Shown: piece after piece, positions 1 through 64,000 of the stretch
Numbering within the stretch: the stretch's first letter is position 1
Layout of the letters: the number at the start of each line of letters is the position of its first letter
Position numbers and translations under genes: made by a program
The notes under the pieces: generated by a model
What the model saw: the letters and a program-made list of their open reading frames with translations, nothing else
The model's database searches: none
Told to the model about the DNA's origin: nothing
Source: Polyangiaceae bacterium
GTDB taxonomy: Bacteria; Myxococcota_A; Polyangia; Polyangiales; Polyangiaceae
NCBI GenBank assembly: GCA_016712345.1
Contig: JADJRH010000002.1
Location: 264,466-328,465 of the forward strand
Reading direction: 5' to 3'
DNA: 64,000 nt

Positions 1-4
1 CAGC

Positions 5-946
5 GTGCGACCGAGCATGCTTGTCAAAGGACAAAAGCAACGCGCTCAAATCCAGTTCGCGCAGCAGGTCGCTTCCGCCATTGTTCCAAGCCTTCTCGCT
101 CTGCCACCCAACGATCGAACCAACGAAGCGTCGCTTCTCACAGCCATTGTTCGCTCGTTCTCAAGCGACGTGATCGGCGCGCTCATCATGACGTTGCGCG
201 ACATGGATCAAGAAGGCACGTCGCGCGAGGTTCTCACCGGCGACATCGCAGCGATCCCGCTCGCCGAGGTGCTTCAAGTGCTTCAAATGCAGCGGCAAAC
301 AGGTGTCGTTCGCATCTCCAACCAAAAGAGCGCGCTCACAATCTACATGCGCCAAGGCCTGATCGATCTCGTTCAGTCGCGCGGCCTCCCTGAAGAGTTT
401 CGACTCGGGCGCTACTTCGTTGAAAAAGGCGTTGTCACCCGCGACGAGCTGGAAACCATCCTCAAAGACGCGGACCGTCGAAAGCTGCTCGGCGAAAACC
501 TTATTGAAGCGGGCAAAGCCCAATCCGACGACGTGCAAGAAGCGCTCGAACGTCAGTCGAGCGAGCTTGTGTACGACATGCTTCGATGGCCGTACGGACG
601 CTTTTCCTTTACACGTGAAGCATTCCGTCCCGAGGCAGAATCGGCGCGTTTGGGCCTCAGTGTGGCATCGCTTGTCCTTGAAGGATTTCGCCGCGTGGAT
701 GAATGGCGGCTCATGGAGAGCACCATCAACTTTGATCAGATCGTAATGGTCGATCAGGTTGCGCTTGAGTCGCTCGGCCCCGACAAACTCACTCGCACCG
801 AAACGTTGGTGCTTGATGCTGTAAACGGCGCGCGCACGGTGAGTCAGGTGATCAAAGAGTCCAACGTCGGCTCCTTTGACGCAATCAAGTCGCTCTACCA
901 ATTTCTACAATCGCGCGTCGTGCGCACCCGCCCCAACGGCGCTTAG
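5..946 (+). CDS. DUF4388 domain-containing protein (5' end possibly truncated by window edge)
   Basis: Central region GDIAAIPLAEVLQVLQMQRQTGVVRI...TIYMRQGLI matches the DUF4388 pattern (G.L...PL.ELLQ.L...G.L.I....G.I). A C-terminal GspE-N-like segment LLGENLIEAGKAQSDDVQEALERQ is also present. Confidence 0.55.
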   Translation: MRPSMLVKGQKQRAQIQFAQQVASAIVPSLLALPPNDRTNEASLLTAIVRSFSSDVIGALIMTLRDMDQEGTSREVLTGDIAAIPLAEVLQVLQMQRQTGVVRISNQKSALTIYMRQGLIDLVQSRGLPEEFRLGRYFVEKGVVTRDELETILKDADRRKLLGENLIEAGKAQSDDVQEALERQSSELVYDMLRWPYGRFSFTREAFRPEAESARLGLSVASLVLEGFRRVDEWRLMESTINFDQIVMVDQVALESLGPDKLTRTETLVLDAVNGARTVSQVIKESNVGSFDAIKSLYQFLQSRVVRTRPNGA

Positions 947-1023
947 TCACACGCGCCGGTGCCCACGCATCTCGTCGCGAGCCGTCTTGTGTGTACACAA
1001 ATTGGCTCACACAACGGAGCCTT

Positions 1024-1806
1024 CTACTCCGATCTGTCGGCTGCTTGAATCTGTTCCACGAGCGCCATCGCCAGGTGTTCTCCATCTTTTTTCTGTTGGA
1101 GACTCCGCCCGTTTTCGCGAGCCCACGCGAGCGCCAACACCAACGGAATTTGTTTGTCGTCCCGCCCAAGCTCTTCGTTGGAAAGCGCCGTCAGCACCTC
1201 GCCCATGTGTACAGGTCGCGCAATTGTCCTCACTTCCGTGGAGAGCTTTGTGCATTCTTCAGGTGCCGAAGTGACTGCATATTCGCGGCACGGTGAAGGC
1301 CTGTCCGCGTAGATCGAACAGGCGCCTTCCTCCAAAAACGGGCACGGGATCACCGCTTCAAAATAGCGCCGACTGATGTCTTCCCATTGCTCGTGCACGG
1401 TCGTCGCAGTTGAACGCAAAGCCCATTTTCCCGCCCTTGGTTCCGGCCGCCAAAGCCCCAATTCTTTGAGCTTGGCGAGCGCCGCTTCAAAGCGACTCTT
1501 CACAATCGAGCGCCGCCCTTCAGGCATCGCATCCACCACCTGAGCCAAATGGAGCGCCTCGATCGGTGCAACAGGCACCGTCTGGTAGCAGCACGCAGTG
1601 CACCCTTTTTTGCAGCTTACTTTGAGCGCCGCCCTTTCCGCGTTTGCAGCCGCGATCGAAGTGAACCCATCGGTGATTGCCCGCGCTGTCTCGATTATTT
1701 CCACCACGGCTGTGGGCCAAACGCGCGTCTTTACCGAGATCTCGTGCTCTTCGCCCAGCACGGCCAAATGCAACTTCAGATCGTCGTACCGCCTCTTCAC
1801 CGTCAT
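1024..1806 (-). CDS. YkgJ-family Fe-S/zinc-chelating cysteine-cluster protein (PF03692-like)
   Basis: CKKGCTACCYQ gives the CxxCxxCC motif. Additional Cys pairs follow downstream (CPFLEEGACSIY, SPCREY). Confidence 0.6.
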   Translation of the reverse strand: MTVKRRYDDLKLHLAVLGEEHEISVKTRVWPTAVVEIIETARAITDGFTSIAAANAERAALKVSCKKGCTACCYQTVPVAPIEALHLAQVVDAMPEGRRSIVKSRFEAALAKLKELGLWRPEPRAGKWALRSTATTVHEQWEDISRRYFEAVIPCPFLEEGACSIYADRPSPCREYAVTSAPEECTKLSTEVRTIARPVHMGEVLTALSNEELGRDDKQIPLVLALAWARENGRSLQQKKDGEHLAMALVEQIQAADRSE

Positions 1807-1975
1807 TGCGGGGCGATTCTAAACGTGCGCGTTTACAAAAAAACGATCCACCAAACCACCTTTGTTCCACGAAGCACCTTCGACCGAAGTGGTTGCCACG
1901 TGAGCCGCGCGCATCTAGGGTCGCCCTTCGCGGCCCGTGCGCGGGGCGGGTCGCAAAATATCTCGGTCGCACCCC

Positions 1976-2788
1976 ATGTCCGAATTCAACATTCTCATCG
2001 GCGCAGTTGCTTCGAGCCCGCGGGTTGTATCGTTTTGGGAGTCGATGGAAGGTCACTTCCGCGCGCAGAATTTCCCGATCGAATACGCACTTTTCTCAAA
2101 CTACGAACGCCAGGTTGAAGCGCTCCTCGCGGGTCATATCGACATTGCGTACAGCTCCCCGCTTGCGCATGCGCGCGTCAAAAAGCGCACCGACGGTCGA
2201 TCGATCACGCTGGCCGTGGCCGATATCGATCGCGGAGCATCGGCAAAAATCGTTGTTCGTCGCGACGCGGCCATTCGCAACTTTGCGGGGCTTCATGGCA
2301 AACGCCTCGCGGTCGGCGGGCGTGACTCCGCTCAAGCGCGCATTCTCCCGCTCTACTATTTGTCTCAAGCCGGCGTGGACCTCTCCAAAGTGGAGATCTT
2401 TCCGTTCGACATTCACATCGGCAAACACGGCGACACATCCGATGCCGAACTCAACGTTCTCGCCGCCGTGCTCGACGGACGTGTACACGCCGGCGCCGTT
2501 GGCACCCGTGTTTGGAACGCCGAAAACGCCGCCAGTCGCATCGATCTCGCGAAAGTTGAAGTGTTGTGGACAACCCCCACATTTGACCTTCGCGTGTTCG
2601 ACGCGCTCCCTCAACTTGCCGCGCAAAAAGCCGACGGCTTCCAACGCATCCTTCTCGCGATGAGCTTCAAAAATCCAGCCCATCGCCGAGTGCTTGATCC
2701 CGAGGGCATTCGCCAATGGGTAGTGCCGCGTGAAGAAGCGTACGCCGCCATGATGGCCGCGCTCGATATGGGCCTCGCGAGCGGATAG
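1976..2788 (+). CDS. PhnD/SsuA/transferrin-family substrate-binding protein (phosphonate ABC-type SBP-like)
   Basis: Overall PhnD-like layout: NILIGAV...GHIDIAYSSPLAHARV...GKRLAV...ARILPLYYL. No obvious signal peptide. Start chosen at MSEFNIL. Confidence 0.5.
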   Translation: MSEFNILIGAVASSPRVVSFWESMEGHFRAQNFPIEYALFSNYERQVEALLAGHIDIAYSSPLAHARVKKRTDGRSITLAVADIDRGASAKIVVRRDAAIRNFAGLHGKRLAVGGRDSAQARILPLYYLSQAGVDLSKVEIFPFDIHIGKHGDTSDAELNVLAAVLDGRVHAGAVGTRVWNAENAASRIDLAKVEVLWTTPTFDLRVFDALPQLAAQKADGFQRILLAMSFKNPAHRRVLDPEGIRQWVVPREEAYAAMMAALDMGLASG

Positions 2789-2850
2789 CCGATCCAACAT
2801 CGCTCATTCATGTCGCTCGCTCGGCGTGATGCGGTGCTAAACTCGCCGCA

Positions 2851-3966
2851 GTGTCGCTCAAGATTGACCAAGACCACGGCCGTTTCCGCCAAATTGTTCG
2901 CGGAAAAATCCGACAAAACCTGAGAAAGTACATTTCCCAGGGAGAACTCATCGGCAGGCAGGGCAAAGACCTTGTGTCGATTCCCATCCCCCAAATCGAC
3001 ATTCCGCGGTTTCGCTTCGGCGACAAACAGCGCGGAGGCGTAGGGCAGGGTGACGGCAAAGCCGGTGATCCCATCAGTGGAAGCCCCGGCGATGATAAAC
3101 AGCCCGGCAAAGGCCAGGCCGGCAGCGACGCAGGCGATCACGCCATTGAAGTTGACGTGACCCTTGATGAATTGGCAGCCATCTTGGGTGAAGAACTGGA
3201 GTTGCCCGACATTCAAGACAAGGGCAAAAACACCGTATCCAGCGCACACGACAAGTATTCAGGTATTCGGCGCGTTGGGCCCGAATCACTGCGCCACTTC
3301 AAACGCACCTACCGTGAAGCGCTCAAACGCATGATATCGAGCGGCACTTTTCGCCCTGAAAAGCCGGTTGTCGTTCCCATTCGTGAAGACAAGCGTTATC
3401 GCTCGTGGAAAACCATCAATGAGCCTGTCACCAACGCCGTCATCATCTACATGATGGACGTGTCGGGCTCCATGGGTGACGAACAGAAAGAAATTGTCCG
3501 CATTGAAAGCTTCTGGATCGATGCGTGGCTCACCAAACAATACAAAGGCCTCGAATCGCGTTTTATCATTCACGACGCCGTTGCCCGCGAAGTCGACCGT
3601 GACACCTTCTTTCACACCCGCGAGTCGGGCGGCACAATGATCTCGTCTGCATACAAGCTGTGCTCACAGATTATCAATGACAACTACCCGCCCGAGGAGT
3701 GGAACATCTACCCATTCCACTTTTCAGACGGTGACAACTGGTCCATGGATGACACGCTTTCGTGTGTGGAAATCCTCAAAAAACAGCTCTTACCCCGCGT
3801 GAACATGTTTGCCTACGGTCAGGTAGAAAGTCCTTACGGCTCCGGCCAGTTTATAAAAGACCTGCGCGAACACTTCGCCAAAGACGATCGCGTTGTCACC
3901 AGCGAAATTCGCGACAAAGACGCCATTGTAAACAGCATCAAAGACTTTTTGGGCAAGGGTAAGTAG
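2851..3966 (+). CDS. yeaH: YeaH/YhbH family protein (DUF444, UPF0229)
   Basis: Family hallmarks [20 protein letters not shown] and FSDGDNW, with Gly-rich N-terminal linker. Immediately upstream of spoVR, as in the prkA-yeaH-spoVR module. Confidence 0.8.
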
Positions 3967-3970
3967 AGCC

Positions 3971-5530
3971 ATGAGCAAATTTGCTCTCCACACCACACTG
4001 CCCCGTTACCTCCGTGAACAACAGGAGCGCATTGAGGGCATCGCCCGCGGTTACGGGCTCGATTTTTTCCCCGTTATTTTTGAAATATTAACGTACGACC
4101 AAATGAACGAAATCGCGGCGTACAGCGGTTTCCCCACGCGTTATCCCCATTGGCGCTTTGGCATGGAGTATGAACAACTCTCCAAGAGTTATGAATACGG
4201 CCTGTCAAAAATCTACGAAATGGTGATCAACAACAATCCTTCGTACGCTTACCTGCTTGAAGGAAACTCACTCACCGATCAAAAACTCGTTATGGCCCAC
4301 GTGTTTGGCCATGTTGACTTTTTCAAAAACAACTTCTGTTTCAGGCCCACAGACCTCGACCGCCAAGGCCCCGTTGTCGACCCTGTGCGCCGCCCCGGCG
4401 ACTACGATCCTGACAGAAAATGGATCGATAAAATGGCCAATCACGGTGCCCGCATCTCGCGCCATATTGAGCGACACGGCATCTCCAAAATAGAACAGTT
4501 TATCGATCAATGCCTCTCGCTTGAAAACCTGATTGACCCTTGGGCCCCATTTTCAGGCCGTGCCGCCCCCAAAATCGACGACGAAGATGAAGCTCCGGCG
4601 AGCGTGCCCAAACTCCAAGCCAAGGAGTATATGGACTCGTACATCAACCCTGAGAGCTACATTGAGGCGCAGAAAAAAAAGCAGCTTGAAAAACAAAAGG
4701 CTGAAAAGAAACACCCTGAAAAGCCCGAGCGCGACATCCTCAAGTTCGTTTTAGACAATGCCCCACTTGAACGTTGGGAGCGCGATGTTCTCGAAGTGCT
4801 CCGCGACGAGGCATATTACTTTTTGCCGCAGCGCCAAACCAAAATCATGAATGAAGGTTGGGCGGCTTATTGGCACTCTAAAATGATGACTGAAAAGGTA
4901 CTCGATGCTTCAGAAATCATCGATTACGCCGAAAACAACGCGGGTGTCATGGCCACCGCCCCCGGCAAACTCAACCCTTACAAACTCGGAGTAGAACTCT
5001 TCCGCTACATCGAAGAGCGCTGGGACAAAGGCCAGTTTGGTAAAGATTGGGAAGAGTGCAGTGACATGGACGCGCGCCGTCACTGGGATTTGCGCCTTGG
5101 AATGGGCCGCAAAAAGATCTTTGAAGTGCGTGCCCTCTACAATGACGTAACCTTCCTTGATGAATTTCTCACCCCAGAATTCATCATCGACATGAAAATG
5201 TACACATTCGGTTTTTCCAACCGCAATGACAGGTATGAAATCGAAAGTCGTGAGTTCAAAGAGGTCAAAGAAAAACTCCTTTTCCAACTCACAAACTTCG
5301 GTGATCCCGTCATCAGCGTCATTGATGCAAACTGGGGCAACCGGGGAGAACTGTTGCTTGAACATCGCTTCGCCGGGATGGAACTGCGGGCCGACTACGC
5401 TCGTGAAACGCTCGCCGCGCTCGTTCGATGTTGGAAGCGCCCCGTCCTTGTTTCCACACGGGTAGAAGGCAAACCTGTCCTCCTTCGATACGACGGCAAA
5501 GACCACTCTTCCATCCCCTTCAAGGTGTAG
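3971..5530 (+). CDS. spoVR: SpoVR family protein
   Basis: N-terminus TTLPRYL...[39 protein letters not shown], length about 519 aa. Sits 5 bp downstream of yeaH. Confidence 0.85.
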
Positions 5531-6792
5531 TGGTGAACCCCACTGCATCAAGCCTCCGGCTATACAGTCAGGTTGCCTTTCGCGTTCAAAAAGGTCGCCT
5601 TGTCGCAGCGGCGTTGATCACGTTTGGACTGAGCGCATGCGGGCCGAGTGAGCCTATCCAAACACCACCTCAACCCACCGCTTCAACTCCTCTCACCACT
5701 CCAACGCCTCTCAACTCCAACGCTCCACCGTCGCCGAGCGCCTCGGCCCAACAAGCCCCCACCGCGCAACCTACCACCTTACCACCGGACCCCATTCCAC
5801 CTCCAACCCCGCCGCCCCGCCTGGCCCGAGGTGTGGATACTCCGTCGGACAAAGCCCTTGTGGAAGGCGACACAGCGTTTGCCATATCCGACTTTACACT
5901 CGCAGAAAAGGCTTACAAAAAAGCCCAAACGTTGGCCCCCAAAGACCCGGCTCCCGTGGTTGGACTATGCCGGGCCCGGCTTGGAAAAGCTTCCATCCCC
6001 GAGGGGTTTGCCACCGCTGCCGGCGACAAAACAGTCACGGCGGCAATTGCCGATCTCAAAAAGGCCGTTGCGCTCGACAGTCAGTTTGCGCCCGCCCATA
6101 TTGAGTTGGCACGTACCCTTTTAATCTCCGGCGACGCCGCCGCGGCTCTCACCGCCGCAAAAAAAGGGGTAGAACTCTCTCCCAACGACCCAGAAGCCCA
6201 CTCGGCACTTGGCATTGCACACCTCGCCTCCGGTGACATCGAAAACGCCGTCACCTCGCTAAAACGCAGCGCAGAATTGGGCCCGGGTGACTTTGGCCGC
6301 CAACTCAACTACGCAACGGCCCTGTTGTCCGCCAAAAAAGTGACTGAAGCACAAGCTGTATTCCAAAAAGCCTCCCGCATTGACCCCAACGACGCGCGCG
6401 CCCACAACGGCATTGGAACAGCGCTCCTTATGTTGGGTGACCCGGTCAAGGCCACACCCCACCTTGAAAAAGCCACTCAACTCGACCCAGAAGGTGCAAG
6501 TTATTATCAAAACCTTGGGTACGCATGGTCCCTCCGCGGCGACGCTCCCAAAGCCATTCTTCTCTACCAAAAAGCTGTCGAAAAAAATCCAAAACTCGTC
6601 AGCGCCTGGATCAACCTCGGCAACACCTTTGCCACCCAGGGTAAGTTTACCGACGCTTGCAACGCGTACACCAAAGTGTACACACTTGACCCTGAAGACC
6701 CACGCCTCAAAGACGCCCTAATCGAAGTCGACGAAATCGCCAAAAAGCAGGGTCTCACAGGCGCCGGCTGCAAAGTCGGCAGCAAAAAGTAA
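5530..6792 (+). CDS. TPR-repeat lipoprotein with Pro-rich linker
   Basis: GTG start directly after spoVR stop. Signal plus lipobox LITFGLSAC. Pro/Thr-rich spacer followed by multiple 34-aa TPR-like units (AHIELARTLL..., AHSALGIAH..., AHNGIGTAL..., WINLGNTF...). Confidence 0.6.
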   Translation: MVNPTASSLRLYSQVAFRVQKGRLVAAALITFGLSACGPSEPIQTPPQPTASTPLTTPTPLNSNAPPSPSASAQQAPTAQPTTLPPDPIPPPTPPPRLARGVDTPSDKALVEGDTAFAISDFTLAEKAYKKAQTLAPKDPAPVVGLCRARLGKASIPEGFATAAGDKTVTAAIADLKKAVALDSQFAPAHIELARTLLISGDAAAALTAAKKGVELSPNDPEAHSALGIAHLASGDIENAVTSLKRSAELGPGDFGRQLNYATALLSAKKVTEAQAVFQKASRIDPNDARAHNGIGTALLMLGDPVKATPHLEKATQLDPEGASYYQNLGYAWSLRGDAPKAILLYQKAVEKNPKLVSAWINLGNTFATQGKFTDACNAYTKVYTLDPEDPRLKDALIEVDEIAKKQGLTGAGCKVGSKK

Positions 6793-6824
6793 GGTTATAC
6801 TCCAAGGGTCAATGCCCCCCACCG

Positions 6825-6844
6825 CCGCAGGTGGTCACCTGCGG
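6825..6844. terminator. GC-rich palindrome CCGCAGGTG-gt-CACCTGCGG between convergent genes (possible bidirectional terminator hairpin)
   Basis: Perfect 9-bp inverted arms. Located 33 nt after the TPR-gene stop and about 90 nt after the ATPase stop. No U-tract. Confidence 0.3.
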
Positions 6845-6932
6845 CTGGCCCCCCACGTGCCGTGCTCGGCCTTCGGCCTCCGCGCGTCAACGGGGGGCCC
6901 CCCCGCGAGCGGGAGTGCGAGCGGGTAGGGTG

Positions 6933-8744
6933 TCAGCGGGAGGTAGACACCGCCCGGCGAAGTTTTTTCGACGATTGGGGTTTGGTAGATTTGTCAGGCT
7001 TGGTAGGTTTATCGAATTTGTCAGATTGGGAAGGTTTCGCAGATTTGGTGAGCGTGTCAGGTTTGCTGGACTTATCGGGCTTGTCAGATTGGGGAGGTTT
7101 GTCAGGTTTGGTGGATTTGTCAGACTTGTCAGATTGGGAAGCTTGTCGCGACTTGAGAATTGCCGTTCGTTCGTGAATGGCTTTCGCCACGTCCCCCGCC
7201 ACTTCAAGCACTTCTTTGGGGGCTAGGGGCCGTTCACCGGTCACCATTTGCAGCGCGGCAACCAATGGTTCAAGCGGGGCCGCAAGCGGTGAAGTGCGGA
7301 GAATTGCGAGCGCCTCCGTCGGGTAACCCGCGGCGGCGATATCCACAAAGAGAGTCTGCCAACCTTCTTTTCGAACGCTCGGCAGGTGTCGGGCGATCCT
7401 TGCGCTCTCTTCCCGGAGCACCTCGCGCCCCTCTTCCCAGGTTCGCGCCCCCTCACTCAACTGCTTCAACCAATACTCTCGCACATGCGGATTTCCCTGC
7501 CGCTGAAACAGCGACCTGACGACCCACTTGTGGTCATCCCGCTTATCTTCGCTGAGTGCTCCAGCTTCGTTGGCGACGGTTTTCAAAACGCTGCCCAACT
7601 CGGCGGAGTCATAAAAGTGGACCATAAAATCCACCACAGCTCGAACGCGCGTTTCTTCCCCTCCCGAGCGCCGGAGCAAATGGTAGATATTGTACATTCG
7701 CTCCGAAAGTTCATACACTTTCTTCCGGCCGTCGCCCGATGCGGTAACCACACCCCGTTGAACCAATCTACCCAAGAGCGCACTCGTTTCACTGGCATTC
7801 ATCCGGGCTTGATCCGCCACTTCACGCGCTGTGGAAGGATGCCAAAGGTCGGCCAGTGTAACGTACACTTTGCGTTCTTTACCGGGCAAACTTTCAAGAT
7901 TGCTCTTGAAGTACGTGGTATGATCGTCCACCAACTTTACCAGGTGATCCATTAAATCGCGGAGAGACATTCCCGACGCGAACGATGCTAAAATGGCCAA
8001 TAACCGCGGATTTCCCCCAGTCAAAATATGCAGAGGTCGCATCCGCTCCACCGGCACGTTGGCTTGGGCAACTTGTTCCCACACCCGGTGGGCGCTGGGT
8101 AGATCGAGCGGATCTAACCGGTAGGTTCGAAACTGATCAAAAAACGCTTTTTCAGAATTTTCAATGGCATCAAAGCTGGCTGTGGCGGTGGCAACAAGCA
8201 ATATGCGGCGCTCAGTTTGAAGGGTTTTTCGCAACCGCCAAGCATCGGCATCTGAGATCTGTTCTCCAAGCAACATGTGGAGGTTTTCCACAACCACCAC
8301 AATGCGCTTGCCCCTCTGATGAGCGATTTCTAAGAGCGTTCCCAAAGCTCGATCATACAGACGTTGCTCGTCCAGTTCTTTCTTGAGGGTAGTATAAGTA
8401 TCCAGCAGGTGACGTTCGCCCAAACTGTCGGCCCAATAGCGCAACCCTTCCAACCAAAGTTCACCGGCGGTCAGCACTTCATACGCTTCTTCTGCGTACA
8501 CAAGGGGTAGCCACTCGTTTGAAAAGCGGGGGTTTGTTCTTACCTCGTGAGCCGCCCGTCTTACCAACGTTGTTTTGCCCATACCGCGCGCGCCAAAGAT
8601 CAAAAGATGTTGGCACGATGGGCCTGTATTTTCGGCAATGTGGTCAAGAACAAAGGTAAGGTCTTCTTCCCTCGCCACGAACGATCTGACAAGTTGGTCA
8701 GCGCTTAAAAACGGCGGGTTGTTTTTCATCAGCGGGGGGTTCAT
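6933..8744 (-). CDS. AAA+ ATPase (PF01637-like) with winged-helix domain and disordered KPDKS-repeat tail
   Basis: Walker A GARGMGKTT, Walker B VVVVENLH, wHTH-like KVYVTLADLW...LLGRLVQRGVV. C-terminal KSDKSTKPDKPPQSDKPDKSSKPD repeats are encoded by DNA tandem repeats. The ATG overlaps the stop of the upstream ATPase (ATGA overlap at 8741-8744). Confidence 0.6.
   Translation of the reverse strand: MNPPLMKNNPPFLSADQLVRSFVAREEDLTFVLDHIAENTGPSCQHLLIFGARGMGKTTLVRRAAHEVRTNPRFSNEWLPLVYAEEAYEVLTAGELWLEGLRYWADSLGERHLLDTYTTLKKELDEQRLYDRALGTLLEIAHQRGKRIVVVVENLHMLLGEQISDADAWRLRKTLQTERRILLVATATASFDAIENSEKAFFDQFRTYRLDPLDLPSAHRVWEQVAQANVPVERMRPLHILTGGNPRLLAILASFASGMSLRDLMDHLVKLVDDHTTYFKSNLESLPGKERKVYVTLADLWHPSTAREVADQARMNASETSALLGRLVQRGVVTASGDGRKKVYELSERMYNIYHLLRRSGGEETRVRAVVDFMVHFYDSAELGSVLKTVANEAGALSEDKRDDHKWVVRSLFQRQGNPHVREYWLKQLSEGARTWEEGREVLREESARIARHLPSVRKEGWQTLFVDIAAAGYPTEALAILRTSPLAAPLEPLVAALQMVTGERPLAPKEVLEVAGDVAKAIHERTAILKSRQASQSDKSDKSTKPDKPPQSDKPDKSSKPDTLTKSAKPSQSDKFDKPTKPDKSTKPQSSKKLRRAVSTSR
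6955..7160. repeat. imperfect approximately 18-24-bp tandem repeats inside the ATPase coding region (encode KPDKS/TKPDK low-complexity tail)
   Basis: ttggtagatttgtcaggc / ttggtaggtttatcgaatttgtcagattggga / ...ttgtcagattgggga... units are visible by eye. Confidence 0.6.
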
Positions 8745-9967
8745 TGTGGTGCGCCCGACTTCGCGAGAAAGTTGAATTTGGCCCGCCACCACCTGCGCAC
8801 CAGGTTAGAAACAAAAACATACCCATCCCCTTTTGACTCCAAATACCCGTCGTGCTCAAAAATCCCCAAGATTTCGCGCAGAAAATCTTCAGGTCTACCT
8901 TCCATCTCTCCACTCGACATAAAGTCGCGAGTGATCGCGAAGGCTCGCTCATTTGTCAGAGCACCGTTGATCGACGCATCCGTCAACAAGTCAATGGCGA
9001 GCGATTGTTTTTCAGGTCCGAGCACCAATTTGAGACGCTCTTCCAAGTGACTCAACTGCACATGACCCCGGCTGCTCAACATGCGTTCTTCAAAAACCCG
9101 TTGCACGTCACCGTCCGTCAATTCCCCTGATTTTCGGCGCCGAGCATCTTGGGAGGCAAAGTCGAAAAAGAGTTGAACATGGTGGGGCACCGCGCTCCCA
9201 AGCAGGGCAACCATTGTTTGCGCCGTCCCCCTTTGTAGAATCAGCTTTTGCGACTCGGCGATTCGAGTAAGAAATTCAACAGCGGTGTCTGTGTCCCAAG
9301 GGCTTAACTCAAACGGTGTAAACGTGTTCATTGTGGCTGACAGCGCGGCCTGTCGGAGCACCGGTTCAAGCCCAATGGAGCCTGCTGCAACAAATCGAAT
9401 TTGACCTTTTCGGCGGCTTGTTTCTTCGCGCAAAAAAGAAAGAAAAAGGTCGGCATCGCGGCGCCGTTCAGGAGTGATTTTATAATCGTCTCCCTTCAAC
9501 ATCCGGTTTACCAAAATGGGTAGTTCATCCAAAAAGATGATCACCGGCCCATCATGGGTTGAAAGGCTTTGAAGCAGCTGCACGCCCTTTGCTCGCCAAC
9601 CGGAGGCAACCGCGTCGCGCAGTTTGATGGACAGTTCAAACGCCTGCAGCGAGTCAACGTTTTCTAAAAATCCTTGAAAAACCGACTGCGCTCTTTTCCA
9701 CAGGGGTTGATGTTGACGCGTCGCGAGAGCCAGCTCGGCAATTGCATCGGCGGCGTTTTGTGACCCTTCCAAGTCGACAAACAAGCAGAGGTAGTTATCG
9801 GGAAGGCGACGCGCGAGTTCACGCATCAAGCTTGTTTTGCCGACGCGGCGCGGCGCCACCAACAACACGTGGTTCCCCGCATCAAGTTGCAGTCGCAATT
9901 CACGCAGCTCGTGGTCGCGGCCCCAAAAGTCGTCTCCGCTGACCCAATTTCCAACCTGACTTTTCAT
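8741..9967 (-). CDS. AAA+ ATPase, archaeal-type ATPase family (PF01637-like)
   Basis: FWGRDHELREL...LLVAPRRVGKTSLMRELARRL (Walker A) and IIFLDELP (Walker B). Start chosen at MKSQVG; a longer N-terminal extension is possible. Confidence 0.6.
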   Translation of the reverse strand: MKSQVGNWVSGDDFWGRDHELRELRLQLDAGNHVLLVAPRRVGKTSLMRELARRLPDNYLCLFVDLEGSQNAADAIAELALATRQHQPLWKRAQSVFQGFLENVDSLQAFELSIKLRDAVASGWRAKGVQLLQSLSTHDGPVIIFLDELPILVNRMLKGDDYKITPERRRDADLFLSFLREETSRRKGQIRFVAAGSIGLEPVLRQAALSATMNTFTPFELSPWDTDTAVEFLTRIAESQKLILQRGTAQTMVALLGSAVPHHVQLFFDFASQDARRRKSGELTDGDVQRVFEERMLSSRGHVQLSHLEERLKLVLGPEKQSLAIDLLTDASINGALTNERAFAITRDFMSSGEMEGRPEDFLREILGIFEHDGYLESKGDGYVFVSNLVRRWWRAKFNFLAKSGAPQ

Positions 9968-10130
9968 CAAGCGCTCCACAGCCGGTGAGTTGGCACCGGC
10001 GTTCACAACAGTTTTGTTGGCAACAGTTTTGTTGGCAACAAAACTGTTGTCAAGCAAAAGCGTTGAGAGGCGCGTGTGCGCGTCTGCGAAGTAGCATCAC
10101 GGAAGCACGGTGCACTTCGCAGCCGTCGCG

Positions 10131-10770
10131 CTAATTCAACCACTCTTTGGGCGGGCGCTTTTTACCCGTGGGTGTCTTTTCTAGAATGTCGTCGGCCGAA
10201 AACGGTTTGTAATCGCTTTTGGAACGAGCGTACGGGCCGGGGCCGCCCGGCGGTCGTCGAACGCTCTTTTTCCGCCATTTCCACCAATGGGCGATGCCAT
10301 TTTTGCCAAACAGCTTCCATGCCTCGGCGCCGTCAAACCCTGGAATGGGTAGGAGGTTAATCGCCATCAGGTAGAGATTTGTCATGAGAAAGGCACTCAC
10401 CAACTCCATGACAAAGTGCGGAGTTTTGGGAGGCAATAAAAACGAGAGTGGCAGTGCGATCAGTAGCAACACCATTTGCCCAAACACGCCACCCCATGAA
10501 ATCAAGGCGCGCTGAATGGGGGAGGGGCTTCCGTACCATTGGCAGTCACCGCCGATGCCGTGCACATTGACACTCACAACTTCGAGTTTGAAAGCCCGAA
10601 TGATCAGCGCGTGTCCCAGCTCATGAACCAGAATCAGTATGAGAAAGGCCAACCAGGCCGCGGGCGAAAATCGAAACCCGCCGAAGAAAAACGCTCCGAG
10701 CGGTGCACTCCAATGGATGCGAATGGGGGCGCGACCAAAACTGCCAATGCGGAAAAAGCCGTTTTCCATG
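10131..10770 (-). CDS. M50-family (site-2 protease-like) membrane metalloprotease
   Basis: HELGHALI zinc motif in a hydrophobic context, several TM segments, and LLPIPGFDGAEAW (LDG-like motif). Confidence 0.6.
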
Positions 10771-10812
10771 TTGGTGCTTGTGGCGTAGCACGAATTGGAG
10801 GCAGAGGCGCGT

Positions 10813-11739
10813 TCAGTCGCGCGATGCAAAACGATGCAGATCCGCCTCGCTCACCCCCAGTTTTATCAGGGCGTCGCGAAGTCGAGAGCGCTGTATGGAG
10901 ATCACCGTGGGCATGCCGCCCGACAAACCAAACAGCGTGAGAAAGTTGATTCCGCTGTCAAACCGCGCGGCGAACGTCACATTGTCCCCGTCGATGACCG
11001 CCGCTGCGCGCGCTCGTTCTTGGCCCAATAAGAGCAACAACGTTTTGTCGTATGCGCCTTCGTTTTGCGACGCTTCGACGATCACGAGGTCTTTGCCCAC
11101 GTGCTCGTAGCCGCGGGCCAGATGCCGCGCGCGTTCTTCGAGAGGCACAAGTTGCGAGCCTGCCTCATCGATCGGCTGCCACAACGACGCGTCTTTCAAT
11201 CCTTCGGCGAGGTGCCGAACAATGAAACCGAGCAGCGCGTGATCGCGGCCTTTGGCGCGGATCGCCCTGTCAAACCTCGCCGCGATGGCGCTCGGTGTTC
11301 CGAGGCGAGTATCAATCGCGCGGGCGTCGGCGTCGCAGCCTTCATACGGTTCAATGCCGCCTCGCATCCATTTTGCGGCGCTCGCAAGCCCGTCAAAATC
11401 ACCGTGGCAAACAATGGTGTCCACCTTGCCGGTGCGTTCCACAAGCGCCTTGTCGATCATTTCGGGGCAAGCACCGTGCTCGGCTTTGGTGCGCAGAAAA
11501 AAGCGCGGATCGTCGGCGAAACGACCGTGGTGTACACTGTCGTGGTGGTCGACCCAAAGCGACAAACGCGGCCCCAGCCCGTTGATGAACGGCAAGGTCA
11601 CTTTTTCAAAGCTCTGACCTCCCGCTTCTGAAACAAATGCGATGTCTAAAACGACCACATTGCCGGCCAATTCACGGGGCTTTGGCAATTTTCGAGGGGT
11701 CGCAAAGGCCAATTGAAACGCTGAAGCGGAAGGGGGCAT
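10813..11739 (-). CDS. DHH-family phosphoesterase
   Basis: IVCHGDFDGLASAA matches the DHH-motif region (HxDxDG..S). Size about 300 aa. Start chosen at MPPSASAF. Confidence 0.5.
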   Translation of the reverse strand: MPPSASAFQLAFATPRKLPKPRELAGNVVVLDIAFVSEAGGQSFEKVTLPFINGLGPRLSLWVDHHDSVHHGRFADDPRFFLRTKAEHGACPEMIDKALVERTGKVDTIVCHGDFDGLASAAKWMRGGIEPYEGCDADARAIDTRLGTPSAIAARFDRAIRAKGRDHALLGFIVRHLAEGLKDASLWQPIDEAGSQLVPLEERARHLARGYEHVGKDLVIVEASQNEGAYDKTLLLLLGQERARAAAVIDGDNVTFAARFDSGINFLTLFGLSGGMPTVISIQRSRLRDALIKLGVSEADLHRFASRD

Positions 11740-11856
11740 AAGGCTGTTTTCCAACGTCCGGTGCACGAATTCGCCGACCGATCGCTCGTCTGAATGAGAC
11801 GCGCTACCATCACAACTACGTAAGCTGTGGGGCTTCGACTTATGGGAAAACGTCCG

Positions 11857-12954
11857 ATGTTGCAAAAGTCTCGATGGGCGCACCCCGGCGCGATTCGGTC
11901 ATTCGGGGTCTTTTTCAGCTTTCTTTTTTGCGGGCCCGTTGCCGCGCATCTTTCGCTAAGCGCGGGGCCGAGTCTTTCGCTCGGCGCAGATGCGCATGCG
12001 GATGATGGCACCGCAAGCGCGTCGACGGTTTCACCATGTGTACTCAAGGGCTCCCAGCCTCTCGCCAAAGGCACTCAGATTTTTGATGCGGTCAAAGACG
12101 GCCACGCAGTTGCCGAAATGACGGGGGCCGTCATTCCGCTTCAAATTTCTGAAATTCCCGCCGATCCGTCACAAGGGCGTGCCAAGTTCCAAACCTCCAA
12201 CGGCTCGCCGAGTGTACGCATTGATGGGTACGCACCGGTGACAGCTGCAACCATTTGGACCGTGAAAGACGTGCCCGTTGCGTCGGGACATGTGTGGATC
12301 TCCGACGGCCAAAAAGTAAAACTCACCAAAGCTCAAACGAGCCAACTCACAGCGGAGTTGACAATCGCCGGGTCGCAGAGCCAGGTAGCAAAAGGCACGG
12401 CGGCGTGTGAATCGTTCGCGCTCGAAAAAGGCACCGTGACAACGTTTACAGTGCCCGGAAACGGTCGCGGTTATCAAATGAAGTCAAGTTCGCTTGACCT
12501 CTACGACGACGCCAACGGCAGCGTGATCTTCTCGCTCAATATGCTTGAAGGCACGGGGCAGCTTTTTTGGAGCACCGAGTCCAAAGCGGGATTTGTACAC
12601 TTGCAAACGCGAGGCGACATCACGGTCGATGCGTGGGCCAAGTGGAGCGCGCTAAACCCTTTAAAAAAGGGTGAAATGATGGACCAAGCCATTCCCTCTC
12701 AAACCCTCATTACAGGTGCATCGCTGTCGCTCGACAAGCCGCCGCCGCTCCAAAAAGCTGCCAAAGACATTCCCATTCGACCGCGGCGCGATCTCAAAGA
12801 AAAAACCATCGGTGTCATTGAAACGGGCGCCGAGTTTTACGTGACAGAAACAATCGTTGGGTGGGCCAATATTCTCCCCAAACACCTTGGAATGACGCCT
12901 CCCGCCGACACCGGCTTCTGGATCGAGTCGTCCAACCTGTCCCCTTCAAATTAA
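11857..12954 (+). CDS. secreted hypothetical protein
   Basis: N-terminal hydrophobic signal-like segment IRSFGVFFSFLFCGPVAAHLSLSA. No recognisable domain. Confidence 0.35.
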   Translation: MLQKSRWAHPGAIRSFGVFFSFLFCGPVAAHLSLSAGPSLSLGADAHADDGTASASTVSPCVLKGSQPLAKGTQIFDAVKDGHAVAEMTGAVIPLQISEIPADPSQGRAKFQTSNGSPSVRIDGYAPVTAATIWTVKDVPVASGHVWISDGQKVKLTKAQTSQLTAELTIAGSQSQVAKGTAACESFALEKGTVTTFTVPGNGRGYQMKSSSLDLYDDANGSVIFSLNMLEGTGQLFWSTESKAGFVHLQTRGDITVDAWAKWSALNPLKKGEMMDQAIPSQTLITGASLSLDKPPPLQKAAKDIPIRPRRDLKEKTIGVIETGAEFYVTETIVGWANILPKHLGMTPPADTGFWIESSNLSPSN

Positions 12955-13127
12955 TCAGACCCGCGTGTGTCCGACCGAGATCGTCGTTTCACGTTGAGCG
13001 ACGTGTGCGGAACGCGTCTGGTTTCGCAGAAACTTTTTTCGTTTCACGTGCGCGCTCCCGGGCTGCGAACAATCATCCACGTTGGTGCTTGATTGTGCGG
13101 CCCGCGCGCGCTCAGAATGCGCCCGCC

Positions 13128-15668
13128 GTGACAACCCTTCGCACCCTTGTTTCCAGCCTATCCCTCGCGTTGGCCTTTGTGACAACAGCAACGGGGGCGT
13201 TTGCTCAAGCCGCGCCAACGGCATCCCCGGTGACGGTTCAAGGCGGGCCCGGACAAGATACGCTGTGGGTTGAGTACACATCAAAAGCGATATCCACGCG
13301 GGCGTGTGCAGGGCCGTGTGGTTCCGGGGGTGAATCGCTTGTGATGTCCGATGTGCCGACTGAGGTGCTCGCATCTGCCGGCTCGGCGAAAACAACGGTG
13401 ATCGCGCTCGAAAACGGCAGGCGTATTCTGAGGCTTGATGTTGAAGTCCCTGTCAAAGACGCTCCAAGCTCCCTGTGGACAGCGCTCTTCGCGGCTCCGC
13501 TTGCAAGCGCAAAACAGTCTCAGGCCACCGTGCTCTGGAGTGGTTGGCTCGGGAAAAAAGGGGGTCTTGAAGGTGAAGAGGTGATGAACGTTCTTCGAGT
13601 GGAGCCGCTCGCAAAAGGCAATCGAGTGGTGCTCGGGGAGCAACGTGAGAGTTTGACCATCTGCGGTCGTCCGGCGGTTGTGGCCGCCCGCGCAGTAGAT
13701 CCTCAAACATTGAGTTGGTCAAAAAGTGCCATGGTAGACAGCCTTTCCGACGACGAAAAAAAGAAAGCGGAAAAGGTTGTCGCGGTGCGTGAAACAGGCA
13801 CTTTGCCGGCGCCCACAGTTCGGCTGCTGCGTGCCAATGCCGCTTCAAGCGCGCTTGAAAAACGGATTGACAGTCTCACCGACGGCAGCACTGAACTCGG
13901 GTGGACCGAGGCCAAAATAGGCGACGGTCGCGGTGAGTGGGTTCGAATGGCCGCATCAAACGACGTTGGAATTGTCGGCTTGTCCGTACAAATTCGGCCC
14001 ACAGCGGTAGAAGTGCCCGACGGTGCCGCACCAAGCACTCTTTATTTTGCCACCGACACGAAACTCTACCAATTGGATCTACCCGACAGCGCATGGGGAG
14101 ATCGCGATGCTCGGTATGAAGTGAAACTCCCGGCAGAATTGAAAACATCGTGTTTGGCAGTGGTTGTCGGCGGTGCACATTCTGCCAAGAATGTAGCCAA
14201 TCCGCGCGTGACAATCGCGGAGATCACCGCCAGAACCGCCCTCGACAGCTTGAGTTTGGAGGCGCTCGCCAATTCACTTGGACAGGGGGGAGACAAGGCG
14301 CGCGCTGCGGCAGCCATGCTCGCAAAAGGCGATTCAAAGGGAATTGCGGCGATCGCGTCGGCTTGGACTAAACTCGACGGAGCCGGTCAATCGTTGGCCA
14401 TGGAGGTTGTCGACGGCGCGGCGTGCACAGAACAGGCTCCCTTTTACGCTGAACGGCTCACTCAACTGGCAGACAAAAAGTTGAGTGGACCTTCGGCCGA
14501 TCCTGTGGCCGCCCACGCGCGTGACAGACTTCGTCGTTGCGGTCGCGCATCGGCGCCCGCCCTGGGGAAGTTGATCAAAGAAGCCCCAGATGCGGTGCGC
14601 ATTGTTGCGGCCGAAGAAATGGCCGTGGTTGCGCCCGCTGAAACCGTGACTGCCATTGTTTCAGTGTTGCCCAAACTCAACGACGCTGTTCGGAGAGAAT
14701 TGCGCGGGTCGTTGGCAAAGGCCGCCGGGTCGGCAAAGGCCCGCACAACCGTTACGGAGCACCTTCAAAACGAGCGTTTTTCAACATTCGATGAAGTTGT
14801 GAAAATAGACCTATTGCGCGCCGTTGGTCCCGCATTGCCTGACATCGAAAACGGCAAACAGGCACTCTTCGGACTGCTGAGCAAACAAGCCTCTTTCCGA
14901 GCGCGTTATTTGTTGCTCGCTCCAACAGCCGATTTGGCATCCAAGGGAGATGCCGAGTCGATTACATTTGTTCGCGAAGCGCTGCTCAAAGATGTGGACA
15001 AACACGTTCGAACGCGAGCCGCCGAAGTGTCCGCCAAAGTGCCTTCGCTCTCGGCCGACTTGGTGACCGCGGCAGCCGATTCAGAGCCTCGGGTCCGCGA
15101 AGCGGCGCTCCACGCGCTCGGGCAAAGTGCCAATCAGGGCAATAAACTCCCCACCACCGCAGAGCCGGTGTTGGCTGCGAGTTTGTCCAAAGACGGCTGG
15201 ACATTCGTCCGCATCGCCGCCGCAGATGCTCTTTCGGTTTCGCCGAAGAGTGACAGTGTCGACAAGGCTCTTGCCGATGCGTTACTCGATGTTTCGCCTG
15301 AAGTGCGAGGCCGCGCGCTTGACGGTCTTGGTGTACACAAAGCGCGAACATACGCGGCGGCGGTTCGCGAAAGGGCTCAAATCCCAGAAGAAACGCTTGA
15401 TGTCCGCGTGCGGGCGCTTTTGGCACTCGGCGCCATGTGTGATCGCGAAAGTGTTGACTACCTCACCAAAATGGCACTCGGCGCCGCGTCGCAGACATCC
15501 GAAGTTGAACGCCGGCTCGGTGCTGCGGCGCTCACAGCGCTGGGTGAAATTCATCCTTCGGATCTCGCAAAGCGGATTGAGAAACTCACCAGCAAAGAAA
15601 GCCCAATTCTCGTCCGTGAAATGGCTAAATCGGCGCTCAGTGCAACAACCACTTGTGAATCAAAATAG
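13128..15668 (+). CDS. secreted HEAT/armadillo-repeat protein
   Basis: In-frame GTG start precedes the signal peptide LRTLVSSLSLALAFVTTATGAFAQA. C-terminal third carries repeated HEAT-like units (VRTRAAEVSAK..., VREAALHALG..., VRIAAADAL..., VRGRALDGLG..., VRVRALLALG...). Confidence 0.5.
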   Translation: MTTLRTLVSSLSLALAFVTTATGAFAQAAPTASPVTVQGGPGQDTLWVEYTSKAISTRACAGPCGSGGESLVMSDVPTEVLASAGSAKTTVIALENGRRILRLDVEVPVKDAPSSLWTALFAAPLASAKQSQATVLWSGWLGKKGGLEGEEVMNVLRVEPLAKGNRVVLGEQRESLTICGRPAVVAARAVDPQTLSWSKSAMVDSLSDDEKKKAEKVVAVRETGTLPAPTVRLLRANAASSALEKRIDSLTDGSTELGWTEAKIGDGRGEWVRMAASNDVGIVGLSVQIRPTAVEVPDGAAPSTLYFATDTKLYQLDLPDSAWGDRDARYEVKLPAELKTSCLAVVVGGAHSAKNVANPRVTIAEITARTALDSLSLEALANSLGQGGDKARAAAAMLAKGDSKGIAAIASAWTKLDGAGQSLAMEVVDGAACTEQAPFYAERLTQLADKKLSGPSADPVAAHARDRLRRCGRASAPALGKLIKEAPDAVRIVAAEEMAVVAPAETVTAIVSVLPKLNDAVRRELRGSLAKAAGSAKARTTVTEHLQNERFSTFDEVVKIDLLRAVGPALPDIENGKQALFGLLSKQASFRARYLLLAPTADLASKGDAESITFVREALLKDVDKHVRTRAAEVSAKVPSLSADLVTAAADSEPRVREAALHALGQSANQGNKLPTTAEPVLAASLSKDGWTFVRIAAADALSVSPKSDSVDKALADALLDVSPEVRGRALDGLGVHKARTYAAAVRERAQIPEETLDVRVRALLALGAMCDRESVDYLTKMALGAASQTSEVERRLGAAALTALGEIHPSDLAKRIEKLTSKESPILVREMAKSALSATTTCESK

Positions 15669-15703
15669 TCCATTTGACCTCATCTAAATAAGGAGTCTGG
15701 ATC

Positions 15704-17335
15704 ATGCTTTTAGGCCGCATGATGAATTTCCCGCTCACGGTTACCCACTTTCTCCGTCGAGCAAAAGACTATTTTCCCGGCTCCGAAATTGTATCGAGGG
15801 CAACCGACAAGTCGCTCCACCGGTCTACCTATTCAGCCTTTTACGGACGCGCGTGTCGCCTGGCCAACGCGCTCAAAAAACTCGGGGTAAAACAGGGTGA
15901 TCGCGTCGCGACCTTGTGTTGGAATCATCAGCCCCATTTAGAAGCGTACTTCGGCGTTCCGGCCATGGGTGCCGTCGTCCACACTCTCAACCTCAGACTC
16001 CATCCGTCGGAGATTGGGTACATTGCCAATCACGCCGAAGACAAAGTCGTTATTGTGGACCGCTCCCTTTTGCCACTCTTTGAGAAGTTTGCCGAAACGG
16101 TTCGCTCCATCGAAAAGGTGATCGTTGTTGGTGACCCTCACAGTCAAGCTCCCGTTTCAGGGGCTTACTTGGACTATGAAACGCTCCTCGCCGCCGAACC
16201 TGACACATTTGATTTCCCCAACCTGGATGAAAATGCGGCCGCGATGATCTGTTACACGTCGGGCACCACCGGCAATCCAAAAGGGGTTGTATACAGTCAC
16301 AGGTCCACCGTCTTACATGCCCTTGTTGCATCCCTTCCCGACGAGTTGGGCGTTCGTCAAGCCGATACGGTATTACCCGTCGTTCCCATGTTTCACGCGG
16401 CTGCGTGGGGTCTACCCTACATGGCAGTTGGGGCCGGCGCGAAAATTGTGTTTCCCGGACCACATCTCGACCCGGCAAGTTTGCTCGACCTAATGGCGGC
16501 CGAAAAAGCCACGATTGCGGGCGGTGTACCCACCATCTGGATTGGCATTTTGGCGCTGCTCGACAAAGACCCCAAAAAGTGGGATCTGTCCTCCATTCGA
16601 GCCATGGTGATCGGCGGTTCCGCGGCGCCGGCCACAATGATTGAGGGCTTTCAAACCCGACACGGGCTTGAAGTGCTTCACGCCTGGGGCATGACAGAAA
16701 CCAACCCGCTCGGCACTGTGGCTCGGGTGAAACATCACCTGACAAAACTCTCCGCCGAAGACCAACTTCGCGTTCGGGCAACTCAAGGGTATGCCGCACC
16801 GTTTGTTGAGGTCAGGCATACCGACGACAGTGGAAACGTTCTACCCTGGAACGGCGAGTCTATGGGTGAGTTGGAAGTGCGAGGCCCGTGGGTAGCCGCC
16901 TCGTATTTCGGGGGGGAAGGCTCGGACAAGTTTACCGCCGACGGTTGGTTTAAGACCGGCGATGTGGTGACGATCGATAAAGAAGGGTATGTCAAAATTA
17001 CAGATCGCGCCAAAGACGTGATCAAGTCGGGCGGCGAGTGGATTAGTTCGGTGGCGCTTGAGAACGCCTTAATGAGCCATCCGGCCGTTCTTGAAGCGGC
17101 TGTGTTCGCAGCAAAACATGCCAAGTGGGACGAGCGCCCCGTGGCTGCGATTGTTCTGAAAGAAGGGCAAACCGCAACCAAAGAAGATCTGACAACCCAT
17201 ATTGAGTCACGGTTTGCGAAATTCTGGCTCCCTGAAGACTACGTGTTTTTGAATCAGATCCCACGCACATCAACGGGTAAGTTTTTGAAGAGCAAACTCC
17301 GCGACGAGCATGGGGAGATCCTCCTCAAGAAGTAA
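15704..17335 (+). CDS. AMP-dependent fatty-acid--CoA ligase (acyl-CoA synthetase)
   Basis: AMP-binding motif ICYTSGTTGNPKGVVYSHRS, plus GWFKTGD and the C-terminal GKFLK lysine region. Length 543 aa. Confidence 0.85.
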   Translation: MLLGRMMNFPLTVTHFLRRAKDYFPGSEIVSRATDKSLHRSTYSAFYGRACRLANALKKLGVKQGDRVATLCWNHQPHLEAYFGVPAMGAVVHTLNLRLHPSEIGYIANHAEDKVVIVDRSLLPLFEKFAETVRSIEKVIVVGDPHSQAPVSGAYLDYETLLAAEPDTFDFPNLDENAAAMICYTSGTTGNPKGVVYSHRSTVLHALVASLPDELGVRQADTVLPVVPMFHAAAWGLPYMAVGAGAKIVFPGPHLDPASLLDLMAAEKATIAGGVPTIWIGILALLDKDPKKWDLSSIRAMVIGGSAAPATMIEGFQTRHGLEVLHAWGMTETNPLGTVARVKHHLTKLSAEDQLRVRATQGYAAPFVEVRHTDDSGNVLPWNGESMGELEVRGPWVAASYFGGEGSDKFTADGWFKTGDVVTIDKEGYVKITDRAKDVIKSGGEWISSVALENALMSHPAVLEAAVFAAKHAKWDERPVAAIVLKEGQTATKEDLTTHIESRFAKFWLPEDYVFLNQIPRTSTGKFLKSKLRDEHGEILLKK

Positions 17336-18773
17336 CCGCGTTTTGACGCCTACGCCGCCGACCCACCATCATCAATAATCCCACGATCGCACCGCTCAAA
17401 GCGCCCGAAGTTTCGGCTGCACCGCCGTCTACCCTGCAACCGCAGCCGCCGTCGCCGCCGCTGTTGCCGCCACCGCCGCTGCCGGCGTCGTTGCCGCCGC
17501 TTCCACCCGCCGTTCCCGTTCCGTTTCCGCCCGTTCCGGCGCCGCCGCTTGCGCTCGCACCTGTCCCGCCGCTTCCACCCGTTGCACCGCCAGCGCCTCC
17601 CGTCCCAACCATGCCACCGCCGATTTCGTACGCGCCGATATCGATCACACCCACCGCTGTGCGAGTTTCATGGCCCGTTGGATGCACGTAGTGCTCTTCA
17701 GGTGTCAGCGATTGTCCCGCGGCCATTCCGGGATCTACCCCCGCGTCTTTGCAAGGTGAAGTATCTTTAATTCGCAGGTCAAGAGAAGCCAAATCCACAA
17801 ACATCGGGTCGCCTGAAGCATCCAAAAAATTCGCCTCCAAAACGGCGCTCATTTGATTCGTGATCACGTCGTGGCCGGAGAAAATGTTGTTTCGCAAAAT
17901 GGCAGGTGTTGAAATCGCCCCACCCACGTTTACGAAAGCACCGGCACCCTTCCCATTATAAAACGTGTTGTTGATGACAAACAGGTCTGTGCCGGGATTT
18001 TTGGGATGAATCCCCTCCGCCCCGTACGAAACGATGTTTGAGTTTTCTGACATTGGCCCCTGTTGGACATAATTGCCAATGATCAACGACGTTCCCCCGT
18101 TGGGAAGGTCAATTTCGTAGCTGCCTGTCCCGTTTTCTTGGGTAAGCCGGTTGTATAAAATGTGGTTTTCGGCCGCGCGTGACTTGAGCAAATGGCCCAC
18201 TTTGGCGTCGTGAGAGTAGTTGTAACGGAAAGTGAGTTTCGCCACATGGTTAATGTACAGGTTGTGTGACTGACCATCCCCATAACCGTTTTCGGCAAAC
18301 TCTGTCTCTTCAATTAAGATCTCACTGCCGTCATTGTCACCCGCCAAAATGCCGTCTTCGTTATTGTGAAAGTAGCACTTTCTGACAGTCAGGTTTTTGC
18401 CTTCCTGCCGAATGCCGGCCCCATTTTGGTCCGGCACCGTGGCGCCGGTAAGTTCAATGTTCTCAATCACGGTGTTGGCTCCGCCAATCACCCAAATGGC
18501 TTTCCCCTGCGCATTTTGGCCGGCGGCGTCGATCTTGGGGCGACCATTCACCCCTACAATGGTCAAGTTGTCCGTCGCCCAATAACAAACGTCGCCGGCG
18601 TAGTTGCCTGTTGCATCCACCTCAATGGTGTCACCGGCTGCGGCGGCGGCGATCGCATCACAAGGCGTTGAATACGCCTTTCCCGGCCCCACCTGCAATG
18701 TGGCCGAATAAGCGGTTTGACTCGACACAAGAAGAATGAAGCCTGTTGCCGCGGCGACATGAGCGTTGCGCAT
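17325..18773 (-). CDS. secreted right-handed beta-helix (pectate-lyase-fold) protein with MYXO-CTERM sorting tail
   Basis: Signal peptide. Parallel beta-helix repeats (NxxG/NNxF patterns). Gly-rich spacer GGSGGTGASASGG.... C-terminus GGCGCRVDGG...AIVGLLMMVGRRRRRQ gives a Cys motif, TM helix and Arg cluster. Confidence 0.65.
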   Translation of the reverse strand: MRNAHVAAATGFILLVSSQTAYSATLQVGPGKAYSTPCDAIAAAAAGDTIEVDATGNYAGDVCYWATDNLTIVGVNGRPKIDAAGQNAQGKAIWVIGGANTVIENIELTGATVPDQNGAGIRQEGKNLTVRKCYFHNNEDGILAGDNDGSEILIEETEFAENGYGDGQSHNLYINHVAKLTFRYNYSHDAKVGHLLKSRAAENHILYNRLTQENGTGSYEIDLPNGGTSLIIGNYVQQGPMSENSNIVSYGAEGIHPKNPGTDLFVINNTFYNGKGAGAFVNVGGAISTPAILRNNIFSGHDVITNQMSAVLEANFLDASGDPMFVDLASLDLRIKDTSPCKDAGVDPGMAAGQSLTPEEHYVHPTGHETRTAVGVIDIGAYEIGGGMVGTGGAGGATGGSGGTGASASGGAGTGGNGTGTAGGSGGNDAGSGGGGNSGGDGGCGCRVDGGAAETSGALSGAIVGLLMMVGRRRRRQNAVTS

Positions 18774-18824
18774 GTGCTGAGATTAACAGTTTGAAGATCG
18801 GCAGTGCGAAAAACGGCCTTGCCG

Positions 18825-21071
18825 CTACACGGCGGTTGCGCGCTCGATCAACATTCGAAGGATGGGCGGCAGGCGCCGAACGTCACCGGCCACTTTTGCC
18901 GCGCCGCTGCCCACCGTCACGCTCATGTTGCATGTGCCCGAGCGCGGCAGGTGATCCATCCAATACAGATCGACTTTTTCGTCGTGAACCATGCGCCTCA
19001 CAAGCGGTTCGAGCGGGAGCACAACGCCGTCGCGAAAGCGTGCGAGGTAACACACGTTCGCAAGGCGAGCCGGACTCTGCAAACCGATGCGCCTTCGCGT
19101 GCCCGTCCCAACCGGCCCGGTGTGATCGATAAACTCCACCGTTTGCACGTCGCCGTAGAGATCGGGTTCGGTCCGTTCAACCGTCACCAATGTCCACGCG
19201 CAGAGAGGCCTCAGTGCTCGCAAAAATGTGCGCGTCATCTGCTCAAATTCAGGCAAATCGGCGGCGGCGCGCGCTTCGTTGTAATAGCCGTGCGCAAAGT
19301 TATTTCGCTCCGCCTGCATCAAGTTTGAGAGCTGCTCGAACGTTTGATTTTGCGCGAGCTTGATTTCAATGACTTCGCGCGCGAGCACTCCGAACGGATC
19401 ATCTTTTTCGGGAAATGCTTTGGCCGCCGTGCGCGCAAGTTCTCGCCATGATCCAAGCGCGAGCCCGTCACGTGTACCCATGCGGCGATAAAAATCGACC
19501 ATTGAGTCAAACGCGGGAGGTGACTCGCCGGGAGCCACGCGCTTTGAAAAGAGCGCGCTCACAAGCACCGTGGCGATGAAGCGCCACGTGCCTTCGAGAA
19601 CATCAAACAGCAGTTTCACGCGCTCGATCGCGCTGCCCGCGTTCACCGCGAGTTGTACACGTCCCGCAATCGGGTACGGAAGCCCACCCGCGAGCGCCGA
19701 CAAAACGCCGTGCGGATCGTTGCACTCGCGCGACAGCTCCATCGCGCGTTCGTTGGGATCGACGTTGTGCAAAATCTCCCACGAAAGCGTGCGCCAAAGC
19801 TCCATTTTGCCGTCCATGACAGGCGGCCTTCCGTGCCAATCACATTGCACCGATGAGCCCACCGCGCTCGCGTCGGTTTTCTTCGGAACGTTCACGGCGA
19901 CAACGCCTTTTGAGATCGGCGCGACAACCGCTCCCTGGCCCGCGTGACTCGCCACCACAGCGAGCAGTTCCTGCTCAAGCGCCGGCAAAATGTGACTGCC
20001 CACCGCGCGCAGAACCGATTGTTCCTCGATCGCAAAAAGAAGCGTTGTGCGCTTTTGATCCGAAGACATTTGCAACACGTCGTTCGCTTCGCCCAAACGT
20101 GTTGCACCTTGTCGATCGCGCAGCGCAATCGCGCCGCTCGCATTTGCACTCGCGCGCGCTGAAACCGTATCCGACAAGCCCAATGCCTTTGCCGCCGCCA
20201 GGGCCATTTCCACTTCTCGGCCCGCGCCCACCGCCTCGCCGCTCAACAGCCAAAAACCGCAGGCCATTTCCCCAAGGCCAACGCTTTTAAGCGCTTCTTC
20301 AAGTTTGCGTGCGCGCTCCGCGAGAGCCTGTGTATTGCCCGCCAGCAAGAGGATCACTGACTCATCCGCAACCCCGCACGGGGCCACGACGTCGGAGCGA
20401 TGAACCGCCATTGCGGCTTTTGAAATGGCCGACTCTTTTGACGAGGGCGTGGGCGCCGACGCCGTTCCCCCGGATGACAGCGCCGCCTCGGGAGCGCGTG
20501 GTGCGCGAACAACGACGAAGCCGCCCTGCTGACGTCGTTCGAGAAAACTCGCGGTTTCCTGCTCAATGCCCGCGCGACCCAAGAGGCCTGTTGTGGGGTC
20601 CACCGCGTCCGCCGGAACTGTCGGCGTCATGTACCGCCGATCCACAAACGTGGCGCGCATTCCTCCCACAAGAACGAACGCTCCGTGAGTGAGCGGCCCT
20701 TCTTCGTTGCGCGAAAGGGATCGCGATCCGACCTGCACCGGCACGCTGCACTCGTCGCGGCGCTTCAACCACCAACGCGTTCCATCGTGTCGGAATACGG
20801 CGGCCAAACGCGACGCCACGTCGGGGTACACAAGGTCGTTCACCTCGTCGCCCACACGGTCCGCGCGGCCCAACTTCAACGTTCCAAACGGGGAAAGCCG
20901 CAGCTCAACAAGGCTGCCGTCGCGCGTTTCAACGCGGAGTCGATCGGTGCCGCCAACATCCCCTCTCCAAAGCGACTGATTGGCGGCGGCGGAGAGCCAC
21001 ATGGTGGCTCCGGCCATGGTGGGCGCGCTCGCATCAGGCGGGAGAGGCATTGTCGATTCGATTAGCAGCAC
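18825..21071 (-). CDS. FHA domain protein with degenerate GGDEF-like region and large unknown C-terminal domain
   Basis: FHA-like LGRADRVGDEVNDLVYPDVASRLAAVFRHDGTRWWL...THGAFVLVG. Then TGLLGRAGIEQETASFLERR...GGFVVV and ILLLAGN...CGFWLLSGE resemble the edges of a GGDEF fold but lack the DxD/GGDEF core. Confidence 0.4.
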   Translation of the reverse strand: MLLIESTMPLPPDASAPTMAGATMWLSAAANQSLWRGDVGGTDRLRVETRDGSLVELRLSPFGTLKLGRADRVGDEVNDLVYPDVASRLAAVFRHDGTRWWLKRRDECSVPVQVGSRSLSRNEEGPLTHGAFVLVGGMRATFVDRRYMTPTVPADAVDPTTGLLGRAGIEQETASFLERRQQGGFVVVRAPRAPEAALSSGGTASAPTPSSKESAISKAAMAVHRSDVVAPCGVADESVILLLAGNTQALAERARKLEEALKSVGLGEMACGFWLLSGEAVGAGREVEMALAAAKALGLSDTVSARASANASGAIALRDRQGATRLGEANDVLQMSSDQKRTTLLFAIEEQSVLRAVGSHILPALEQELLAVVASHAGQGAVVAPISKGVVAVNVPKKTDASAVGSSVQCDWHGRPPVMDGKMELWRTLSWEILHNVDPNERAMELSRECNDPHGVLSALAGGLPYPIAGRVQLAVNAGSAIERVKLLFDVLEGTWRFIATVLVSALFSKRVAPGESPPAFDSMVDFYRRMGTRDGLALGSWRELARTAAKAFPEKDDPFGVLAREVIEIKLAQNQTFEQLSNLMQAERNNFAHGYYNEARAAADLPEFEQMTRTFLRALRPLCAWTLVTVERTEPDLYGDVQTVEFIDHTGPVGTGTRRRIGLQSPARLANVCYLARFRDGVVLPLEPLVRRMVHDEKVDLYWMDHLPRSGTCNMSVTVGSGAAKVAGDVRRLPPILRMLIERATAV

Positions 21072-21152
21072 CGTCGCCGGCTCGGAAGAGCCACGACGTT
21101 TGGGGTTACAAAGATATCGTTATCACCCATTTTACCGAGTGGACACGCGACC

Positions 21153-21758
21153 CTATTCCGTTCGCAGAATCAGGTGAAATCCGAAGTCCGTTTCCACCAC
21201 ATCACTCATCTGTTGAATTGAAAGTTCAAACGCGGCATCCGCCCACGGCGGCGCCACATCTCTTCGCTCGACGGTACCCACCGAACCTCGACGCTCGGCA
21301 GCTCCGGCTTCTTCCGAATATTCGGTCACGATCGCATCAAAATCGGCTCCGCCGAGCATTTTGTCGCGCGCCTCAAGCGCTCGCAGGCATGCATCTTCCC
21401 GCGAACGTGTCACCGAGTCCGGGGCGTTTTTTGCGCCTTTGTATCGAACAAGAACGTGCCTCGCGCCGATCTTCAGCGGTTCATTTTCTTTCTTTTCGCG
21501 CACCACACCGGCAATGGCCAAACACTTTTGAGCGGGCGTTTCGGCGGCGGTTGCGGGTTGAGACTTATCCAACCCCGATTCAGCCTGGGGAGCGGGGGCC
21601 GAGCCACACGCGCACAAAGCCAAACTCAACACAAGCGCGGTTGAGCCGGCGACGTTGTGTACACATTTCCGAACTTGACCTCGCAGAAAAACCAATGGTC
21701 GGAGAGGCATATTCATCCCGCGGGAGGATACGCCCACCGACCATTGCCTTTGCTGCAT
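21153..21758 (-). CDS. parvulin-type peptidyl-prolyl cis-trans isomerase lipoprotein (PpiC family)
   Basis: Lipobox LALCACGS. Parvulin core ARHVLVRYKGA...SVGTVERRDVAPPWADAAFEL...ETDFGFHLI. Confidence 0.6.
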   Translation of the reverse strand: MQQRQWSVGVSSRGMNMPLRPLVFLRGQVRKCVHNVAGSTALVLSLALCACGSAPAPQAESGLDKSQPATAAETPAQKCLAIAGVVREKKENEPLKIGARHVLVRYKGAKNAPDSVTRSREDACLRALEARDKMLGGADFDAIVTEYSEEAGAAERRGSVGTVERRDVAPPWADAAFELSIQQMSDVVETDFGFHLILRTE

Positions 21759-21826
21759 TTTCTACAAATGCGGCCTTTGCGCGACTCAGCCGCGCCAAAT
21801 GCCATTGTGATCCAATATTCCTTCTT

Positions 21827-22045
21827 TCAGCCGGGGTTTACATAGGGCGGTGGATCACCGGTTGTCGGTCCCGGGGTCGGCTCCGGAGTGGGAGTCGGCG
21901 GCGGAGGCGGCTTATCCGTTGGACCCGGTGTCGGGCGAACTTGCGCTTGGTGATCGTTCCCCGCCCCGCAGCCCGCGACCATTCCGATCGCGATGGGCCC
22001 GAACAGAAGACCGATCACGAGGGCCAGTGAAGCGAGCTTCTTCAT
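21827..22045 (-). CDS. small Pro-rich lipoprotein
   Basis: MKKLASLALVIGLLFGPIAIGMVAGC lipobox, followed by PTPGPTDKPPPPPTPTPEPTPG. Confidence 0.4.
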   Translation of the reverse strand: MKKLASLALVIGLLFGPIAIGMVAGCGAGNDHQAQVRPTPGPTDKPPPPPTPTPEPTPGPTTGDPPPYVNPG

Positions 22046-22332
22046 GGCAGTCTCCTTTTGCCAGAGCCAACTCATTCGTGAGTGTCTTCAAACCTGCTGC
22101 GCGCCCCGCTGACGCGTCATTGCGTAGCTTCCGGTGCTCAAAAACTCCGCGTATGTTCCGCTCCGATTCTCGGTCGGACGCGTGATCGGGGCTTGCTCGC
22201 GACGGTTTGAAGAACACTCACTAATCTGGCAAGATTTGGGCCTAGTTTACAGGCCGTATTCTTCCGAGGATTGTTTATTTCAACCCGCTGGATCTGCGGC
22301 GTTCATGCAAAGGCTGCTTTTTTTGCCGCGTT

Positions 22333-23625
22333 TCACTTTTCAGGCAGTCGCGTTTCCATCGCCCGCGCAAGCCTATGAAAATCACTGCCCCGTTCAATAA
22401 AGCGTACTTCGGTCTTCAGCGTTTCAGGATTCACCAGTTCTTTGAATGGTACATATCGAAGATCCAATTGACCTGCGACACTCACCATGTGCCCGTCAAG
22501 CCCTTGTTCCACAATGGCCCGGTACGCCCCCAATCCAAGCTGACACCCCAACATCACATCAAACGCGTGCGGTTCAGCGCACCGCGATTCATACCCCAAT
22601 TGGACCCCTGTCAGCTTTTTCGACTTTCCTGTTCGCGCCTCGTATCGCTCGCCGGCCACTTTAGCGACCAGCTTTCCAATATCCATTTTTCCAAGGCTGA
22701 TGTGACCATGTTCATCGCGCCCCACGTCCGCCGTGATCGACGTTGGTAAGAGTTCGGCAAGCCCTTCGGCAAGCACCACTGTTCCGTAGTGTTTGCCCCG
22801 TGACTCGCGCGCGATAATCAAGTCGACAATCCTCTCTGCCAGTGCCAAAAGATTGAGTTTGGTTTCGGTGCGCGCGACGGCCCCCGAGCCGTCTTTTACC
22901 TCTTCCGCAATAGCAAGTGGACCCACCACATCTTCCACCCCAATCACCATGTGCGCTTCGCCGGCAACCGCCACCCCGTAAGAAAGCCAGCCCGCCTTTC
23001 GGCCCATGGTTTCCACAATGAAATAACTTTTCGTCGCTTTTGCATCGGCGCGCAGATTTAACAACTCGCGCGCCATCACATCGACCGCGGTGAAAAAGCC
23101 GAACGTAAAATCAATTCCACGGTAGTCGTTGTCGATTGTTTTTGGCACATGAACTACTCGCACCCTCGGTGATGAAGGGGGTAGTCGCTTCTGTACTTCG
23201 TAGAGGTAATTGGCAGTTTTGAGGGTGTCGTCTCCGCCGATGGATACCAGTGCTTCAACACCCAACGAAGCCAGCCCTTTTACAACTCGGTGGAGCGGTT
23301 CTGAACGTGCGGCATCGTCGAGATCCACAGGGCCGCGTATCTTTTTCCCCGGGTTCGCGCGCGATGTACCAATGATAATCCCTCGCGCGTTTCGCAACCC
23401 TTGAAGGTCTTTGTCTCCAAAAACGATGTAGTCCTTGTTCAGTTCAAGAGGCCTTTTTTCTTCGTCATATTCGATCACGCCCGAATAGCCGTGAAGCAAG
23501 CCAATCATCTCTGTTCCGGTGCGCCGAAATGCCGACACGCAGGCCGTAATCACAGAATTGGCGGCGGGGGCGGGCCCACCCGAGAAAAGCACAGCAGCCT
23601 TTTTGGGACGCGAAGCGACAGTCAT
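22333..23625 (-). CDS. pfp: pyrophosphate-dependent 6-phosphofructokinase-type PFK (long form)
   Basis: PFK family signature FSGGPAPAANSVI, IGGDDTL, PKTIDNDY, MGRKAGWL. Length about 430 aa, typical of PPi-PFK / group III PFKs. Confidence 0.7.
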   Translation of the reverse strand: MTVASRPKKAAVLFSGGPAPAANSVITACVSAFRRTGTEMIGLLHGYSGVIEYDEEKRPLELNKDYIVFGDKDLQGLRNARGIIIGTSRANPGKKIRGPVDLDDAARSEPLHRVVKGLASLGVEALVSIGGDDTLKTANYLYEVQKRLPPSSPRVRVVHVPKTIDNDYRGIDFTFGFFTAVDVMARELLNLRADAKATKSYFIVETMGRKAGWLSYGVAVAGEAHMVIGVEDVVGPLAIAEEVKDGSGAVARTETKLNLLALAERIVDLIIARESRGKHYGTVVLAEGLAELLPTSITADVGRDEHGHISLGKMDIGKLVAKVAGERYEARTGKSKKLTGVQLGYESRCAEPHAFDVMLGCQLGLGAYRAIVEQGLDGHMVSVAGQLDLRYVPFKELVNPETLKTEVRFIERGSDFHRLARAMETRLPEK

Positions 23626-23772
23626 GACGCATCGGTTAGCACCCCCTATGCCCGCGCGAAAGCCCCCTGAAATAAAGGCCTGCGCGACACGCCGGTCGCA
23701 TCCCATGTACCTTCCCACTCGCGCGCCGCGTCAGCGGCGCCAAAAGTCCGGCAGGACTTTTGACACGCGGCA

Positions 23773-24831
23773 CTAGATAGCGAACAGATCTTGCACTTTC
23801 GACAGCAGCGCCAGCCTGCTTTTTACGATCTCACTCGACGAGTCGAGCATCTTTGCCGTTTCGTTGAGCACGTCGCCGATTGGCACAATGTACACAGACG
23901 GATCGGGTGAACGTTTGCCAACAGGGAAGTTGGGTTCCCACGCAAGCATCACGTCACTCACACCCATTTCCGCGCACGTGACCGCGCCGTAGGCCAGCCG
24001 CTGAGCAATTACGCGATCGAGCGCAGTTGGATTTCCACCGCGCACCACGTGTCCAAGAACCGTTTCACGCAGATCGGCCCCCGGTGCATCTTCCGCAAGA
24101 TGTTCTGACAGGCGCGCGGTGAGTCTGCCGGGGGGCAAATTCAACCCTTCACTCTTTACAATCAGCGCTCTGTGTTTGCTGCTTCCGGGGCCAAAACATT
24201 TGCGAAGTACAGCCCGCAGTCGCTCCACAAGCGCTTCTTCTTCAGGGTTTTCTTCACCGAACAAAATCGCATCCGCTTCTGCGGCAATCCCCGCTCGCAT
24301 TGCCAAAAATCCACATTTTCGACCCATCACTTCAACAATAAAAACCCGCCTGTGAGCGCGCGCTGTGTCCGCAATTCGATCACACGCTTCCACAATGGTG
24401 TTTACCGCGGTGTCCACTCCAATCGCGAGGCCGGTGTGCCCAATGTCATTGTCGATTGAAGCCGGCAGTCCAACCACTTTGTACGGACTGCCCTGAGCGA
24501 GCACATGCGCACCCGTCAATGAGCCGTTGCCACCCACAACAACCAGCGCATCCACATTCATTTCAATCAGCTTGGCTTTCGCCCGCGCCTGGCCTTCCGG
24601 CGTCATCATTTCAGGGCACCGCGACGAACCCAGAATGGTTCCTCCCAAACGCGTAATCCCATCCACAGCGGCGCCGTCGAGCTTTACCGTGTCGCCGCGA
24701 AGCAGCCCCGCGTACCCGTGCTTGATGCCGATCACTTCGTGACCTCGACCGATGCCGGCAACGCTGACCGTGCGAATGGCCGCATTCATTCCCGGAGAGT
24801 CACCACCTGACGTGAGCACCGCAATCTTCAT
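23773..24831 (-). CDS. pfkA: ATP-dependent 6-phosphofructokinase
   Basis: MKIAVLTSGGDSPGMNAAIR, VVGGNGSLTGA, PASIDNDI, MGRKCGFLA. Length about 352 aa. Confidence 0.8.
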   Translation of the reverse strand: MKIAVLTSGGDSPGMNAAIRTVSVAGIGRGHEVIGIKHGYAGLLRGDTVKLDGAAVDGITRLGGTILGSSRCPEMMTPEGQARAKAKLIEMNVDALVVVGGNGSLTGAHVLAQGSPYKVVGLPASIDNDIGHTGLAIGVDTAVNTIVEACDRIADTARAHRRVFIVEVMGRKCGFLAMRAGIAAEADAILFGEENPEEEALVERLRAVLRKCFGPGSSKHRALIVKSEGLNLPPGRLTARLSEHLAEDAPGADLRETVLGHVVRGGNPTALDRVIAQRLAYGAVTCAEMGVSDVMLAWEPNFPVGKRSPDPSVYIVPIGDVLNETAKMLDSSSEIVKSRLALLSKVQDLFAI

Positions 24832-24932
24832 GGGACAATTTCGCACCCGTTTGGCCTCCCGCTGCAAGACGAATTACGCGATCGTCTGCTCTTTCGTGTT
24901 TTCAGGTTAACTCTTGGGTAAAGTGTTCCGCC

Positions 24933-25937
24933 ATGTCCGCTCCGGTTCGCATGGGACACGTTTTGCGTCGGGCTTTTGACCGCGGTGTACACGCGGCGGC
25001 CCAAGCCATGTACTCGCTTCCGCGAAATCATCCAGGCCGTCACGGCGTGCGAGTCGTGCGCGATCTACCCTACCTTCCTACGGGCCTTACCTCACATCTG
25101 CTCGATGTGTACATTCCTGAAGACGACCTGCCCCAAGGACAACTCCGCCCCGCTGTAATGTACATCCACGGCGGCGCCTTTTGCATGCTTTCAAAAGACA
25201 CCCACCGAGTCATGGCACTGCCCTTTGCCAAACGAGGGTATGTCGTTTTCAATGTCAACTACAGACTCGGGCCACACAACCTCTACCCCTCACCGCTTGA
25301 AGATGTGACCGCCGCTCTCCACTGGGTACTCGACAACGCCCGCTCCCACGGCGCCGACCCCAATCGTCTGATCATTGCGGGTGAGTCGGCGGGAGGTAAC
25401 CTCGTCACCGCTCTAACCTACCTTTCTACCCATCCGGTAGAAGAGCCTTTTGCGAGAGCGCTTTTTGAGCGAAATCCACCCATCAAAGCGTCCATACCCA
25501 TCTACGGATTTTTAGACCTTACCCACATGGAGAGGTTCTTAAACCGTCCGCGCGTGCCAGACTGGGCAAAGCGAGAAGTCATGACCGCCGCCACGTCTTA
25601 CCTCGGCAAAAATGTTCTAGAGGCCGCTCAAAAGCACCCTCTCGCAAGTCCCCTTCGCCTGTTAGAATCGCCGGCCGTTCAAGGGAGTAGGCCGCTTCCT
25701 CCCTTTTTTATCGCCTGTGGAACCGCCGACATGCTTTTGGACGACTCGCGTCGCCTGAAGGTGGCACTCGACAAACGCGGCACCCCCGCAGACCTGCATG
25801 TTTTCCACGGTGAGATTCACGGGTTTAACGCCATGGTTTGGCGCCCTGCCGCCAAAGCAAAATGGCGCGCGCTCTTTCAGTTTCTCAGAAGTGTACACAT
25901 GGGTCCGCCCGCCCACCAGCACCACGGACACGGTTAA
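24933..25937 (+). CDS. alpha/beta hydrolase fold-3 (HSL-type) esterase/lipase
   Basis: Oxyanion-hole motif HGGAF, nucleophile elbow GESAGGNL, and later D/H catalytic region. Confidence 0.75.
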   Translation: MSAPVRMGHVLRRAFDRGVHAAAQAMYSLPRNHPGRHGVRVVRDLPYLPTGLTSHLLDVYIPEDDLPQGQLRPAVMYIHGGAFCMLSKDTHRVMALPFAKRGYVVFNVNYRLGPHNLYPSPLEDVTAALHWVLDNARSHGADPNRLIIAGESAGGNLVTALTYLSTHPVEEPFARALFERNPPIKASIPIYGFLDLTHMERFLNRPRVPDWAKREVMTAATSYLGKNVLEAAQKHPLASPLRLLESPAVQGSRPLPPFFIACGTADMLLDDSRRLKVALDKRGTPADLHVFHGEIHGFNAMVWRPAAKAKWRALFQFLRSVHMGPPAHQHHGHG

Positions 25938-25943
25938 GGTGCA

Positions 25944-26432
25944 CTAAGCCCGGTAGTCAACAAAGTCTTCAATATCCCAAACGTCTTCGTGCACCGCGGC
26001 GTCGTTGCTCAATTCTGAAATGATTGTTTCCGCCGCGCCGCGCAGCTTCTCGCGCATAGCTTTCAACTTGGCACTTTGGCGCGTCACCGCACGCATTTGC
26101 TCCAACGTTCGCCGCGCGTCTTCAATCACCGGCCAAGTCCCTTTTTCCTGAATCGCTTTGTCGAGCCGCAGAATAACGCGGGTAACAATCGCCTCCAGTT
26201 CCATTGTGTTTTGAATTGCCACGGCCTTTTCTTTCAATCTTTCAAACAGCAACGTTGCCACTGTCGCGGTGACAGGCGTCCAGCCTACCGCGAGACGCAC
26301 CTTTTCTGGAAGTCTTCGGGCGGTGCGCCGCAACCCTTCCGCCTTCCTGCGTACGCACCCCCGCTGTGTCGGATACAGATCTCCCAAAAAAAGATCGGCT
26401 CGCCCCTGGCAGGCCGGTTGCTCCTGCGCCAC
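25944..26432 (-). CDS. hypothetical protein
   Basis: ORF only; helical, no recognisable motif. The true start may be internal. Confidence 0.3.
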   Translation of the reverse strand: MAQEQPACQGRADLFLGDLYPTQRGCVRRKAEGLRRTARRLPEKVRLAVGWTPVTATVATLLFERLKEKAVAIQNTMELEAIVTRVILRLDKAIQEKGTWPVIEDARRTLEQMRAVTRQSAKLKAMREKLRGAAETIISELSNDAAVHEDVWDIEDFVDYRA

Positions 26433-26516
26433 CCTGATCTGTCACTTGGCTTCAGTCTTCGAAACTCGCCTTGCCGGCCTCCATGGCCAGGCCCTCCGCT
26501 AGAGAAGGAGAAACCC

Positions 26517-26711
26517 ATGCGGCGAAACCACGGCGAAGACCTCGATTGGTCCTTTGGTGTTCTGCTCGGCGTTGCCGCTTTGGCGGCGGCTTCGCTCGCC
26601 GGCCTTGCCGGATATTGTTTCATCAACCAGCTGCCGCAACACGGCACACACGCGAGTTTCGGCGCGCTTCTCGCTGTTCGACAAGTGCACCGTCTCACTC
26701 AACGGCGATGA
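26517..26711 (+). CDS. small single-pass membrane protein (about 64 aa)
   Basis: ATG is preceded by a strong SD (gaaggagaaacccATG). It encodes a TM helix FGVLLGVAALAAASLAGLAGYCFI. It lies in an otherwise unassigned 380-bp gap. Confidence 0.35.
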   Translation: MRRNHGEDLDWSFGVLLGVAALAAASLAGLAGYCFINQLPQHGTHASFGALLAVRQVHRLTQRR

Positions 26712-26811
26712 TCGTTGCGTTGACTCGTTCGCGCGAAAAGTCGTCGAAAACTTCGCACCAACCGCGGAAACAAACTCAAAATCAATACTGAACGTCCGAC
26801 GGGTAGATGAC

Positions 26812-27318
26812 CTACCCAAGCACCCGCACGCGCTCGCGAAGCGGGTATTCTATACAATCGAGCGGACTGCCGTCTTCCCATGCGAGCATGACAAAGTCTG
26901 CCGGACCGTCAAGCGCCAAAATGGGATGGTGCCACACGTCGGCGTCATAATTAACGCCCTGACCGGGCCCACAGCGAAACGCGACAAGCTCATCCACATT
27001 GGGTGTGCCGTCGGCCAGTGAAGGGGCAACGCACACCAGGAATTGTGTACACACCATGGGTAGAAAAGCCTGCGTGGAACACGGATGTTTCTCAAGCAGT
27101 ATGATTTCAAACGGCAAGGTTTTGGCGAGCGATCTGAACACCGCCATGTTGGGTGTGGCGTTGGGTCGGGTAGATTTGAGCGCCGCGCAATAGTCCGTGC
27201 GCACGGCGGTACCCATGTTGGCAGCCCTTCCTTCTCGAAGGCCGGCGCTTACCACCTGACCAAAAGGGGCAAATCCAGCGGGTGTGATGGGAATGGCGGT
27301 AATTTCGCGCACTGTCAC
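26812..27318 (-). CDS. allA: ureidoglycolate lyase (AllA family)
   Basis: N-terminus ITPAGFAPFGQVV and size about 168 aa fit the AllA/ureidoglycolate hydrolase family. Sits in the purine-catabolism context. Confidence 0.6.
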   Translation of the reverse strand: MTVREITAIPITPAGFAPFGQVVSAGLREGRAANMGTAVRTDYCAALKSTRPNATPNMAVFRSLAKTLPFEIILLEKHPCSTQAFLPMVCTQFLVCVAPSLADGTPNVDELVAFRCGPGQGVNYDADVWHHPILALDGPADFVMLAWEDGSPLDCIEYPLRERVRVLG

Positions 27319-27646
27319 GAGCCGCGGTAAGTAGAAAATCCAAATGGGTTGAGAAGGAGGGGAACATGGTAATGTTGACCTTCTTCGCCCACCAGAAACA
27401 CAATACTCACTTCAGGGTAGAAGGCCTTTACGTTTTGGGCCTGAAAGTAAGCGCCCACGGCAAACGTGATACGGTAGGTTCCAATTGCCGGGCTTTCTAC
27501 ATCAGGCCTTTCACGCGCCCGTCGGTGTCGGTCACACCGGCGTTTACCTTTTTCCAACCCACGTCGCTAGACTGTTCCAACACAACTGTCACGCCGGCTG
27601 CGGGTTTGCCACGTGTCGTGTCTAAAATGTGTGTACTAATCCCCAT
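27315..27646 (-). pseudogene. hiuH: 5-hydroxyisourate hydrolase (transthyretin-like), apparent single-nt frameshift
   Basis: Frame a (from ATG 27646) reads MGISTHILDTTRGKPAAGVTVVLEQSSDVGWKKVNAGVTDTDGRVKGLM*. Frame b (27502 to 27315) reads ...VESPAIGTYRITFAVGAYF...EGQHYHVPLLLNPFGFSTYRGS with the diagnostic C-terminal YRGS. The two halves together make a canonical HIUase of about 110 aa. Confidence 0.7.
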
Positions 27647-27661
27647 GGCACAAACCTTTTT

Positions 27662-29206
27662 CTACTTTCCGAGCAGCCACTTTCCAATGCGGAGGCGCGT
27701 GATCTTTGCCTGTTCCCGAGCCGCGTTTTCAACCTCAGCGGCTCGGTCATTTTCAATGCGTCGCTCAAGCTGTTCAAGCACGTTTTTGGCTGAGCGGCCT
27801 GTCGCAAACAAGATAAAAATAAAGCCGAACTTTTCAAAGTAGAGTTCATTCAACTGAGCCAGTCGCGCCGCCACCTGTTCCTGCGTGGTGGTAATGCCCG
27901 ATTGCTCCCCGGCAGACCACGAAGCCGACTGTTCTGTTTGGGTAGACGCCTTTTGGGGCTGCCCAAGCCTGGGATGGGCTGCAAACGCCTCCAGGTAGTC
28001 AGATTCACCCAATGACCACCACACCTCGTCGGCAGCCTGAAAGATTGCCCGCGCAGACGCAAACGGGCGCTTTTCCAAGAGCGCTTTTGCAAATGTGTGA
28101 GAGCCGTTCCACGACAGAAAAAGAGCGCGAGCCTCATCGGCCGACATCTGATTCAACCCCAGCCGCGTGCGCGCCTCACTTTCTGTATCAACGGCGGTTC
28201 CAAACACTCGCATTCGGTTTACCCCACCATGCGGAAAAATGTGTACGCGCAAATGGGTAACCGCCATGGGGCGATCTGGGTAGATCACGTGCTTTCGGTG
28301 CTGAACCAAAGGCGTTTTGTGAACCAACACCGGCCACGGGGCTTTGGCCGCCAAACAGTTTGCCAACTCATCGGCCGAAATGTCAGCCTCGTTGAGCGCT
28401 TCAATCAGGGTTGCCTGCGGCGCGTTTCCCTTAAAAAAGTGGGTGTCCAGTTCAATTCTATCAATCAGGCCCGCGCGCGCGAGTTTGAGTACACACCAGT
28501 CAGACCCGGGTGTTCGCCTGCGTTTGGTTTCCCACCCGTCCCCCATGTTTACCCCGCGCCCCGGCAAGAGCAGGTTGGAAGGTGGCCCAAAAAACTGATC
28601 GCTCACAGCGGCCACGGTTCCGCCCTGTTCAATGGCTGCCAGGTCTACCGAGCCACGTTGCCAAAACGTGTAAGGATCGGGCTTTACTTCGCCGTATACC
28701 CGCAGGCGTGCCACGCCGCCGTCCGGGTAAATATGAAAACGCACATGGGTTACTCGTGGAGAAATGGCCGGCAAAATAAGCACATTTGGATGATCGGGCA
28801 ACACCGCAGTGCGAGGTAAGATCTCTTTCCAACCCGGGTTGTCGATGAGTTCGCCGGGTGTGGCTGTATCGGCCGCTTCAATTCCTTCTACCGAAACTTC
28901 CTGCGGGGCATTGCCTTTAAAGTGGGTAGTATCGGCCAAAATGCCGTGCACGGTGCCGGGTGTACCCAACCTGACAATGGCAAAGTCATGGCCCGGTTCG
29001 CGCTTGCGCTGCGATTCCCACCCGTCCATCCACTTGCCTTTGTCGGTGTATTTCCCCTCGATCCAAACAGGCGCCGAGGGCTTTAGAAGATTTTCTTTTT
29101 CAGCGAAATAGTCGTCCGTGGAGTATAAAACGAACGTTCCCGTCAGGTCCGATGCCAGATCGGTGAGGTGAGAAAACTGCTTGGGCACAGCCGGCGCGCT
29201 CGACAT
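27662..29206 (-). CDS. alc: bifunctional allantoicase / OHCU decarboxylase
   Basis: Two allantoicase repeats (GWESQRKREPGHDF...THFKGNAPQ and GWETKRRRTPGSDW...THFFKGNAPQ). C-terminal about 170 aa is OHCU-decarboxylase-like (DEVWWSLGESDYLEAFAAHPRLG...FIFILFATGRSA). Confidence 0.75.
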   Translation of the reverse strand: MSSAPAVPKQFSHLTDLASDLTGTFVLYSTDDYFAEKENLLKPSAPVWIEGKYTDKGKWMDGWESQRKREPGHDFAIVRLGTPGTVHGILADTTHFKGNAPQEVSVEGIEAADTATPGELIDNPGWKEILPRTAVLPDHPNVLILPAISPRVTHVRFHIYPDGGVARLRVYGEVKPDPYTFWQRGSVDLAAIEQGGTVAAVSDQFFGPPSNLLLPGRGVNMGDGWETKRRRTPGSDWCVLKLARAGLIDRIELDTHFFKGNAPQATLIEALNEADISADELANCLAAKAPWPVLVHKTPLVQHRKHVIYPDRPMAVTHLRVHIFPHGGVNRMRVFGTAVDTESEARTRLGLNQMSADEARALFLSWNGSHTFAKALLEKRPFASARAIFQAADEVWWSLGESDYLEAFAAHPRLGQPQKASTQTEQSASWSAGEQSGITTTQEQVAARLAQLNELYFEKFGFIFILFATGRSAKNVLEQLERRIENDRAAEVENAAREQAKITRLRIGKWLLGK

Positions 29207-29275
29207 GACCGGCTCTTATAGGTCAACACCCGCTTGCGAGGGAAGAGCCTTCAGCGAGGGAAGATTCTTTTGTCT

Positions 29276-29854
29276 TTACCAGGCGGCGCCGCCCGCCTCC
29301 ACACCTGCGAGCAGGCGCAGCAGATCGGGAATCATTAATATCCACATGGCGGTGCGACGCGTTTCGGGCGTTACATTGTGCGGAATAAGGCCGGGTAAAC
29401 CGTCTCGCGGCTTTTGGATTTGCTCCAACGTCACTGTTTCATCGGGTTGACCGTGCACACGCGAGACAGCGGTGCCGTTTTCATCGATGATCACATCAAA
29501 CCCCGGGGCCACGTGCACCGTCCCGGTAGAATCCATGACCAGGGAACGTTTGCTTCTGGCTGAAACGAACGTACCGTCGGCGCTCAGCTTTCCAATTGAA
29601 ACGCCCTTGTCCCTCACCTCACCACTCGATGTCAGCGCCGCAGCTTGAGTGTCTCCGCGTCGCCATTCGATATCTGCAATGGGTAGAAAGTTTGTGCGCG
29701 GCCCGTCGGCTGTTTTCCCAGTGTCGGGTGTCACGGGTGAAGGGAAGATTCCCGAACATCCGGTTAAACCCACAAGCAGTGCCACGAAACAAATGGGCGC
29801 CTTCAAAAGACTCTCCCGTGTGTACCGGATGGGACACAAAACATGGGCCGGCAA
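29276..29854 (-). CDS. lipoprotein of unknown function
   Basis: Lipobox LLVGLTGCSG. Starts 1 nt after the rubredoxin stop. Confidence 0.35.
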   Translation of the reverse strand: MPAHVLCPIRYTRESLLKAPICFVALLVGLTGCSGIFPSPVTPDTGKTADGPRTNFLPIADIEWRRGDTQAAALTSSGEVRDKGVSIGKLSADGTFVSARSKRSLVMDSTGTVHVAPGFDVIIDENGTAVSRVHGQPDETVTLEQIQKPRDGLPGLIPHNVTPETRRTAMWILMIPDLLRLLAGVEAGGAAW

Positions 29855-30025
29855 TTAACTATCCATCGGTTCAAAATCCGACTTGGCGGCCCCGCAGTCG
29901 GGACAATACCAATCATCGGGGAGAGACTCAAAAGGTGTTCCGGGTGCAACACCGGAACCGGGATCTCCCTCGGCCGGATCGTACACGTGGGAGCAAACCA
30001 TGCAGCGGTATTTGCGCGCTTTCAT
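29855..30025 (-). CDS. rub: rubredoxin
   Basis: [22 protein letters not shown]...[18 protein letters not shown] gives CxxC...CPxCG with a conserved Y/W core. About 56 aa, 22 bp downstream of allantoinase. Confidence 0.8.
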
Positions 30026-30047
30026 GGTATTTGGCTCTACCACAACT

Positions 30048-31409
30048 TCATCTGTCGCGGGCCACAAAAGTACCGCGGGGAGATTGCGCCAACCCAGTGT
30101 CTCGATGGTAGGCGAGTGACCCACGCACCCAGGTTTGATGCACCACCCCCTTGAACGATCGGCCCGAGTATGGGGTTACCTTGTGACGGTGCCGAACAGA
30201 AGTGGACTCAACGGTGAAACTCGCCGCGTCGTCCCAGACTACCAGATCGGCATCATACCCCTTTGCAATACGGCCTTTTCGGTGTGAAAGACCGGCCAGC
30301 CGGGCGGGAGCCAACGCGTTCCACTCAAACATTGTAGAAAGCGCAATTCCGCGAGAAGCGGCATGGGTCCACAAAACCGACAGACCAAATTGGAGCCCTG
30401 CAATGCCTCCCCACGCACCCATAAAATCACCGGTGTCAGGTTTTTTGAGAACCGGCGTGCATGGTGAATGATCCGAAACAACCATTGCAATTGCCTTGTT
30501 TTCAAGGCCTTTCCACAAGAGTTCTCGATTTTGTTGATCGCGAATCGGCGGAGCACATTTGTATTCGGTTCTACCCGGCGGCACCTCTTCCGATGAAAAG
30601 GTAAGGTAGTGCAAACACGTTTCTACGGTGATGGGTACACCCTGCGCGTGTGCCGCCGTGATCATTGGAATGGCGGACGCGCTCGACAGGTGAACAATGT
30701 GCGCCGGGCAATGGTGTTTTGCGCAGAGGTCAATCACCATCGCAATGGCTTCATCTTCGGCTGCCGGCGGGCGCGATCGAAGATAGGTAGAATAGTCGGC
30801 GGGATTTGCCTTTTCCAATTCAAGCGCCTTTTCAGCGGCTTCAAGCGGGCCCGGGTTTTCTGCGTGCACCAGTAAGGTCAACCCCAAGTCGCGGAGCACC
30901 GGCATGGCAAGATCCAAGTCGGCCCGACTCACGTGTGGAAACTCATCCACCCCGGAAGGGCACAAGAAACACTTGGCGCCGGGTACTCCAAATTCAGCAA
31001 GACCCGCCAGTTCTCGGGTGTTGCCAGGTATGACCCCTCCCCAAAACGCCACGTCTACCGACAGTTGATCGCGGAGACTCTCAAGCTTTTCTTCCGCCGC
31101 GCTCCGCGAAGTGGTTGCGGGAATGCAGTTGAGCGGCATGTCCACAACGGTGGTGATCCCACCCGCCGCCGCGGCCTCCGTTGCTGTCTTAAAACCTTCC
31201 CACTCTGTCCGTCCCGGTTCGTTGATGTGCACATGGCTATCCACCACGCCGGGAGTGAGAAGGAGGTCACCAACGTCCACAAGTTGAGCCGGATTTCCAG
31301 GCGTCTCGTGCGAAGTGATGTCGGTGATCTTCCCATCTTGCACGTGTACACATGCTGGGCTGAGACCACCTTCAAGCAACACGCGCCGGCTTCGAAACAC
31401 CGTCATCAT
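30048..31409 (-). CDS. allB: allantoinase (cyclic amidohydrolase superfamily)
   Basis: [17 protein letters not shown] (metal-binding HxH), VVDMPLN, carbamylated-Lys region [12 protein letters not shown] and VVSDHSPC. Length about 450 aa. Confidence 0.75.
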
Positions 31410-31410
31410 G

Positions 31411-33024
31411 TCAGGGCTCTTTCCCAAAGTCGCGGATTATTTTTACAAGTTCTTTAATGACTTCAGGCTTCTTTGTCAGATCGGGGTTGCCGGGCATAAT
31501 GGTTGACTTACCCACCGCCTGACCACCTTCTAAAATGGCCTTTGAAATACCTTCATCGGTGGCAGTCTGTTGCCACCCGGCATCGTGGTAGTTGCGCGGT
31601 TTGGGGTTAAGCGACGAAGACGAGGGCCCGTTTCCGCGGCCTTCCGGCCCATGGCAAGGCGTGCAACGTTCGGAAAAAATGGCTTTTGCCTCTTCCGCCG
31701 GACTTGCGTATTGAACGGTCTTCACAGGTTCAACCGGAATGTCCACCGGCCCCGGGGCTGTCAGGTCGGCGCCCTGAGCAATCCATGCACCCAGGAGCTT
31801 GCGCTCCACGTCGGTAATGAATGTCATGTTGCCGAGCGGCATGGTTTTGGTTTCCACGGAGCGCACGAAAATCCGCGGAGCATAGGCCGCAATGCGTTCA
31901 GGTGTGTCAAGCATCACTCCCGACGGAGCCGCCGCGAACGAGGGATTGGTAGGTTTTTCTGAATGGCAGGTGACGCACCGGGTTTGAACAATTGTTTGGG
32001 CCGTAGCAAACGATACTTTGGGCCCTTCAGCGTACGCTTTATCAATTGCCAGCGCCTTGGGAGCCGTCATAAACACCACGGCTCCAAATGCCGCGAGCGT
32101 GCCCACCACCACCACCGGGTGGGTTTTGAGCCGAAAATTCATGATGTATTTGGCACCGACGCCGGCCACAAATATCAGCCCCAAAATCGCCCATGGGTAG
32201 GAATGGCCGTACAAACCTGGAAAGTGGTTTGACAGCATGGTGAACAAAACCGGCAATGTGACGTAGTGATTGTGAGTAGAGCGTTGTTTGGCTCGCGCGC
32301 CGTACGATGTGTCTACCGGGCGCCCCTCTTTGGTTGCCGCGAGCATGTGCTTTTGCGCTGGAATAATGCGAAAAAACACGTTGGAAGCCATGACCGTTCC
32401 AAGCATGGCACCCACTTGTAAAAAGGCCGCCCGTGGGGTGAAGAGCTGCATAATGCCGTAGGCGGCGCCCACTACAAGGCCAAAGCCCACAACACCGAAG
32501 ACCCGATTGTCTTTTACAAGTGGAGTTCGACAGAGCAGGTCATAAAGAACAACGGTCCCCACAAGCAGTCCCAAACTGATGTGCACTGCGGCCAAGTGTG
32601 AAAGACCCGACGACGTGTCGAGCAACATGGCTTTTCCGCCCAGATAATAAACAATAATGAGCAGGAGAAAGCCAGTGATCCACGTTGTATACGATTCCCA
32701 CTTAAACCAATGCAGTTTTTCGGGGAGCGCATCCAAACTCTTCCGCTTCACCACCTCGTAGAAGCCGCCGCTGTGAGCCATCCACAACTCGCCGACCACA
32801 TCCCCTTTAAGTTCTCGGTCGGGCTTTTTGAGTTGGCTGTCGAGCCACATAAAAAGGAACGAATCACCAATCCACATGATCGCTGCGATCACATGGGCCC
32901 AACGCACGACGAGGTTTAGCCACTCTTGAGCTTGGGGGCTCATTATCCCTGAATAGTTCCAGCCCGGATTATTCTCAAGGATTCCGGCAAAGAGTTTCTG
33001 CGGGAGCGCTCGTCGGGGCTCCAT
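31411..33024 (-). CDS. puuD: urate hydroxylase PuuD-like membrane protein fused to di-haem cytochrome c
   Basis: N-terminal EWLNLVVRWAHVIAAIMWIGDSFLFMWLD plus multiple TM helices (DUF989/PuuD-like). C-terminal CVTCH and CTPCHG haem-binding motifs. The true start is likely MSPQAQEW (32943). Confidence 0.6.
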   Translation of the reverse strand: MEPRRALPQKLFAGILENNPGWNYSGIMSPQAQEWLNLVVRWAHVIAAIMWIGDSFLFMWLDSQLKKPDRELKGDVVGELWMAHSGGFYEVVKRKSLDALPEKLHWFKWESYTTWITGFLLLIIVYYLGGKAMLLDTSSGLSHLAAVHISLGLLVGTVVLYDLLCRTPLVKDNRVFGVVGFGLVVGAAYGIMQLFTPRAAFLQVGAMLGTVMASNVFFRIIPAQKHMLAATKEGRPVDTSYGARAKQRSTHNHYVTLPVLFTMLSNHFPGLYGHSYPWAILGLIFVAGVGAKYIMNFRLKTHPVVVVGTLAAFGAVVFMTAPKALAIDKAYAEGPKVSFATAQTIVQTRCVTCHSEKPTNPSFAAAPSGVMLDTPERIAAYAPRIFVRSVETKTMPLGNMTFITDVERKLLGAWIAQGADLTAPGPVDIPVEPVKTVQYASPAEEAKAIFSERCTPCHGPEGRGNGPSSSSLNPKPRNYHDAGWQQTATDEGISKAILEGGQAVGKSTIMPGNPDLTKKPEVIKELVKIIRDFGKEP

Positions 33025-33122
33025 TCACGAGAGGGCAGCCCAAAAAAAACTTGTCAGGTTCGGAGTCACGTTGTGGATGTCCATCGCAGCGAAAGAAACA
33101 AAAACTCCGTGGGCGCCCCGGC

Positions 33123-33992
33123 TTATTCAACGCACAGATCGTGGCACGACGTTTCGGCCTGCGAGCTGGTTTCACCGCGCGAAGAATCCGGTTGTGTACT
33201 CATTGACAAATGTACACCTGCTACAAGCGCAACCCCCACAAGCAAGCTCGATGTTGCGAGAGTCCACCCCACGCGTTTGAGTGAACGAGGTGAGGGCGGG
33301 GCGATCGCGAACCATGACGCCACGAGAATCATGGGTGCGGCAGCCAGCGCACACGCCCAGGGAAGCAGTTGAGTGCCCATCACACCGGCCACAAATGCCG
33401 CGGATAAAGCGGGGGCCGCAGTGCGCTTTGTCCACGGAACAGGCGACTTGGCGTGAGCGATCACCGCGCGCACGACGAGTGTTGAAACGACAAATGCGAG
33501 CGTCCACGCTCCCCACGCTCCGAGCGCCCACGGCGTAGAAACACCTTCGCTCAGGGCAATGGGTACACCTACGCCGGCGAGCGCTCCGGCGGCCAACACT
33601 TCACCAAAGGCTGTTTTTTCGCGCCCGAGCGCGCCGAGCCACCCCACGAGGAGGGCGGTTGGGAGGAGGGCGATTGCGGCGATGAGCGCGCCGACAGGCG
33701 CGCTCATCGCCGCAATCAGCCCGCTCCCAACCGCCAATGCACCGAGGATCGCGAGGCGGCGGCGAGCGCGCGCGCCGCATTCGCGGCGCGCGCGCTCGCC
33801 CCGCCTCCCCCACACCACAAGCGCCGGCTCGTGCGCGAAAAACAGCGAAACGGCGCTCACCGCAAACCCAACGGATGCGAGGTTGGGCTTTCCCATTGCA
33901 AGGGCTGTTGCGAGGGGAACGAAGAGCTGACCGTACGCGCCGTGTTCACGCGGGGCGAGGGATCGAGGGTCGCGATCGACTGTGGGGCGCAT
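33123..33992 (-). CDS. YwiC-like polytopic membrane protein
   Basis: N-terminal PREHGAYGQLFVPL and 7 or more hydrophobic helices. Confidence 0.4.
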   Translation of the reverse strand: MRPTVDRDPRSLAPREHGAYGQLFVPLATALAMGKPNLASVGFAVSAVSLFFAHEPALVVWGRRGERARRECGARARRRLAILGALAVGSGLIAAMSAPVGALIAAIALLPTALLVGWLGALGREKTAFGEVLAAGALAGVGVPIALSEGVSTPWALGAWGAWTLAFVVSTLVVRAVIAHAKSPVPWTKRTAAPALSAAFVAGVMGTQLLPWACALAAAPMILVASWFAIAPPSPRSLKRVGWTLATSSLLVGVALVAGVHLSMSTQPDSSRGETSSQAETSCHDLCVE

Positions 33993-34271
33993 GTTTGCGA
34001 AAGCTCCAATTGCACTCCCCGTACCGAACTCGACGGCTCTTGATTAGTGTGTACACATGCGCCCCCCATGCGGCGTTTGACGCCGCATTTGGGGGGCGAG
34101 GCGCGCAGAATGCGCGCCGCAGGGGGGCATTGTTCGCAGAAGTGAGAATGGGAGGGGAACGCGGTGGTGAAAGTTGTGCAGCCGGTCTGCGCGATTTGCA
34201 CGCTTCGCGCGTTTGATCGTTCGGTGAGTTGACCTTTTGGCGTGGTGCCGATCTTGCGACGTGGGTGCGCC

Positions 34272-35453
34272 ATGAACGAGCGTCGAACCCCCGCTGTCGA
34301 TTGGCGCGGTGAACCATTTCGCTTGTTTTTCCCGCTCGCAACGGTGCTCGGCGCCATGGGCGTTGCTCATTGGATGCTTTACGGAACAGGTGTGCTTCCA
34401 AGCTATTTGGCGAGCTTTCATGCGGTCACGCAGATGCAGAGCTTTTTGCTCGCGTTTGCCGCCGGTTTTTTGCTGACAGCCGTTCCCAAGCGAACACGCA
34501 CCGAGCCGGCGGGCGGCGTTTTCCTCGGTGTACTCATGCTGGCGATCGCGGGTGTTTCGGCGCTTGAACTCGCCGGATTTTCAAACGCGGCGCAACTTGT
34601 GTACGCATTGTCGATCGTGCTGATTGCGCAGTTTGCTGTACGTCGGTTTGTTTCGCGCGCCGCCGGGCGAAAGCCGCCTGCATCGTTTGTTCTAGTTCCG
34701 ATGGGGCTTCTTTCTGGCCTGATCGGCGCTGTGCTTCGTGTGCTTTCTGCAATGGAGTTCGTCCCGAGTTGGCTCGGCGCATTGGGTAGAACGTTGGCGC
34801 TTGAAGGCGTGTTTACGTGCCTCTCGCTCGGGATCGGCGGGTTCTTTTTTGGGCTGGCGCTGCATGGTGATCCGCCGCCCGATATTGACAAGAAGCCCGG
34901 TGAAACCAAGAAAGCGGCGATCTTAGCGGTGGCCGGACTGATCGTGATCGCAAGTTTGGTGTTGCAAGAAAAAGGATGGGTTCGTGAGGCCCTTTTGTTG
35001 CGAGCGGCCGTGTGTACATCGGTGCTTGTGAGCGCGCGCGGGCTCAAACAACCGGCGCGTCCGGGGGTGAATCGGCGCACTGTGTGGCTTGCCGCGTGGG
35101 CAATTCCGCTCGGGTTAACGCTGTCTGCGGTGTTCGTGAATGATCGCGTGGCGTGGATGCACGTTGCGTACATCGGCGGGTTTGGGTTGCTCGCGTTTGC
35201 GGTGGCGGCGCACGTAACGCTCGGTCACGGCGGTGATGAAGCGCATCGCGATGGGCGGCCTTGGCAGGTGATCGCGTTTGGCGCGTTGTTCACCACGGCC
35301 ATGGTGTTGCGTACACTTCTCGGTCGCCTGCCTGATTTGTACTTTGGGTGGATGGCGGCGACAGCGGGTGTTTGGCTTTTGGGAGCCATTGTGTGGGCTG
35401 TGTTTTTGGTGCCTCGCATGTGGCGCGCACCGGTGGGCGAAGCCGCCGCTTAG
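34272..35453 (+). CDS. nnrS: NnrS family haem-copper membrane protein
   Basis: WRGEPFRLFFPLA...HAVTQMQSFLLAFAAGFLLTAVPKRT and about 12 TM helices fit NnrS. Confidence 0.55.
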   Translation: MNERRTPAVDWRGEPFRLFFPLATVLGAMGVAHWMLYGTGVLPSYLASFHAVTQMQSFLLAFAAGFLLTAVPKRTRTEPAGGVFLGVLMLAIAGVSALELAGFSNAAQLVYALSIVLIAQFAVRRFVSRAAGRKPPASFVLVPMGLLSGLIGAVLRVLSAMEFVPSWLGALGRTLALEGVFTCLSLGIGGFFFGLALHGDPPPDIDKKPGETKKAAILAVAGLIVIASLVLQEKGWVREALLLRAAVCTSVLVSARGLKQPARPGVNRRTVWLAAWAIPLGLTLSAVFVNDRVAWMHVAYIGGFGLLAFAVAAHVTLGHGGDEAHRDGRPWQVIAFGALFTTAMVLRTLLGRLPDLYFGWMAATAGVWLLGAIVWAVFLVPRMWRAPVGEAAA

Positions 35454-35551
35454 TACCCGAGCGACCTCTGAAACGTCACGCCAAGACCTGAATACGACGT
35501 GTCAGGTGGCAGGGCATTTCAGGTCGTCGCGGGGCGCGGGCGTGTGTTACG

Positions 35552-37336
35552 TCATTGTGTACACACGTCGTCGGAGATGTCTTTTTTGCGGTCAAAGCCG
35601 GGGCCTTTGCCGCTTTTGCCTTTGGGTTTGTACTTAAAGGTTTTGATTTCTTCGCCGCGCTGCACAGAAACAATCACGTCGTCGTTGGGTGATCGCGCGC
35701 CGACGGACATGGAAGAGATGGAGTCGCCTTCAACGAGGCCCGCTTTTTCCGCCGGCCCGCCTTTCACCAAACCCTTCACTTTGCGGGGTTTCAACGCATT
35801 TGAAGCTTCTTCGTCAAACCCAATGTCAAACCCTTCGTACGTTCGACTGACACGTTTGAAACACGGTCCCATGGCGTTGTCAGGTAAACTGACGGGTTTG
35901 CCCAGCTCAATCGCGTCGCGAAACACCACTCGTTCGTTTTCTCCAAGCTGGCTCACAAGGAGGTCAATCCACGTGGATACGGGCAGTGCTTTTTTCTCCT
36001 GAGAGGCTTTTTGATACAGCTCAGCGAGCACGCTTTCGAGGGAGTTTTTCTTTTCTTTGCGATTGCGAAGAAGCGCGTCAACTCGAAGAGCGTAGAGCGC
36101 GCCGCGTGCGATGAGCGCTGGAAGAGCGCCGCGCGGCTTTTTTCCAAGTTCAGCGTTGGTGAGCGACGCCGCGGGTGACGTTGCCAAAATGGCTGCCAGA
36201 CCTTCCACGTCACTCGCAGCTTCCGCCGGTGAAATAAGCCCATATCGAAAGAGGAGATCGCGCGCGAAATGCCGAGCAACACCCTCTGTAAACCAATAAG
36301 CCTCGGCTTCGTGTTCGGGGTCGTCCGGGCCAATCCACAGGCGAGAACCAATCCAACCGTGAACAATCGACGTGGCGACGGCAACCCGAAGCGGGGCAGT
36401 CCAAGGCTCTTGAACTCCCACACGCGCAACAATGCTTCTCGGCCTGCGTGTCACCGAAAATGAGTTTGCGGGGCGTGAATCGGAGAGGAAAAGCAGCGTG
36501 AGCTTGTCGGTGTCCGCGCTTCGAAACGTTTGGCGCAGCGCCGTTCGAAGCCCTGCCATATCGGCAAACGCGGGCCGCGGATCAAACGCTGTGTACCCAA
36601 GCCATGCCGCGTCGTCGTTGCCTTCAGGGGCTCGAAACGATGCGCGACCCATGAGGCCCGCCATGTAAAAACCGAGTTGCAGATCGGAGCCTCGAACCGA
36701 CGCTTCCACCTTGGATCCATGGCCGAAACTCGACGCGGCGCCCACAAATTCGGCGGTGCCAACATCGTCCGTTTCAATTCGAACAACAGCTCGCAGATTT
36801 TTTTCGGCGAAGGGCACAGGCACCAAAATCATTGCTTGGCCCGCGCCTTCAAATCGATCTGGATCCACTGCGATCAAAGGGGGATTTGGAAACGCAGGCA
36901 GGTCTGCTTTCACGTCGTAGGTCATGCGGAGCACGCCGTCGGTGGGCCGCTCCAATGTGACCGTGGTGCCATTTGAAGTGGTCGAGACACTCAGCGCAAC
37001 GTTGCCTCGCGCATCTGTTGCTGTTGGATTTGCAGCCAATTGCAAGGCTGTTTTGGCAACCCACGTGGTGAGTGGAACATCGTCGGGCCGAACTGTAACG
37101 GTGACGTGCACCACGGGCGCGGGCTGCGATTCAGGCGCGAGCGACACCTCAATGTCCACGTTGTCGGAAAGCACGCGCGCTTGTGTACTCATCGGCGCGG
37201 CGGAACCCGAAGCGACCGGCGACGCGCTCGAAGCAGGCTGTGTACTCGTTGGGTTTTCGGCGCTCGGCGGCGGCCCACATGCGACTGAAATAGCCGACAA
37301 AACAAGGTACAATGCGCCCCTTTTGATGTGTACCAT
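35552..37336 (-). CDS. PDZ-domain lipoprotein (putative M61-like peptidase)
   Basis: Lipobox LSAISVACG. C-terminal PDZ-like LVKGGPAEKAGLVEGDSISSM. Central HEAEAYWFTEGVARHF region. Overall layout resembles M61/PDZ proteins but there is no canonical HExxH. Confidence 0.4.
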   Translation of the reverse strand: MVHIKRGALYLVLSAISVACGPPPSAENPTSTQPASSASPVASGSAAPMSTQARVLSDNVDIEVSLAPESQPAPVVHVTVTVRPDDVPLTTWVAKTALQLAANPTATDARGNVALSVSTTSNGTTVTLERPTDGVLRMTYDVKADLPAFPNPPLIAVDPDRFEGAGQAMILVPVPFAEKNLRAVVRIETDDVGTAEFVGAASSFGHGSKVEASVRGSDLQLGFYMAGLMGRASFRAPEGNDDAAWLGYTAFDPRPAFADMAGLRTALRQTFRSADTDKLTLLFLSDSRPANSFSVTRRPRSIVARVGVQEPWTAPLRVAVATSIVHGWIGSRLWIGPDDPEHEAEAYWFTEGVARHFARDLLFRYGLISPAEAASDVEGLAAILATSPAASLTNAELGKKPRGALPALIARGALYALRVDALLRNRKEKKNSLESVLAELYQKASQEKKALPVSTWIDLLVSQLGENERVVFRDAIELGKPVSLPDNAMGPCFKRVSRTYEGFDIGFDEEASNALKPRKVKGLVKGGPAEKAGLVEGDSISSMSVGARSPNDDVIVSVQRGEEIKTFKYKPKGKSGKGPGFDRKKDISDDVCTQ

Positions 37337-37346
37337 TGGCCCCACT

Positions 37347-38141
37347 TTAAATTGAAATTTCGGCCATTACGCCGAAGTGGTCGGAGGCGAAAACGCCGTT
37401 GTCCGGGATGTCAAACACCACGCGCGAGGTGAGCGGTTTCCCACGCGCTTTTGTGTCGGGCCCTCGCACAAGAATGTAGTCAATGCGTCGCGGGTGCTCG
37501 TGGTACTGCTCGGCAAAAAGGTTGCGCGTGCCGTCGAAAGTGACGCCCGGTCCGTAACCCGCTTGTTCAAAACAGTCCGCAAAATAAGTGCTTTTTTGAC
37601 CGAGTGATTGCAGCCCTTTCAAGAACCGAATCTCGGATGCTTCAGGCTGCGCGTTGAGGTCGCCTACCAAAATGGGGGGCAACCCTTCCACTGGGGCGTG
37701 CGCTTTCACCACCGCGGCGACCTCTTGAACCTGTTCTTCGCGCACCACACTTTCGTGAAGTTTCCAATTGAGGTGCGTCACGAAGAACGGCAGTTTGCCG
37801 AACGGCGAGTCGATCTCGGTAAAAAGGATCGATCGATGTTCGTCTGTGCCGCCGTTGGGGAGGCGGAATACACGCTCTGAAACAACGGGCCATCGCGACA
37901 GAACGGCATTGCCCATTGTCACTCCGCCCCCGTAGGAAGTGGCCATTCCATACGCAGTTTCGTACCCAAGACCGTCGGCGATCATTTTGGCCTGCGTTGA
38001 ATCGGGAAGTTCTATCACCTCTTGAAGTCCAACAATGTCGGGCGAAAGTTCTTGGATGCCTTTGCGAATGACCGCCAAACGCTCCTCCCAAGGCCCGAGG
38101 CGGTTCCAGATATTGAGCGTCACGATTCGAACGCGATTCAT
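37347..38141 (-). CDS. endonuclease/exonuclease/phosphatase (EEP) family protein
   Basis: MNRVRIVTLNIW...PDIVGLQEV...GDLNAQPE...SDHFGV: the N-terminal Asn/Glu, central D and C-terminal SDH catalytic motifs. Confidence 0.75.
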   Translation of the reverse strand: MNRVRIVTLNIWNRLGPWEERLAVIRKGIQELSPDIVGLQEVIELPDSTQAKMIADGLGYETAYGMATSYGGGVTMGNAVLSRWPVVSERVFRLPNGGTDEHRSILFTEIDSPFGKLPFFVTHLNWKLHESVVREEQVQEVAAVVKAHAPVEGLPPILVGDLNAQPEASEIRFLKGLQSLGQKSTYFADCFEQAGYGPGVTFDGTRNLFAEQYHEHPRRIDYILVRGPDTKARGKPLTSRVVFDIPDNGVFASDHFGVMAEISI

Positions 38142-38258
38142 CGTTTTGTCGTAGCCGCACAGAGTGCGCGCGTGAAGGCTCCGCGATTTAGAGTCCAACG
38201 TTTTGGCATTTCGGTGTACGAAAGAAACATGACCGAACGCTCTCAACATCGATCGTCC

Positions 38259-38621
38259 ATGCTGTCTCGCACCGCCGCCGCCACCCTTTTGGGCGCGCTT
38301 TCGTTGGTTGGCTTTTTTGCCGGCTGCGGCAGCAAGATGGAAGAAAAAGAGTGCACCAAGCTCAAGATTGAAGCGTTTGACCTGCTCAACAAGGCGCAAC
38401 ACTGCAACACAGACGCCGACTGCAACGGGTCCGACTGGCCTGATTGTCAAAAGCCGCTCTCGTCTACCAACGGTGAAGAAATCAAGAAAAAGCGCGATGC
38501 TTATTTCACCGGCAAGTGTGAGGAGCAAAAACCCGCGTGCACCGACACAACACCCATTTATTGCAAACAGGGCCTATGTGTACGCAAAGAAAAAGGCTCC
38601 GATCCCGCCGGCGGCGGTTGA
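38259..38621 (+). CDS. small Cys-rich lipoprotein
   Basis: Lipobox LVGFFAGCGS. Ten Cys residues in about 100 mature residues (CTKL...CNTDADCNGSDWPDC...CEEQKPACTD...YCKQGLC). Confidence 0.45.
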   Translation: MLSRTAAATLLGALSLVGFFAGCGSKMEEKECTKLKIEAFDLLNKAQHCNTDADCNGSDWPDCQKPLSSTNGEEIKKKRDAYFTGKCEEQKPACTDTTPIYCKQGLCVRKEKGSDPAGGG

Positions 38622-38673
38622 TTCGTCAGGGGCGTCTCCCACCTCAAACGAGTAACGGCAGAGGGGTCTGAGC

Positions 38674-40161
38674 ATGCTTTGTCGCCGGATTGATACATTA
38701 CTATTTTCAGGTTTCACCGCAGCGGCGCTTATAGGTTGTGACGGCGGAGGGGATACAGCTCCACCCGTTTCCACTGCGCCGTGTGAAACGCCTCGTTTTG
38801 CCGAAGCGCGTGACAGCGTTCAATGTGGAAAGTTGGTTGACGCTGAAGGTCGAGTGATTTTTCTCCACGGTGTCAACGCGCGGGTAGAAGGCGTTTTTGA
38901 TGTCACCTTCGACGACGGCCGCACAGCGCTCGAACCCATTCCGGCTTTTGCAGATGAAGATGCCGCAAGGATGCGTGCGATCGGGTTTAACGCCCTCCGT
39001 CTACCCATCAACTGGAGCGGGCTTGAGCCTTCTGAAACCGGCGGTTTTAACGAATCTTACCTCGACAAGGTGGAGGCCGTTGTCAACTTGTGTGGCACAC
39101 ACGGCATTCGCACGCTTGTCGATTTTCACCAAGATGCGTACTCAAAAGAAATTGGTGAAGACGGCGCCCCGCTTTGGGCGATTATACCACCTCCCACTCA
39201 ACTGTTAGAAGGGCCGCTCACCGACCTCGCCGCACGCCGCGCTTCAAAACAGGTGCTTGACGCGTTTGCAACGTTTTTTACCCCCGAGAATGAAGATGGG
39301 AAGATGCTGCGCGATCGGTTTGCAAAGGCCGTTGCGCACGTGGCCGAGCGCTTCGCTCAAAACGCTTATGTGACCGGTATTGAAATTTATAATGAACCGG
39401 TTGCCACCGACGAAGATTCCCATGTTCTCCACGACGAAGTGATCACGTTCGTTCGCCCAGTGGATGAAGGCCGACTCTACTACTTTGAGCCAAGCGTTTT
39501 TCGAAACCTGAAGGACAAAGCCCCCACCGCAAAACGTGACCCTTGGCCCGGCACTGTGTACGCACCTCATGTGTACACCCTTTCGTTTGACGGGACGGAC
39601 CAAGAAAAAACCGAAATGACAAAAGAGACGCTGCGACCTTCCAACGAATCGGCGCGAAACGAAGCCGAGAGTTGGGAGGCCCCGCTCGTTGTGGGTGAAT
39701 TTGGGTATGACCCCAAGGGCATTCAGGCCGAAAATTACCTCGCGTGGCAGGTTCAACTTCAAGACGAGTACCAGGCGAGCGGCTTTTTATGGGTATGGAA
39801 GGAACAGAGTCAGGACAGTTGGGGTATGTATGACCACGACGATGCCACCGGGACTTGGACCGAGCGAGACGCGGTGCGAAAAGCGGTATCGCGCGTTGTG
39901 CCTGAAGCCGTGGCGGGTTGGCCAGAATCGTTTGGGTATGATCCTGAAACAAAACGCTTTGAAATGACCTTCACAGGCGATCCTACCCTGTCAGCTCCCC
40001 ATCTCATTTACGTTCCCGGTCCGGCCGACTTTGCTGAAAACGTTGAGGTCACTTGTGATGGGGAGGTTGTGGCCGCCGAACGTGACAGCGCAACGGGGCT
40101 CATTCAGGTATCGTGTGGGACAGACGGTGCCAAACATACCTTGGTGGTCGCCGCCAAATAA
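38674..40161 (+). CDS. glycoside hydrolase family 5 lipoprotein (endoglycoceramidase-like)
   Basis: Lipobox ALIGCDG. GH5 catalytic acid in IEIYNEP and nucleophile in VVGEFG. Also LRLPINW and VDFHQD. Confidence 0.7.
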   Translation: MLCRRIDTLLFSGFTAAALIGCDGGGDTAPPVSTAPCETPRFAEARDSVQCGKLVDAEGRVIFLHGVNARVEGVFDVTFDDGRTALEPIPAFADEDAARMRAIGFNALRLPINWSGLEPSETGGFNESYLDKVEAVVNLCGTHGIRTLVDFHQDAYSKEIGEDGAPLWAIIPPPTQLLEGPLTDLAARRASKQVLDAFATFFTPENEDGKMLRDRFAKAVAHVAERFAQNAYVTGIEIYNEPVATDEDSHVLHDEVITFVRPVDEGRLYYFEPSVFRNLKDKAPTAKRDPWPGTVYAPHVYTLSFDGTDQEKTEMTKETLRPSNESARNEAESWEAPLVVGEFGYDPKGIQAENYLAWQVQLQDEYQASGFLWVWKEQSQDSWGMYDHDDATGTWTERDAVRKAVSRVVPEAVAGWPESFGYDPETKRFEMTFTGDPTLSAPHLIYVPGPADFAENVEVTCDGEVVAAERDSATGLIQVSCGTDGAKHTLVVAAK

Positions 40162-40215
40162 ATGATTGTTGAGTGTGGCCGCCGGTAGTGTACTCTGCCT
40201 CCAAGTGGAGGCGCC

Positions 40216-41565
40216 GTGGATAGAGAAGATATTGCTGCGCTCATGACGGCTCACGGGCAACGGGCGCAGGAGGTTGCCTCGCTCCACATCTTGCGAGCGT
40301 CTTCCCTCACACCGGCAGCGCACCTTTTTTTGGTCGACCACGCGAGTGAACTCGCAACCCTCGATCTGACTCGTTGGCTCAGCATCGCAGCCAACGAAAA
40401 ACGGCTTGATGTGCTTAATGCGTTTGAGCGTTTGGCGCTTGAAAACGCCGCCCGGTTTGAATTTGAGGTGGCACGCGCCCCCAAGTCGGCGCTCACCGCC
40501 GCCGAAAAACAGGCGCTCATCACTCGATTGCAAGGTAAAGCTTCGGCTGGGGTGATCTCGGCGTTGTCAGGTGAGTCACCCACGGCGCCGCCGCCGCTCG
40601 CTTCGGAGTGGAATCCGGCAGATTTGCTCGGGGATGAACCGTTCCCGCCCGCAGGCGCATCCACCCATGCCGACACAGCGGGTGCGCCAACTGAAAGTTT
40701 GTCCGATCTTCTCGGTGACGACCTCGATTTTTTCGACGGTTCGGGTGGGGAAGAGCCGTCCGAGCTACCCATGTTTGCGCCGGTGAGTGCCTGTCCAAAT
40801 CTAACTCAACTGCTCACGCGGTGGCAGGGGGCGTCATCCACCCGGGCGCGATCCGCACTCAAAAAAGAGGCGCTCGCGCTCGCCGCCGATCTCGGTGAAG
40901 ATTGGAGTACACACGTTTCAGAATTGCCCGCGTTTATGCGCGATGCGGCCATTTTAAGGGCGCGCTCTTCCAACCGCCCCGCCGAAAGGGCGGCATTGTT
41001 GGAGTGGCTGCTGCTGCACAAAGCCCCGCTTGGGTTATTAACCGACTTGGCAACAAGCCTTTTTGAGTCTACCCAGGCGGCTGAGGGTGTGCGGCAGTGG
41101 GTTGCTCAAAGTTATCTCCCCAAGCTCTACTCCACCAAGCCCGCCTGGACAAAGCATGGCAAGGTGGTTTTGTGGGCGCTTATCTCGCGCCGGGGGTTTG
41201 GAGAACTGGATGAATTTCTAACCAGCACGGTGTCAGGAACCGGGCCGGCAATGGTGCCGCAGTCGGGTGGGGGAGAAGCGCTCATTCCAGCCATTTTTAC
41301 GGCATTTTCAGCGGCTCTCCTCGAACAGTTGGAACGCGCTGTACAGAGCGGTTCACCCTCGGCAGTTGGGCTCAGCGCCGCCCTGACGGTGCTTGGTGTT
41401 TCCAAAAAAGCAGAGGCTCAACTCGGTCGTTTGCGCCGCAAAAAAAAGGCAAAAGGGCCCACTGCCCGGCTGCTTTCCAAGGTGCCATTCCGCTCGTCGC
41501 GCCCCGGCCTCACCCTCACCGACCTGATTACCACCGTGCACGTCCTTGCCGGCACCTTGCCGTAA
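40216..41565 (+). CDS. hypothetical Ala/Leu-rich protein
   Basis: ORF only. Acidic low-complexity centre and Lys-rich C-terminus (RLRRKKKAKG). Confidence 0.3.
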   Translation: MDREDIAALMTAHGQRAQEVASLHILRASSLTPAAHLFLVDHASELATLDLTRWLSIAANEKRLDVLNAFERLALENAARFEFEVARAPKSALTAAEKQALITRLQGKASAGVISALSGESPTAPPPLASEWNPADLLGDEPFPPAGASTHADTAGAPTESLSDLLGDDLDFFDGSGGEEPSELPMFAPVSACPNLTQLLTRWQGASSTRARSALKKEALALAADLGEDWSTHVSELPAFMRDAAILRARSSNRPAERAALLEWLLLHKAPLGLLTDLATSLFESTQAAEGVRQWVAQSYLPKLYSTKPAWTKHGKVVLWALISRRGFGELDEFLTSTVSGTGPAMVPQSGGGEALIPAIFTAFSAALLEQLERAVQSGSPSAVGLSAALTVLGVSKKAEAQLGRLRRKKKAKGPTARLLSKVPFRSSRPGLTLTDLITTVHVLAGTLP

Positions 41566-41637
41566 TCAACAAGGTCTTTGTGGGGCGCCTGAAGTAACGC
41601 TTGCCAAAAGTCCCGGTGCGGGGGCACAATCGCTGCC

Positions 41638-43092
41638 ATGTTTGCAGTCATTGTGGGCTCCGGGTTTGCCGGTTTGGCAATGGCGATCGCGCTCAAAAAA
41701 GCCAACATCCACGATTTTGTGGTGCTTGAAAAAGCCGGCAGTATCGGTGGTACGTGGAGAGACAACGTGTATCCCGGATGTGCCTGCGACATCCCTTCTC
41801 ACCTCTACTCATTTTCATTTGAGCCCAATCCAAGGTGGTCAGCCACCTATTCACCGCAGCCTGAAATTCGAGCGTACATCGAACACTGCGCCGATAAATA
41901 TGACCTTCGGAAGCACATTCAGCTAAACACAGAAGCCACGGGCGCAGTCCTCCATGAGAAAAGCGGCTCGTGGACAGTCAACACGTCCGACGGCAAAAGC
42001 CTCACCGCGCGGGCAGTGGTGGGTGGGCTCGGCCCGCTCCATCGGTTTTCGTTTCCGAACATTTTGGGCCGTGAAACCTTTCAAGGGAAGATGTTTCACT
42101 CCGCGGGTTGGGACTCATCGTTTGACCCGGCGGGCAAACGCATTGCGGTGATCGGCACCGGCGCCAGCGCCATTCAATTTGTACCCGAACTCCAAAAGTC
42201 CGCCGGTAGAATTCACTTGTTTCAACGCACTGCACCCTGGGTATTGCCCAGGTTTGAGAAGAACTATACCGACTTTGACAAGGCCCTTTTTGAAAAGCTT
42301 CCGTTCGCGCAGAGGGCGTTTCGAGAATTTATCTTTTGGACACTTGAAGCGCGGGGCTACGGATTTGTAAAAAATCCAAATTTCCTCAAATTCATGCAGC
42401 GATTTGCGGTCAGGCACATTGAACGGTCGGTAAAAGACCCAGTGCTTCGAGCCAAGCTCATTCCCAATTATCGAATGGGGTGCAAGCGCATCCTTATGTC
42501 AAACACCTATTATCCGGCGCTCAGTCAACCCAACGTAGAAGTTATTACAGACGGTATTCAAAAAATCACACCCACCGGGGTGGTGGCCGGTGATGGTATG
42601 GAACGCGCGGTGGATGCCGTGATTTTCGGCACCGGGTTTGATGTGCATGACTACTTGGGGCACCTTAATGTAAAGGGCCTCGGCGGTGCCGATTTGGGAG
42701 AGTTGTGGGCTCGCGAGGGCGCGCAGGCGCACATGGGTACCGAGATCAACGGGTTTCCCAACTTCTACCTGCTTGTGGGCCCCAACACGGGTCTTGGTCA
42801 CAACTCCATGATCTACATGATTGAGGCTCAGGTAAATCACGTGCTCCAGTGTCTATTGCACGTGGCCGACCGCCCCAATTCGCTTCTTAACGTGCGGTCC
42901 GATGTGCAGCGGTCGTACAATGATGAACTTCAGGCTCGGCTGAGAAACACCGTGTGGCAAACCGGCTGTTCGTCTTGGTATCTCGACTCGCAGGGTCGCA
43001 ATACCACCTTGTGGCCGGGCTATTGTTTCCAATTCCAATCGATCACGCGCAGGTTTCAACCTTCCGACTATGAAATGATCTCCCCGTCGTAA
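41638..43092 (+). CDS. flavin-containing (Baeyer-Villiger-type) monooxygenase
   Basis: FAD motif VIVGSGFAGL, GGTW, FxGxxxHxxxW-like FQGKMFHSAGW, second Rossmann IAVIGTGASAIQ. Confidence 0.75.
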   Translation: MFAVIVGSGFAGLAMAIALKKANIHDFVVLEKAGSIGGTWRDNVYPGCACDIPSHLYSFSFEPNPRWSATYSPQPEIRAYIEHCADKYDLRKHIQLNTEATGAVLHEKSGSWTVNTSDGKSLTARAVVGGLGPLHRFSFPNILGRETFQGKMFHSAGWDSSFDPAGKRIAVIGTGASAIQFVPELQKSAGRIHLFQRTAPWVLPRFEKNYTDFDKALFEKLPFAQRAFREFIFWTLEARGYGFVKNPNFLKFMQRFAVRHIERSVKDPVLRAKLIPNYRMGCKRILMSNTYYPALSQPNVEVITDGIQKITPTGVVAGDGMERAVDAVIFGTGFDVHDYLGHLNVKGLGGADLGELWAREGAQAHMGTEINGFPNFYLLVGPNTGLGHNSMIYMIEAQVNHVLQCLLHVADRPNSLLNVRSDVQRSYNDELQARLRNTVWQTGCSSWYLDSQGRNTTLWPGYCFQFQSITRRFQPSDYEMISPS

Positions 43093-43350
43093 CCCGCCCT
43101 GCGCACAAGGCCTACACGAAGCGACGAGAACAATCTGGAGAAGGCGACGGCTGTTGAGCGCGGTGTACACATGCGCCCGAAAAAAAAGACGTGCACCTTA
43201 TGGCGTATTGACAACCCGTGTCTTTTCGGATGATTGTGAAAGTGCCCCGATCGCTGTTCAGATCGAAACCCGGCGTGGCTCAAGCGTCACGGCACATCAT
43301 GACCCGGCGCGGGCGTGTCGGCCGGGCGCAGCGGAAAAACACTGGCATCT

Positions 43351-46341
43351 ATGCCTTCGGCAGCTCCCGAGAAGAAGCCCAATTCGCTGATCCGTTGGAT
43401 CTGGTGGTCCTATTTTCGTACCGCGCTCGTTCCGCTTCTGCTTGTCGAAGTGGCGCTGGTGCTTGTGTACGTAGCCGCCAACAACAACGCGCGCGAAAAA
43501 AATACGGAGGCCATTCGAAACGTCGCACATGATGAGCTGTCTCGCCTGACGGTTCGCGAGGCGGCACTGCTCGATGCTGAGTTGCAGGGAGTGCGTTCAG
43601 GCGTCGCGGTGTATTCCGAAGCTACCCTCCGAGCCCTCACCGAACCGCTTCCGTCCGAGTTTCCGCGCGAGGAGGCAATGGCCAAATATGCCGTCACCGC
43701 AGCGGGTATGACCTATAGTCCAACACCCCAGGGTGGGACCGGTTTTTTCTACTCAAGTCGCACCAAAATCGGTGAAGTCGAGCGCGAGAAAATGCTGAGT
43801 TCGGAACGTCTCGCGCCTATGATGAAAGCGTTTGTGGACCACAACAAACTTGTGACGCAGGTGTATGTCAACACCCACGACACAATGAATCGGATCTACC
43901 CATTTTTAGACATTCCCAAGTTGTTTCGATCCGACTTGGATGTCACCATTTATAATTTCTACTACGAGGCCGATGCCGCCCACAATCCGTCGCGAGCAAT
44001 TGTCTGGACCGATGCTTATGTCGATCCCGCGGGACAAGGGTGGATGGCGTCGTGCATTGCCCCGGTTTACAAGGGTGACTTTTTAGAAGCTGTTGTCGGA
44101 TTTGATGTGACGGTTGCCCGGCTGGTCAAACAGGTGCTTGACCTTCAAATTCCCTGGCGTGGGTATGGAGTGTTAATTGGTAAAACGGGCACCATCATGG
44201 CGCTGCCCCAGGGCGGCGAGGTGGACTTTAACCTTACCGAACTGACAAAGCACGACTACCAAAGTTACATCCTTCAAGACACCTTCAAACCTGAAAACTT
44301 TAATCTCTACAAGCGCGCCGAGTTGGGCAATCTCCCCGCCGAGATGACCGGTCGAAAAAGTGGAATGATGCACCTAACCCTGGCGGGCGTTTCCAAAGTG
44401 GTTGCCTGGAGTACGGTGGAAGGTACGGGGTGGAAACTGCTTGTAGTGGTGCCCCAGGCCAACATCGACGCCCACGCCACAACGCTCGGCGAAGAGCTGG
44501 GCATCGTCGCGTTTTACATGGTAGGTGGACTCGCGGGCTTTTATTTGATCTTTTTTGCGTGGCTTTACCGCCGGGCCAGGCGCCAGGCCGGCCGGTTGGC
44601 GGAGCCGCTCGCCCACATTCAACAGTTGGTGGCGGCCATTGGAAAAGGTCAATACGAACAAACGGTGAAACCCGTTTTTGTACAAGAGCTGGATGATACT
44701 CAACGCGGCGTTGTGGAAATGGGTGAGCACCTGGGCGAGATTGAGCGCGACAGGCTGGCTGCTCAAAAAGACCTTCAGGCCGCAAAAGACCAGGCGGAAC
44801 AGGCGGCCAAGGCCAAGAGTGAATTTTTGGCCCGAATGAGCCATGAAATTCGAACACCCATGAACGGTGTGCTCGGAATGACCGACCTTCTCCTGGAGAC
44901 AAAACTCGATTCTACCCAACATGAATATGCAAAAATTGTAAAAGACTCCGCCCAGGGGCTTCTTCAGGTTATTAACGACATCCTCGACTTTTCAAGGGTT
45001 GACGCGGGTAGAATGGAGCTTGCCAAGGCCCCGCTTCGCATTGTGGACTTGGTAGAAGGTACACTTGATCTGGTGGCTCCGCGGGCCGATGAAAAGGGAT
45101 TGCGCCTATCGTTTCGAGTGAAAAAGGACGTGCCCGATATTGTGATAGGCGACGTTGGGCGTCTCCGTCAGATTCTGCTCAACTTGGTTGGCAATGCCGT
45201 CAAGTTTACAGCAAGCGGAGGGGCGACGGTGACCGTTTCCGCGCCCGAACAGGGGGAAGAAACAACCCTGCTGCGGTTTGAAGTCTCCGATACAGGTATT
45301 GGAGTAAAAAAAGAAGACCAAGCCCTCATTTTTGACCCATTTGCCCAGGCCGACGCGTCGTTTTCCAGAACCTACGGTGGAACCGGGCTTGGACTTGCGA
45401 TCTGCAAACAACTCGTATCACTGATGGGAGGTCAAATCGGCATTCAGAGTGAATTGGGAAAAGGCGCCAAGTTCTGGTTTGAAGTCCCGGTGCAAAACGT
45501 TCCCAGCTCAAAACCGGCGGTGTCCACTCTCCCTGAACTTCAGAGCGTGCGTGCCTTGCTTGTAAAAGAAGAAGGACCATGGTGTGTTGCACTTGCTGAG
45601 CGAATGCGCGATTTGGGAGTGACGGTTCAAGTGGCGCACACGCTTGAAAGCGCGTTGGCCGCTGTGCGAAGCGATCCTTCGGTCGAGGTTGTTTTTATCG
45701 ATGCCACATTTGACCGCGATCGAATCACCGAGGTCGTCGCCGCGTTCAGATTGGAAACAAAGGCGCCGGATCTACCCATTGTTCTTTTGTGCAATGCAGG
45801 TTCAACCGAGTTCAATTCCCAACCGTTTGAGCGGCTCCGAAAGCCGATTCATCATCGAATGCTCGTGGCCATGTTGCGAAGGGCGGCTGCGCTCAAAAAC
45901 GGACTGGATGTTCCAGTTGATTCGGTTTCGAGCCCGCCGTCGTCGCGGCGCACTCCTTCAGGAAGGTCGGTGCTTTTGGTGGAGGACAACCTTGTAAATC
46001 GAAAAGTGGCGGATCTCATGCTCCGCACGTTGGGGTGCAATGTGACAGTTGTTACCAACGGAAAAGAAGCGGTAGAGGCCACACAAAACCGCCGGTTTGA
46101 TCTGATTCTAATGGACGTGCAAATGCCGGGAATGGATGGGCATGAAGCCGCTCGTCTCATTCGGCAAGCCGAAAACCGGCCGGGCGAACCTCGAACACCG
46201 ATTGTCGCGCTGACGGCACATGCGTTGTTGACAGATCGTGAACGCAGTCTTCAAAGTGGAATGGATGACCACCTGTCAAAGCCGGTGAACATGAACGAAC
46301 TGTCGGCGGTACTCAAAAAGTGGACACCCCCCGCAAGCTGA
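43351..46341 (+). CDS. hybrid sensor histidine kinase / response regulator with periplasmic Cache-like sensor
   Basis: Two TM segments flank an approximately 330-aa periplasmic domain. H-box [20 protein letters not shown]-boxes ([21 protein letters not shown]). A degenerate REC is followed by a canonical REC ([12 protein letters not shown]...[14 protein letters not shown]). Confidence 0.85.
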
Positions 46342-46345
46342 CTCG

Positions 46346-47527
46346 CTAAAAGCCGCAGTTTTTGTTGCCCGGTGCGTGTGACATGGGCGCCTTACCCTTT
46401 TTTGTGACAATTGTCTGAGGGTCACCGTTGGCTGAATAATACCAGTCTTTGGTGGGTTTCTTGTGCTTCAGGTAAGAAGCAATATCGGTGGCTGTTTCTT
46501 CAGGTGTGGCCCACTGGGTGTTGTGACCCAGGTCGTCGATCTGAATGCCAAGCTCCGAGAGAGGCCTCTTCCCATATTGCTTAAAGTAATAACTCATGTC
46601 GCAGGCCGAAGCCGGCACGTCGAGTGATTCGCGCAGCGCGGCTTGATCGGTGTCGTAGAAGAACGCGTCTTGGGTTGCCCAAATGATAAATGTCGGCACT
46701 GTCAGACTCTTCAAACGTTCGGTGTTGTCCACCTGTGAAAGTGCCCGTGCAGCTCCAATCCATGTTCCCATTTTTGTGGAAGCCGTTTCAGGCACGATCT
46801 CCGCCAAAAAGTCTTGATCGGCGGCGGGATCAACCACCCAGCCGTAGGTTACCCACGACAGCGCGTCGGCATTGGCATCGAGCGGGGTCAGGTTGTAAAC
46901 GTCGTCGGGGAATGTGTACCCCTGCGCTTCAAACCCGGCTTTCCAGCTTCCCTCCACAGGCTCGTTGATGATAAACTCCTGCAAGACAAAGTTGCCCTGA
47001 ATTTTGCCGGACGTTCCGATGAGCACCATGCGATCTACCCGTTCCGGGTAGGTGAGCCCCAGCTCCTGCGCCACGAAGCTACCCATTGAGTGGCCCACAA
47101 TTGCCGCCGAATCAATGCATTTTTGATCCATGAAAGCAATCACGTCGTTTGCCAGGTCAATTGGTCGAAAGCAGTTTTCAGGTGCGTGCGCACAGGAAGC
47201 GGCAGGAGGCATTGACGAGGCGCCGTGCCCGCGTTGATCCAAGGCAAAAATATGCAGGTTTGGATTTTTTTGAGCAAGGGCCGTGGCCGTTGGATAAAAC
47301 GAGCGCGATGTGTCTGTATAGCCGTGCAGGAAGATCACGGGTTTTCCTGCCGGATTTCCCATTTCAATGTAGGCCAGATCAATGCCTGTTGAAAGGGAGA
47401 TGGTCTGTTTGGAAAGCGTCACCGCTTGAACAGACGTTGCCGGTGCTTCGGGTTCTTCCGCATGACAACCCGCCAAACACGCACCGACTGCCAACATTCC
47501 CCACGCAGATTTCGTGGAATACCGCAT
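46346..47527 (-). CDS. alpha/beta hydrolase lipoprotein
   Basis: Lipobox LAVGACLAGC. HGYTDTS, nucleophile elbow GHSMGS. Confidence 0.7.
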   Translation of the reverse strand: MRYSTKSAWGMLAVGACLAGCHAEEPEAPATSVQAVTLSKQTISLSTGIDLAYIEMGNPAGKPVIFLHGYTDTSRSFYPTATALAQKNPNLHIFALDQRGHGASSMPPAASCAHAPENCFRPIDLANDVIAFMDQKCIDSAAIVGHSMGSFVAQELGLTYPERVDRMVLIGTSGKIQGNFVLQEFIINEPVEGSWKAGFEAQGYTFPDDVYNLTPLDANADALSWVTYGWVVDPAADQDFLAEIVPETASTKMGTWIGAARALSQVDNTERLKSLTVPTFIIWATQDAFFYDTDQAALRESLDVPASACDMSYYFKQYGKRPLSELGIQIDDLGHNTQWATPEETATDIASYLKHKKPTKDWYYSANGDPQTIVTKKGKAPMSHAPGNKNCGF

Positions 47528-47813
47528 CTGTGATCGCTCCTTATTTTGCGCGAAACTCGCGTGTGCTCCTCTCGAACGCTGGGGTCAAACCGGAGGGTGA
47601 AAACCAACGTTCAGGTTGGGATTGACCTCAGATTGCGCCCGCGGGAAGGGAGCAGTCTTGGACGCAGAAGCAAGACTGCGACCAAGAGCACGAGATTACC
47701 AAATTGGGTGGGTCAATGGAACGGTTCCTTGAGCGCTCACGTGAATTTCATGAGTGAATGTGCAAACGTGTGCCGCCGGGTGCGAGGACAATCGTCCGCA
47801 GGTGTCGCTCAAC

Positions 47814-49040
47814 TCAACCGCACTCCACTCGAACCGTGGAGATAATGTGTTGGAGGGTTTTCTGTACCACTTCGGTTCGTTCGTGCCGAACAAGGAGGTA
47901 GCCGTCGCCCTCGTACCCCGTGCCTTTGGCTTGTCCAATGGAGGGAAGTTTTGACCCCACAATCAGGTGCCCCACTTCCCGCTCCACCTGTTCAATGCCG
48001 GTGATCGCTCGAATGTTACCTGTACCCTGTCCTCGCAAATAGGCTGCTCCGGCGGCAAATCGGCGCTTCGGAGGGTCCATCTCGCCGTACACCATTACTT
48101 TGGCCCACGCGTAACAGAGGTCTATTTCGTGGGCCAAACCTACCAACGTTGTAAACTGCGCTCCCGGCGGCCTGGCCCCCACTTCAGATATCGCAATGCT
48201 GCCGTCGTTTCGTCGAAACCACTCCATGTGGCTGAGCCCCGTGTCCATACCCAATACGTCCAGCGTTTTATACGCCGCATCCCGAATGTCGTCGTATTTC
48301 GGGTCGTCGATTTCGCGCGGTAAAACAACACTCCACTGAATCCAAGGGTTGCGCAGCACCTCCAGCGGGGTGGGGTGATAGTGGGTAAGCGAATGCCAAA
48401 TGTGCTTTCCACCGATGGTGATTGTTTCAAACGAGTGTTCGTTTCCAATCACCATCTCTTCCACAAGAACCGGTCTATCGGCGCTTGGAGCCGCTTTTGA
48501 AAGCTCGGCTTTCAACTGCGCTGCGTCGTTGACTCGAAACGTTGATTCTGCACCCGCGCCGGCCGGTGGCTTGACGATCAGCGGAAACCCGAGTTCTTTG
48601 GTAGCCTCCCACAGCTCGTATTCTGAGTAAACCGTTTTGTGTTTTGCGCAGGGTATACCGGCCTCACGAAGCAGCGACTTCATCCGTCCTTTGTCGCGAA
48701 AGTTTTTGGCCGTTTCCACACTCATCCCTTCTACCCCGAGGTGTTCTCGCGCTTCGGCGAGCGCTTCTTGAATTTGTTCAACAGCGCCGAAGAGCCTATG
48801 AATCCGGTCTTCTTTCACATAAGCCTGAAGCGCTTTTGCACCGCGCTCGATCTCCGCCGAACTCGCCACGTCTTTAATGGTAAGGTAGGCCGCAACGCCG
48901 CCGAGCAGGCGCCTCGGCAACTTGTCGAACGGTTCGAGCGACAAGATACCCAACTTCATGTCGGGCAGTCGAGAGAGCGCTTCAATGAATCGAATGGCAA
49001 CGTCGGTGAAATAGGGGGCCGTAAAGATCACGAAGGGCAT
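47814..49040 (-). CDS. ATP-grasp domain protein (carboxylate-amine ligase-like)
   Basis: LGFPLIVKPPAGAGAESTFRV, EEMVIGNEHSFETI and SEVGARPPG are typical ATP-grasp B/C subdomain motifs. Confidence 0.6.
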   Translation of the reverse strand: MPFVIFTAPYFTDVAIRFIEALSRLPDMKLGILSLEPFDKLPRRLLGGVAAYLTIKDVASSAEIERGAKALQAYVKEDRIHRLFGAVEQIQEALAEAREHLGVEGMSVETAKNFRDKGRMKSLLREAGIPCAKHKTVYSEYELWEATKELGFPLIVKPPAGAGAESTFRVNDAAQLKAELSKAAPSADRPVLVEEMVIGNEHSFETITIGGKHIWHSLTHYHPTPLEVLRNPWIQWSVVLPREIDDPKYDDIRDAAYKTLDVLGMDTGLSHMEWFRRNDGSIAISEVGARPPGAQFTTLVGLAHEIDLCYAWAKVMVYGEMDPPKRRFAAGAAYLRGQGTGNIRAITGIEQVEREVGHLIVGSKLPSIGQAKGTGYEGDGYLLVRHERTEVVQKTLQHIISTVRVECG

Positions 49041-49130
49041 ACGTTTTTCCCCTCCATATCACGGCCCGACGACGTGATCATCGTTCACGCGCATTGACAT
49101 TCGTTCGAAGGGCGGGCAGCAACGTAGACC

Positions 49131-52100
49131 ATGTCATTTGCGGCGATCGGGGTATTGCTCGGCGGGCGCTACCTCTTGGAGCGACGCCTTGCCGAAGGGG
49201 GCATGGGTGCCGTTTGGCGCGCGCGCCACATCAAGCTTGACGTGCCTGTTGTCGTGAAAGTGATGACGCCCGTGCTCGCGTCGTCGTCGGAGGCGCGCAC
49301 TCGGTTTGAACGCGAAGCAAAAGCCGCTGCGCGACTTACAAGTCCGCACGTTGTTGAAGTGCACGACTACGGTGTGGAGGGCGACACGCCCTACATCGTG
49401 ATGGAACACCTTGAAGGCCAGGACTTGGCGATGCGGCTCGCTGCGCGAGGCCATCTGCGGGTGGATGAAACGGCCGAGGTGATTGACCAGATAGCAAAAG
49501 CGCTCGATGTGGCGCACGCAGCCGGCGTCGTTCATCGCGACCTGAAACCGAGTAATGTATTTTTGGCGAAAACGGGGCGCGAAGAAGTTGTCAAGGTGCT
49601 TGACTTCGGTGTTGCAAAACTTCGCTCCGAGCCGGGTATAAGCACGCTGCCGGGTATGGTGATGGGCTCACCGAGCTACATGAGCCCCGAACAGACAAAG
49701 GGAGCAACGGCGCTGGACTATCGAAGCGATTTGTGGTCGCTCGGTGTTGTCGCTTTTGAATGTCTTACCGGGGCCCTGCCGTTTGATCGCGACGACGTGA
49801 CCGATCTGATTATAGCGATCAGTCAGGCACCCGTGCCGTCGGTTACGAGTTTTGCGCCGTGGCTCAATCCTGAACTCAACTCCTTTTTTGTGCGCGCGTT
49901 GTCGCGGCCCGTTGCCACGCGTTTTCAGTCCGCGCTCGAACTTGCGGAGGCATTTGTTGCCGCGGCGGGCCTGCCGGCGCGCGTTCGCTCCACATTTTCC
50001 AGTCAGGACTCCCATTCGGTAGGTGAATCGGCGGGGGCGCGACTGTCACTTTCTACCGGCTCTCTCCACAGCGAAAAAACGGTCGCACTCAGGGCCAAAC
50101 CTTCCGATGACATTTCAACTCTCACCGGTGCACCCAAGTCCAAGTCGAGGTCGGGAGCCGCCCTCGCAAACGTGGGTGAGGTCATCGCCGGCCGTTTTGA
50201 AGTGCTTTCCGCGGCGGGTGAAGGATCCATGGGAGTTGTCTTCCACACGCATGACAAGGTCACGGGGTCACAAGCGGCTCTCAAGTTATTTCGACCGAGC
50301 GTTGTGGACACATCTCGTTTTTTCCAAGAAGCCCACGCTCTGTCAGAATCGCACCATCCCGCGGTGGTGCGGTACGTTGCTCACGGAGTGACAAGCGAAG
50401 GTCAACCTTACCTTGCGATGGAATGGGTAGACGGAATCTCCCTTGCAATGCGACTCAAGCTCGGGCCGCTGGGTGTGACTGAAAGTTTGGTGCTTGCCAT
50501 TCGGCTCGCAGAAGGGTTGGGGGCGGTTCACAGAAATGGGATTGTCCACGGCGATCTGACACCTTCCAATATTCTTCTTTCGTCGGGTAGACTCGAAGAC
50601 GCCAAAATTATCGATTTTGGAATTTCGCATCGGGGCAAAAACAGCCGGTTGAATGTTTCACAACCGCTGCAAGTTACCGGAACACCGGGTTACCTCGCAC
50701 CCGAACAAGCGTTGGCCGGACAAACAACCGACTCGCGGGCCGATGTATTCTCGCTCGGTTGTGTACTCTTTGAGTGCCTTGCGGGGCGTTCACCGTTTGC
50801 GGCCGACAGCGCATTTGCCGCAATTGGAAAGCTCACCGCGGCGCCGGTTCCCCGCCTCTCGGATATCATGCCCACGGCGCCCGCCGGGCTTGACGCCCTC
50901 CTGGGTAGATTGCTCGCCCACAATCGAGAGTCACGACCTGAAAACGGTGCCGATGCTGCCGCGCTCATGGCCGCCGTTCACGATCTCGAAGCGCCGGTGT
51001 CCCGGGGTCGTGAAGGGATGACCCAAGGCGAGCGAAAACTGGTTCCGGTGGTGCTCGTTGTTCCGGCGGCCTCACTGCCAACTCTACCCACTGTGGGGCT
51101 TCAATTGGCAGCGGATGCCGCTCAGGACGATGCAACACTCAACGTTACGACCGACGTTGTCGCGCGGAACGAGCAGCTCACTCCCATTGCGAGGCGCTAC
51201 CAATGCCGGGTTGAAATTGTTCAAGGCGGCGCGTTTGCCCTGATTGGTGAAGGCGCGGGTCTACTGGTAGATCAAGCCACCCAGGCGGCATTGTGCGCCC
51301 TCGCTGTGCACGCGGCTTTCCCCGACTCCGCGGTTTCCGTGGCCACCGGACGAAAGGGAAAACGCGGTGGAGTGCTCGACCGGGCCGCGGCGTGTTTGGT
51401 GCGCGCTTTCGGCGGTGGTGAAGGCGCCCACAACGATTTGCCGCCGGTTCTCGACGACGCTTCTTTTGGTCTTCTCGACGGTAGGTTTGACATTGACCGA
51501 TCTACCCAACATTACCTTTTGAGAGGCCGGCTCCTCCGGGAAGAAGATCAAGGGCGTTTGCTGGGCAAGGTGGTTCCGTGCGCGGGGCGCGAACCCGAAC
51601 TTTCAATCCTTGATACTCTCTACCGTGAATGTTCTGAAGAGTCGACTGCCAAGGTGGTTATTATCAAAGGCCCCGCCGGTGCCGGCAAATCCCGCCTTCG
51701 ACGCGAATTTTTGCGCCGACTTAAAGACAGGGGTGAAGTTTTTATAGAATGGGTAGGTCGAGGCGACGTGATGAACGCCGGTTCCCCATTTGCCATCCTG
51801 TCCAACGCGGTGCACTCCATGTTGGACCTCGCGGGGGGTGAACCCGACGATGTTCGACGCGCTGCGCTGCGCGAAGTCGTGGCTCGTCGTGTACCCGCTG
51901 ATAGGGTAAACAGCGTGACAGCGTTCGTTGGGGAAATGGTGGGTATACCGTTTCCCGACGACAGCGACCCGCAGATTGAAGCGGCTCGTAAAGACGCTCT
52001 TTTGTTGGGCGATCAAAGGCGCCGCGCGTTTGAAGAACTCCTTGCTGCGGAGTGCTCCAAGTCGCCTCTGGTGCTCGTTCTTGAAGACTTGCACCTGTCC

Positions 52101-54080
52101 GATCTACCCACGGTGAAACTCATCGACAGCGCCCTTCGAACGCTCGAAAATCTACCCTTGTTCGTTGTCGCCACAGCGCGCGAGTCGGTGGGAGATTTGT
52201 TTCCCAAGTTATGGCACGAACGGGTGCCTCAAGAAATTCGCGTGGGGCCTCTCTCCGCAAAAGCGAGCGAAAAAATTGTTCGTTCCGTGTTGGGGGCCGC
52301 CGCGGACAAAGACCTTGTGTCAAAGGTTGTTTCACGCGCCGGTGGACATCCGCTCCACTTGGAAGAGATCGTGCGGGCCGTTGCCGAAAGACCCGGCAGC
52401 GAGTTGCCCGACACAGTGCTTGCGGTTGTGGAGGCTCGTCTCGCGGCGCTCGATCCGGCGGCGCGTTTGGTGCTTCGCGCGGCGAGCGTTTTTGGTAGAA
52501 CGTTTTGGCAAGGCGCCGTTACAGAACTCACCTCACTCCGATCTTCCACGGTTGCCGATTGGCTTCGCGACTTGGATGAACACGAATGGATCAAGCGATC
52601 TACCCTATCGCGTTTTGTGGGTGAAACCGAGTTTGTCATTCAACAGGATCTTGTACAGGAAGCTGCGTACGCCATGCTCCATGAGAGCGATCGCGAGTTG
52701 GGTCACAGACTCGCCGCCAACTTTCTTGTGCGCTCGGGCGAGCGTGATCCAACCGTGTTGTCGCGGCATTTTGAGTTGGGAGGTGACTCTGCCCGCGCCG
52801 CGCTCTGGCTTCTGCGGGCAGCGGAACAAGCTCTCGACGGCAACGACTTTGCGGCGGCTGTAACCCTTTCTGCCAAGGCTGCGGCTCTCAGCAACGATCC
52901 CATTCACGGAGGCCGGGCCGCGGCCATCTCGGCAGAGGCGAACTTGCATCGCGGCGAGTTGACAGCCGCGCGAGAACAGGCGTTTTTTGCGATGAAACAC
53001 CTCGCTCCCCCCGAGCCGGAGTATTTTCGTGCCTGCTCTTCGGCGGTGGCTTCAAGTGGAAAACTCGGCGACCTTGAAAGTGTACAGAAAGTCGCGCGGT
53101 CGCTTCTTGAGTTGGACGCGGCAAGCTGTCCACCCATTTCGCTCGCATCGGTGGGTGGAAACGGTATTGTCCAATGTTTTATTCTCGGCGATACTGCCCT
53201 CGGAACAACCTTTCTAGAGTGGTTTGATAAGATCGCCCACCAAGCCGCTCAAACAGAACCTCTCGTTGCCGCTCAACTGGCGCGGGCACGTGGGGCGAAG
53301 GCAGCGTATTCAGGCGATCTATACGGTTCAATAGAGCAGCTGCGAAACGCTGTCATCGCTTCGGACGCCGCCGGGGACATGCGCTCGGCGTGCGCGTTGC
53401 GAAAAACCCTTGGATGGTATCTCGGCGAACTTGGGGCTCTTGAAGAGGCCGAAAAAGCGCTGCGCGAGGCCATTTCCGCAGCTGATAAAATGGGTCTGAC
53501 AAGCCTCGCGCCCCATGCCAAACACGACCTGGGGTCACCGCTGCTTCGCCTGGGTAAACTCGATGAAGTGCGCATCTCTCAAGAAGAAGCCCTGATCGCC
53601 TTTGATTTGCAAGGAGACAAGCGCCTTCAGTCGAGTGCCCACGCGCTTTTGAGCGCCGTTCAGCTTTTGGCAGGCGATCTTGACGCCGCCGAACGTGAGG
53701 CGAATCTGGCCCTTTCATTGGCTCCTTCGGACATGATTCGCTTTACAGCGCTGACGCGCCTCGCCGACGCTCAACGCGCGCGTGGTCACCATGAAGAAGC
53801 TATTGCCACAGCAGATATTGCCCTCAAGGTTGCCGATGAAACGGGCAACATCGAAGAGTGTTTGGTGCTTTGTTACCTCGTTCGCGCTGAAAGTCTCATT
53901 CAGCTTGGACAACGTAACGAGGCAGAATCTACCCTGCGTCGCGCCCGAGTAGAAATCGAGCGCCGCGCCGCGGGCATCAGTGATCTCACCCTTCGCGGTT
54001 CGTTCGTTGCCCGCATCCCTGAAAATGCCCGCGTCTTGGAACTTTGTAACACGCAGTTCCAAGATCAGGGGCATTCGTGA
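49131..54080 (+). CDS. tandem Ser/Thr kinase - (pseudo)kinase - AAA(STAND) - TPR signalling protein
   Basis: Kinase 1: GGMGAVWRA, VVKV, HRDLKPSN, DFGVAK, SPSYMSPE. Kinase-like 2: GEGSMGVVF, ALKLF, HGDLTPSN (HRD->HGD, K->T), DFGIS, TPGYLAPE. A possible degenerate cyclase-like linker is followed by P-loop IIKGPAGAGKSRL and a long TPR/helical C-terminus. Confidence 0.85.
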   Translation: MSFAAIGVLLGGRYLLERRLAEGGMGAVWRARHIKLDVPVVVKVMTPVLASSSEARTRFEREAKAAARLTSPHVVEVHDYGVEGDTPYIVMEHLEGQDLAMRLAARGHLRVDETAEVIDQIAKALDVAHAAGVVHRDLKPSNVFLAKTGREEVVKVLDFGVAKLRSEPGISTLPGMVMGSPSYMSPEQTKGATALDYRSDLWSLGVVAFECLTGALPFDRDDVTDLIIAISQAPVPSVTSFAPWLNPELNSFFVRALSRPVATRFQSALELAEAFVAAAGLPARVRSTFSSQDSHSVGESAGARLSLSTGSLHSEKTVALRAKPSDDISTLTGAPKSKSRSGAALANVGEVIAGRFEVLSAAGEGSMGVVFHTHDKVTGSQAALKLFRPSVVDTSRFFQEAHALSESHHPAVVRYVAHGVTSEGQPYLAMEWVDGISLAMRLKLGPLGVTESLVLAIRLAEGLGAVHRNGIVHGDLTPSNILLSSGRLEDAKIIDFGISHRGKNSRLNVSQPLQVTGTPGYLAPEQALAGQTTDSRADVFSLGCVLFECLAGRSPFAADSAFAAIGKLTAAPVPRLSDIMPTAPAGLDALLGRLLAHNRESRPENGADAAALMAAVHDLEAPVSRGREGMTQGERKLVPVVLVVPAASLPTLPTVGLQLAADAAQDDATLNVTTDVVARNEQLTPIARRYQCRVEIVQGGAFALIGEGAGLLVDQATQAALCALAVHAAFPDSAVSVATGRKGKRGGVLDRAAACLVRAFGGGEGAHNDLPPVLDDASFGLLDGRFDIDRSTQHYLLRGRLLREEDQGRLLGKVVPCAGREPELSILDTLYRECSEESTAKVVIIKGPAGAGKSRLRREFLRRLKDRGEVFIEWVGRGDVMNAGSPFAILSNAVHSMLDLAGGEPDDVRRAALREVVARRVPADRVNSVTAFVGEMVGIPFPDDSDPQIEAARKDALLLGDQRRRAFEELLAAECSKSPLVLVLEDLHLSDLPTVKLIDSALRTLENLPLFVVATARESVGDLFPKLWHERVPQEIRVGPLSAKASEKIVRSVLGAAADKDLVSKVVSRAGGHPLHLEEIVRAVAERPGSELPDTVLAVVEARLAALDPAARLVLRAASVFGRTFWQGAVTELTSLRSSTVADWLRDLDEHEWIKRSTLSRFVGETEFVIQQDLVQEAAYAMLHESDRELGHRLAANFLVRSGERDPTVLSRHFELGGDSARAALWLLRAAEQALDGNDFAAAVTLSAKAAALSNDPIHGGRAAAISAEANLHRGELTAAREQAFFAMKHLAPPEPEYFRACSSAVASSGKLGDLESVQKVARSLLELDAASCPPISLASVGGNGIVQCFILGDTALGTTFLEWFDKIAHQAAQTEPLVAAQLARARGAKAAYSGDLYGSIEQLRNAVIASDAAGDMRSACALRKTLGWYLGELGALEEAEKALREAISAADKMGLTSLAPHAKHDLGSPLLRLGKLDEVRISQEEALIAFDLQGDKRLQSSAHALLSAVQLLAGDLDAAEREANLALSLAPSDMIRFTALTRLADAQRARGHHEEAIATADIALKVADETGNIEECLVLCYLVRAESLIQLGQRNEAESTLRRARVEIERRAAGISDLTLRGSFVARIPENARVLELCNTQFQDQGHS

Positions 54081-55168
54081 TATTCGATGAACGCATGACG
54101 GAAGTGGACCTCTTCCTTGCCGAACGACGCAGGCGATCCGATGAACGGCTTGCGGCTGTAAAAAACGCTCTACTCCGTGAAATTCCCGAGGCAGAAAGGG
54201 TTGAATTGCTCGGGCATCACACCTGCATTTACGCCGTCGGCTCCGGTGGGCGCGGAGAACTTTCTCGTTACAGCGATCTTGACCTTTTCCTCGTCAAGCA
54301 GGGTTCTCCCCGCAGGGTAGATGAAATTCGCCTGCAAAGTGCGGTGATTCGTGCTCTTCGTTCTGAAGGTTTTGAAGACCCGTCCAACGACGCGAGCTTT
54401 CTCAAGTTGCATGCCGCCGAACACTTAATTGAGCGGTTGGGGGAGCCCAGTGACGACACCGAAAACACGTTTACCGTGCGCATGCTCCTGCTTCTCGAAA
54501 GTCGACCGCTGCTCGGTGACCTTGCGCACGAAAGGCTCGCAAAAAAAGCTCTCGACGCATATTGGAAAAATGTGGAGGCGCACCGGGAAGATTATCTACC
54601 CATTGTTTTCTTCAACGACATCATTCGCTACTGGCGCATGATGCTCCTGAATTACGAATCGAAAACGGCCGACAAACAGCGCAGAGTTGAACGGATGTTT
54701 GCCGCCGGCCCCTCGCCTGAACGCACCCGTGCCGAGTTGGACCTGGAGGCCGACAAAAACCTACGCAGTTATAAACTGCGATTTAGCCGGTGTCTTCTTT
54801 GTTATTCGAGCGTTGCATATTTAATGGCTGAAGCGTACCGCACCCAAACCGAACAGAAGCGCGCTCACGTGACGCGTGAAGTGGTAGATCACATGGTCAT
54901 GTTGCCACCCATGGATCGATTACGCGAGGCAATTGACAAGGCGAAAACCGCGCCGGGCGTTACAGAAATCGGGCGGGAGTTAACGGCTCTCTACGCTCAA
55001 TTTCTCCGCGATACAGATCGCTCCAAAAACGAACTTCACGCAATCTTTGTGAGTCGGCGCGACAGAAAGCCGCTTTTTAACGCCGCCAAAGAGTTTGGTG
55101 AAAAGATGTATGATTTTATTATGGCCCTCGGGCACAATAATCCAATGTTTCGCTATCTGGTGGTATGA
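54077..55168 (+). CDS. GlnD/DUF294-type nucleotidyltransferase with substrate-binding helical domain
   Basis: IYAVGSGGRGELSRYSDLDLFLV matches the GlnD-like pol-beta NTase motif (G[GS]xGRGEL...SD[IL]DL). About 240 aa of helical domain follows. The start overlaps the kinase stop by 4 nt. Confidence 0.55.
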   Translation: MIFDERMTEVDLFLAERRRRSDERLAAVKNALLREIPEAERVELLGHHTCIYAVGSGGRGELSRYSDLDLFLVKQGSPRRVDEIRLQSAVIRALRSEGFEDPSNDASFLKLHAAEHLIERLGEPSDDTENTFTVRMLLLLESRPLLGDLAHERLAKKALDAYWKNVEAHREDYLPIVFFNDIIRYWRMMLLNYESKTADKQRRVERMFAAGPSPERTRAELDLEADKNLRSYKLRFSRCLLCYSSVAYLMAEAYRTQTEQKRAHVTREVVDHMVMLPPMDRLREAIDKAKTAPGVTEIGRELTALYAQFLRDTDRSKNELHAIFVSRRDRKPLFNAAKEFGEKMYDFIMALGHNNPMFRYLVV

Positions 55169-55220
55169 TTGATAATGTCGTTCCGGTGTGTTTGATCAGC
55201 TTGGCAGCAAGGAGACAATC

Positions 55221-55907
55221 ATGAACAAGCGCTTGTGGATGCTTGGTTTGGCGCTCATTCTACCCGCCTGTGACGGGGGTGGTGACGGCTCGGGTGGAAG
55301 CGCCGGTTCGGCGGGCTCCGCCGGTTCGGCGGGGGGTGAAACCACGGGAGCGGCGGGGACCGCCGGGTCTGGAACGGGAGGCAACTCTACTACCGGCTCC
55401 GGGGGCAGCACAGGCAGCACCGCGCCGGTGGGCGATTGTTCCGTGGCCATGCCCTGCACAACGGCGGGAGAGTCGTGCGTTTTTCCGGCCAACTCGTGCG
55501 GTTCAGATGCAACCGGCACGTGCAAAGAAATCACCTGTGACGGTACCGAAGAAAACCATGGTCCGATTTGCCTCTGCGATGGTGAGGTATTTGAGTTTAA
55601 CGCCGAGTGTCTGGTGTGGGATCAGAGTAAACCCATTGCCCCGGCCGACAATTGTGCCAACGGAACCTTCTCGTGCGGTACAGAAACATGCACCTACAAT
55701 ACGCAGTTTTGTATTGTGACCTACGCGGGGCCCGAGGGGTCAACTCCGTCGTATGAGTGCCGCAACGTTGTAGATGCTCAAACCACTTGCCTTTACGGCA
55801 TTTCAGATTGCGGATGTATCAACCTGACGGACCTTGGCTGCCCTGACACAAGCTGCTGTTATATGGATGGTTTCTACCAAGAAACCGTCACCATTTATCT
55901 ACCTTAG
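55221..55907 (+). CDS. Gly/Ser-linker, Cys-rich lipoprotein
   Basis: Lipobox LILPACDG. Linker GSAGSAGSAGSAGG. About 24 Cys in the C-terminal 150 aa. Confidence 0.45.
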   Translation: MNKRLWMLGLALILPACDGGGDGSGGSAGSAGSAGSAGGETTGAAGTAGSGTGGNSTTGSGGSTGSTAPVGDCSVAMPCTTAGESCVFPANSCGSDATGTCKEITCDGTEENHGPICLCDGEVFEFNAECLVWDQSKPIAPADNCANGTFSCGTETCTYNTQFCIVTYAGPEGSTPSYECRNVVDAQTTCLYGISDCGCINLTDLGCPDTSCCYMDGFYQETVTIYLP

Positions 55908-57061
55908 CGATAATTGCCGTCCGAAGGCGACTTGACTACCAATGCCTGTTTTGACAGGCCCAAGTCTTCAAGGCCGCCGCTCAACAGGCCCGCGCTGCCC
56001 GGTGGTCCGGGGAGCCATAAGGCGAACCCCCGCGCTCCAGCGTTTACTTCCCCACCCAAAGTCTGCTGATCCCACGTTCCCGTGTTCAGGTCCATTTGCC
56101 AAAGATCCCCCAACATGCTTGCACCCGTGGGTGAGTCGGACCCAAACCCCATGACAAGCGAAGTCATGTCCGCTCTAAAAGCTACCCATGGCAAACGTCG
56201 TCCCGACGGTTTAAGACCCGGTTGAATTTTGACTTCTGTCCACGTTTCTGTTGCAGGGTCAAAACTCCAAACGTCGGCTAGAAAATTGGGCGAACCGTTG
56301 AGTGGACCAAGCCCACCTAAAAGCCAGAGCGGGCCACCCTCCACCGGGTAGCGAAGGACACCGTCATAACGCGCCTGTGGCCCTTTTGCCGTCAGTTCGG
56401 TGAAGCTTCCATCGGTGGGTAGATAGCGCCACATCACATCTGAAAACCCGGTTTGCGCCGAGGCGCCGCCAAAAATGTACCCTTCGTCGCGATCGGCTAA
56501 AAAGACGGCATGACACCCAACGGGGTGTTCAGCGGCGCCGGGCGATCCAAGGGCCGTCACTTCGTTGGTGGTCAGGTTTACCTTTTCAACATTGGTGGTT
56601 TCGTTGAAATCTGTTCCTCGACCACCGATGATAATCAACTCATTTCGGTTGGTATCTACCATGGCACAGCCGCAGTATCGATTTGAAATCGGAGCAGTGA
56701 CAGCGGTTGCCTTTACCCCGTCCGCGGTTTGCTCAACGCGAACCAGATTGGCTGTTACAGGGCCCGCCGTTCCACCGACGCCCCCCACCAAATAAGCCAC
56801 TTTCCCCGATTCTTGCGCAACAATCCCACCCCATACGGGGGGTAGATTTTCAACACTGACCAGGTCAAACGACCACGGCCCCGGCTCTTCGGTCTGGGTG
56901 GTGGTACCACCCCCGGAACCACCCGTGCCGCCCGTTGTTGATGACGTTTCACCCCCGGCACCTCCCGTTGAGGTTTCCGTTGAAGAACCGTCGCAGGCCT
57001 GAACCAGCAGGCCCAGGGCTAGGGTTAGGCCCAAGCAAACATTCGATCGCATTCGATTCAT
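55904..57061 (-). CDS. Kelch/beta-propeller repeat lipoprotein
   Basis: Lipobox LLVQACDG. Gly/Thr linker. Repeated Kelch-like blades (YLVGG..., IIIGG..., YIFGG..., WLLGG..., the last followed by a GG pair). Confidence 0.5.
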   Translation of the reverse strand: MNRMRSNVCLGLTLALGLLVQACDGSSTETSTGGAGGETSSTTGGTGGSGGGTTTQTEEPGPWSFDLVSVENLPPVWGGIVAQESGKVAYLVGGVGGTAGPVTANLVRVEQTADGVKATAVTAPISNRYCGCAMVDTNRNELIIIGGRGTDFNETTNVEKVNLTTNEVTALGSPGAAEHPVGCHAVFLADRDEGYIFGGASAQTGFSDVMWRYLPTDGSFTELTAKGPQARYDGVLRYPVEGGPLWLLGGLGPLNGSPNFLADVWSFDPATETWTEVKIQPGLKPSGRRLPWVAFRADMTSLVMGFGSDSPTGASMLGDLWQMDLNTGTWDQQTLGGEVNAGARGFALWLPGPPGSAGLLSGGLEDLGLSKQALVVKSPSDGNYR

Positions 57062-57277
57062 GAGCGAGCCGCCCTCAGCAATCCGCGTGCCTCCAGAAAG
57101 GGCGACACATTTCCGGCGTTCTAAAAATGCGAATGCGAGGCTCATAAATGACAAGTGCAATCTGACAGGGCGTCAACAACTTAACGCGCGGGCGAGCACT
57201 TCGTCCTGTGCGCGCCGTCCGGTCAACTGCGCGGGTGCGTTTCGCGTCGAAATAGGATAACAACAGTCCAACTCCCT

Positions 57278-58624
57278 ATGCGCTTGTCCACCGTTCTCAC
57301 TCAGTTTCTCGTGTGCATCCCCATCATCGGTGCCGCGGGGTGTTCCTTAGCGGAGCCGATCTTAATTCCAATGTGTCAAGAAACGCCGGAGGCGCGGAGC
57401 GAGCAGAAACAACCTTCCAAGCCGCTGCCCGCGCACCCTGACTACGAGCAGCTTCGCGCGCTCAGAAACTATTATTCTGTTCAATCGGTTGAAGAGTACG
57501 CTCACCACTTTTCGGTTTGGTTCAGCTGTGTTGAGTCCAGTACGGCGCACTACACGGTTTCGCCCTCGGGTGAAGTTCGCAAAGTCGGCGGCGCGTGGGG
57601 AGGTCTCGCCACGACAGATAGAAAGGTTGACAGTGTTCCGCCGGAGCAGGCTCAAAACGCCGCTCTTGTTCGAACCGAGCACGATCGAGCGTATCTCCAC
57701 GAGTCAAAACCGATTGTTGTGTACATGGGTTCTTACCGCCGGGTTTGGGTAAATGAAGTGGTGCCGTGGCACGGTCCTGGAAGTCCATACAAACGGATGA
57801 TGAACCACATGGAAGTAGCATTTCGAGCCAATGCCGATCTTACCTCGTTCGACGGGTATGAAACGTTCTCCGGCGGCACAACAAAGCTGTGTTGGGAAGA
57901 CCTCTCTGTCCGAGACTGTTCCAACCCCCATTGGGTAGATTTCACTCCGTCCAAGTCACCCACTTCACTTCTTGTCGCGCTTGCCTCCAATAATGCGGCC
58001 GCGCCGGTTTTGTCTGAAGAACGGCAGAAGTTCAACGAAGTGGTGTTGGCCGCCGCTCGCAAAAAAGTGGCAGGTGAGCCGGGCACCCCGCTCGCCGATA
58101 TTCTAACGCATCAAGAAGCGACCTTACTCCCCACCGGCTACAATCCCGAATTTGTCATTGGGTTTAGAATGCACGCCCACCCTAAAGAAGGTGCAAACCA
58201 AAAAAACGTGGAGTCACAGTTTTCAAAAACCCTTCTTTTGAGCGACATTTTTAAGGGTTCAATCAAAACAACATTGGAAGGTCAAGTGGCCGGTCAACCC
58301 GTCAGCGCCGACGTGACCATCTCGGTTGACCCGAAACCGCCCCAACCTCAAGGCGAGTTTGAAACATCGCTCCAGTTTGTGTACACAATTCGTGCCGTGG
58401 GCAGTTCGCGCTCGGCCGAGTTAAAGGTAACCGCCAAAGTGATTGTCGACGGTGATCGTGTGGCTCTCCTGTGGAGAAATCTACCCAAAGAGGTTGAGCA
58501 GGCTCCACATTTGCCGCCGCTGACTCAAACGTTTGCCGGTACCGGAATGTATAAAGAAGTGGAAAGCCACTTTTTTCTGACAAGCGACACCATGCCCAAA
58601 CCGTGGTATCCGCCGAGCAGGTAG
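57278..58624 (+). CDS. hypothetical lipoprotein
   Basis: Lipobox IIGAAGCS. No recognisable domain. Confidence 0.35.
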   Translation: MRLSTVLTQFLVCIPIIGAAGCSLAEPILIPMCQETPEARSEQKQPSKPLPAHPDYEQLRALRNYYSVQSVEEYAHHFSVWFSCVESSTAHYTVSPSGEVRKVGGAWGGLATTDRKVDSVPPEQAQNAALVRTEHDRAYLHESKPIVVYMGSYRRVWVNEVVPWHGPGSPYKRMMNHMEVAFRANADLTSFDGYETFSGGTTKLCWEDLSVRDCSNPHWVDFTPSKSPTSLLVALASNNAAAPVLSEERQKFNEVVLAAARKKVAGEPGTPLADILTHQEATLLPTGYNPEFVIGFRMHAHPKEGANQKNVESQFSKTLLLSDIFKGSIKTTLEGQVAGQPVSADVTISVDPKPPQPQGEFETSLQFVYTIRAVGSSRSAELKVTAKVIVDGDRVALLWRNLPKEVEQAPHLPPLTQTFAGTGMYKEVESHFFLTSDTMPKPWYPPSR

Positions 58625-58632
58625 GCCGCGGC

Positions 58633-59112
58633 TCAGGTTTTTTGCCGGCCAGACTCGGCTTCATAAAACGCTTCTGAGTAGCGTTCTGCAGCCGCCGCGT
58701 CTCGTGCAAAAACGCGCGCAAAATGGCGCTCAGCGCGGAGATAGTCGGCGGTGGAAAGGCCTCGGGCTGCCACCGCCTTTTCCACTCCTACCACCGAGAT
58801 GGCAAAACGTAGGCGCGCCCATTCTTCAACTGTCAGGTTTGGAACCGGAGCAAGCGCGTCCTGGGCCTTGGCAAACGCTGCCGCAAATGTTTCTGCGACG
58901 TTTGGTTCGCCGCCGGCCAACGCTTCTTGTGCCATTTGTTCGAGGTAGTGGGTTTCAGCCCGCTTCCACTCGTCGCGCGTCAGCGAGTGCGCGGCGAGCA
59001 CATTGGCCAACGTGGCTCCGGCCTCGGCCAGGGCCGCTTTTATAGCAGCCACTTGTTCAAGCGTCATCTCCGGGGCGTGTGGCTCCTGTGCCATATCTAT
59101 GCGCCGAACCAT
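58633..59112 (-). CDS. hypothetical helical protein
   Basis: ORF only. Divergent from the DUF2169 gene. Confidence 0.3.
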   Translation of the reverse strand: MVRRIDMAQEPHAPEMTLEQVAAIKAALAEAGATLANVLAAHSLTRDEWKRAETHYLEQMAQEALAGGEPNVAETFAAAFAKAQDALAPVPNLTVEEWARLRFAISVVGVEKAVAARGLSTADYLRAERHFARVFARDAAAAERYSEAFYEAESGRQKT

Positions 59113-59157
59113 AGTTTTGAGATTTTATCAGGTCAACAAGTATGCGACACTGCCTGT

Positions 59158-60144
59158 ATGGGTTTTCTCAATGCGACCCCGTACGTCGCTCTCGACTTCG
59201 CTGTCACAGACCATGAAGGTCGGGCGGTTGTGGTCGCCATTGTCAAAGCCACCTTTGACATTCAACAAGGGAAGGCGACGCTCGCAGAAGAACAAATTCC
59301 GCTTCGAGCAAACGATGTCCCCCTGAATGTAGAAAACCCAATGGGAAGTATCCAGTTTGCCTCCGACCTTTGTCATATCAAACACGGCGCCGATGTGTTG
59401 GTTGTCGGGGAGGCGGTTTCGCGTTCTGCCGTCAAGTCGCTCGATGTTTCGGTAAAAGTGGCGTCCAAAGCACTCACGGTGCGCGTTTTCGGAGATAGGC
59501 AGTTTGTTCAGGGCGCTTCCGATATTGTGGTGGGCGCGGCTCTGCCGTTTGAGCGTATGCCCATTGTGTATGAGCGGGCCTACGGGGGTATGACAGAAGA
59601 CCTGACGGAGATCGAAGAGCGCAATCCTGCGGGCGTCGGCGTTGCCAAGAAAAAAAAGGATCTGGTTGGGCGGCCGGCGCCGCAGGTAGAGCACCCATCG
59701 TTGCCTCACAAAACAGCCAATGACAAACATCCGCCCATCGGTCTCGGTCCGATCATGACTCATTGGCTGCCGCGTCGGTCGTACGCCGGAACATTCGATG
59801 AAACGTGGAAAACCACGCGCATGCCCATGATGCCGGCAGACTACAACATCAAATACAATAACTGCGCTCACCCAAGCCTGGTGTTCGACAATCCTCTGGC
59901 GCCCGGTGACCCCGTTTCTGTGCTTGGTATGCACGAAGATGGGTTGCTCGCATTTGACATCCCCAACTGGAAGGCGGTTGCCCGCGCCCGGTTTGAACAC
60001 AAAGGTAAGGTTACCATTCCTCTCGGCGTGGATACATTGGTGCTTCACCCCAATGACAAGCGGTTTGAAATGGTGGGTAGGTACGCTTTCCCCGTGGGTA
60101 GGGGAGGTGACGTGCTCCGTGAACTTTCGGTGGACTTTGCGTAG
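59158..60144 (+). CDS. DUF2169 domain protein (type VI secretion effector-adaptor family)
   Basis: N-terminus NATPYVALDFAVTDHEGRAVVVAIVKATFDI matches my recollection of the DUF2169 N-terminal consensus (..TPF.a..f...d..g....vvvvKaTy.l). Size about 330 aa. I cannot verify the Pfam hit without a search. Confidence 0.5.
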   Translation: MGFLNATPYVALDFAVTDHEGRAVVVAIVKATFDIQQGKATLAEEQIPLRANDVPLNVENPMGSIQFASDLCHIKHGADVLVVGEAVSRSAVKSLDVSVKVASKALTVRVFGDRQFVQGASDIVVGAALPFERMPIVYERAYGGMTEDLTEIEERNPAGVGVAKKKKDLVGRPAPQVEHPSLPHKTANDKHPPIGLGPIMTHWLPRRSYAGTFDETWKTTRMPMMPADYNIKYNNCAHPSLVFDNPLAPGDPVSVLGMHEDGLLAFDIPNWKAVARARFEHKGKVTIPLGVDTLVLHPNDKRFEMVGRYAFPVGRGGDVLRELSVDFA

Positions 60145-60190
60145 TTTTGCGTGGTTTGGCCGGCGTTTGCGCGGGTAAAGCAGCCGAGTG

Positions 60191-62008
60191 TTATCGCAGT
60201 TTATGATCCCATGAACCTACCCGGTATGACGCCAATGCGCGTTTGGCCGCACCCGTCAGCGGGGCAAGGGCAGGGGTAAGATCCGTGAGCCAGGCTGCCA
60301 AATCAACCTTCTCGGTCACTCCACAGCGCGACCGCAACTCTGAAAGACGCAGCCCCATCTCGCGTCGCGTCAGCTCTCCCGACAGAAGCTCTTCCACAAC
60401 CACCGCGGGACTCCACGGTCGACCCCGCCGATACCGCGCCGATGGGTCGAGCTTCGCGTTTGCCAGCGCCGATTTCCAAGCTGATTTGTCGAGCCGCTCG
60501 TCGGAGTCGACCATGGGGCCAAACAGCGTTTCAAGCGCGTTTGCGGCGTCGTCGGCCAAATCTTCGTCACCCAATTGAGCCGTCAGATAAGACCAGGCAC
60601 CCGGATGTCCAAATCGAGCCAGGGTAGACAAGGTGGCGGCCGACTTTGGAACCCGCGCAAGCAAGTTGGCAAGAAGTGTGTTGTCCTCACTGTTTCCCGC
60701 ACGAACAAGCACTTCCCCGGCGAGCTGCGAAAGCCTGGATGTTTCAGGTGCGCCGCTTTTAAGCGCGCGGTACGGATCTTCCAAACCCCACGCGAGCAGC
60801 GTGGACGCCGCCGTACAGGCCACCGTTGCATCCGGGAAGGTGAGCCATTTGCGTACGACGGGGAAAAGCGGTTCGGCAGCCGTTACATCAAGCCGGCGGG
60901 CCGCCCATAGAGCTGCGCGCAGAACGGTAAGATCGGGATCAAACAAAAAGGACCGGAGCTGGTCAATGGGTAGAGCCTGTTTTCTACCCAGGAAGTAGAC
61001 CGCCACGGCCCTGCAAGGTGAGTGGGGATGTTGAAGCAGTCGCCGCGAGAATTCGTCGAGTTCTGGGTGGGGAGAACAGGCCAGGGCCTCAAAAGCCTTG
61101 TGCGCGGCGAGGGCATCCGTCGGTGCCAACCGTAACAGTCCGTATTCTACCGCGTCAAGAATATCCGAACCCGAAAAACTCCCCAACGCGAATACCGCGG
61201 CCCAGGTGTTCCAAGGGTTGGGCGACGAAAGTGAACGGCCCCAGGCGCCCACAAGAATGGGGACAATCGCACCGCCGATGCTGACCATTGCGTCCACGTG
61301 GGCGAGGATGCGCGCTTCAACCTCCGAACGAGCGGCAAAGGGCCTTTCTGCCCGGTGCCTTCCCAACATGGAAAGGCGGTCGAGCGCGAGCACTACAATC
61401 TCTTCATGGAGCAAATGCTCATCGATGGCGCCTCCTTTGCCATCGATCGCGGTTACCACCGGAGGCGGCCCTTTGGGTAGATCGGGATCGGGTTGACCTC
61501 GCCCCAAGGCAGCCGGAGCCGGTTTAAAATCGTCAAATGGGGACGGCAGATCGTCATTTTCGGGCGCAGCGGTTACAGTTTCGAGTGGTGTTGTTGTTGC
61601 AGCAGAAGAGACGCTCGCGGGTAGAAAAACGTCTCGGACGGGCGACTTCAAAACAACCCGTTCAGGTTCGGCCACAAGCAGCGTTGGGATTGTGGGCGTT
61701 GGGAGCGTTCCAACCGAGGGGTGGAGAAGCGCTTGGCACCGTAGGCTTTCACCGTAGGCCCGCGCCACCGTTTGCAGCGTTTCAAGGTCGAGCGCATGGT
61801 TACCTGCCAACACCGTGGCGCGCTGTGCGAGGGTGGAAACCGCGCGCGTTACAGCATCCAGATTGGGTGGGCCTCCCAAGCCTTCCACTGTGTCGAGCAA
61901 AGCGCCCAGCGGGGTTTGGATGGATGTTTTCCAGGTGCCATCTGGCATGGAAGCAATGCGGTCAAAGGCGGCTCGCAGGTGTTTTGCGAGGTCTTTCGCG
62001 GAGGTCAT
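60191..62008 (-). CDS. large hypothetical protein (possible T6SS cargo)
   Basis: Start chosen at MTSAKDL, giving a 4-nt overlap with the upstream gene. Helical, HEAT-like C-terminal half. No motif recognised. Confidence 0.35.
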   Translation of the reverse strand: MTSAKDLAKHLRAAFDRIASMPDGTWKTSIQTPLGALLDTVEGLGGPPNLDAVTRAVSTLAQRATVLAGNHALDLETLQTVARAYGESLRCQALLHPSVGTLPTPTIPTLLVAEPERVVLKSPVRDVFLPASVSSAATTTPLETVTAAPENDDLPSPFDDFKPAPAALGRGQPDPDLPKGPPPVVTAIDGKGGAIDEHLLHEEIVVLALDRLSMLGRHRAERPFAARSEVEARILAHVDAMVSIGGAIVPILVGAWGRSLSSPNPWNTWAAVFALGSFSGSDILDAVEYGLLRLAPTDALAAHKAFEALACSPHPELDEFSRRLLQHPHSPCRAVAVYFLGRKQALPIDQLRSFLFDPDLTVLRAALWAARRLDVTAAEPLFPVVRKWLTFPDATVACTAASTLLAWGLEDPYRALKSGAPETSRLSQLAGEVLVRAGNSEDNTLLANLLARVPKSAATLSTLARFGHPGAWSYLTAQLGDEDLADDAANALETLFGPMVDSDERLDKSAWKSALANAKLDPSARYRRGRPWSPAVVVEELLSGELTRREMGLRLSELRSRCGVTEKVDLAAWLTDLTPALAPLTGAAKRALASYRVGSWDHKLR

Positions 62009-63057
62009 GAGGCACCCAACCTTACCCATGCTCCGCCGCGGAGGCCGTCGGGAGAAATCGCCCATGAAAAGTGGGCTTTGGTGTCGGCCGGAGTCACCGG
62101 CAGATGATGCCGCAACGTGGAAACGCCCCACACGACATTGGCAACACCCGCCGCGGCGCCCATTCTACCCACGTAATCTTCCGCACCTGAAAAGGTGCAT
62201 GCCGGGCCAAACATTTCAGCGTTTCGGGCCGAAGCAAAGTTCCACTCCTGACTCCGAAAATCATCCACCATACTCTGTCCAAATACGGCGCCCACCGCCT
62301 CGCCCTGGGCTGTCTCTCGAAATACCTTTCCCAGCGCCGTGCCGTCGGGCGGCTCGTCGTTGTCGTCGGCCGAGACGCTCTTCGACACAGCGCTTTTCAC
62401 GATGGAGGCTATCACCTGACTGCCGGCGCGGCGCGCTCCGGGTGGAGTCATCAGCGCCAACGCGGCGGCACCTTCGGAAAAGGGGAGAGGGTCGCGCGCC
62501 CAAGGACTTGGGGGGTGAGTGAGATGGTAGGCGAGAACATTCAGGTCGACAAACGAGTCAACAGCGACCACGCAGAGAATCGAACTCGCGCTTTTTACAG
62601 CAAGTGACTCTGCATCGCGGAGGGTAGAAAAAACACCCGCCTCCCCATGCGTTTTTGAAGCGAGTGAAGCGCCGCAGTCCGACGCCAGGGCGCGAGCGAG
62701 ATCATCGGCCGACCGCGCGCTGAAAAGGTCCGACGGAGCGCGTGTACACACCGCGAGCGAAAGTGTGAGATCGGTAACATCGGGTTTTTCACCTTCGCGC
62801 GGCGTGAGAAATCCAAGTTGTCGAAGTGGGTCAAGCGCGTCTTTTACCGCGCGTTTTGCCATGAGAAAAAGCCGCTCCGAAAGAGGAACCTTGGCTCCAA
62901 TGTGGCGGCAATATCGAACATCTACCCGTTTGTCTTGGGCGTCGACAAAAGGGGAAGGTGACGGTGCCGGTAGGCCCGCGGCGCTGAAGAACACGTGCTG
63001 CTGCGGAGTGAAACCCACCGGCGAAACAAGCCCGGTGCCCACGATCGCAAGTGTCAT
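62005..63057 (-). CDS. hypothetical protein with beta-ketoacyl-synthase-like N-terminus
   Basis: MTLAIVGTGLVSPVGFT resembles the KAS/thiolase-fold N-terminus, but no Cys-His-His catalytic constellation is evident. 4-nt overlaps with both neighbours. Confidence 0.3.
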   Translation of the reverse strand: MTLAIVGTGLVSPVGFTPQQHVFFSAAGLPAPSPSPFVDAQDKRVDVRYCRHIGAKVPLSERLFLMAKRAVKDALDPLRQLGFLTPREGEKPDVTDLTLSLAVCTRAPSDLFSARSADDLARALASDCGASLASKTHGEAGVFSTLRDAESLAVKSASSILCVVAVDSFVDLNVLAYHLTHPPSPWARDPLPFSEGAAALALMTPPGARRAGSQVIASIVKSAVSKSVSADDNDEPPDGTALGKVFRETAQGEAVGAVFGQSMVDDFRSQEWNFASARNAEMFGPACTFSGAEDYVGRMGAAAGVANVVWGVSTLRHHLPVTPADTKAHFSWAISPDGLRGGAWVRLGAS

Positions 63058-64000
63058 GTGTGTCCCGTTTCACCGCTCTGTTTGGAAGAGTTGTTGATTT
63101 TGATGTTCGCGGCATCAATGAGTACACCGCTGTCGGACGCTGTGACGGTTGTTCCTCCCACGTTAAAGCTCACCTTGGCGCCTTTCATGGTGAGGGAACC
63201 GGCCACAGTGAGAGAAATCGAGGCGGCCGACTTGATGGTATGTTTCGCTTTGGAGACGCTTTTCAGCGACCCTGCGATTTGGGTATTGATAGGCCCTTTC
63301 ACATCACGCGACATAGGGCCTTTGGTTTCGATCTTGAGACTGCCCAACGTTTCGGTAGAAGCGCCGAGCACGGATACTCCACCCCGCGCGGCTTTGGTAG
63401 AATAACTACCCGCGATGAGAAACGTGGAAGCTCCCACGGTGTGCCAGCCGACATTGCCCGGCGAAACGGCCGCGTACGTGCTTCCGATCATCTCCATCAT
63501 GGCCCCTTTTACACCCGTGTTGCGGTGCCCCGGACCGGGCCCCGCCGCCGCGGATGAATCGCTCGCCCCGGATCCGCCTCCACCGCCGGCGCTGTCGCCG
63601 GGAGGGGCCGCACCCGCTTCCCATGGCGCGGGTTGGGCAATGCCTTGGACAGTGGAGAGAATGGCATCACCCCCCGGGATCATACCCGCTCCAACACCGA
63701 GAGCGCTCATTCCCGCACCTGACAGAGCACCGCGCCAACCGCCTGTTCTGTAACCTTCCACAGCCGCCATCCCAGCGCCGCCAACCGCCGCGGCCACGGC
63801 TCCCCATGTTCCCGCTGCGCCCACACCTGAAAGTACCGCCGCTTTTCCGAGATTGGTAAGCCCCGTGACCGGATCGCCAACTTTTTCAAGTACGGCGGCT
63901 CCTACCATGACCGATTCACTACCCACTAGAATAATGGTTTTCCCTTTGACATAGATCTTTTGCGATCCACCCACCGTTGCCGACTGCGATCCCACAGCGG
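63054..64000 (-). CDS. C-terminal part of a VgrG-like / phage-spike beta-helix protein (N-terminus beyond window)
   Basis: Periodic Gly/hydrophobic beta-helix-like repeats (SLKIETKGPMSRDVKGPINTQIAGSLKSVSKAKHTIKSAASISLTVAGSLTMKGAKVSFNVGG) and a Gly/Ala-rich segment. The ORF runs off the 3' window edge. Confidence 0.35.
   Translation of the reverse strand, partial: AVGSQSATVGGSQKIYVKGKTIILVGSESVMVGAAVLEKVGDPVTGLTNLGKAAVLSGVGAAGTWGAVAAAVGGAGMAAVEGYRTGGWRGALSGAGMSALGVGAGMIPGGDAILSTVQGIAQPAPWEAGAAPPGDSAGGGGGSGASDSSAAAGPGPGHRNTGVKGAMMEMIGSTYAAVSPGNVGWHTVGASTFLIAGSYSTKAARGGVSVLGASTETLGSLKIETKGPMSRDVKGPINTQIAGSLKSVSKAKHTIKSAASISLTVAGSLTMKGAKVSFNVGGTTVTASDSGVLIDAANIKINNSSKQSGETGHT

Follow-up and report, generated by a model that had tools for sequence, protein, structure and literature searches.

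Highly iterated short words are known from several bacterial lineages. HIP1 of cyanobacteria (GCGATCGC), a palindrome that still lacks an explanation, occurs at 300–2700 copies per Mb, with observed/expected ratios (O/E) of 55–228 and with deviations skewed to the outer positions (PMC4390886); elsewhere its over-representation was given as 15–300-fold (PMC5861425). Transformation efficiency is raised by methylated HIP1 (10.1101/2024.09.10.611283). The uptake words DUS (Neisseriaceae) and USS (Pasteurellaceae) are reported to sit mostly at low-cost places (PMC2817400).

We analysed the palindrome GTGTACAC in 64 kb of one Polyangiaceae MAG (57% GC); this whole stretch is referred to as the window. 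Like HIP1, GTGTACAC is an 8-bp palindrome with a tens-fold excess and hundreds of copies per Mb (PMC4390886, PMC5861425). Both are dispersed over coding and non-coding DNA in all frames, with non-conserved flanks, are frequently extended to a 10-mer, vary by one nucleotide mostly at outer positions and are replaced by other words in other lineages, as by the alternate highly iterated palindromes of cyanobacteria. Both also nest Type-II-like palindromes, GTAC and TGTACA in GTGTACAC vs. GATC and CGATCG in HIP1. GTGTACAC differs from HIP1 in its sequence, in being AT-richer than its genome and in its phylum (Myxococcota), and its density in the window (250 per Mb, one perfect word per 4 kb) is close to the lowest densities of HIP1. 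Whereas the inner 6-mer of HIP1 is a conserved methyltransferase site, GTGTACAC is loose at positions 2/7, inside the 6-mer, besides 1/8, and whereas HIP1 is phylum-wide, GTGTACAC is not common to relatives at 85–88% protein identity. We know of no cognate methyltransferase for GTGTACAC.

DUS, USS and GTGTACAC are alike in being short words that are very dense and present on both strands (PMC1939737, PMC2817400). They also share a graded over-representation of mismatched forms, entry into genes via codon choice and some amino-acid changes, and, as it appears for GTGTACAC and the word of a second clade, lineage 'dialects'. However, DUS and USS are non-palindromic, approximately 3 times denser and tied to demonstrated biased uptake, DUS to a known receptor, whereas GTGTACAC is palindromic and, unlike DUS/USS, co-occurs with two further words. 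In very-short-patch (VSP) repair in E. coli, methyltransferase-linked repair involving Vsr lifts the count of a palindromic target (CCWGG over CTWGG). The origin of 4/6 derived GTGTACAC copies via transitions only is similar to this skew, but the excess is about ten times the known VSP skew and transversion variants are enriched too. REP/MITE-type repeats also have many dispersed copies with a palindrome, but they are intergenic units of 30–150 bp with conserved flanks, whereas GTGTACAC conserves 8–12 bp, mostly inside genes.

Abundance of the palindrome

An exact search gave 16 copies of GTGTACAC in the window, which are listed below with neighbouring imperfect copies and one copy of another abundant word, TCTACCCA.

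991..998: copy 1 (tGTGTACACa), intergenic, between the convergent 3' ends of a DUF4388 gene (end 946) and a CxxCxxCC gene (end 1024)
2481..2488: copy 2, phosphonate-binding-like gene 1937-2788(+), codons CGT GTA CAC (R V H)
6664: imperfect copy GCGTACAC, 12 nt upstream of copy 3
6676..6683: copy 3, TPR gene 5428-6792(+), codons GTG TAC ACA (V Y T)
11530..11537: copy 4, ORF 10813-11883(-), codons AGT GTA CAC
15331..15338: copy 5, HEAT-repeat gene 12861-15668(+), codons GGT GTA CAC
21657..21664: copy 6, first ~34 codons of the longest ORF of a PPIase gene, 21153-21758(-); it lies outside the part conserved with relative L082 and could therefore belong to the 5' leader instead of the coding sequence
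24985..24992: copy 7, alpha/beta-hydrolase gene 24933-25937(+), codons GGT GTA CAC (G V H)
25891..25898: copy 8, non-conserved C-terminal tail of the same alpha/beta-hydrolase gene, 39 nt before the stop, AGT GTA CAC
27045..27052: copy 9, ureidoglycolate-lyase gene 26812-27318(-), codons GTG TGT ACA CAA
27057: TCTACCCA copy, 4 nt from copy 9
31344..31351: copy 10, first 28 codons of the longest amidohydrolase ORF, 30048-31427(-), and 60 nt past the stop of a urate-oxidase gene; ambiguous between coding and intergenic
34049..34056: copy 11, intergenic, between divergent YwiC-like 33123-33992(-) and NnrS 34242-35453(+) genes
35557..35564: copy 12, across the final codons of ORF 35552-37345(-), convergent with the NnrS gene end at 35453
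39556: imperfect copy GTGTACGC, 7 nt upstream of copy 13; the two score as a spurious hairpin because both are self-complementary
39571..39578: copy 13, GH5 cellulase gene 38674-40161(+), codons GTG TAC ACC
43163..43170: copy 14, intergenic, between a co-directional FMO-like gene (end 43092) and a hybrid histidine-kinase gene (start 43315)
58379..58386: copy 15, ORF 57278-58624(+), codons GTG TAC ACA
62742..62749: copy 16, ketoacyl-synthase-like ORF 62005-63057(-)

The 14 positions given in a preliminary description of this DNA were all real, each within 20 nt, and its count of at least 14 held, although the copies at 11530 and 62742 had been missed.

Dinucleotide-preserving shuffles (n = 100) yielded 0.36 expected copies and never more than 2, and Markov models of orders 0, 1, 2 and 3 predicted 0.90, 0.36, 0.95 and 0.73 copies, respectively, vs. 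16 observed (O/E 17–44, Poisson P about 1e-16). The approximately 15-fold excess over about one expected copy proposed earlier was correct for base composition and conservative under the other nulls. A codon-aware null kept the encoded proteins and the codon usage fixed while synonymous codons were shuffled within genes or across genes (300 shuffles each). This gave a mean of 4.3–4.5 copies and a maximum of 8, approximately 3 of which were the unshuffled intergenic copies; within ORFs, 13 copies were observed vs. approximately 1.5 expected. At Markov orders 5–6, maximal order included, 12–14 copies were expected (O/E 1.2–1.3), because in 64 kb the 6- and 7-mer sub-words are almost wholly motif copies: 16 of the 21 occurrences of GTGTACA on one strand belong to GTGTACAC. 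The maximal-order Markov check suggested in the preliminary description is trained on the motif's own sub-words and absorbs the signal rather than testing it. The excess survived orders 0–3 and the codon-aware nulls, which confirmed that it is real.

All three thirds of the window were enriched in GTGTACAC, and the 10-mer TGTGTACACA occurred 6 times vs. 0.03 expected. The TA dinucleotide is avoided in the window (odds ratio 0.44), as had been anticipated. At least two more words that the preliminary description had not mentioned, TCTACCCA and AACCTGAC, were hyper-abundant and just as anomalous in the same window.

Shape of the site

Relative to GTGTACAC, O/E in the window was 22 at zero mismatches, 2.4 at one and 1.0 at two. 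Mismatches were tolerated at the loose positions 2/7 and at 1/8; the central GTAC was strict and hardly ever varied. Degenerate sites of the forms GNGTACAC/GTGTACNC numbered 44 in 1..64000 (1.45 kb per site on average), and 64 sites had a GTACAC half on one or both sides; the half-site GTACACA was found 46 times vs. 4.5 expected. Weak, non-palindromic halves still held G at −2 in 28/48 and T at −3 in 24/48 cases, and this retention in imperfect sites indicates true dyad symmetry, with the consensus aTGnGTACnCAt and GTGTACAC as its perfect core. The palindrome described earlier is real, but the unit is a degenerate dyad-symmetric 10–12-mer and not just the 8-mer. The flanks of GTGTACAC were random except for T at −1 and A at +1 (19/32), and a repeat element was rejected on account of these random flanks.

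Transversion variants at position 2 were enriched (GAGTACAC 7.9-fold and GGGTACAC 4.6-fold). Five of the six types of variants at positions 3–4 totalled 3 observed vs. 8.1 expected, while the sixth, GTGGACAC, was enriched (6 vs. 1.9), giving 9 vs. 10 for all six together.

Placement in genes and intergenic DNA

Perfect copies lay inside maximal ORFs in 13/16 cases (frames 7/3/3) and 3 were clearly intergenic, in line with the earlier description of copies in intergenic DNA and in any coding frame. Degenerate sites were likewise found in all three frames, with 39/44 inside ORFs and 5/44 intergenic, and showed no strand bias (sense/antisense 12:14). Site spacing in the 64-kb window followed a Poisson distribution with no regularity. 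Perfect copies were found within approximately 110 nt of a gene boundary in 9/16 cases (P about 0.004, small n). The preliminary description had also raised positional bias relative to promoters; no promoter association of GTGTACAC copies was seen in the window, nor any terminator link or inverted pairs at terminators.

Origin of the copies

Relatives with 85–88% SpoVR identity have 66–69% GC and are without GTGTACAC enrichment, which was found in 0/114 related loci (about 1.7 Mb); no close relative was present in the collections searched. At all six alignable coding sites (6/6) the relatives have other bases in place of GTGTACAC, and the copies are therefore derived in this lineage. Two of the six arose via synonymous and four via non-synonymous changes, three of the four being Ala->Val. 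At copy 2, relatives have CGC GCG CAC (L001) and CGC GCC CAG (L009), so that the changes include Ala->Val; relative L001 has AGC GCG CAC at copy 4 and GGG GCG CAT at copy 5, both Ala->Val. Copy 3 corresponds to GTG CAC GCG and GTC CAC GCC (V H A) and is non-synonymous. In contrast, copy 7 required synonymous changes only (GGC GTG CAC, GGC GTC CAC and AGC GTG CAC in three relatives), and copy 9 is synonymous within the 8-mer (GTG TGC ACG CGA in L083). The TCTACCCA word at 27057 was also formed via synonymous changes (TTC TTG CCC -> TTT CTA CCC). Rare codons were adopted to form the word, as in GGC GTG CAC -> GGT GTA CAC and GTG TGC ACG -> GTG TGT ACA, and Val-His dipeptides in the window are encoded as GTA CAC in 12/44 cases vs. 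3.6 expected.

The copies at 2481, 6676, 11530 and 27045 required transitions only (GCGCGCAC -> GTGTACAC twice, GTGCACGC -> GTGTACAC and GTGTGCACG -> GTGTGTACA), while transversions were also needed at 15331 (GGGCGCAT -> GTGTACAC) and 24985 (a GTC relative). GTGCGCAC and GCGCGCAC occur at expected frequencies in the window, indicating that they are not being converted, and the transition intermediates GTGTGCAC and GTGCACAC were observed once vs. 1.5–2.8 expected, the counts being very small.

In another Polyangiaceae clade of low GC, a different word, GGACAAAC, is hyper-abundant (14 copies in 15.5 kb) and was formed in the same way. Judging from the sequences compared, the GTGTACAC enrichment is lineage-specific, a point absent from the preliminary description, and the different words per clade look like lineage 'dialects'.

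Candidate explanations

The earlier claim of selection at the DNA level was supported by the null models, by the presence of copies in all frames and in intergenic DNA, and by the word-making synonymous and Ala->Val changes; these results thus support a selective or driving force on the word as such. It is very improbable that there is no real feature and that the copies reflect a chance local excess, a side effect of the codons or amino acids used, or long-read assembly errors at a methylated motif (e.g., GTGCGCAC miscalled as GTGTACAC). Such an artefact would fit the maximal-order O/E of only 1.2, this MAG presumably coming from a long-read project as judged by its accession series, and the three changes of a conserved Ala (GCG) to Val (GTA), where reading TA as CG restores Ala. 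Nevertheless, high-order nulls are trained on the motif's sub-words, codon-aware shuffles gave approximately 1.5 copies vs. 13 observed, all thirds of the window are enriched, and GTGCGCAC, at only about 2 per 64 kb in relatives, is too rare to yield 16 copies. Moreover, two copies and neighbouring TCTACCCA words are purely synonymous and preserve the protein, which errors would ignore. The operators of a transcription-factor regulon under a global regulator are equally hard to credit: as a palindrome the site is reminiscent of TGTG..CACA-type operators, intergenic DNA contains three copies and those at 24985, 31344, 21657 and 34049 are near gene starts, but most sites (13/16 perfect, 39/44 degenerate) are inside ORFs without promoter association, 991 and 35557 each fall between the ends of two convergent genes, the copies at 24985 and 27045 are part of conserved coding sequence, and one site per 1.5–4 kb is far too dense. 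Within the list of mechanisms offered previously, a promoter-bound global regulator is therefore disfavoured, while a methyltransferase/repair target, an uptake-type signal and a nucleoid-protein site are still candidates. An abundant protein that organises the chromosome or associates with the nucleoid, comparable to SlmA, Noc or MatP but with far denser binding sites that are selected for chromosome structure, is an improbable explanation. A dyad-symmetric 10–12-mer with half-site tolerance is typical of dimeric binders and the sites are dispersed in the window regardless of genes, but the known site-specific nucleoid proteins use between tens and hundreds of genomic sites, whereas at the density of the window a myxobacterium-sized genome would have a few thousand. 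To our knowledge, there is no candidate nucleoid protein for GTGTACAC sites. A role in nucleoid structure was put forward for HIP1 (PMC5861425); against such a role here, the spacing is Poisson, although 64 kb is too short to reveal the 10–90 kb periods reported for HIP1.

Biased repair alone, in which a methyltransferase and Vsr-like or other very-short-patch repair would turn near-cognates into a functionless word, seems about as improbable as a nucleoid protein. A palindrome with a GTAC core is typical of Type II sites, transitions sufficed for four of the six derived copies, and central neighbours are scarce in five of six types, but GTGGACAC is not. Known VSP effects in E. coli are below about 2-fold, compared with an excess of 20–40-fold here, and the transversion variants GAGTACAC and GGGTACAC are enriched, not depleted. 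For HIP1, a repair model was published (Elhai; PMC4390886), but site conservation favoured selection over repair bias (PMC5861425). A strict DNA-uptake signal, where a competence-pilus or ComEA-type receptor prefers the word and uptake with homologous recombination would spread copies (molecular drive), is unlikely, though less so than the foregoing. It agrees with the dense occurrence of the word on both strands, inside and outside coding DNA, a graded mismatch profile as in uptake sequences (PMC1939737), word-making codon and amino-acid changes as in USS and DUS (PMC2817400), the apparent 'dialects' of Polyangiaceae and the location of perfect copies near gene ends or in intergenic DNA (the 9/16 above), and HIP1 itself was lately proposed as an uptake sequence (10.64898/2026.06.24.733823). 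However, no description of sequence-specific uptake in myxobacteria was found in the literature searched, the window has three candidate words vs. one in known systems, inverted pairs at terminators are absent from it, and GTGTACAC occurs once per 4 kb vs. approximately once per 1.2 kb for USS/DUS (PMC2817400).

Proposed role of the word

We consider it somewhat probable that GTGTACAC is a word of the same kind as HIP1 or DUS, recognised by a protein, specific to its lineage and maintained through selection on the DNA or through biased conversion. aTGnGTACnCAt would be the site of a putative protein, found in this single lineage and probably a dimer, that binds or modifies DNA sequence-specifically. 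Copies would have accumulated across the chromosome because something favours the word itself. The favouring force could be selection for many copies or biased conversion of near-matches to matches, either through biased uptake and recombination or through biased mismatch repair.

A more specific version, which is modelled on HIP1 and which we offer tentatively and regard as rather doubtful, involves a candidate orphan Type-II-like methyltransferase. This enzyme would mark the GTAC-centred palindrome, and the marked word would label DNA as 'self' during uptake, recombination or repair. Gene conversion would spread the copies, which would be tolerated mainly where protein constraint is weak. 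No methyltransferase, Vsr, restriction-modification or competence genes were found in the 64-kb window. Three observations sit uneasily with a recognition word of the HIP1/DUS kind: three hyper-abundant words in one genome exceed the HIP1 or DUS precedents, positions 2/7 are loose inside the palindrome, unlike the conserved inner 6-mer of HIP1, and 4/6 derived sites changed an amino acid.

HIP1-like or DNA-uptake words in myxobacteria were not described in the literature searched. In this Polyangiaceae lineage, GTGTACAC would be a word of that kind.

Over-representation of the palindrome

Exact searching of the 64-kb window, which belongs to a Polyangiaceae MAG, returned 16 copies of the palindrome GTGTACAC, equivalent to 250 per Mb. 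The 14 positions listed in the preliminary description were all real, each lying within 20 nt of the exact coordinate, and two further copies were located at 11530 and 62742. Dinucleotide-preserving shuffles (n = 100) gave an expectation of 0.36 copies with a maximum of 2, and Markov models of order 0–3 gave 0.36–0.95 copies, corresponding to observed/expected (O/E) ratios of 17–44 and a Poisson P of ~1e-16. In a codon-aware null, synonymous codons were shuffled per gene or across genes while protein sequences and codon usage were kept. This yielded 4.3–4.5 copies in total, about 3 of them untouched intergenic ones, and ~1.5 copies in ORFs vs. 13 observed; the latter difference, together with the use of all reading frames, ruled out that the word is a by-product of codon or amino-acid usage.

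Markov orders 5–6 predicted 12–14 copies (O/E ~1.2). The maximal-order check proposed in the preliminary description was thereby carried out, and its ratio of 1.2 is uninformative here rather than a refutation, because in 64 kb the sub-words consist of the motif itself and the null is fitted to the signal: 16 of the 21 occurrences of GTGTACA belonged to motif copies, and the 6- and 7-mer sub-words were almost wholly motif. Avoidance of TA, assumed in the same description, was strong across the window (odds ratio 0.44). Its claim of action at the DNA level agreed with an excess that survived both Markov orders 0–3 and the codon-aware nulls, and the data show that something acts on the DNA word as such.

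Distribution in the window

Maximal ORFs contained 13 of the 16 perfect copies, with every reading frame represented (7/3/3), and three copies were clearly intergenic (991, 34049 and 43163), as expected from the earlier remark that copies occur in any frame and in intergenic DNA. Gene starts were those of the longest ORFs, and the coding or intergenic status of the copies at 21657 and 31344 is uncertain. Among the degenerate sites (consensus GNGTACAC), 5 of 44 were intergenic, vs. a non-coding fraction of 6–9%, and the coding ones were distributed over the frames as 18/11/10. Strand balance is uninformative for a palindrome, which is its own reverse complement; the asymmetric variants occurred 12 times in sense and 14 times in antisense orientation, without strand bias. 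Polar chromosome words such as Chi or KOPS were rejected on account of this lack of bias and of the self-complementarity of GTGTACAC.

The spacing of sites was indistinguishable from Poisson, with a minimum gap of 906 nt between perfect copies and no regular spacing within the 64 kb. Nine of the 16 perfect copies were intergenic or no more than ~110 nt from a gene's start or stop (~23% expected, P ~0.004), a lean towards gene boundaries to be read with its small n and some uncertain starts; it would be compatible with copies building up under the least constraint. Copies were not associated with promoter-like or terminator-like sites in the window, the latter not being in excess, and the sole hairpin (39556–39578) lay within a gene. 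No Rfam family matched in the window.

Anatomy of the site

The flanks of GTGTACAC were random except for T at −1 and A at +1 (19/32), and the resulting 10-mer TGTGTACACA occurred six times vs. 0.03 expected. Pairwise identity of the 12-nt flanks was 0.27–0.28, the random level; a REP- or MITE-like repeat element was rejected on this basis and because 13 of the 16 copies lie in ORFs. With 0, 1, 2, 3 and 4 mismatches, O/E was 22, 2.4, 1.0, 1.0 and 1.0, respectively. Tolerance of mismatches depended on position: the enriched variants were particular ones (GAGTACAC 7.9-fold, GGGTACAC 4.6-fold, GCGTACAC 2.9-fold and ATGTACAC 4.5-fold) and those disrupting the central GTAC were mostly not among them. 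Six variant types fall at positions 3–4, where GTAC is disrupted, and five of them were at or below expectation (3 observed vs. 8.1 expected in total); the sixth, GTGGACAC, was found six times vs. 1.9 expected, which brought all six types to 9 vs. 10.

The half-site GTACACA was present 46 times (4.5 expected). On the other side of the 48 sites with a single perfect half, G was retained at −2 in 28, T at −3 in 24 and A at −4 in 20. Palindromes alone, 16 vs. 10 expected from two independent overlapping half-sites, looked weak; retention of T−3 and G−2 on the weak side of imperfect sites ruled out such half-sites, so that the dyad symmetry is real and the unit is a truly dyad-symmetric site, aTGnGTACnCAt. 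The perfect word occurred once per 4.1 kb, GNGTACAC once per 1.45 kb, and 64 sites had at least one perfect half. The data show a profile such as a dimeric or Type-II-like protein would be expected to produce.

Source lineage and comparison with relatives

The window, with a GC content of 57%, encodes an ordinary chromosomal gene set: DUF444/SpoVR, two phosphofructokinases, a urate-to-ureidoglycolate pathway, Ser/Thr and histidine kinases, and TPR and HEAT proteins. At 100% identity, its SpoVR matches MBK8255190.1 ("MAG: Polyangiaceae bacterium"), which is encoded on a 738-kb contig of a MAG that, judging by the accession series, we take to come from a long-read activated-sludge project. The nearest relatives among ~15 billion proteins and the GTDB representatives had only 85–88% SpoVR identity and a GC content of 66–69%. 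The next-best SpoVR after the exact self-match in the protein database was 86% identical, and maximum identities were 88% in the GTDB-representative scan and 84% in the JGI metagenome scan. Compared with these relatives' loci (L001–L083), the window lineage has apparently lost ~10 GC points. Loci L009 and L001 were syntenic with window positions 1–17 kb, and L081–L083 with 18.8–29 kb.

Gene-level observations in the window
946–1937: segment corresponding to 7945–7964 of L009, where the CxxCxxCC-domain gene (1024–1806, − strand) and its flanks are missing and the neighbours abut; palindrome copy 1 (991) marks one edge of this lineage-specific insertion or deletion
22333–24867: two adjoining phosphofructokinase paralogues
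26812–27318 and 27662–33024: purine-degradation cluster with a urate oxidase–cytochrome c fusion, an amidohydrolase, an allantoicase–OHCU decarboxylase fusion, ureidoglycolate lyase and rubredoxin

Enrichment of GTGTACAC was found in none of 80 genome loci and none of 34 metagenome loci of relatives (~1.7 Mb in total), where its density of 0–1 per 20 kb matched expectation. The word was missing at all six alignable coding sites in these relatives, which are distant (85–88% SpoVR identity) and lack the enrichment altogether.

Codons at the six alignable palindrome sites in the window and in relatives
2481: CGT GTA CAC; relatives CGC GCG CAC or CGC GCC CAG; non-synonymous (Ala to Val)
6676: GTG TAC ACA; relatives GTG CAC GCG or GTC CAC GCC; non-synonymous
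11530: AGT GTA CAC; relative AGC GCG CAC; non-synonymous (Ala to Val)
15331: GGT GTA CAC; relative GGG GCG CAT; non-synonymous (Ala to Val)
24985: GGT GTA CAC; relatives GGC GTG CAC, GGC GTC CAC or AGC GTG CAC; synonymous
27045: GTG TGT ACA; relative GTG TGC ACG; synonymous

Val-His was encoded as GTA CAC in 12 of 44 cases where 3.6 would be expected, even though no Val codon is rarer than GTA. By this comparison the palindrome copies are derived and were created at the level of DNA, and the word arose in one lineage after its split from relatives without it. Conversion of CG to TA, or long-read miscalling of GTGCGCAC or GCGCGCAC, was considered because three sites changed from Ala GCG to Val GTA. 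It was ruled out since both words were at their expected frequency in the window, occurred in relatives much too seldom to account for 16 copies, and since the synonymous copies and the protein-preserving changes that made neighbouring TCTACCCA words are unlike errors.

Other hyper-abundant words

The non-palindromic TCTACCCA (extended, GATCTACCCATT) was present in 27 copies, vs. 3.8 expected from a Markov-3 model or 1.3–1.5 from codon shuffles, and its core TCTACC/GGTAGA in 92 vs. 8.5. All 27 copies were in ORFs, in all three frames; they were clustered rather than Poisson-spaced (CV 1.5). Twenty were in sense and seven in antisense orientation, following the direction of genes and not of replication, which may point to a signal linked to RNA or transcription. 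Rare codons were used to form the word: Leu-Pro was written as CTA CCC 25 times (1.5 expected) and Gly-Arg as GGT AGA 13 times (1.4 expected), and relatives had synonymous alternatives at TCTACCCA sites. A further word, AACCTGAC(A), had 13 copies where a Markov-3 model predicts 2.1; they were found on both strands, two of them in intergenic DNA, and their flanks were random. Both are motifs separate from the palindrome and not its variants; a single motif TGnGTAnA shared by the palindrome and TCTACCCA was rejected, only TGnGTACA and TGGGTAGA being enriched among its combinations.

Examples of the additional words
TCTACCCA, window: 3707, 27057, 39000, 43895, 45771, 51501, 54595 and 60967/60983
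AACCTGAC(A), window: 7056, 7101, 16197, 30435, 33053 and 58832
GGACAAAC, relative's locus L027 (1–15509): 861, 1113, 2644, 5587, 5915, 7368 and 14688
27045–27064, ureidoglycolate-lyase gene: palindrome and TCTACCCA 4 nt apart (GTGTACACaccaTGGGTAGA), each created through synonymous substitution when compared with L083
60967–60990, HEAT-repeat ORF 60191–62131 (− strand): inverted TCTACCCA pair (TGGGTAGAgcctgtttTCTACCCA), the only such pair seen

In a relatives' clade with a GC content of 55–58%, thus likewise low, another word was abundant: GGACAAAC had 14 copies in 15.5 kb of L027 (1.06 expected; seven per strand, random flanks), four in 5.6 kb of L023 and three in 4.65 kb of L034. Compared with Polyangium, both synonymous and non-synonymous substitutions had created it (e.g., CGC CTC TCC to CGT TTG TCC). 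The finding suggests that hyper-abundant words come in lineage-specific "dialects" within the Polyangiaceae. Ordinary repeats also scored high in k-mer scans of relatives, namely a 28-bp tandem array (L009, 12950–13240) and REP-like hairpin elements (L035, 16480–16820; L067, 7239–7290, 10049–10160 and 19333–19365); these served as contrast cases, unlike the random-flank words.

Relation to known iterated words

The cyanobacterial highly iterated palindrome HIP1 (GCGATCGC) is 15–300-fold over-represented and has a proposed nucleoid role, and its site conservation between related genomes has been taken as evidence of selection (PMC5861425). HIP1 and its alternates reach 300–2700 per Mb with O/E of 55–228, deviate at outer positions and are linked to GATC/CGATCG methyltransferases (PMC4390886). 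Transformation was boosted by methylated HIP1 (10.1101/2024.09.10.611283). Within the window GTGTACAC likewise was an octameric palindrome at least ~15-fold over-represented and present at hundreds of copies per Mb, dispersed as HIP1 is. Its flanks were not conserved, its copies lay in intergenic DNA and in every frame of ORFs, and its spacing was Poisson. Both words are nested, G-TGTACA-C with GTAC inside and G-CGATCG-C with GATC inside. Unlike HIP1, GTGTACAC is loose at position 2/7. Since the word and its host, a member of the Myxococcota, differ from the GATC/CGATCG-centred HIP1 of cyanobacteria, it is not HIP1 itself and at most an analogue; GCGATCGC had six copies in the window. No methyltransferase fitting a HIP1-type cognate was found in the window with Pfam and NCBIfam, and we know of none for GTGTACAC. 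We file GTGTACAC as a variant of the "hyper-abundant iterated word" kind previously seen in HIP1 and uptake words.

Interpretation and alternative explanations

On balance, GTGTACAC is probably a word that is read by a protein and has accumulated through selection or biased conversion, an interpretation based throughout on 64 kb of one MAG. By analogy, it may tentatively be seen as a self-tag that is methylated and serves uptake, recombination or repair; candidate methylation motifs are GTGTACAC or GNGTACNC, and likewise TCTACC/GGTAGA. A strict DNA-uptake signal, the identity proposed for HIP1 (10.64898/2026.06.24.733823), is unlikely. The uptake words of Neisseriaceae and Pasteurellaceae (DUS and USS) have a graded mismatch profile and codon and peptide effects (PMC1939737, PMC2817400), and their graded mismatch excess, a signature of molecular drive (PMC1939737), was shared by GTGTACAC. 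Their density is about one per kb, vs. one perfect word per 4.1 kb and one GNGTACAC per 1.45 kb here. Neisseria DUS also frequently form inverted-repeat pairs serving as terminators, which GTGTACAC did not. Literature searches returned nothing relevant on GTGTACAC, TGTGTACACA or TGTACA methylomes in bacteria, and nothing on sequence-specific DNA uptake in myxobacteria.

Repair bias alone, for which GTGTGCAC/GTGCACAC and GTATACAC are the near-cognate words of interest, seems improbable. Near-cognates for very-short-patch repair at positions 3–4 (9 vs. 10 overall, 3 vs. 8.1 without GTGGACAC) and transition intermediates (1 observed vs. 1.5–2.8 expected) gave counts too small to decide for or against it. 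A nucleoid-protein site is similarly improbable. The global regulator suggested in the preliminary description did not fit as a promoter-bound protein, the sites not being concentrated upstream of genes; an operator of a transcription-factor regulon is very improbable, given that only 5 of 44 degenerate sites were intergenic, that promoter association was lacking and that two boundary copies lie between convergent genes, where they are ill-suited to operators. We give as little credence to an artefact or a local fluctuation.

Significance

Hyper-abundant short words are rare, and those that are understood (DUS, USS, Chi) reveal a sequence-reading machine at the heart of DNA exchange or repair. 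HIP1, the best-known palindromic case, has to our knowledge remained unexplained for three decades. An independent case in another phylum would offer a second system for the ideas on HIP1 (methyl-directed repair, uptake signal, recombination hotspot, nucleoid structure), with a different sequence, the same nested-palindrome architecture, and an origin so recent that the word is missing from relatives. As a single lineage has gained the word, comparison of its gene content with that of word-free relatives such as JAWKRE01 and JAXLYM01 should point directly to the methyltransferase, receptor or repair enzyme responsible. Such words also have a practical use: they mark lineages sharply, both in binning and in the recognition of DNA acquired horizontally.

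Each low-GC Polyangiaceae lineage might even have its own "self" words (TGTGTACACA, TCTACCCA and AACCTGACA here, GGACAAAC in the clade of L027, L023 and L034), acting as tags for uptake and/or recombination, possibly methylation-dependent as proposed for HIP1, although we regard this as a long shot. The phylum concerned, the Myxococcota, is known for its social behaviour and for recognising kin. We know of no other sequence-specific uptake or self-recognition "dialect" beyond the Neisseriaceae and Pasteurellaceae, the HIP1 proposal excepted, and if true, this would be the first such system outside those two families.

Follow-up and report, generated by a model that had tools for sequence, protein, structure and literature searches.

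The heptamer TCTACCC/GGGTAGA is best read as a lineage-specific, hyper-abundant iterated word, fixed genome-wide and belonging with cyanobacterial HIP1 and the USS/DUS uptake words. It was analysed in one 64 kb window, the whole stretch of DNA considered here, from a single MAG of an uncultured Polyangiaceae myxobacterium. In the branch leading to this genome, unrelated positions have converged on the word by synonymous and some non-synonymous substitutions, and the convergence extends to every stop-free reading frame, to both strands equally, and to coding as well as non-coding DNA. At this level of class, namely a repeated word of duplex DNA whose fixation was driven by a bias specific to its sequence, we assign the reading a probability of about 0.8. 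The word resembles the signature words of cyanobacteria and of naturally transformable pathogens, and not RNA or chromosome-polarity signals.

Abundance, anatomy and reading frames

The window contains 55 copies of TCTACCC/GGGTAGA where dinucleotide shuffles of the 64 kb predict 2.2 (~25-fold), and 26 copies of the octamer ATCTACCC/GGGTAGAT against 0.46 expected (56-fold; Table 1). The heptamer density is 860 per Mb, or ~1 per 1.2 kb. A sequence-only reading of this DNA had already reported over-representation and in fact understated it, its expectations of ~8 and ~2 being zero-order values (8.4 and 1.8). The 20 positions listed at that time are all real, to within 8 nt, and six octamers are added here (7766, 17733, 27168, 43894, 45770 and 47033). 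An unbiased scan of all NN-TAC-NN words returns TCTACCC and TGTACAC as discrete outliers.

The fuller motif is W-TCTACCC-A, with information confined to the 7-mer and positions -1 and +1; beyond these, the window copies have no conserved flanks. A REP/MITE dispersed repeat is rejected, since the copies share neither extended flanks nor a hairpin and flank information content is ~0. One-off variants of TCTACCC are enriched 2-8-fold at positions 1, 2 and 7 and not at positions 3-5; for both TCTACCC and the palindrome GTGTACAC, enrichment of variants is limited to the outer positions, and the S-TAC core is kept strictly. Non-coding DNA, 7.5% of the window, holds 3 of the 55 copies.

Within genes, the copies are distributed as 9, 4 and 19 per sense frame and 9 and 7 per antisense frame, and encode many different peptides. 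Relative to codon and synonymous shuffles, each of the five stop-free frames is enriched (2- to 60-fold), with values of 8- to 20-fold in the antisense frames. The word occupies 48 of the 252 positions at which the protein sequence permits it (4.6 expected). CTA-CCC encodes 24 of 125 Leu-Pro dipeptides, where 1.5 would be expected, and this context accounts for 38% of the CTA codons in total. The earlier proposal of a DNA-level signal, as opposed to a single-frame protein motif, is supported by the five enriched frames.

Table 1. Positions of TCTACCC, of the octamer ATCTACCC that contains it, and of the palindrome GTGTACAC in the 64 kb window
Word	Position	Strand	Context
ATCTACCC	3706..3713	+	sense, ORF 2851-3966 (DUF444); sole relative-shared site, conserved Ile-Tyr-Pro
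TCTACCC	5460..5466	-	antisense, SpoVR ORF 3971-5530; relatives: AGGTCGA or AGGTGGA
TCTACCC	6167..6173	-	between rough ORF calls
ATCTACCC	7766..7773	+	antisense, ORF 6933-8792
ATCTACCC	8097..8104	-	sense, ORF 6933-8792
ATCTACCC	14077..14084	+	sense, ORF 12861-15668
TCTACCC	16411..16417	+	sense, ORF 15704-17335; Gly-Leu-Pro kept, word via three synonymous changes vs L001
TCTACCC	16840..16846	+	sense, ORF 15704-17335
TCTACCC	17428..17434	+	antisense, ORF 17325-18773
ATCTACCC	17733..17740	+	antisense, ORF 17325-18773
ATCTACCC	25063..25070	+	sense, ORF 24933-25937
TCTACCC	25282..25288	+	sense, ORF 24933-25937
TCTACCC	25425..25431	+	sense, ORF 24933-25937; 5 nt then GGTAGA (inverted partial copy)
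ATCTACCC	26801..26808	-	between convergent ORFs; GGGTAG-n5-CTACCC with 26812
TCTACCC	27058..27064	-	sense, ORF 26812-27318
ATCTACCC	27168..27175	-	sense, ORF 26812-27318
TCTACCC	27415..27421	-	between ORFs
TCTACCC	27940..27946	-	sense, ORF 27662-29206
ATCTACCC	28278..28285	-	sense, ORF 27662-29206
TCTACCC	29681..29687	-	sense, ORF 29276-29854
TCTACCC	30570..30576	+	antisense, ORF 30048-31427
TCTACCC	34784..34790	-	antisense, ORF 34242-35453
TCTACCC	38882..38888	-	antisense, ORF 38674-40161
TCTACCC	39000..39006	+	sense, ORF 38674-40161
TCTACCC	41068..41074	+	sense, ORF 40216-41565
ATCTACCC	43894..43901	+	sense, ORF 43315-46341
TCTACCC	44911..44917	+	sense, ORF 43315-46341
TCTACCC	45006..45012	-	antisense, ORF 43315-46341
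ATCTACCC	45770..45777	+	sense, ORF 43315-46341
ATCTACCC	47033..47040	+	antisense, ORF 46346-47527; CTACCC-n5-GGGTAG inverted pair
TCTACCC	48730..48736	+	antisense, ORF 47814-49040
TCTACCC	50425..50431	-	antisense, kinase ORF 49131-54080
TCTACCC	50585..50591	-	antisense, kinase ORF 49131-54080
ATCTACCC	50903..50910	-	antisense, kinase ORF 49131-54080
TCTACCC	51083..51089	+	sense, kinase ORF 49131-54080
ATCTACCC	51500..51507	+	sense, kinase ORF 49131-54080
ATCTACCC	52102..52109	+	sense, kinase ORF 49131-54080
ATCTACCC	52150..52157	+	sense, kinase ORF 49131-54080
ATCTACCC	52598..52605	+	sense, kinase ORF 49131-54080
ATCTACCC	53927..53934	+	sense, kinase ORF 49131-54080
ATCTACCC	54315..54322	-	antisense, ORF 54077-55168
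ATCTACCC	54594..54601	+	sense, ORF 54077-55168
TCTACCC	55259..55265	+	sense, ORF 55188-55907
ATCTACCC	56417..56424	-	sense, Kelch ORF 55904-57160
ATCTACCC	56840..56847	-	sense, Kelch ORF 55904-57160
ATCTACCC	57933..57940	-	antisense, ORF 57278-58624
ATCTACCC	58479..58486	+	sense, ORF 57278-58624
TCTACCC	60622..60628	-	sense, ORF 60191-62131
TCTACCC	60968..60974	-	sense, ORF 60191-62131; inverted pair with 60983 (GGGTAGA-n8-TCTACCC)
TCTACCC	60983..60989	+	antisense, ORF 60191-62131; inverted pair with 60968
ATCTACCC	61475..61482	-	sense, ORF 60191-62131
TCTACCC	61619..61625	-	sense, ORF 60191-62131
TCTACCC	62164..62170	+	gene call uncertain; antisense if ORF 62005-63057(-) real
TCTACCC	62622..62628	-	gene call uncertain
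ATCTACCC	62920..62927	+	gene call uncertain
GTGTACAC (form TGTGTACACA)	991..998	.	
GTGTACAC	2481..2488	.	L001 counterpart GCGCGCAC
GTGTACAC	6676..6683	.	L001 counterpart GTGCACGC
GTGTACAC	11530..11537	.	L001 counterpart GTGCGCGC
GTGTACAC	15331..15338	.	
GTGTACAC (form TGTGTACACA)	21657..21664	.	
GTGTACAC	24985..24992	.	
GTGTACAC	25891..25898	.	
GTGTACAC (form TGTGTACACA)	27045..27052	.	
GTGTACAC	31344..31351	.	
GTGTACAC (form TGTGTACACA)	34049..34056	.	intergenic
GTGTACAC (form TGTGTACACA)	35557..35564	.	
GTGTACAC	39571..39578	.	
GTGTACAC	43163..43170	.	intergenic
GTGTACAC (form TGTGTACACA)	58379..58386	.	
GTGTACAC	62742..62749	.	

Relatives, a sister word and a companion palindrome

Enrichment of TCTACCC is found in 0 of 80-84 related Polyangiaceae loci, the six nearest relatives included; SpoVR identity to the nearest of these is 85-88%. 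At orthologous positions the relatives are 1-5 bases away from the word, transversions included, and the differences sometimes change amino acids. Where this is testable, the central TA of the word falls in codons for conserved amino acids: all relatives share the Tyr at 3707, and a Val is kept at 5460. The TCTACCC lineage has undergone a 10-point GC drop. A second low-GC Polyangiaceae lineage (L027 and L034) carries a different dispersed heptamer, GACAAAC, in all six frames. The sites of this word, which is analogous to TCTACCC and not the same, are conserved between the two MAGs in 9 of 12 cases against a background of 28%.

The TCTACCC genome has a second hyper-abundant word, the palindrome GTGTACAC, with 16 sites in the 64 kb window. 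Several 6-bp palindromes are purged from the same DNA: CTCGAG and GAGCTC are absent (14 and 13 sites expected), TCCGGA occurs once (19 expected) and GACGTC twice (21 expected). This extreme purge is a footprint of restriction-modification.

Comparison with HIP1 and a possible mechanism

The word is probably recognised by a protein that acts on DNA sequence-specifically and whose gene lies outside the window, and its abundance would then derive from a fixation bias favouring it; methyltransferase, nickase and competence genes are absent from the 64 kb. Our tentative preference, held at somewhat less than even odds, is for a HIP1-like version in which a ratchet tied to DNA modification or repair, or selection acting on the modified site, has multiplied the word. 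We prefer it because the same genome has the hyper-abundant palindrome, because of the restriction-modification footprint, and because one-off variants sit at outer positions, as reported for HIP1. Published HIP words range from 500-2500 per Mb with 15-300-fold excess (PMC4390886, PMC5861425), and both the density and the enrichment of TCTACCC fall within these ranges. Like HIP1 (GCGATCGC) and the alternate cyanobacterial HIP words (6-8 bp), it is short, occurs in coding and non-coding DNA and in all frames, is replaced by other words in other lineages, and is unevenly dense along the chromosome; its companion is palindromic and thus of the HIP type. It differs in being asymmetric, in residing in a myxobacterium, in having no cognate methyltransferase in the 64 kb window, and in lacking the GC dinucleotide that Elhai's model requires. 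Being non-palindromic and without this dinucleotide, it does not allow the G-meC repair model of Elhai to be applied literally.

The excess of CCWGG attributed to Dcm/Vsr in E. coli is comparable in that word frequency is shaped by sequence-specific repair and not by coding needs. That effect is, however, <2-fold and comes with clear depletion of the T-neighbour, whereas TCTACCC is 25-fold enriched and no neighbouring word that might be the repair substrate is clearly depleted; the relatives lack TCTGCCC at orthologous sites.

Alternative readings

The main alternative is a DNA-uptake or recombination signal, in which a competence receptor prefers TCTACCC and repeated uptake and recombination within the species spreads it. 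We regard this as unlikely, and less probable than the HIP1-like version. Haemophilus USS (AAGTGCGGT core) and Neisseria DUS (ATGCCGTCTGAA) have similar density, equal orientations, occurrence in all frames and a codon-imposed asymmetry within genes (PMC2346458). TCTACCC shares with them its asymmetric form, a spacing of ~1 per kb, equally frequent orientations, presence in several frames, and the codon-imposed orientation bias in genes. As with uptake words, its sites arose through point substitutions, some of which changed the amino acid at a permissive position, and related lineages carry different words in the manner of dialects. Against this reading, the core spans just 7-9 bp with no extended consensus, compared with 9-12 bp or more plus flanks in USS and DUS. 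Inverted pairs are not in excess in the window (3 vs 1.5 expected, p = 0.2), and there is no intergenic or terminator enrichment. Further, the word is common to none of the sampled relatives, and two unrelated hyper-abundant words in one genome are atypical for uptake systems.

Direct selection on a functional chromosomal site, be it a recombination hotspot of the Chi type, a polar KOPS/AIMS-like word or a sequence bound by a nucleoid-associated protein, is distinctly less probable again. The word is an over-represented, G-rich 7-8-mer, as are known Chi sites (GCTGGTGG). Also in favour, GGGTAG fits GGGNAG, and GGGTAGAT agrees with the E. coli KOPS consensus GGGNAGGG over its first six positions. 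Over-representation of Chi is typically few-fold, however, and is exceeded by the 25-fold enrichment seen here; the word is also far denser than KOPS, and its spacing is random to clustered and not regular (CV 1.31). Polarity, moreover, is lacking: counted by absolute strand and not by direction of replication, the copies are split 30 plus to 25 minus (3:3, 8:7, 6:3 and 13:12 in successive 16-kb quarters), which excludes a skew of 75% (p = 0.0008). With the strands balanced, the word is therefore not KOPS-, AIMS- or Chi-like, and the KOPS/AIMS-like signal suggested by the sequence-only reading finds no support. Conservation of the sister word GACAAAC beyond background is compatible with selection, and the uneven density at the 10-20 kb scale is reminiscent of HIP1 periodicity, which has been attributed to nucleoid structure (PMC5861425).

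An artefact is very improbable, whether through systematic miscalls in long reads where a motif is methylated (GGGTAGA called in place of GGGCAGA, for instance) or through an effect of codons or of a recurring peptide. The source contig of 738 kb suggests a long-read assembly, and TCTGCCC is scarce among one-off variants (2 vs 8.5 expected). However, the central TA encodes the conserved Tyr and Val, the 1-5 substitutions needed from orthologous sequence include transversions, and CTG-CCC would still be ~3-fold enriched if A were reverted to G. The analogous GACAAAC is present in two independent MAGs. A repeated peptide motif is rejected, as the word lies in five frames on both strands and encodes many different peptides.

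An RNA motif carried by transcripts in the sense orientation, the reading preferred earlier, is contradicted and retains next to no probability. The sense excess on which it was based holds up in the counts, with 34 copies in sense orientation, 16-18 in antisense and 3-5 between ORFs, such that the sense strand holds ~67-68% of genic copies, but synonymous-codon shuffles alone give 69%. The bias is what codon constraints predict, since the TAG of GGG-TAG-A terminates one of the antisense frames. The word is realised at 22% of permitted sense positions and 15% of antisense ones, which is not significant (Fisher p 0.15); the enrichment of the antisense frames and the palindromic nature of the companion word also argue against a motif of this type.

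Equally little speaks for a compositionally distinct, horizontally acquired block in the last 13 kb, likewise contradicted here. The 50.5-63 kb region, 19.5% of the window, contains 14 of the 26 octamers (54%) and 23 of the 55 heptamers (42%), with a heptamer density ~2.2-fold higher. This clustering, noted earlier, is modest though significant (binomial p ~1e-4, scan-statistic p 0.002-0.003), but falls short of the two thirds then given, and the genes do not differ significantly from one another (chi-square p 0.33). The region has a GC content of 57.6%, indistinguishable from other 12.5-kb segments, and its motif-masked tetranucleotide distance of 0.107 lies inside their range (0.095-0.120). 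Enrichment of TCTACCC extends through all parts of the window and is not confined to this region.

Enrichment and duplex-level behaviour of TCTACCC

In the 64-kb window, the heptamer TCTACCC/GGGTAGA is present in 55 copies and its octamer form ATCTACCC/GGGTAGAT in 26, as compared with 2.2 and 0.46 copies expected from dinucleotide-preserving shuffles (maximum of 4 octamers per shuffle). The expected figures of the earlier, sequence-only reading derive from zero-order expectations (8.4 heptamers and 1.8 octamers); every position that it listed is correct within a few bases, and it overlooked six octamers. In an alignment of the 55 sites, information is confined to the heptamer and the base on either side of it, with A or T (W) in 80% of copies at -1 and A favoured at +1. 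Beyond these two positions the flanks are uninformative, so that TCTACCC does not belong to a dispersed repeat. Among the 256 words of the form NN-TAC-NN, TCTACCC (25-fold) and TGTACAC (15.5-fold) are outliers, all others being enriched at most 8-fold. For both words, variants with a single change are enriched if that change affects the outer positions and not if it affects S-TAC, the core of the word.

The word is enriched in each third of the window, including outside 50.5-63 kb, and between-gene heterogeneity within the window is not significant. The excess previously noted at 50.5-63 kb is real (scan-statistic p 0.002-0.003), but this stretch holds 54% of the octamers and 42% of the heptamers rather than two thirds of the copies. 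Spacing is random to clustered (CV 1.31), density shows no significant correlation with GC3 (rho = -0.30, p = 0.08), and three of the 55 copies are intergenic, in proportion to the non-coding DNA (7.5% of the window). The copies are split 30:25 between the two strands and evenly so within each 16-kb quarter. Inverted pairs are not in significant excess in the window (3 vs 1.5 expected).

Assigned by rough ORF calls, sense frames 0, 1 and 2 hold 9, 4 and 19 copies and two of the antisense frames 9 and 7, while the third antisense frame, in which the word would read GGG-TAG-A and introduce a stop codon, has none. Every occupied frame is 2- to 60-fold above codon-shuffle and synonymous-shuffle nulls. 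Of 252 positions compatible with the word at the peptide level, 48 have it (4.6 expected), and the rates realised in sense (22%) and antisense (15%) do not differ significantly (Fisher p 0.15). Leu-Pro dipeptides are written CTA-CCC in 24 of 125 cases (19%; 1.5 expected), a context that holds 38% of all codons of the rare type CTA. The sense-strand excess that had suggested a strand-specific signal does exist (approximately 67%), but the synonymous-shuffle null already yields 69%. The bias thus reflects coding constraints imposed on a word of duplex DNA; TCTACCC is neither a protein nor an RNA signal.

Lineage specificity and creation of sites by substitution

Neither TCTACCC nor a companion palindrome, GTGTACAC, is enriched in any of 80 related loci or in the six nearest relatives (L001, L009 and L081-L084). 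The SpoVR protein assigns the window to the Polyangiaceae (Myxococcota). It is 85-88% identical to the SpoVR of these relatives; in a search of 5.8 billion proteins, an identical copy is encoded on a 738-kb contig of an NCBI MAG, and the next-closest SpoVR is 86% identical. GC content is 57% in the window vs 66-70% in the nearest relatives, and codon usage is shifted to T-ending codons (CTT 23%, GTT 28%), with TTG at 22% as well. The fall in GC on the branch of the window is large and recent.

At orthologous positions, one of seven TCTACCC sites is common to the relatives, and it encodes a conserved Ile-Tyr-Pro; at the other six, the relatives differ by 1-5 bases. The sites were created by substitution, in some cases through synonymous changes alone (e.g. 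16411 and 7767), in others with a change of amino acid (e.g. 14078, 8097 and 5460). These differences represent convergence on TCTACCC within one lineage. An origin by deamination (GGGCAGA to GGGTAGA) was rejected: TCTGCCC is depleted, yet it is absent from the orthologous sites of the relatives and in too short supply, and the word could not form without transversions.

Several 6-bp palindromes are missing or depleted in the window (observed/expected): CTCGAG 0/14, GAGCTC 0/13, TCCGGA 1/19, GACGTC 2/21, CTGCAG 2/15 and GAATTC 5/22. In the high-GC relatives, both CTCGAG and GAGCTC rank with the commonest and most over-represented words, and the depletion looks like the footprint of a lineage-specific restriction-modification system. 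The companion palindrome was the second outlier of the unbiased k-mer scan, with 16 sites in the window vs approximately 1 expected; it is extended to TGTGTACACA at 6 of these and is carried by 9 of 14 protein-permitted coding positions. Enrichment of GTAC-centred palindromes as a family-wide trait accounts for a baseline only (every relative shows a 2-3-fold excess of GTAC and CGTACG), TGTACA and GTGTACAC being the only window-specific members. The densities of GTGTACAC and TCTACCC are uncorrelated in the window (rho = -0.05, not significant). The half-word GTACAC is sparse precisely at the densest stretch of TCTACCC (48-64 kb).

Relation to known iterated words and candidate drivers

Iterated short words are rare. 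To our knowledge, good documentation exists only for HIP1 of cyanobacteria and for the USS and DUS of two naturally transformable families, the Pasteurellaceae and Neisseriaceae, and the literature searched describes such words in no other group. Even after decades, neither the origin nor the function of HIP1 is settled. The window data fit the class of hyper-abundant iterated words, and we therefore favour, with a probability of about 0.8, the class-level reading that TCTACCC is an iterated duplex word recognised by a protein and under genome-wide fixation bias. As to the driver that we infer behind such a bias, the leading, though tentative, candidate is HIP-like, in that a modification- or repair-linked process would fix the word. 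HIP1 occurs in 15-300-fold excess at 500-2500 copies per Mb and in all frames, has outer-position variants and lineage-specific alternate words, is conserved between genomes and varies in density at the 10-90 kb scale (PMC4390886, PMC5861425). These properties match the present data well, conservation between genomes being seen for the analogous word GACAAAC (below); in contrast to HIP1, TCTACCC is asymmetric and without the GC dinucleotide required by Elhai's model.

It is also conceivable, if rather doubtful, that uptake or recombination drive spreads the word. TCTACCC resembles USS and DUS (PMC2346458) in its asymmetry, its orientation neutrality, its density of approximately 1 per kb and its orientation bias within genes, but these uptake words have a longer consensus and terminator-associated inverted pairs, neither of which was found for TCTACCC. 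No methyltransferase, nuclease or competence genes are present in the 64-kb window. That TCTACCC is a directly selected chromosomal site is improbable; the KOPS/AIMS-like polarity once proposed for it does not hold, as a Chi-like skew of 75% is rejected (p = 0.0008), and TCTACCC is not a polarity signal. An RNA signal, horizontally acquired DNA and an artefact are each very improbable: the sense share is that of the null, the motif-masked tetranucleotide signature and GC content of the supposedly foreign 50.5-63 kb match those of other 12.5-kb segments, and methylation-induced base-calling errors are rejected on the basis of conserved Tyr/Val codons, multi-base differences and residual enrichment once the base is reverted.

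Searches of the literature for the exact words returned primers and unrelated matches only, with no paper found to mention them, and the papers searched describe neither uptake sequences nor iterated words for the Myxococcota. The present case is asymmetric, orientation-neutral, 25-fold enriched, myxobacterial and missing from the nearest relatives. Comparison of matched genomes, some carrying the word and others lacking it, could help to find the responsible enzyme, either an uptake receptor or a methyltransferase that acts with a repair partner. The word skews codon choice strongly, and for its lineage it provides a sharp marker for binning and taxonomy.

Analogous words and gene content

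The same k-mer scan, run on all related loci, found one true analogue, GACAAAC/GTTTGTC, in two independent low-GC Polyangium-like MAGs (L027 and L034). In L027, GACAAAC occurs 27 times in 15.5 kb vs 2.7 expected, dispersed over both strands and all six frames and with no conserved flanks among the L027 copies. Between the two MAGs, which share 82% nucleotide identity, nine of 12 sites are kept vs a background of 28% for arbitrary heptamers. TCTACCC and this different word, conserved in a sister lineage, show that such words can arise quickly and repeatedly. A more speculative proposal, which we consider unlikely as a whole, is that low-GC Polyangiaceae lineages have repeatedly evolved their own asymmetric self-words (TCTACCC; GACAAAC) for uptake or recombination or for recognition of self vs non-self, alongside a large fall in GC and the purging of restriction sites. 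If so, recurrent word turnover would be a natural system for studying the birth of such words. TATCGA/TCGATA in a Polyangiaceae MAG of 54.7% GC (L033; 34 copies vs 9 expected, dispersed, both strands) may represent a weaker instance of the phenomenon. Other candidates were discarded: a tandem protein repeat with a 321-nt period explains GTACTAC and TCGTTCA in L022, a Cys-rich protein repeat explains TGCARCA in L023, and GCCCCTAC in L067 belongs to clustered REP-like inverted repeats.

Positions of words, repeats and genes in the window and in related Polyangiaceae loci
Feature	Locus	Position	Strand	Remarks
GTGTACAC sites	window	991, 2481, 6676, 11530, 15331, 21657, 24985, 25891, 27045, 31344, 34049, 35557, 39571, 43163, 58379, 62742		
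CxxCxxCC-domain protein gene	window	1024-1806	-	between DUF4388/PatA_N response-regulator gene and phosphonate-binding protein gene
Purine-catabolism cluster	window	26812-33024	-	ureidoglycolate lyase; allantoicase-OHCU decarboxylase fusion; amidohydrolase; urate oxidase N-terminal domain-cytochrome c fusion
Kinase gene and following gene	window	49131-55168		first protein 1649 aa: two Ser/Thr kinase domains, AAA_16, TPR repeats
Uncharacterised ORF	window	57278-58624		no Pfam match
DUF2169 protein	window	58927-60144		flanked by the two uncharacterised ORFs
Uncharacterised ORF	window	62005-63057		no Pfam match
GACAAAC/GTTTGTC	L027	1-15509		
GACAAAC/GTTTGTC	L034	1-4654		
TATCGA/TCGATA	L033	1-21557		
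Long tandem array	L022	~8000-15400		period ~321 nt; repeated protein domain; explains top k-mers there
GCCCCTAC clusters	L067	7239-7294, 10049-10161, 19333-19365		three intergenic spots; look like REP-type palindromic elements

The large kinase protein matches PADLOC PD-T4-6 kinase models, and the gene that follows has a match to the PADLOC candidate PDC-M70A and a weak nucleotidyltransferase match; the two may form a defence-type gene pair. DUF2169 is a family that we take to be associated with type VI secretion. The purine-catabolism cluster is one of the word-rich stretches. Both the window and L081-L083 have the CxxCxxCC gene, whereas L009 has only a 32-bp gap and no such gene is called in L084; the relatives are thus polymorphic for a small insertion or deletion.

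What the first reader, a model, noticed from the sequence alone, without database searches (positions are those of the whole stretch)
59158..64000. Probable type VI secretion cargo island: VgrG-like spike C-terminus, two coupled unknown genes, convergent DUF2169 adaptor
On the minus strand a beta-helical, Gly-repeat protein runs off the window edge; it is probably the C-terminus of a VgrG or phage-like spike. It is followed with 4-nt overlaps by a 350-aa KAS-like-N-terminus protein and an approximately 605-aa helical protein. A DUF2169-like gene, the family that acts as T6SS effector adaptor or chaperone, converges on this operon. The coupled unknown genes are candidates for a novel T6SS effector or effector-loading complex; no known toxin domain is recognisable.
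Basis: partly seen in the sequence, partly recalled or inferred. Interest (0 to 1): 0.6.

Follow-up and report, generated by a model that had tools for sequence, protein, structure and literature searches.

The report
Type VI secretion spike-loading accessory genes
The end of this window, from a Polyangiaceae myxobacterium, holds the tail of a type VI secretion spike gene (VgrG) and helper genes that most likely mount a toxin on the spike rather than being toxins; the gene set is a new variant of a helper system described in 2025-2026.

Summary
On the minus strand, a truncated VgrG C-terminus (63054-64000), a 350-aa gene and a 605-aa gene are joined by ATGA overlaps. A DUF2169 gene (59158-60144, Pfam E=1.6e-80) converges on them.

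Complete orthologues of the truncated gene are full VgrGs. The two "unknown" genes are probably not effectors:
- The 350-aa protein is a thiolase-fold pseudoenzyme, distantly related to PRK06147/TvpD.
- The 605-aa protein is a HEAT/ARM solenoid, distantly related to TIGR02270.
- They are fused into one polypeptide in about 25 of the 150 best relatives.

Across 27 related loci the pair follows one special VgrG 26 times. That VgrG carries a conserved insertion of about 120 aa, rich in Gly and Ala. DUF2169, a small 160-aa protein and Rhs toxins with DUF4150/"PIPY" tip domains recur nearby in shuffled orders.

This is a Polyangiales variant of the Tvp class II / DUF2169 "synteny type A" spike-loading system. 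The toxin cargo is not in the window; I predict it lies beyond the edge.

Three features appear undescribed: the VgrG insertion, the obligate thiolase-HEAT unit, and Rhs as cargo.

Interest is moderate.

The parts
63054..64000 (-). C-terminal 314 codons of a VgrG spike gene ('VgrG*'), cut by the window edge. The gp27 and OB-fold parts must lie beyond position 64000.
   Evidence: No Pfam hit on the fragment itself. It is 48-69% identical over its full length to the C-termini of complete VgrGs of 836-847 aa. In the L002 orthologue, Phage_GPD spans residues 22-325, Phage_base_V 373-439 and Gp5_trimer_C 457-561.
63519..63893 (-). Insertion of about 125 aa inside the VgrG* beta-prism. It has two Gly/Ala-rich, moderately hydrophobic stretches full of small-xxx-small motifs, then PAPW, a Gly/Ser-rich linker and the invariant GPGPGHRN (63522-63542).
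   Evidence: Absent from paralogous VgrGs in the same gene arrays. The motif occurs once per locus, always in the VgrG directly upstream of the thiolase-like gene, with the stop 488-491 nt after the motif in 13 of 15 loci (L009 differs, L012 runs off its contig). 25% of columns are invariant in the insertion, against 16-20% in the flanking prism. Kyte-Doolittle hydrophobicity peaks at about 1.2.
62005..63057 (-). 350-aa thiolase-fold pseudoenzyme, a distant relative of PRK06147 / TvpD. Its start overlaps the VgrG* stop (ATGA).
   Evidence: NCBIfam PRK06147 E=1.3e-15, residues 2-319 against profile positions 5-319 of 349, below the curated cut-off. 22 of 29 family members hit PRK06147. AF2 model pLDDT 91.9. 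Best PDB neighbours are FabF and KS-CLF, TM about 0.76 at 13-16% identity. The catalytic positions are replaced.
60191..62008 (-). 605-aa all-helical protein: N-terminal four-helix bundle (residues 1-95), extended segment (96-145), disordered linker (146-178) and HEAT/ARM solenoid (197-594). Its start overlaps the 350-aa stop (ATGA).
59158..60144 (+). DUF2169 protein (TvpA-type T6SS chaperone), 328 aa, convergent on the operon.
   Evidence: Pfam PF09937 E=1.6e-80, full profile. Orthologues sit next to the module in varying positions and orientations.
58633..59112 (-). 159-aa helical protein, divergent from the DUF2169 gene. Possible facultative fifth component; function unknown.
   Evidence: Homologues lie next to DUF2169 or the HEAT gene in L001, L003, L009, L011 and L013. 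Most are longer (385-556 aa), with a Pro-rich linker and a second copy of the domain. Only a weak sub-threshold PspA hit.

Best explanation
Window 58633-64000 is the distal half of a Polyangiales type VI secretion spike-loading island.

The minus-strand operon encodes three products:
- a specialised VgrG (VgrG*, with a conserved Gly/Ala-rich insertion of about 120 aa in its beta-prism);
- a catalytically dead thiolase-fold protein (TvpD-like);
- a HEAT/ARM solenoid.

The last two work as one unit. A DUF2169 (TvpA) chaperone gene sits next to them.

The proposed mechanism is by analogy with Tvp class II / DUF2169 synteny type A systems (P. aeruginosa VgrG1b-Tse7, P. mirabilis pef). DUF2169, the thiolase-like protein and the HEAT protein would form a cytoplasmic cradle. 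The cradle shields a DUF4150/'PIPY' tip domain, which in this lineage belongs to an Rhs toxin encoded in a neighbouring cassette. It then mounts that domain on the VgrG* trimer before firing. The helper proteins are not themselves toxins.

Shown here: domain identities, folds, loss of catalytic residues, gene coupling and fusion, conserved synteny, and PIPY-Rhs genes in related loci.

Inferred: the physical complex, the chaperone role, the VgrG* insertion as docking site for the thiolase-HEAT unit, and a PIPY-Rhs cargo just beyond the window edge.
For: 1. DUF2169 is a full-length match. DUF2169 proteins chaperone PIPY domains on VgrG (PMC11883445; PMC13373197).

2. The 350-aa protein is PRK06147-like, the family named TvpD and modelled as co-chaperone of the Tse7 PAAR-like domain. 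The fold is thiolase. The KAS catalytic residues are replaced: the nucleophile elbow reads G138-E/D/A139-A140, FabF H303 aligns with Q261, K335 with E293 and H340 with R298.

3. The 605-aa protein is a HEAT/ARM scaffold with no enzyme or toxin neighbour. Synteny type A also contains an armadillo-like protein. PRK06147-TIGR02270 fusions were noted by Liu 2020.

4. Rosetta-stone evidence: 22 complete and 3 partial fusions of the two proteins occur among the 150 best relatives, including L005, L014 and L015.

5. Synteny:
- VgrG* sits directly upstream of the thiolase-like gene in 26 of 27 loci where the upstream DNA is visible.
- The HEAT gene follows, or is fused, in 24 of 24 loci where downstream DNA is visible.
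- DUF2169 is present in 13 loci, in varying position and orientation.

6. Cargo in relatives:
- L014: VgrG*, fusion, 102-aa PIPY-like protein, Rhs.
- L030: thiolase, HEAT, 160-aa protein, PIPY-Rhs, all on one strand.
- L016: Rhs, PIPY-like and 156-aa genes, divergent from DUF2169, thiolase and HEAT.
- Polyangium and Sorangium loci carry a VgrG / 160-aa / PIPY-Rhs / immunity cassette just upstream of VgrG*.
- The PIPY-like domains hit Pfam PF13665 (Tox-PAAR-like, which I take to be DUF4150) in 7 of 9 members, best E=5e-5.
Against: - No PIPY/DUF4150 gene, Rhs gene or 160-aa gene is visible in the window itself. The cargo claim for this genome is a prediction.
- The matches to PRK06147 (57.5 bits against a cut-off of 342) and TIGR02270 (59.3 against 206.8) are far below the curated cut-offs, so these are distant relatives, not members.
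- Three relatives with full 10-kb flanks show no DUF2169 (L006, L008, L010).
- In the published class II models, TvpA and TvpD barely touch VgrG. That does not explain why the thiolase-HEAT unit tracks the VgrG* insertion so strictly.
- No interaction or secretion data exist for any member of this variant.
- T6SS core genes were not seen in the window.
Confidence: 0.7

Rival explanations
1. VgrG* is itself the payload. On this reading it is an 'internally evolved' VgrG whose Gly/Ala-rich, glycine-zipper-like insertion is a membrane-active domain. The thiolase-HEAT unit and DUF2169 would then be its dedicated chaperones, shielding the hydrophobic loops in the producer cell.
For: - The insertion is specific to the VgrG that precedes the thiolase-HEAT genes and is absent from paralogous VgrGs in the same arrays.
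- It is at least as conserved as the flanking prism.
- It holds two runs of consecutive small-xxx-small motifs.
- The window and L002-L005 show no toxin gene between VgrG* and the end of the module.
Against: - Hydrophobicity is only moderate: the Kyte-Doolittle maximum is about 1.2, below typical transmembrane values.
- No immunity-like gene is conserved next to VgrG*.
- PIPY-Rhs toxins with immunity genes co-occur in at least 12 related loci and would explain the presence of DUF2169.
Confidence: 0.12
2. This is the first reader's idea: the 605-aa protein, alone or with the 350-aa protein, is a novel cargo effector carried by VgrG*.
For: - The genes sit immediately downstream of a vgrG, the usual place for cargo effectors.
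- No known function is assigned.
- Many charged residues are invariant, including an RYRRGxPW motif.
Against: - Only the HEAT/ARM scaffold fold is detected; no toxin or enzyme neighbour appears.
- The thiolase partner has lost its active site.
- No immunity gene is conserved next to it.
- The pair is linked to DUF2169 and to separate Rhs toxins across lineages.
- Family members with extra C-terminal sequence carry no toxin domain.
Confidence: 0.08
3. The module is a decaying orphan remnant: an inverted DUF2169 gene, no cargo, and no function.
For: - DUF2169 is inverted relative to the operon.
- No cargo or T6SS core gene is visible in the window.
- One relative (L001) has a frameshifted VgrG.
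Against: - All four ORFs are intact, with preserved ATGA coupling.
- The same convergent arrangement is conserved at 37-69% identity in Polyangium, Sorangium and other Polyangiaceae genomes.
- Family-wide invariant residues indicate purifying selection.
Confidence: 0.05

Closest known systems
Tvp class II accessory system / DUF2169 synteny type A. Examples: the P. aeruginosa vgrG1b cluster (PA0095-PA0099, Tse7) and the P. mirabilis pef operon. Sources: PMC13373197, PMC11883445, PMC5714391.
   Same: - A VgrG gene is linked to a single-domain DUF2169 (TvpA) and to a thiolase-like PRK06147-type protein (TvpD).
- Synteny type A also lists an armadillo-like repeat protein.
- The related loci found here also contain DUF4150/PIPY-domain toxins and a small protein that may play the TvpC role.
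   Different: - Gene order is vgrG, thiolase, HEAT, with DUF2169 convergent or elsewhere. The published order is vgrG, DUF6484, DUF2169, thiolase, PIPY effector.
- The thiolase and HEAT proteins form an obligate coupled or fused unit.
- The VgrG carries a family-specific insertion.
- Cargo in relatives is Rhs. I did not see Rhs described as cargo of a class II or type A system in the passages I read, which name Tox-GHH2-type toxins (Tse7, PefD).
- There is no Pfam-level DUF6484 protein.
- Matches to PRK06147 and TIGR02270 fall well below the family cut-offs.
PRK06147 'novel adaptor' (Liu et al. 2020, PMC7714669)
   Same: - A thiolase-like protein next to VgrG and DUF2169. In that study 74% of PRK06147 homologues are near DUF2169.
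- 3.8% are fused to TIGR02270.
   Different: - In that survey the gene after PRK06147 is usually a PAAR-domain effector. Here it is always the HEAT protein.
- Fusion or coupling to the HEAT domain is the rule in this clade rather than a rarity.
Tvp class III (Serratia marcescens TvpAB/TvpB/TvpC with VgrG1; PMC13373197)
   Same: An unusual VgrG beta-prism goes together with extra, larger accessory proteins that are proposed to contact the prism.
   Different: - Class III uses pentapeptide-repeat domains, a DUF3540 TvpC and a long but uninterrupted prism.
- Here the extra proteins are a thiolase-HEAT unit, and the prism carries an inserted Gly/Ala-rich domain.
Beta-ketoacyl-ACP synthase II (FabF) and ketosynthase/chain-length-factor pairs
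   Same: Same thiolase fold (TM about 0.76).
   Different: - Sequence identity is only 13-16%.
- The Cys-His-His triad and the catalytic Lys are replaced.
- The genomic context is secretion, not lipid or polyketide synthesis.
Evolved VgrGs with effector domains, such as V. cholerae VgrG1-ACD and VgrG3 (from general knowledge, not tested here)
   Same: A VgrG carrying extra sequence beyond the gp27/gp5 core.
   Different: In known evolved VgrGs the extra domain is a C-terminal extension with a recognisable enzymatic fold. Here it is an internal insertion in the prism with no recognisable fold.

Membership tests
VgrG (TssI) spike protein | gp27-like hub domain (Phage_GPD) and gp5 OB-fold (Phage_base_V) | not testable with these tools
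   That part of the window gene lies beyond position 64000. Complete orthologues with 47-69% identical C-termini have both domains. The source contig could not be fetched.
VgrG (TssI) spike protein | C-terminal trimeric beta-prism continuous with Gp5_trimer_C | tested here: met
   The fragment aligns end to end with residues 533-847 of the L002 VgrG, directly after its Gp5_trimer_C domain (457-561). It also aligns with the prisms of paralogous VgrGs on either side of the insertion.
DUF2169 / TvpA chaperone | Full-length DUF2169 domain | tested here: met
   PF09937 E=1.6e-80, 271 bits against a cut-off of 25, profile positions 1-294 of 294.
DUF2169 / TvpA chaperone | A linked DUF4150/PIPY-domain partner gene. 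PMC11883445 reports strict co-occurrence. | tested here: inconclusive
   None found in the window, by motif scans or by Pfam on the neighbouring genes. At least 12 related loci have PIPY-like genes within 10 kb. Those domains match PF13665 in 7 of 9 members.
TvpD / PRK06147 (NF004798) | Score above the NCBIfam cut-off (342 bits) | tested here: not met
   57.5 bits, E=1.3e-15, although the alignment is nearly full length. 22 of 29 family members match, best E=2.4e-27. This is a distant relative, not an equivalog.
TvpD / PRK06147 (NF004798) | Thiolase-like fold encoded next to vgrG and DUF2169 | tested here: met
   Fold. Context.
TIGR02270 family | Score above the cut-off (206.8 bits) | tested here: not met
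   59.3 bits, E=3.3e-16, residues 229-499 against profile positions 36-298 of 410. 13 of 29 alignment members scanned match, best E=1.2e-18; about 21 of the 29 are fusion proteins.
Armadillo-like protein of DUF2169 synteny type A (IPR006911) | Sequence homology to the P. mirabilis or P. aeruginosa protein | not tested
Only the shared repeat-solenoid class and the shared context are known.
Tvp class II complex | DUF6484 TvpC protein (a small mimic of the VgrG tip) | tested here: inconclusive
   None in the window. Related loci have a conserved protein of about 160 aa beside VgrG* or the PIPY-Rhs gene. It gives only weak hits: DUF2345 in 4 of 9 members (best E=0.009), DUF3540 in 1 (E=0.14), and hhalign against a VgrG alignment at 38% probability.
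Beta-ketoacyl-ACP synthase (active enzyme) | Cys-His-His catalytic triad | tested here: not met
   No conserved Cys at the nucleophile elbow (G138-E/D/A-A140). FabF H303 aligns with Q261 and H340 with R298.
T6SS toxic effector (for the 350-aa and 605-aa proteins) | A recognisable toxin or enzyme domain and an adjacent immunity gene | tested here: not met
   There is no toxin family hit, and the structural neighbours are scaffolds only. No partner gene is conserved apart from DUF2169 and the 159-aa family.

The most novel reading that the evidence does not exclude
The Gly/Ala-rich insertion in the VgrG* prism may be a membrane-active (glycine-zipper-type) payload displayed on the side of the spike. 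The thiolase-HEAT unit and DUF2169 would then have been recruited as its chaperones. That would be a spike that is its own effector through an internal insertion rather than a C-terminal extension.

A milder version is that the insertion is a new docking platform, which would define a fourth class of Tvp-type loading complex.
Probability: 0.12. Interest if true: 0.7.

Novelty: new variant of a known kind. Interest (0 to 1): 0.4.

Why it matters
DUF2169/Tvp spike-loading complexes were defined only in 2025-2026, and almost entirely in Proteobacteria.

This locus and about 27 relatives show a myxobacterial variant with three distinctive features:
- The poorly understood thiolase-like co-chaperone is permanently paired or fused with a HEAT/ARM solenoid.
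- That unit tracks a VgrG with a conserved inserted domain.
- The likely cargo is Rhs toxins with PIPY tips.

The variant gives a concrete, testable handle on two open points: what the thiolase-like and armadillo-like proteins of type A clusters do, and how accessory complexes recognise one VgrG paralogue among several.

It also corrects an annotation risk. These genes should not be counted as novel toxins.

Tried and rejected
1. **Fetching the source contig.** I tried to fetch it to complete the VgrG gene. An exact-product look-up failed for the 350-aa protein and for its 100%-identical NCBI entry (MAG Polyangiaceae, IPK82_21550). The genome scan did not return the source genome.

2. **A gp5-only VgrG mimic.** I considered that the truncated ORF might be a gp5-only, TvpC-like mimic, because its L001 homologue was called as 515 aa without gp27. 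I rejected this: the gp27 part is present at L001 9022-9972 in another frame, so that call reflects a frameshift or assembly error.

3. **Locus search with HEAT-family alignments.** Two attempts failed because no stretch was conserved enough. I used the VgrG* and thiolase alignments instead.

4. **Plasmid search.** tblastn of both proteins against the plasmid collection found nothing.

5. **Profile search for named HEAT relatives.** The aim was to link the family to named Pseudomonas or Proteus proteins. It returned only two Polyangiaceae hypothetical proteins and one marginal HEAT-repeat protein.

6. **AFDB fold search.** The library was unavailable.

7. **Toxin domains in longer family members.** Pfam found none.

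8. **Promoter and terminator scan.** Nothing stood out above the shuffled controls.

9. **Base composition.** GC in 59-64 kb (0.54-0.64) overlaps the 0.53-0.62 seen across 50-59 kb, with only the last 500-bp bin slightly higher, so I see no clear sign of recent transfer.

10. **Paralogues.** There are no paralogues of the module genes elsewhere in the window.


Full report
**1. Observation**

- On the minus strand, an open frame runs off the edge (63054-64000, 314 codons).
- It is followed by a 350-aa gene (62005-63057) and a 605-aa gene (60191-62008).
- Both junctions are ATGA start/stop overlaps.
- A 328-aa gene on the plus strand (59158-60144) converges on the operon, leaving a 46-bp gap.
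- GC content is mostly within the range seen across 50-59 kb.
- A 159-aa helical gene (58633-59112, minus strand) is transcribed divergently from the plus-strand gene.

The 350-aa and 605-aa products are 100% identical to hypothetical proteins IPK82_21550 and IPK82_21545 of a Polyangiaceae MAG. The organism is therefore a myxobacterium of the Polyangiales.

**2. The individual genes**

*DUF2169.* The plus-strand product is a complete DUF2169 domain (PF09937, E=1.6e-80).

*VgrG.* The truncated ORF has no Pfam hit of its own.
- Its homologues are annotated VgrG.
- Complete orthologues of 836-847 aa carry Phage_GPD (residues 22-325), Phage_base_V (373-439) and Gp5_trimer_C (457-561), followed by about 290 further residues to which the window fragment aligns end to end.
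- One homologue was called as a 515-aa protein lacking gp27. That is a frameshift: the gp27 part lies just upstream in another frame.

*The 350-aa protein.*
- It matches NCBIfam PRK06147 nearly full length, but far below the cut-off (E=1.3e-15, 57.5 against 342 bits).
- 22 of 29 family members match PRK06147.
- Its AlphaFold model is confident (pLDDT 91.9).
- The nearest solved structures are FabF and ketosynthase/chain-length-factor proteins (TM about 0.76, 13-16% identity).
- The condensing-enzyme active site is gone. There is no conserved Cys at the nucleophile elbow (G138-E/D/A139-A140). FabF H303, K335 and H340 align with Q261, E293 and R298.
- It is a pseudoenzyme scaffold.

*The 605-aa protein.*
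- It scores for HEAT_2 and, below the cut-off, for TIGR02270.
- Its model (pLDDT 91.3, pTM 0.90) has four parts: a four-helix bundle (residues 1-95), a confidently placed extended segment (96-145), a disordered linker (146-178) and a HEAT/ARM solenoid (197-594).
- No toxin or enzyme fold appears, and family members with extra sequence carry no toxin domain.

**3. The two 'unknown' genes are one functional unit**

An exhaustive HMMER search found 337 representative relatives of the 605-aa protein.
- The conserved part is the solenoid (about residues 200-600).
- Among the best 150, 22 complete and 3 N-terminally truncated sequences carry a homologue of the 350-aa protein fused at the N-terminus (28-37% identity over about 340 residues).
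- 13 of the 29 alignment members scanned, about 21 of them fusions, hit TIGR02270 as well.
- Liu et al. 2020 had noted PRK06147-TIGR02270 fusions as a rarity (PMC7714669). In this clade, coupling or fusion is the rule.

**4. Conserved neighbourhood**

I collected 30 related loci and mapped the components with tblastn. The loci are not all phylogenetically independent.
- In 26 of the 27 loci where DNA upstream of the thiolase-like gene is visible, including the window, the gene directly upstream is a VgrG that aligns with the window fragment. The exception, L016, has DUF2169 there.
- Wherever downstream DNA is visible (24 loci), the HEAT gene follows or is fused.
- DUF2169 is present in 13 loci, but in variable places:
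  - convergent right after the HEAT gene (window, L002, L003, L004, L005);
  - co-directional and overlapping (L001, L015, L016);
  - at the head of a multi-vgrG array (L009, L011, L013, L023);
  - 6.7 kb downstream (L017).
- Three loci with full 10-kb flanks lack DUF2169 (L006, L008, L010).

**5. The VgrG insertion**

I aligned the module's VgrG with paralogous VgrGs from the same arrays.
- The alignment shows an insertion of about 110-130 residues in the beta-prism.
- In the window fragment this is residues 36-160, coordinates 63519-63893.
- It consists of two Gly/Ala-rich stretches full of small-xxx-small motifs, then PAPW, a Gly/Ser linker and the invariant GPGPG[HY]RN.
- That motif occurs once per locus, always in the VgrG preceding the thiolase-like gene. 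The stop follows 488-491 nt later in 13 of 15 loci; L009 differs and L012 runs off its contig.
- The insertion is at least as conserved as the flanking prism: 25% invariant columns against 16-20%.
- A distant relative retains it (L014, 32% identity).
- Hydrophobicity is moderate, with a Kyte-Doolittle maximum of about 1.2.
- I know of no described VgrG with such an internal insertion. The paper library returned nothing on myxobacterial VgrG/DUF2169 systems beyond Liu 2020.

**6. Where the cargo is**

Neither the window nor the immediate module holds a toxin or a PAAR-type gene. Relatives do.
- L014 reads VgrG*, fusion, 102-aa protein, Rhs (DUF6531 plus RHS repeats).
- L016 has Rhs, a 106-aa gene and a 156-aa gene, divergent from DUF2169, thiolase and HEAT.
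- L030 has thiolase, HEAT, a 160-aa protein and Rhs on one strand.
- In Polyangium, Sorangium and other Polyangiaceae loci, a cassette of VgrG, about 160 aa, Rhs and immunity genes lies immediately upstream of VgrG*.
- The small 102-106-aa proteins and the N-termini of these Rhs proteins share a domain with a P-x-P-[FY]-[PL]-[YH] motif.
- That domain hits Pfam PF13665 (Tox-PAAR-like, which I take to be DUF4150) in 7 of 9 members (best E=5e-5). This is the 'PIPY' domain that DUF2169 proteins chaperone.
- The 160-aa family might play the TvpC role of a small VgrG-tip mimic, but the evidence is weak: DUF2345 in 4 of 9 members, DUF3540 in 1, and hhalign at 38% probability.

**7. Comparison with what is known**

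- Sachar et al. 2025 (PMC11883445) showed that DUF2169 is a chaperone needed for VgrG-PIPY spike tips. They defined synteny type A as vgrG, DUF6484, DUF2169, thiolase-like, PIPY effector and an armadillo-like repeat protein.
- In the P. mirabilis pef operon the downstream genes pefF and pefG are needed for killing (PMC5714391).
- Monlezun et al. 2026 (PMC13373197) named the components TvpA (DUF2169), TvpC (DUF6484 or DUF3540) and TvpD (PRK06147). They proposed a two-step assembly in which a TvpC pre-complex is replaced by VgrG. They do not discuss a HEAT or armadillo component.

The window module works like a class II / type A system, but it differs in several ways:
- the gene order;
- the obligate thiolase-HEAT unit;
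- the VgrG insertion;
- Rhs as cargo;
- the low similarity to the reference families, with membership cut-offs not met for PRK06147 and TIGR02270.

**8. Mechanism and confidence**

Most likely (about 0.7): DUF2169, the thiolase-like protein and the HEAT protein form a cytoplasmic cradle. It stabilises a PIPY tip domain of an Rhs toxin and loads it on the VgrG* trimer.

The strict pairing of the thiolase-HEAT unit with the VgrG* insertion suggests that the insertion is its docking site. That step is inference.

Rivals:
- The insertion is itself a membrane-active payload (about 0.12).
- The 605-aa protein is a novel effector (about 0.08).
- The module is a non-functional remnant (about 0.05).

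**9. Limits**

- The gp27 half of the gene and anything beyond position 64000 could not be read.
- None of the ORFs scanned with Pfam in the window up to 58.6 kb is a T6SS core gene. They encode housekeeping functions, including purine catabolism, phosphofructokinases, a DUF444-SpoVR pair, signalling kinases and hydrolases. Whether the genome has a T6SS is therefore untested.
- No interaction, secretion or toxicity data exist for this variant.

**10. Verdict**

This is a new variant of a recently described kind of T6SS accessory system, not a novel effector. Interest is moderate (0.4).

Noticed in passing
window 58633-59112 (-); L001 16550-17631, L003 13826-15271, L009 13157-14314, L011 2776-3990, L013 614-2284: The 159-aa helical protein beside DUF2169 belongs to a family that recurs next to DUF2169 or the HEAT gene. 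Most members are longer (385-556 aa), with a Pro-rich disordered linker carrying repeated 'ALPF/LPF' motifs and a second, C-terminal copy of part of the domain. No family assignment was found.
   Followed up: partly
window 63054-63065 (-); the last four residues of VgrG* in the related loci: Most VgrG* proteins end in a conserved tail with a His two residues from the C-terminus (GHT, THT, DHS, SHR, HHQ). L003 and L011 are exceptions. Three such His residues at the trimer tip could bind a metal, as in phage spike tips; this is speculation.
   Followed up: no
window 61574-61723 (-), residues 96-145 of the 605-aa protein: An extended, non-helical segment between the N-terminal bundle and the disordered linker is modelled with high confidence (pLDDT 85-95), and the overall pTM is 0.90. 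It may lie in the groove of the solenoid as an internal pseudo-ligand. The coordinates could not be inspected.
   Followed up: no
L002 1647-2159, L009 7883-8377, L011 13443-13922, L016 3011-3481 (-), L030 2068-2523 and others: A conserved family of about 160 aa (motifs G-P-G-L-H-A-x-x-I-E, G-P-x-x-L-G-A-L-Q-T, ending V-E-L-P) sits beside VgrG* or directly before the PIPY-Rhs genes. It may be an analogue of the TvpC spike-tip mimic, but database support is weak.
   Followed up: partly
L001 9022-11548: The VgrG* gene of this 622-kb ENA contig is split by a frameshift near 9972-9995 and was therefore called as a 515-aa gp5-only protein. In the same locus the DUF2169 gene is also split, and a 355-aa protein with a weak CxxCxxCC hit lies between the HEAT and DUF2169 genes.
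   Followed up: partly
window 49131-54080 (+): A 1649-aa protein with two tandem Ser/Thr kinase-like regions followed by a long helical region. This reading comes from the translated sequence; Pfam was not run on it. Kinase-containing genes also flank the module in L004.
   Followed up: no
window 55188-57160: Two back-to-back predicted lipoproteins with Gly/Ser/Thr-rich linkers. One is a Cys-rich 239-aa protein on the + strand. The other is a 418-aa Kelch beta-propeller on the - strand. They are followed by a 448-aa predicted lipoprotein (57278-58624) with no family hit and no homologue in the related loci.
   Followed up: no
window 27662-33024 (-): A purine-catabolism cluster: a membrane urate oxidase with a cytochrome c domain, an amidohydrolase, and an allantoicase fused to OHCU decarboxylase.
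   Followed up: no
window 2830-5530 (+); 22333-24873 (-); 12822-15668 (+); 35552-37366 (-): Other genes in the window: a DUF444 (YeaH-like) and SpoVR pair, two adjacent phosphofructokinase paralogues, an unrelated 948-aa HEAT-repeat protein, and a 604-aa ORF with no Pfam hit. None is related to the module.
   Followed up: no
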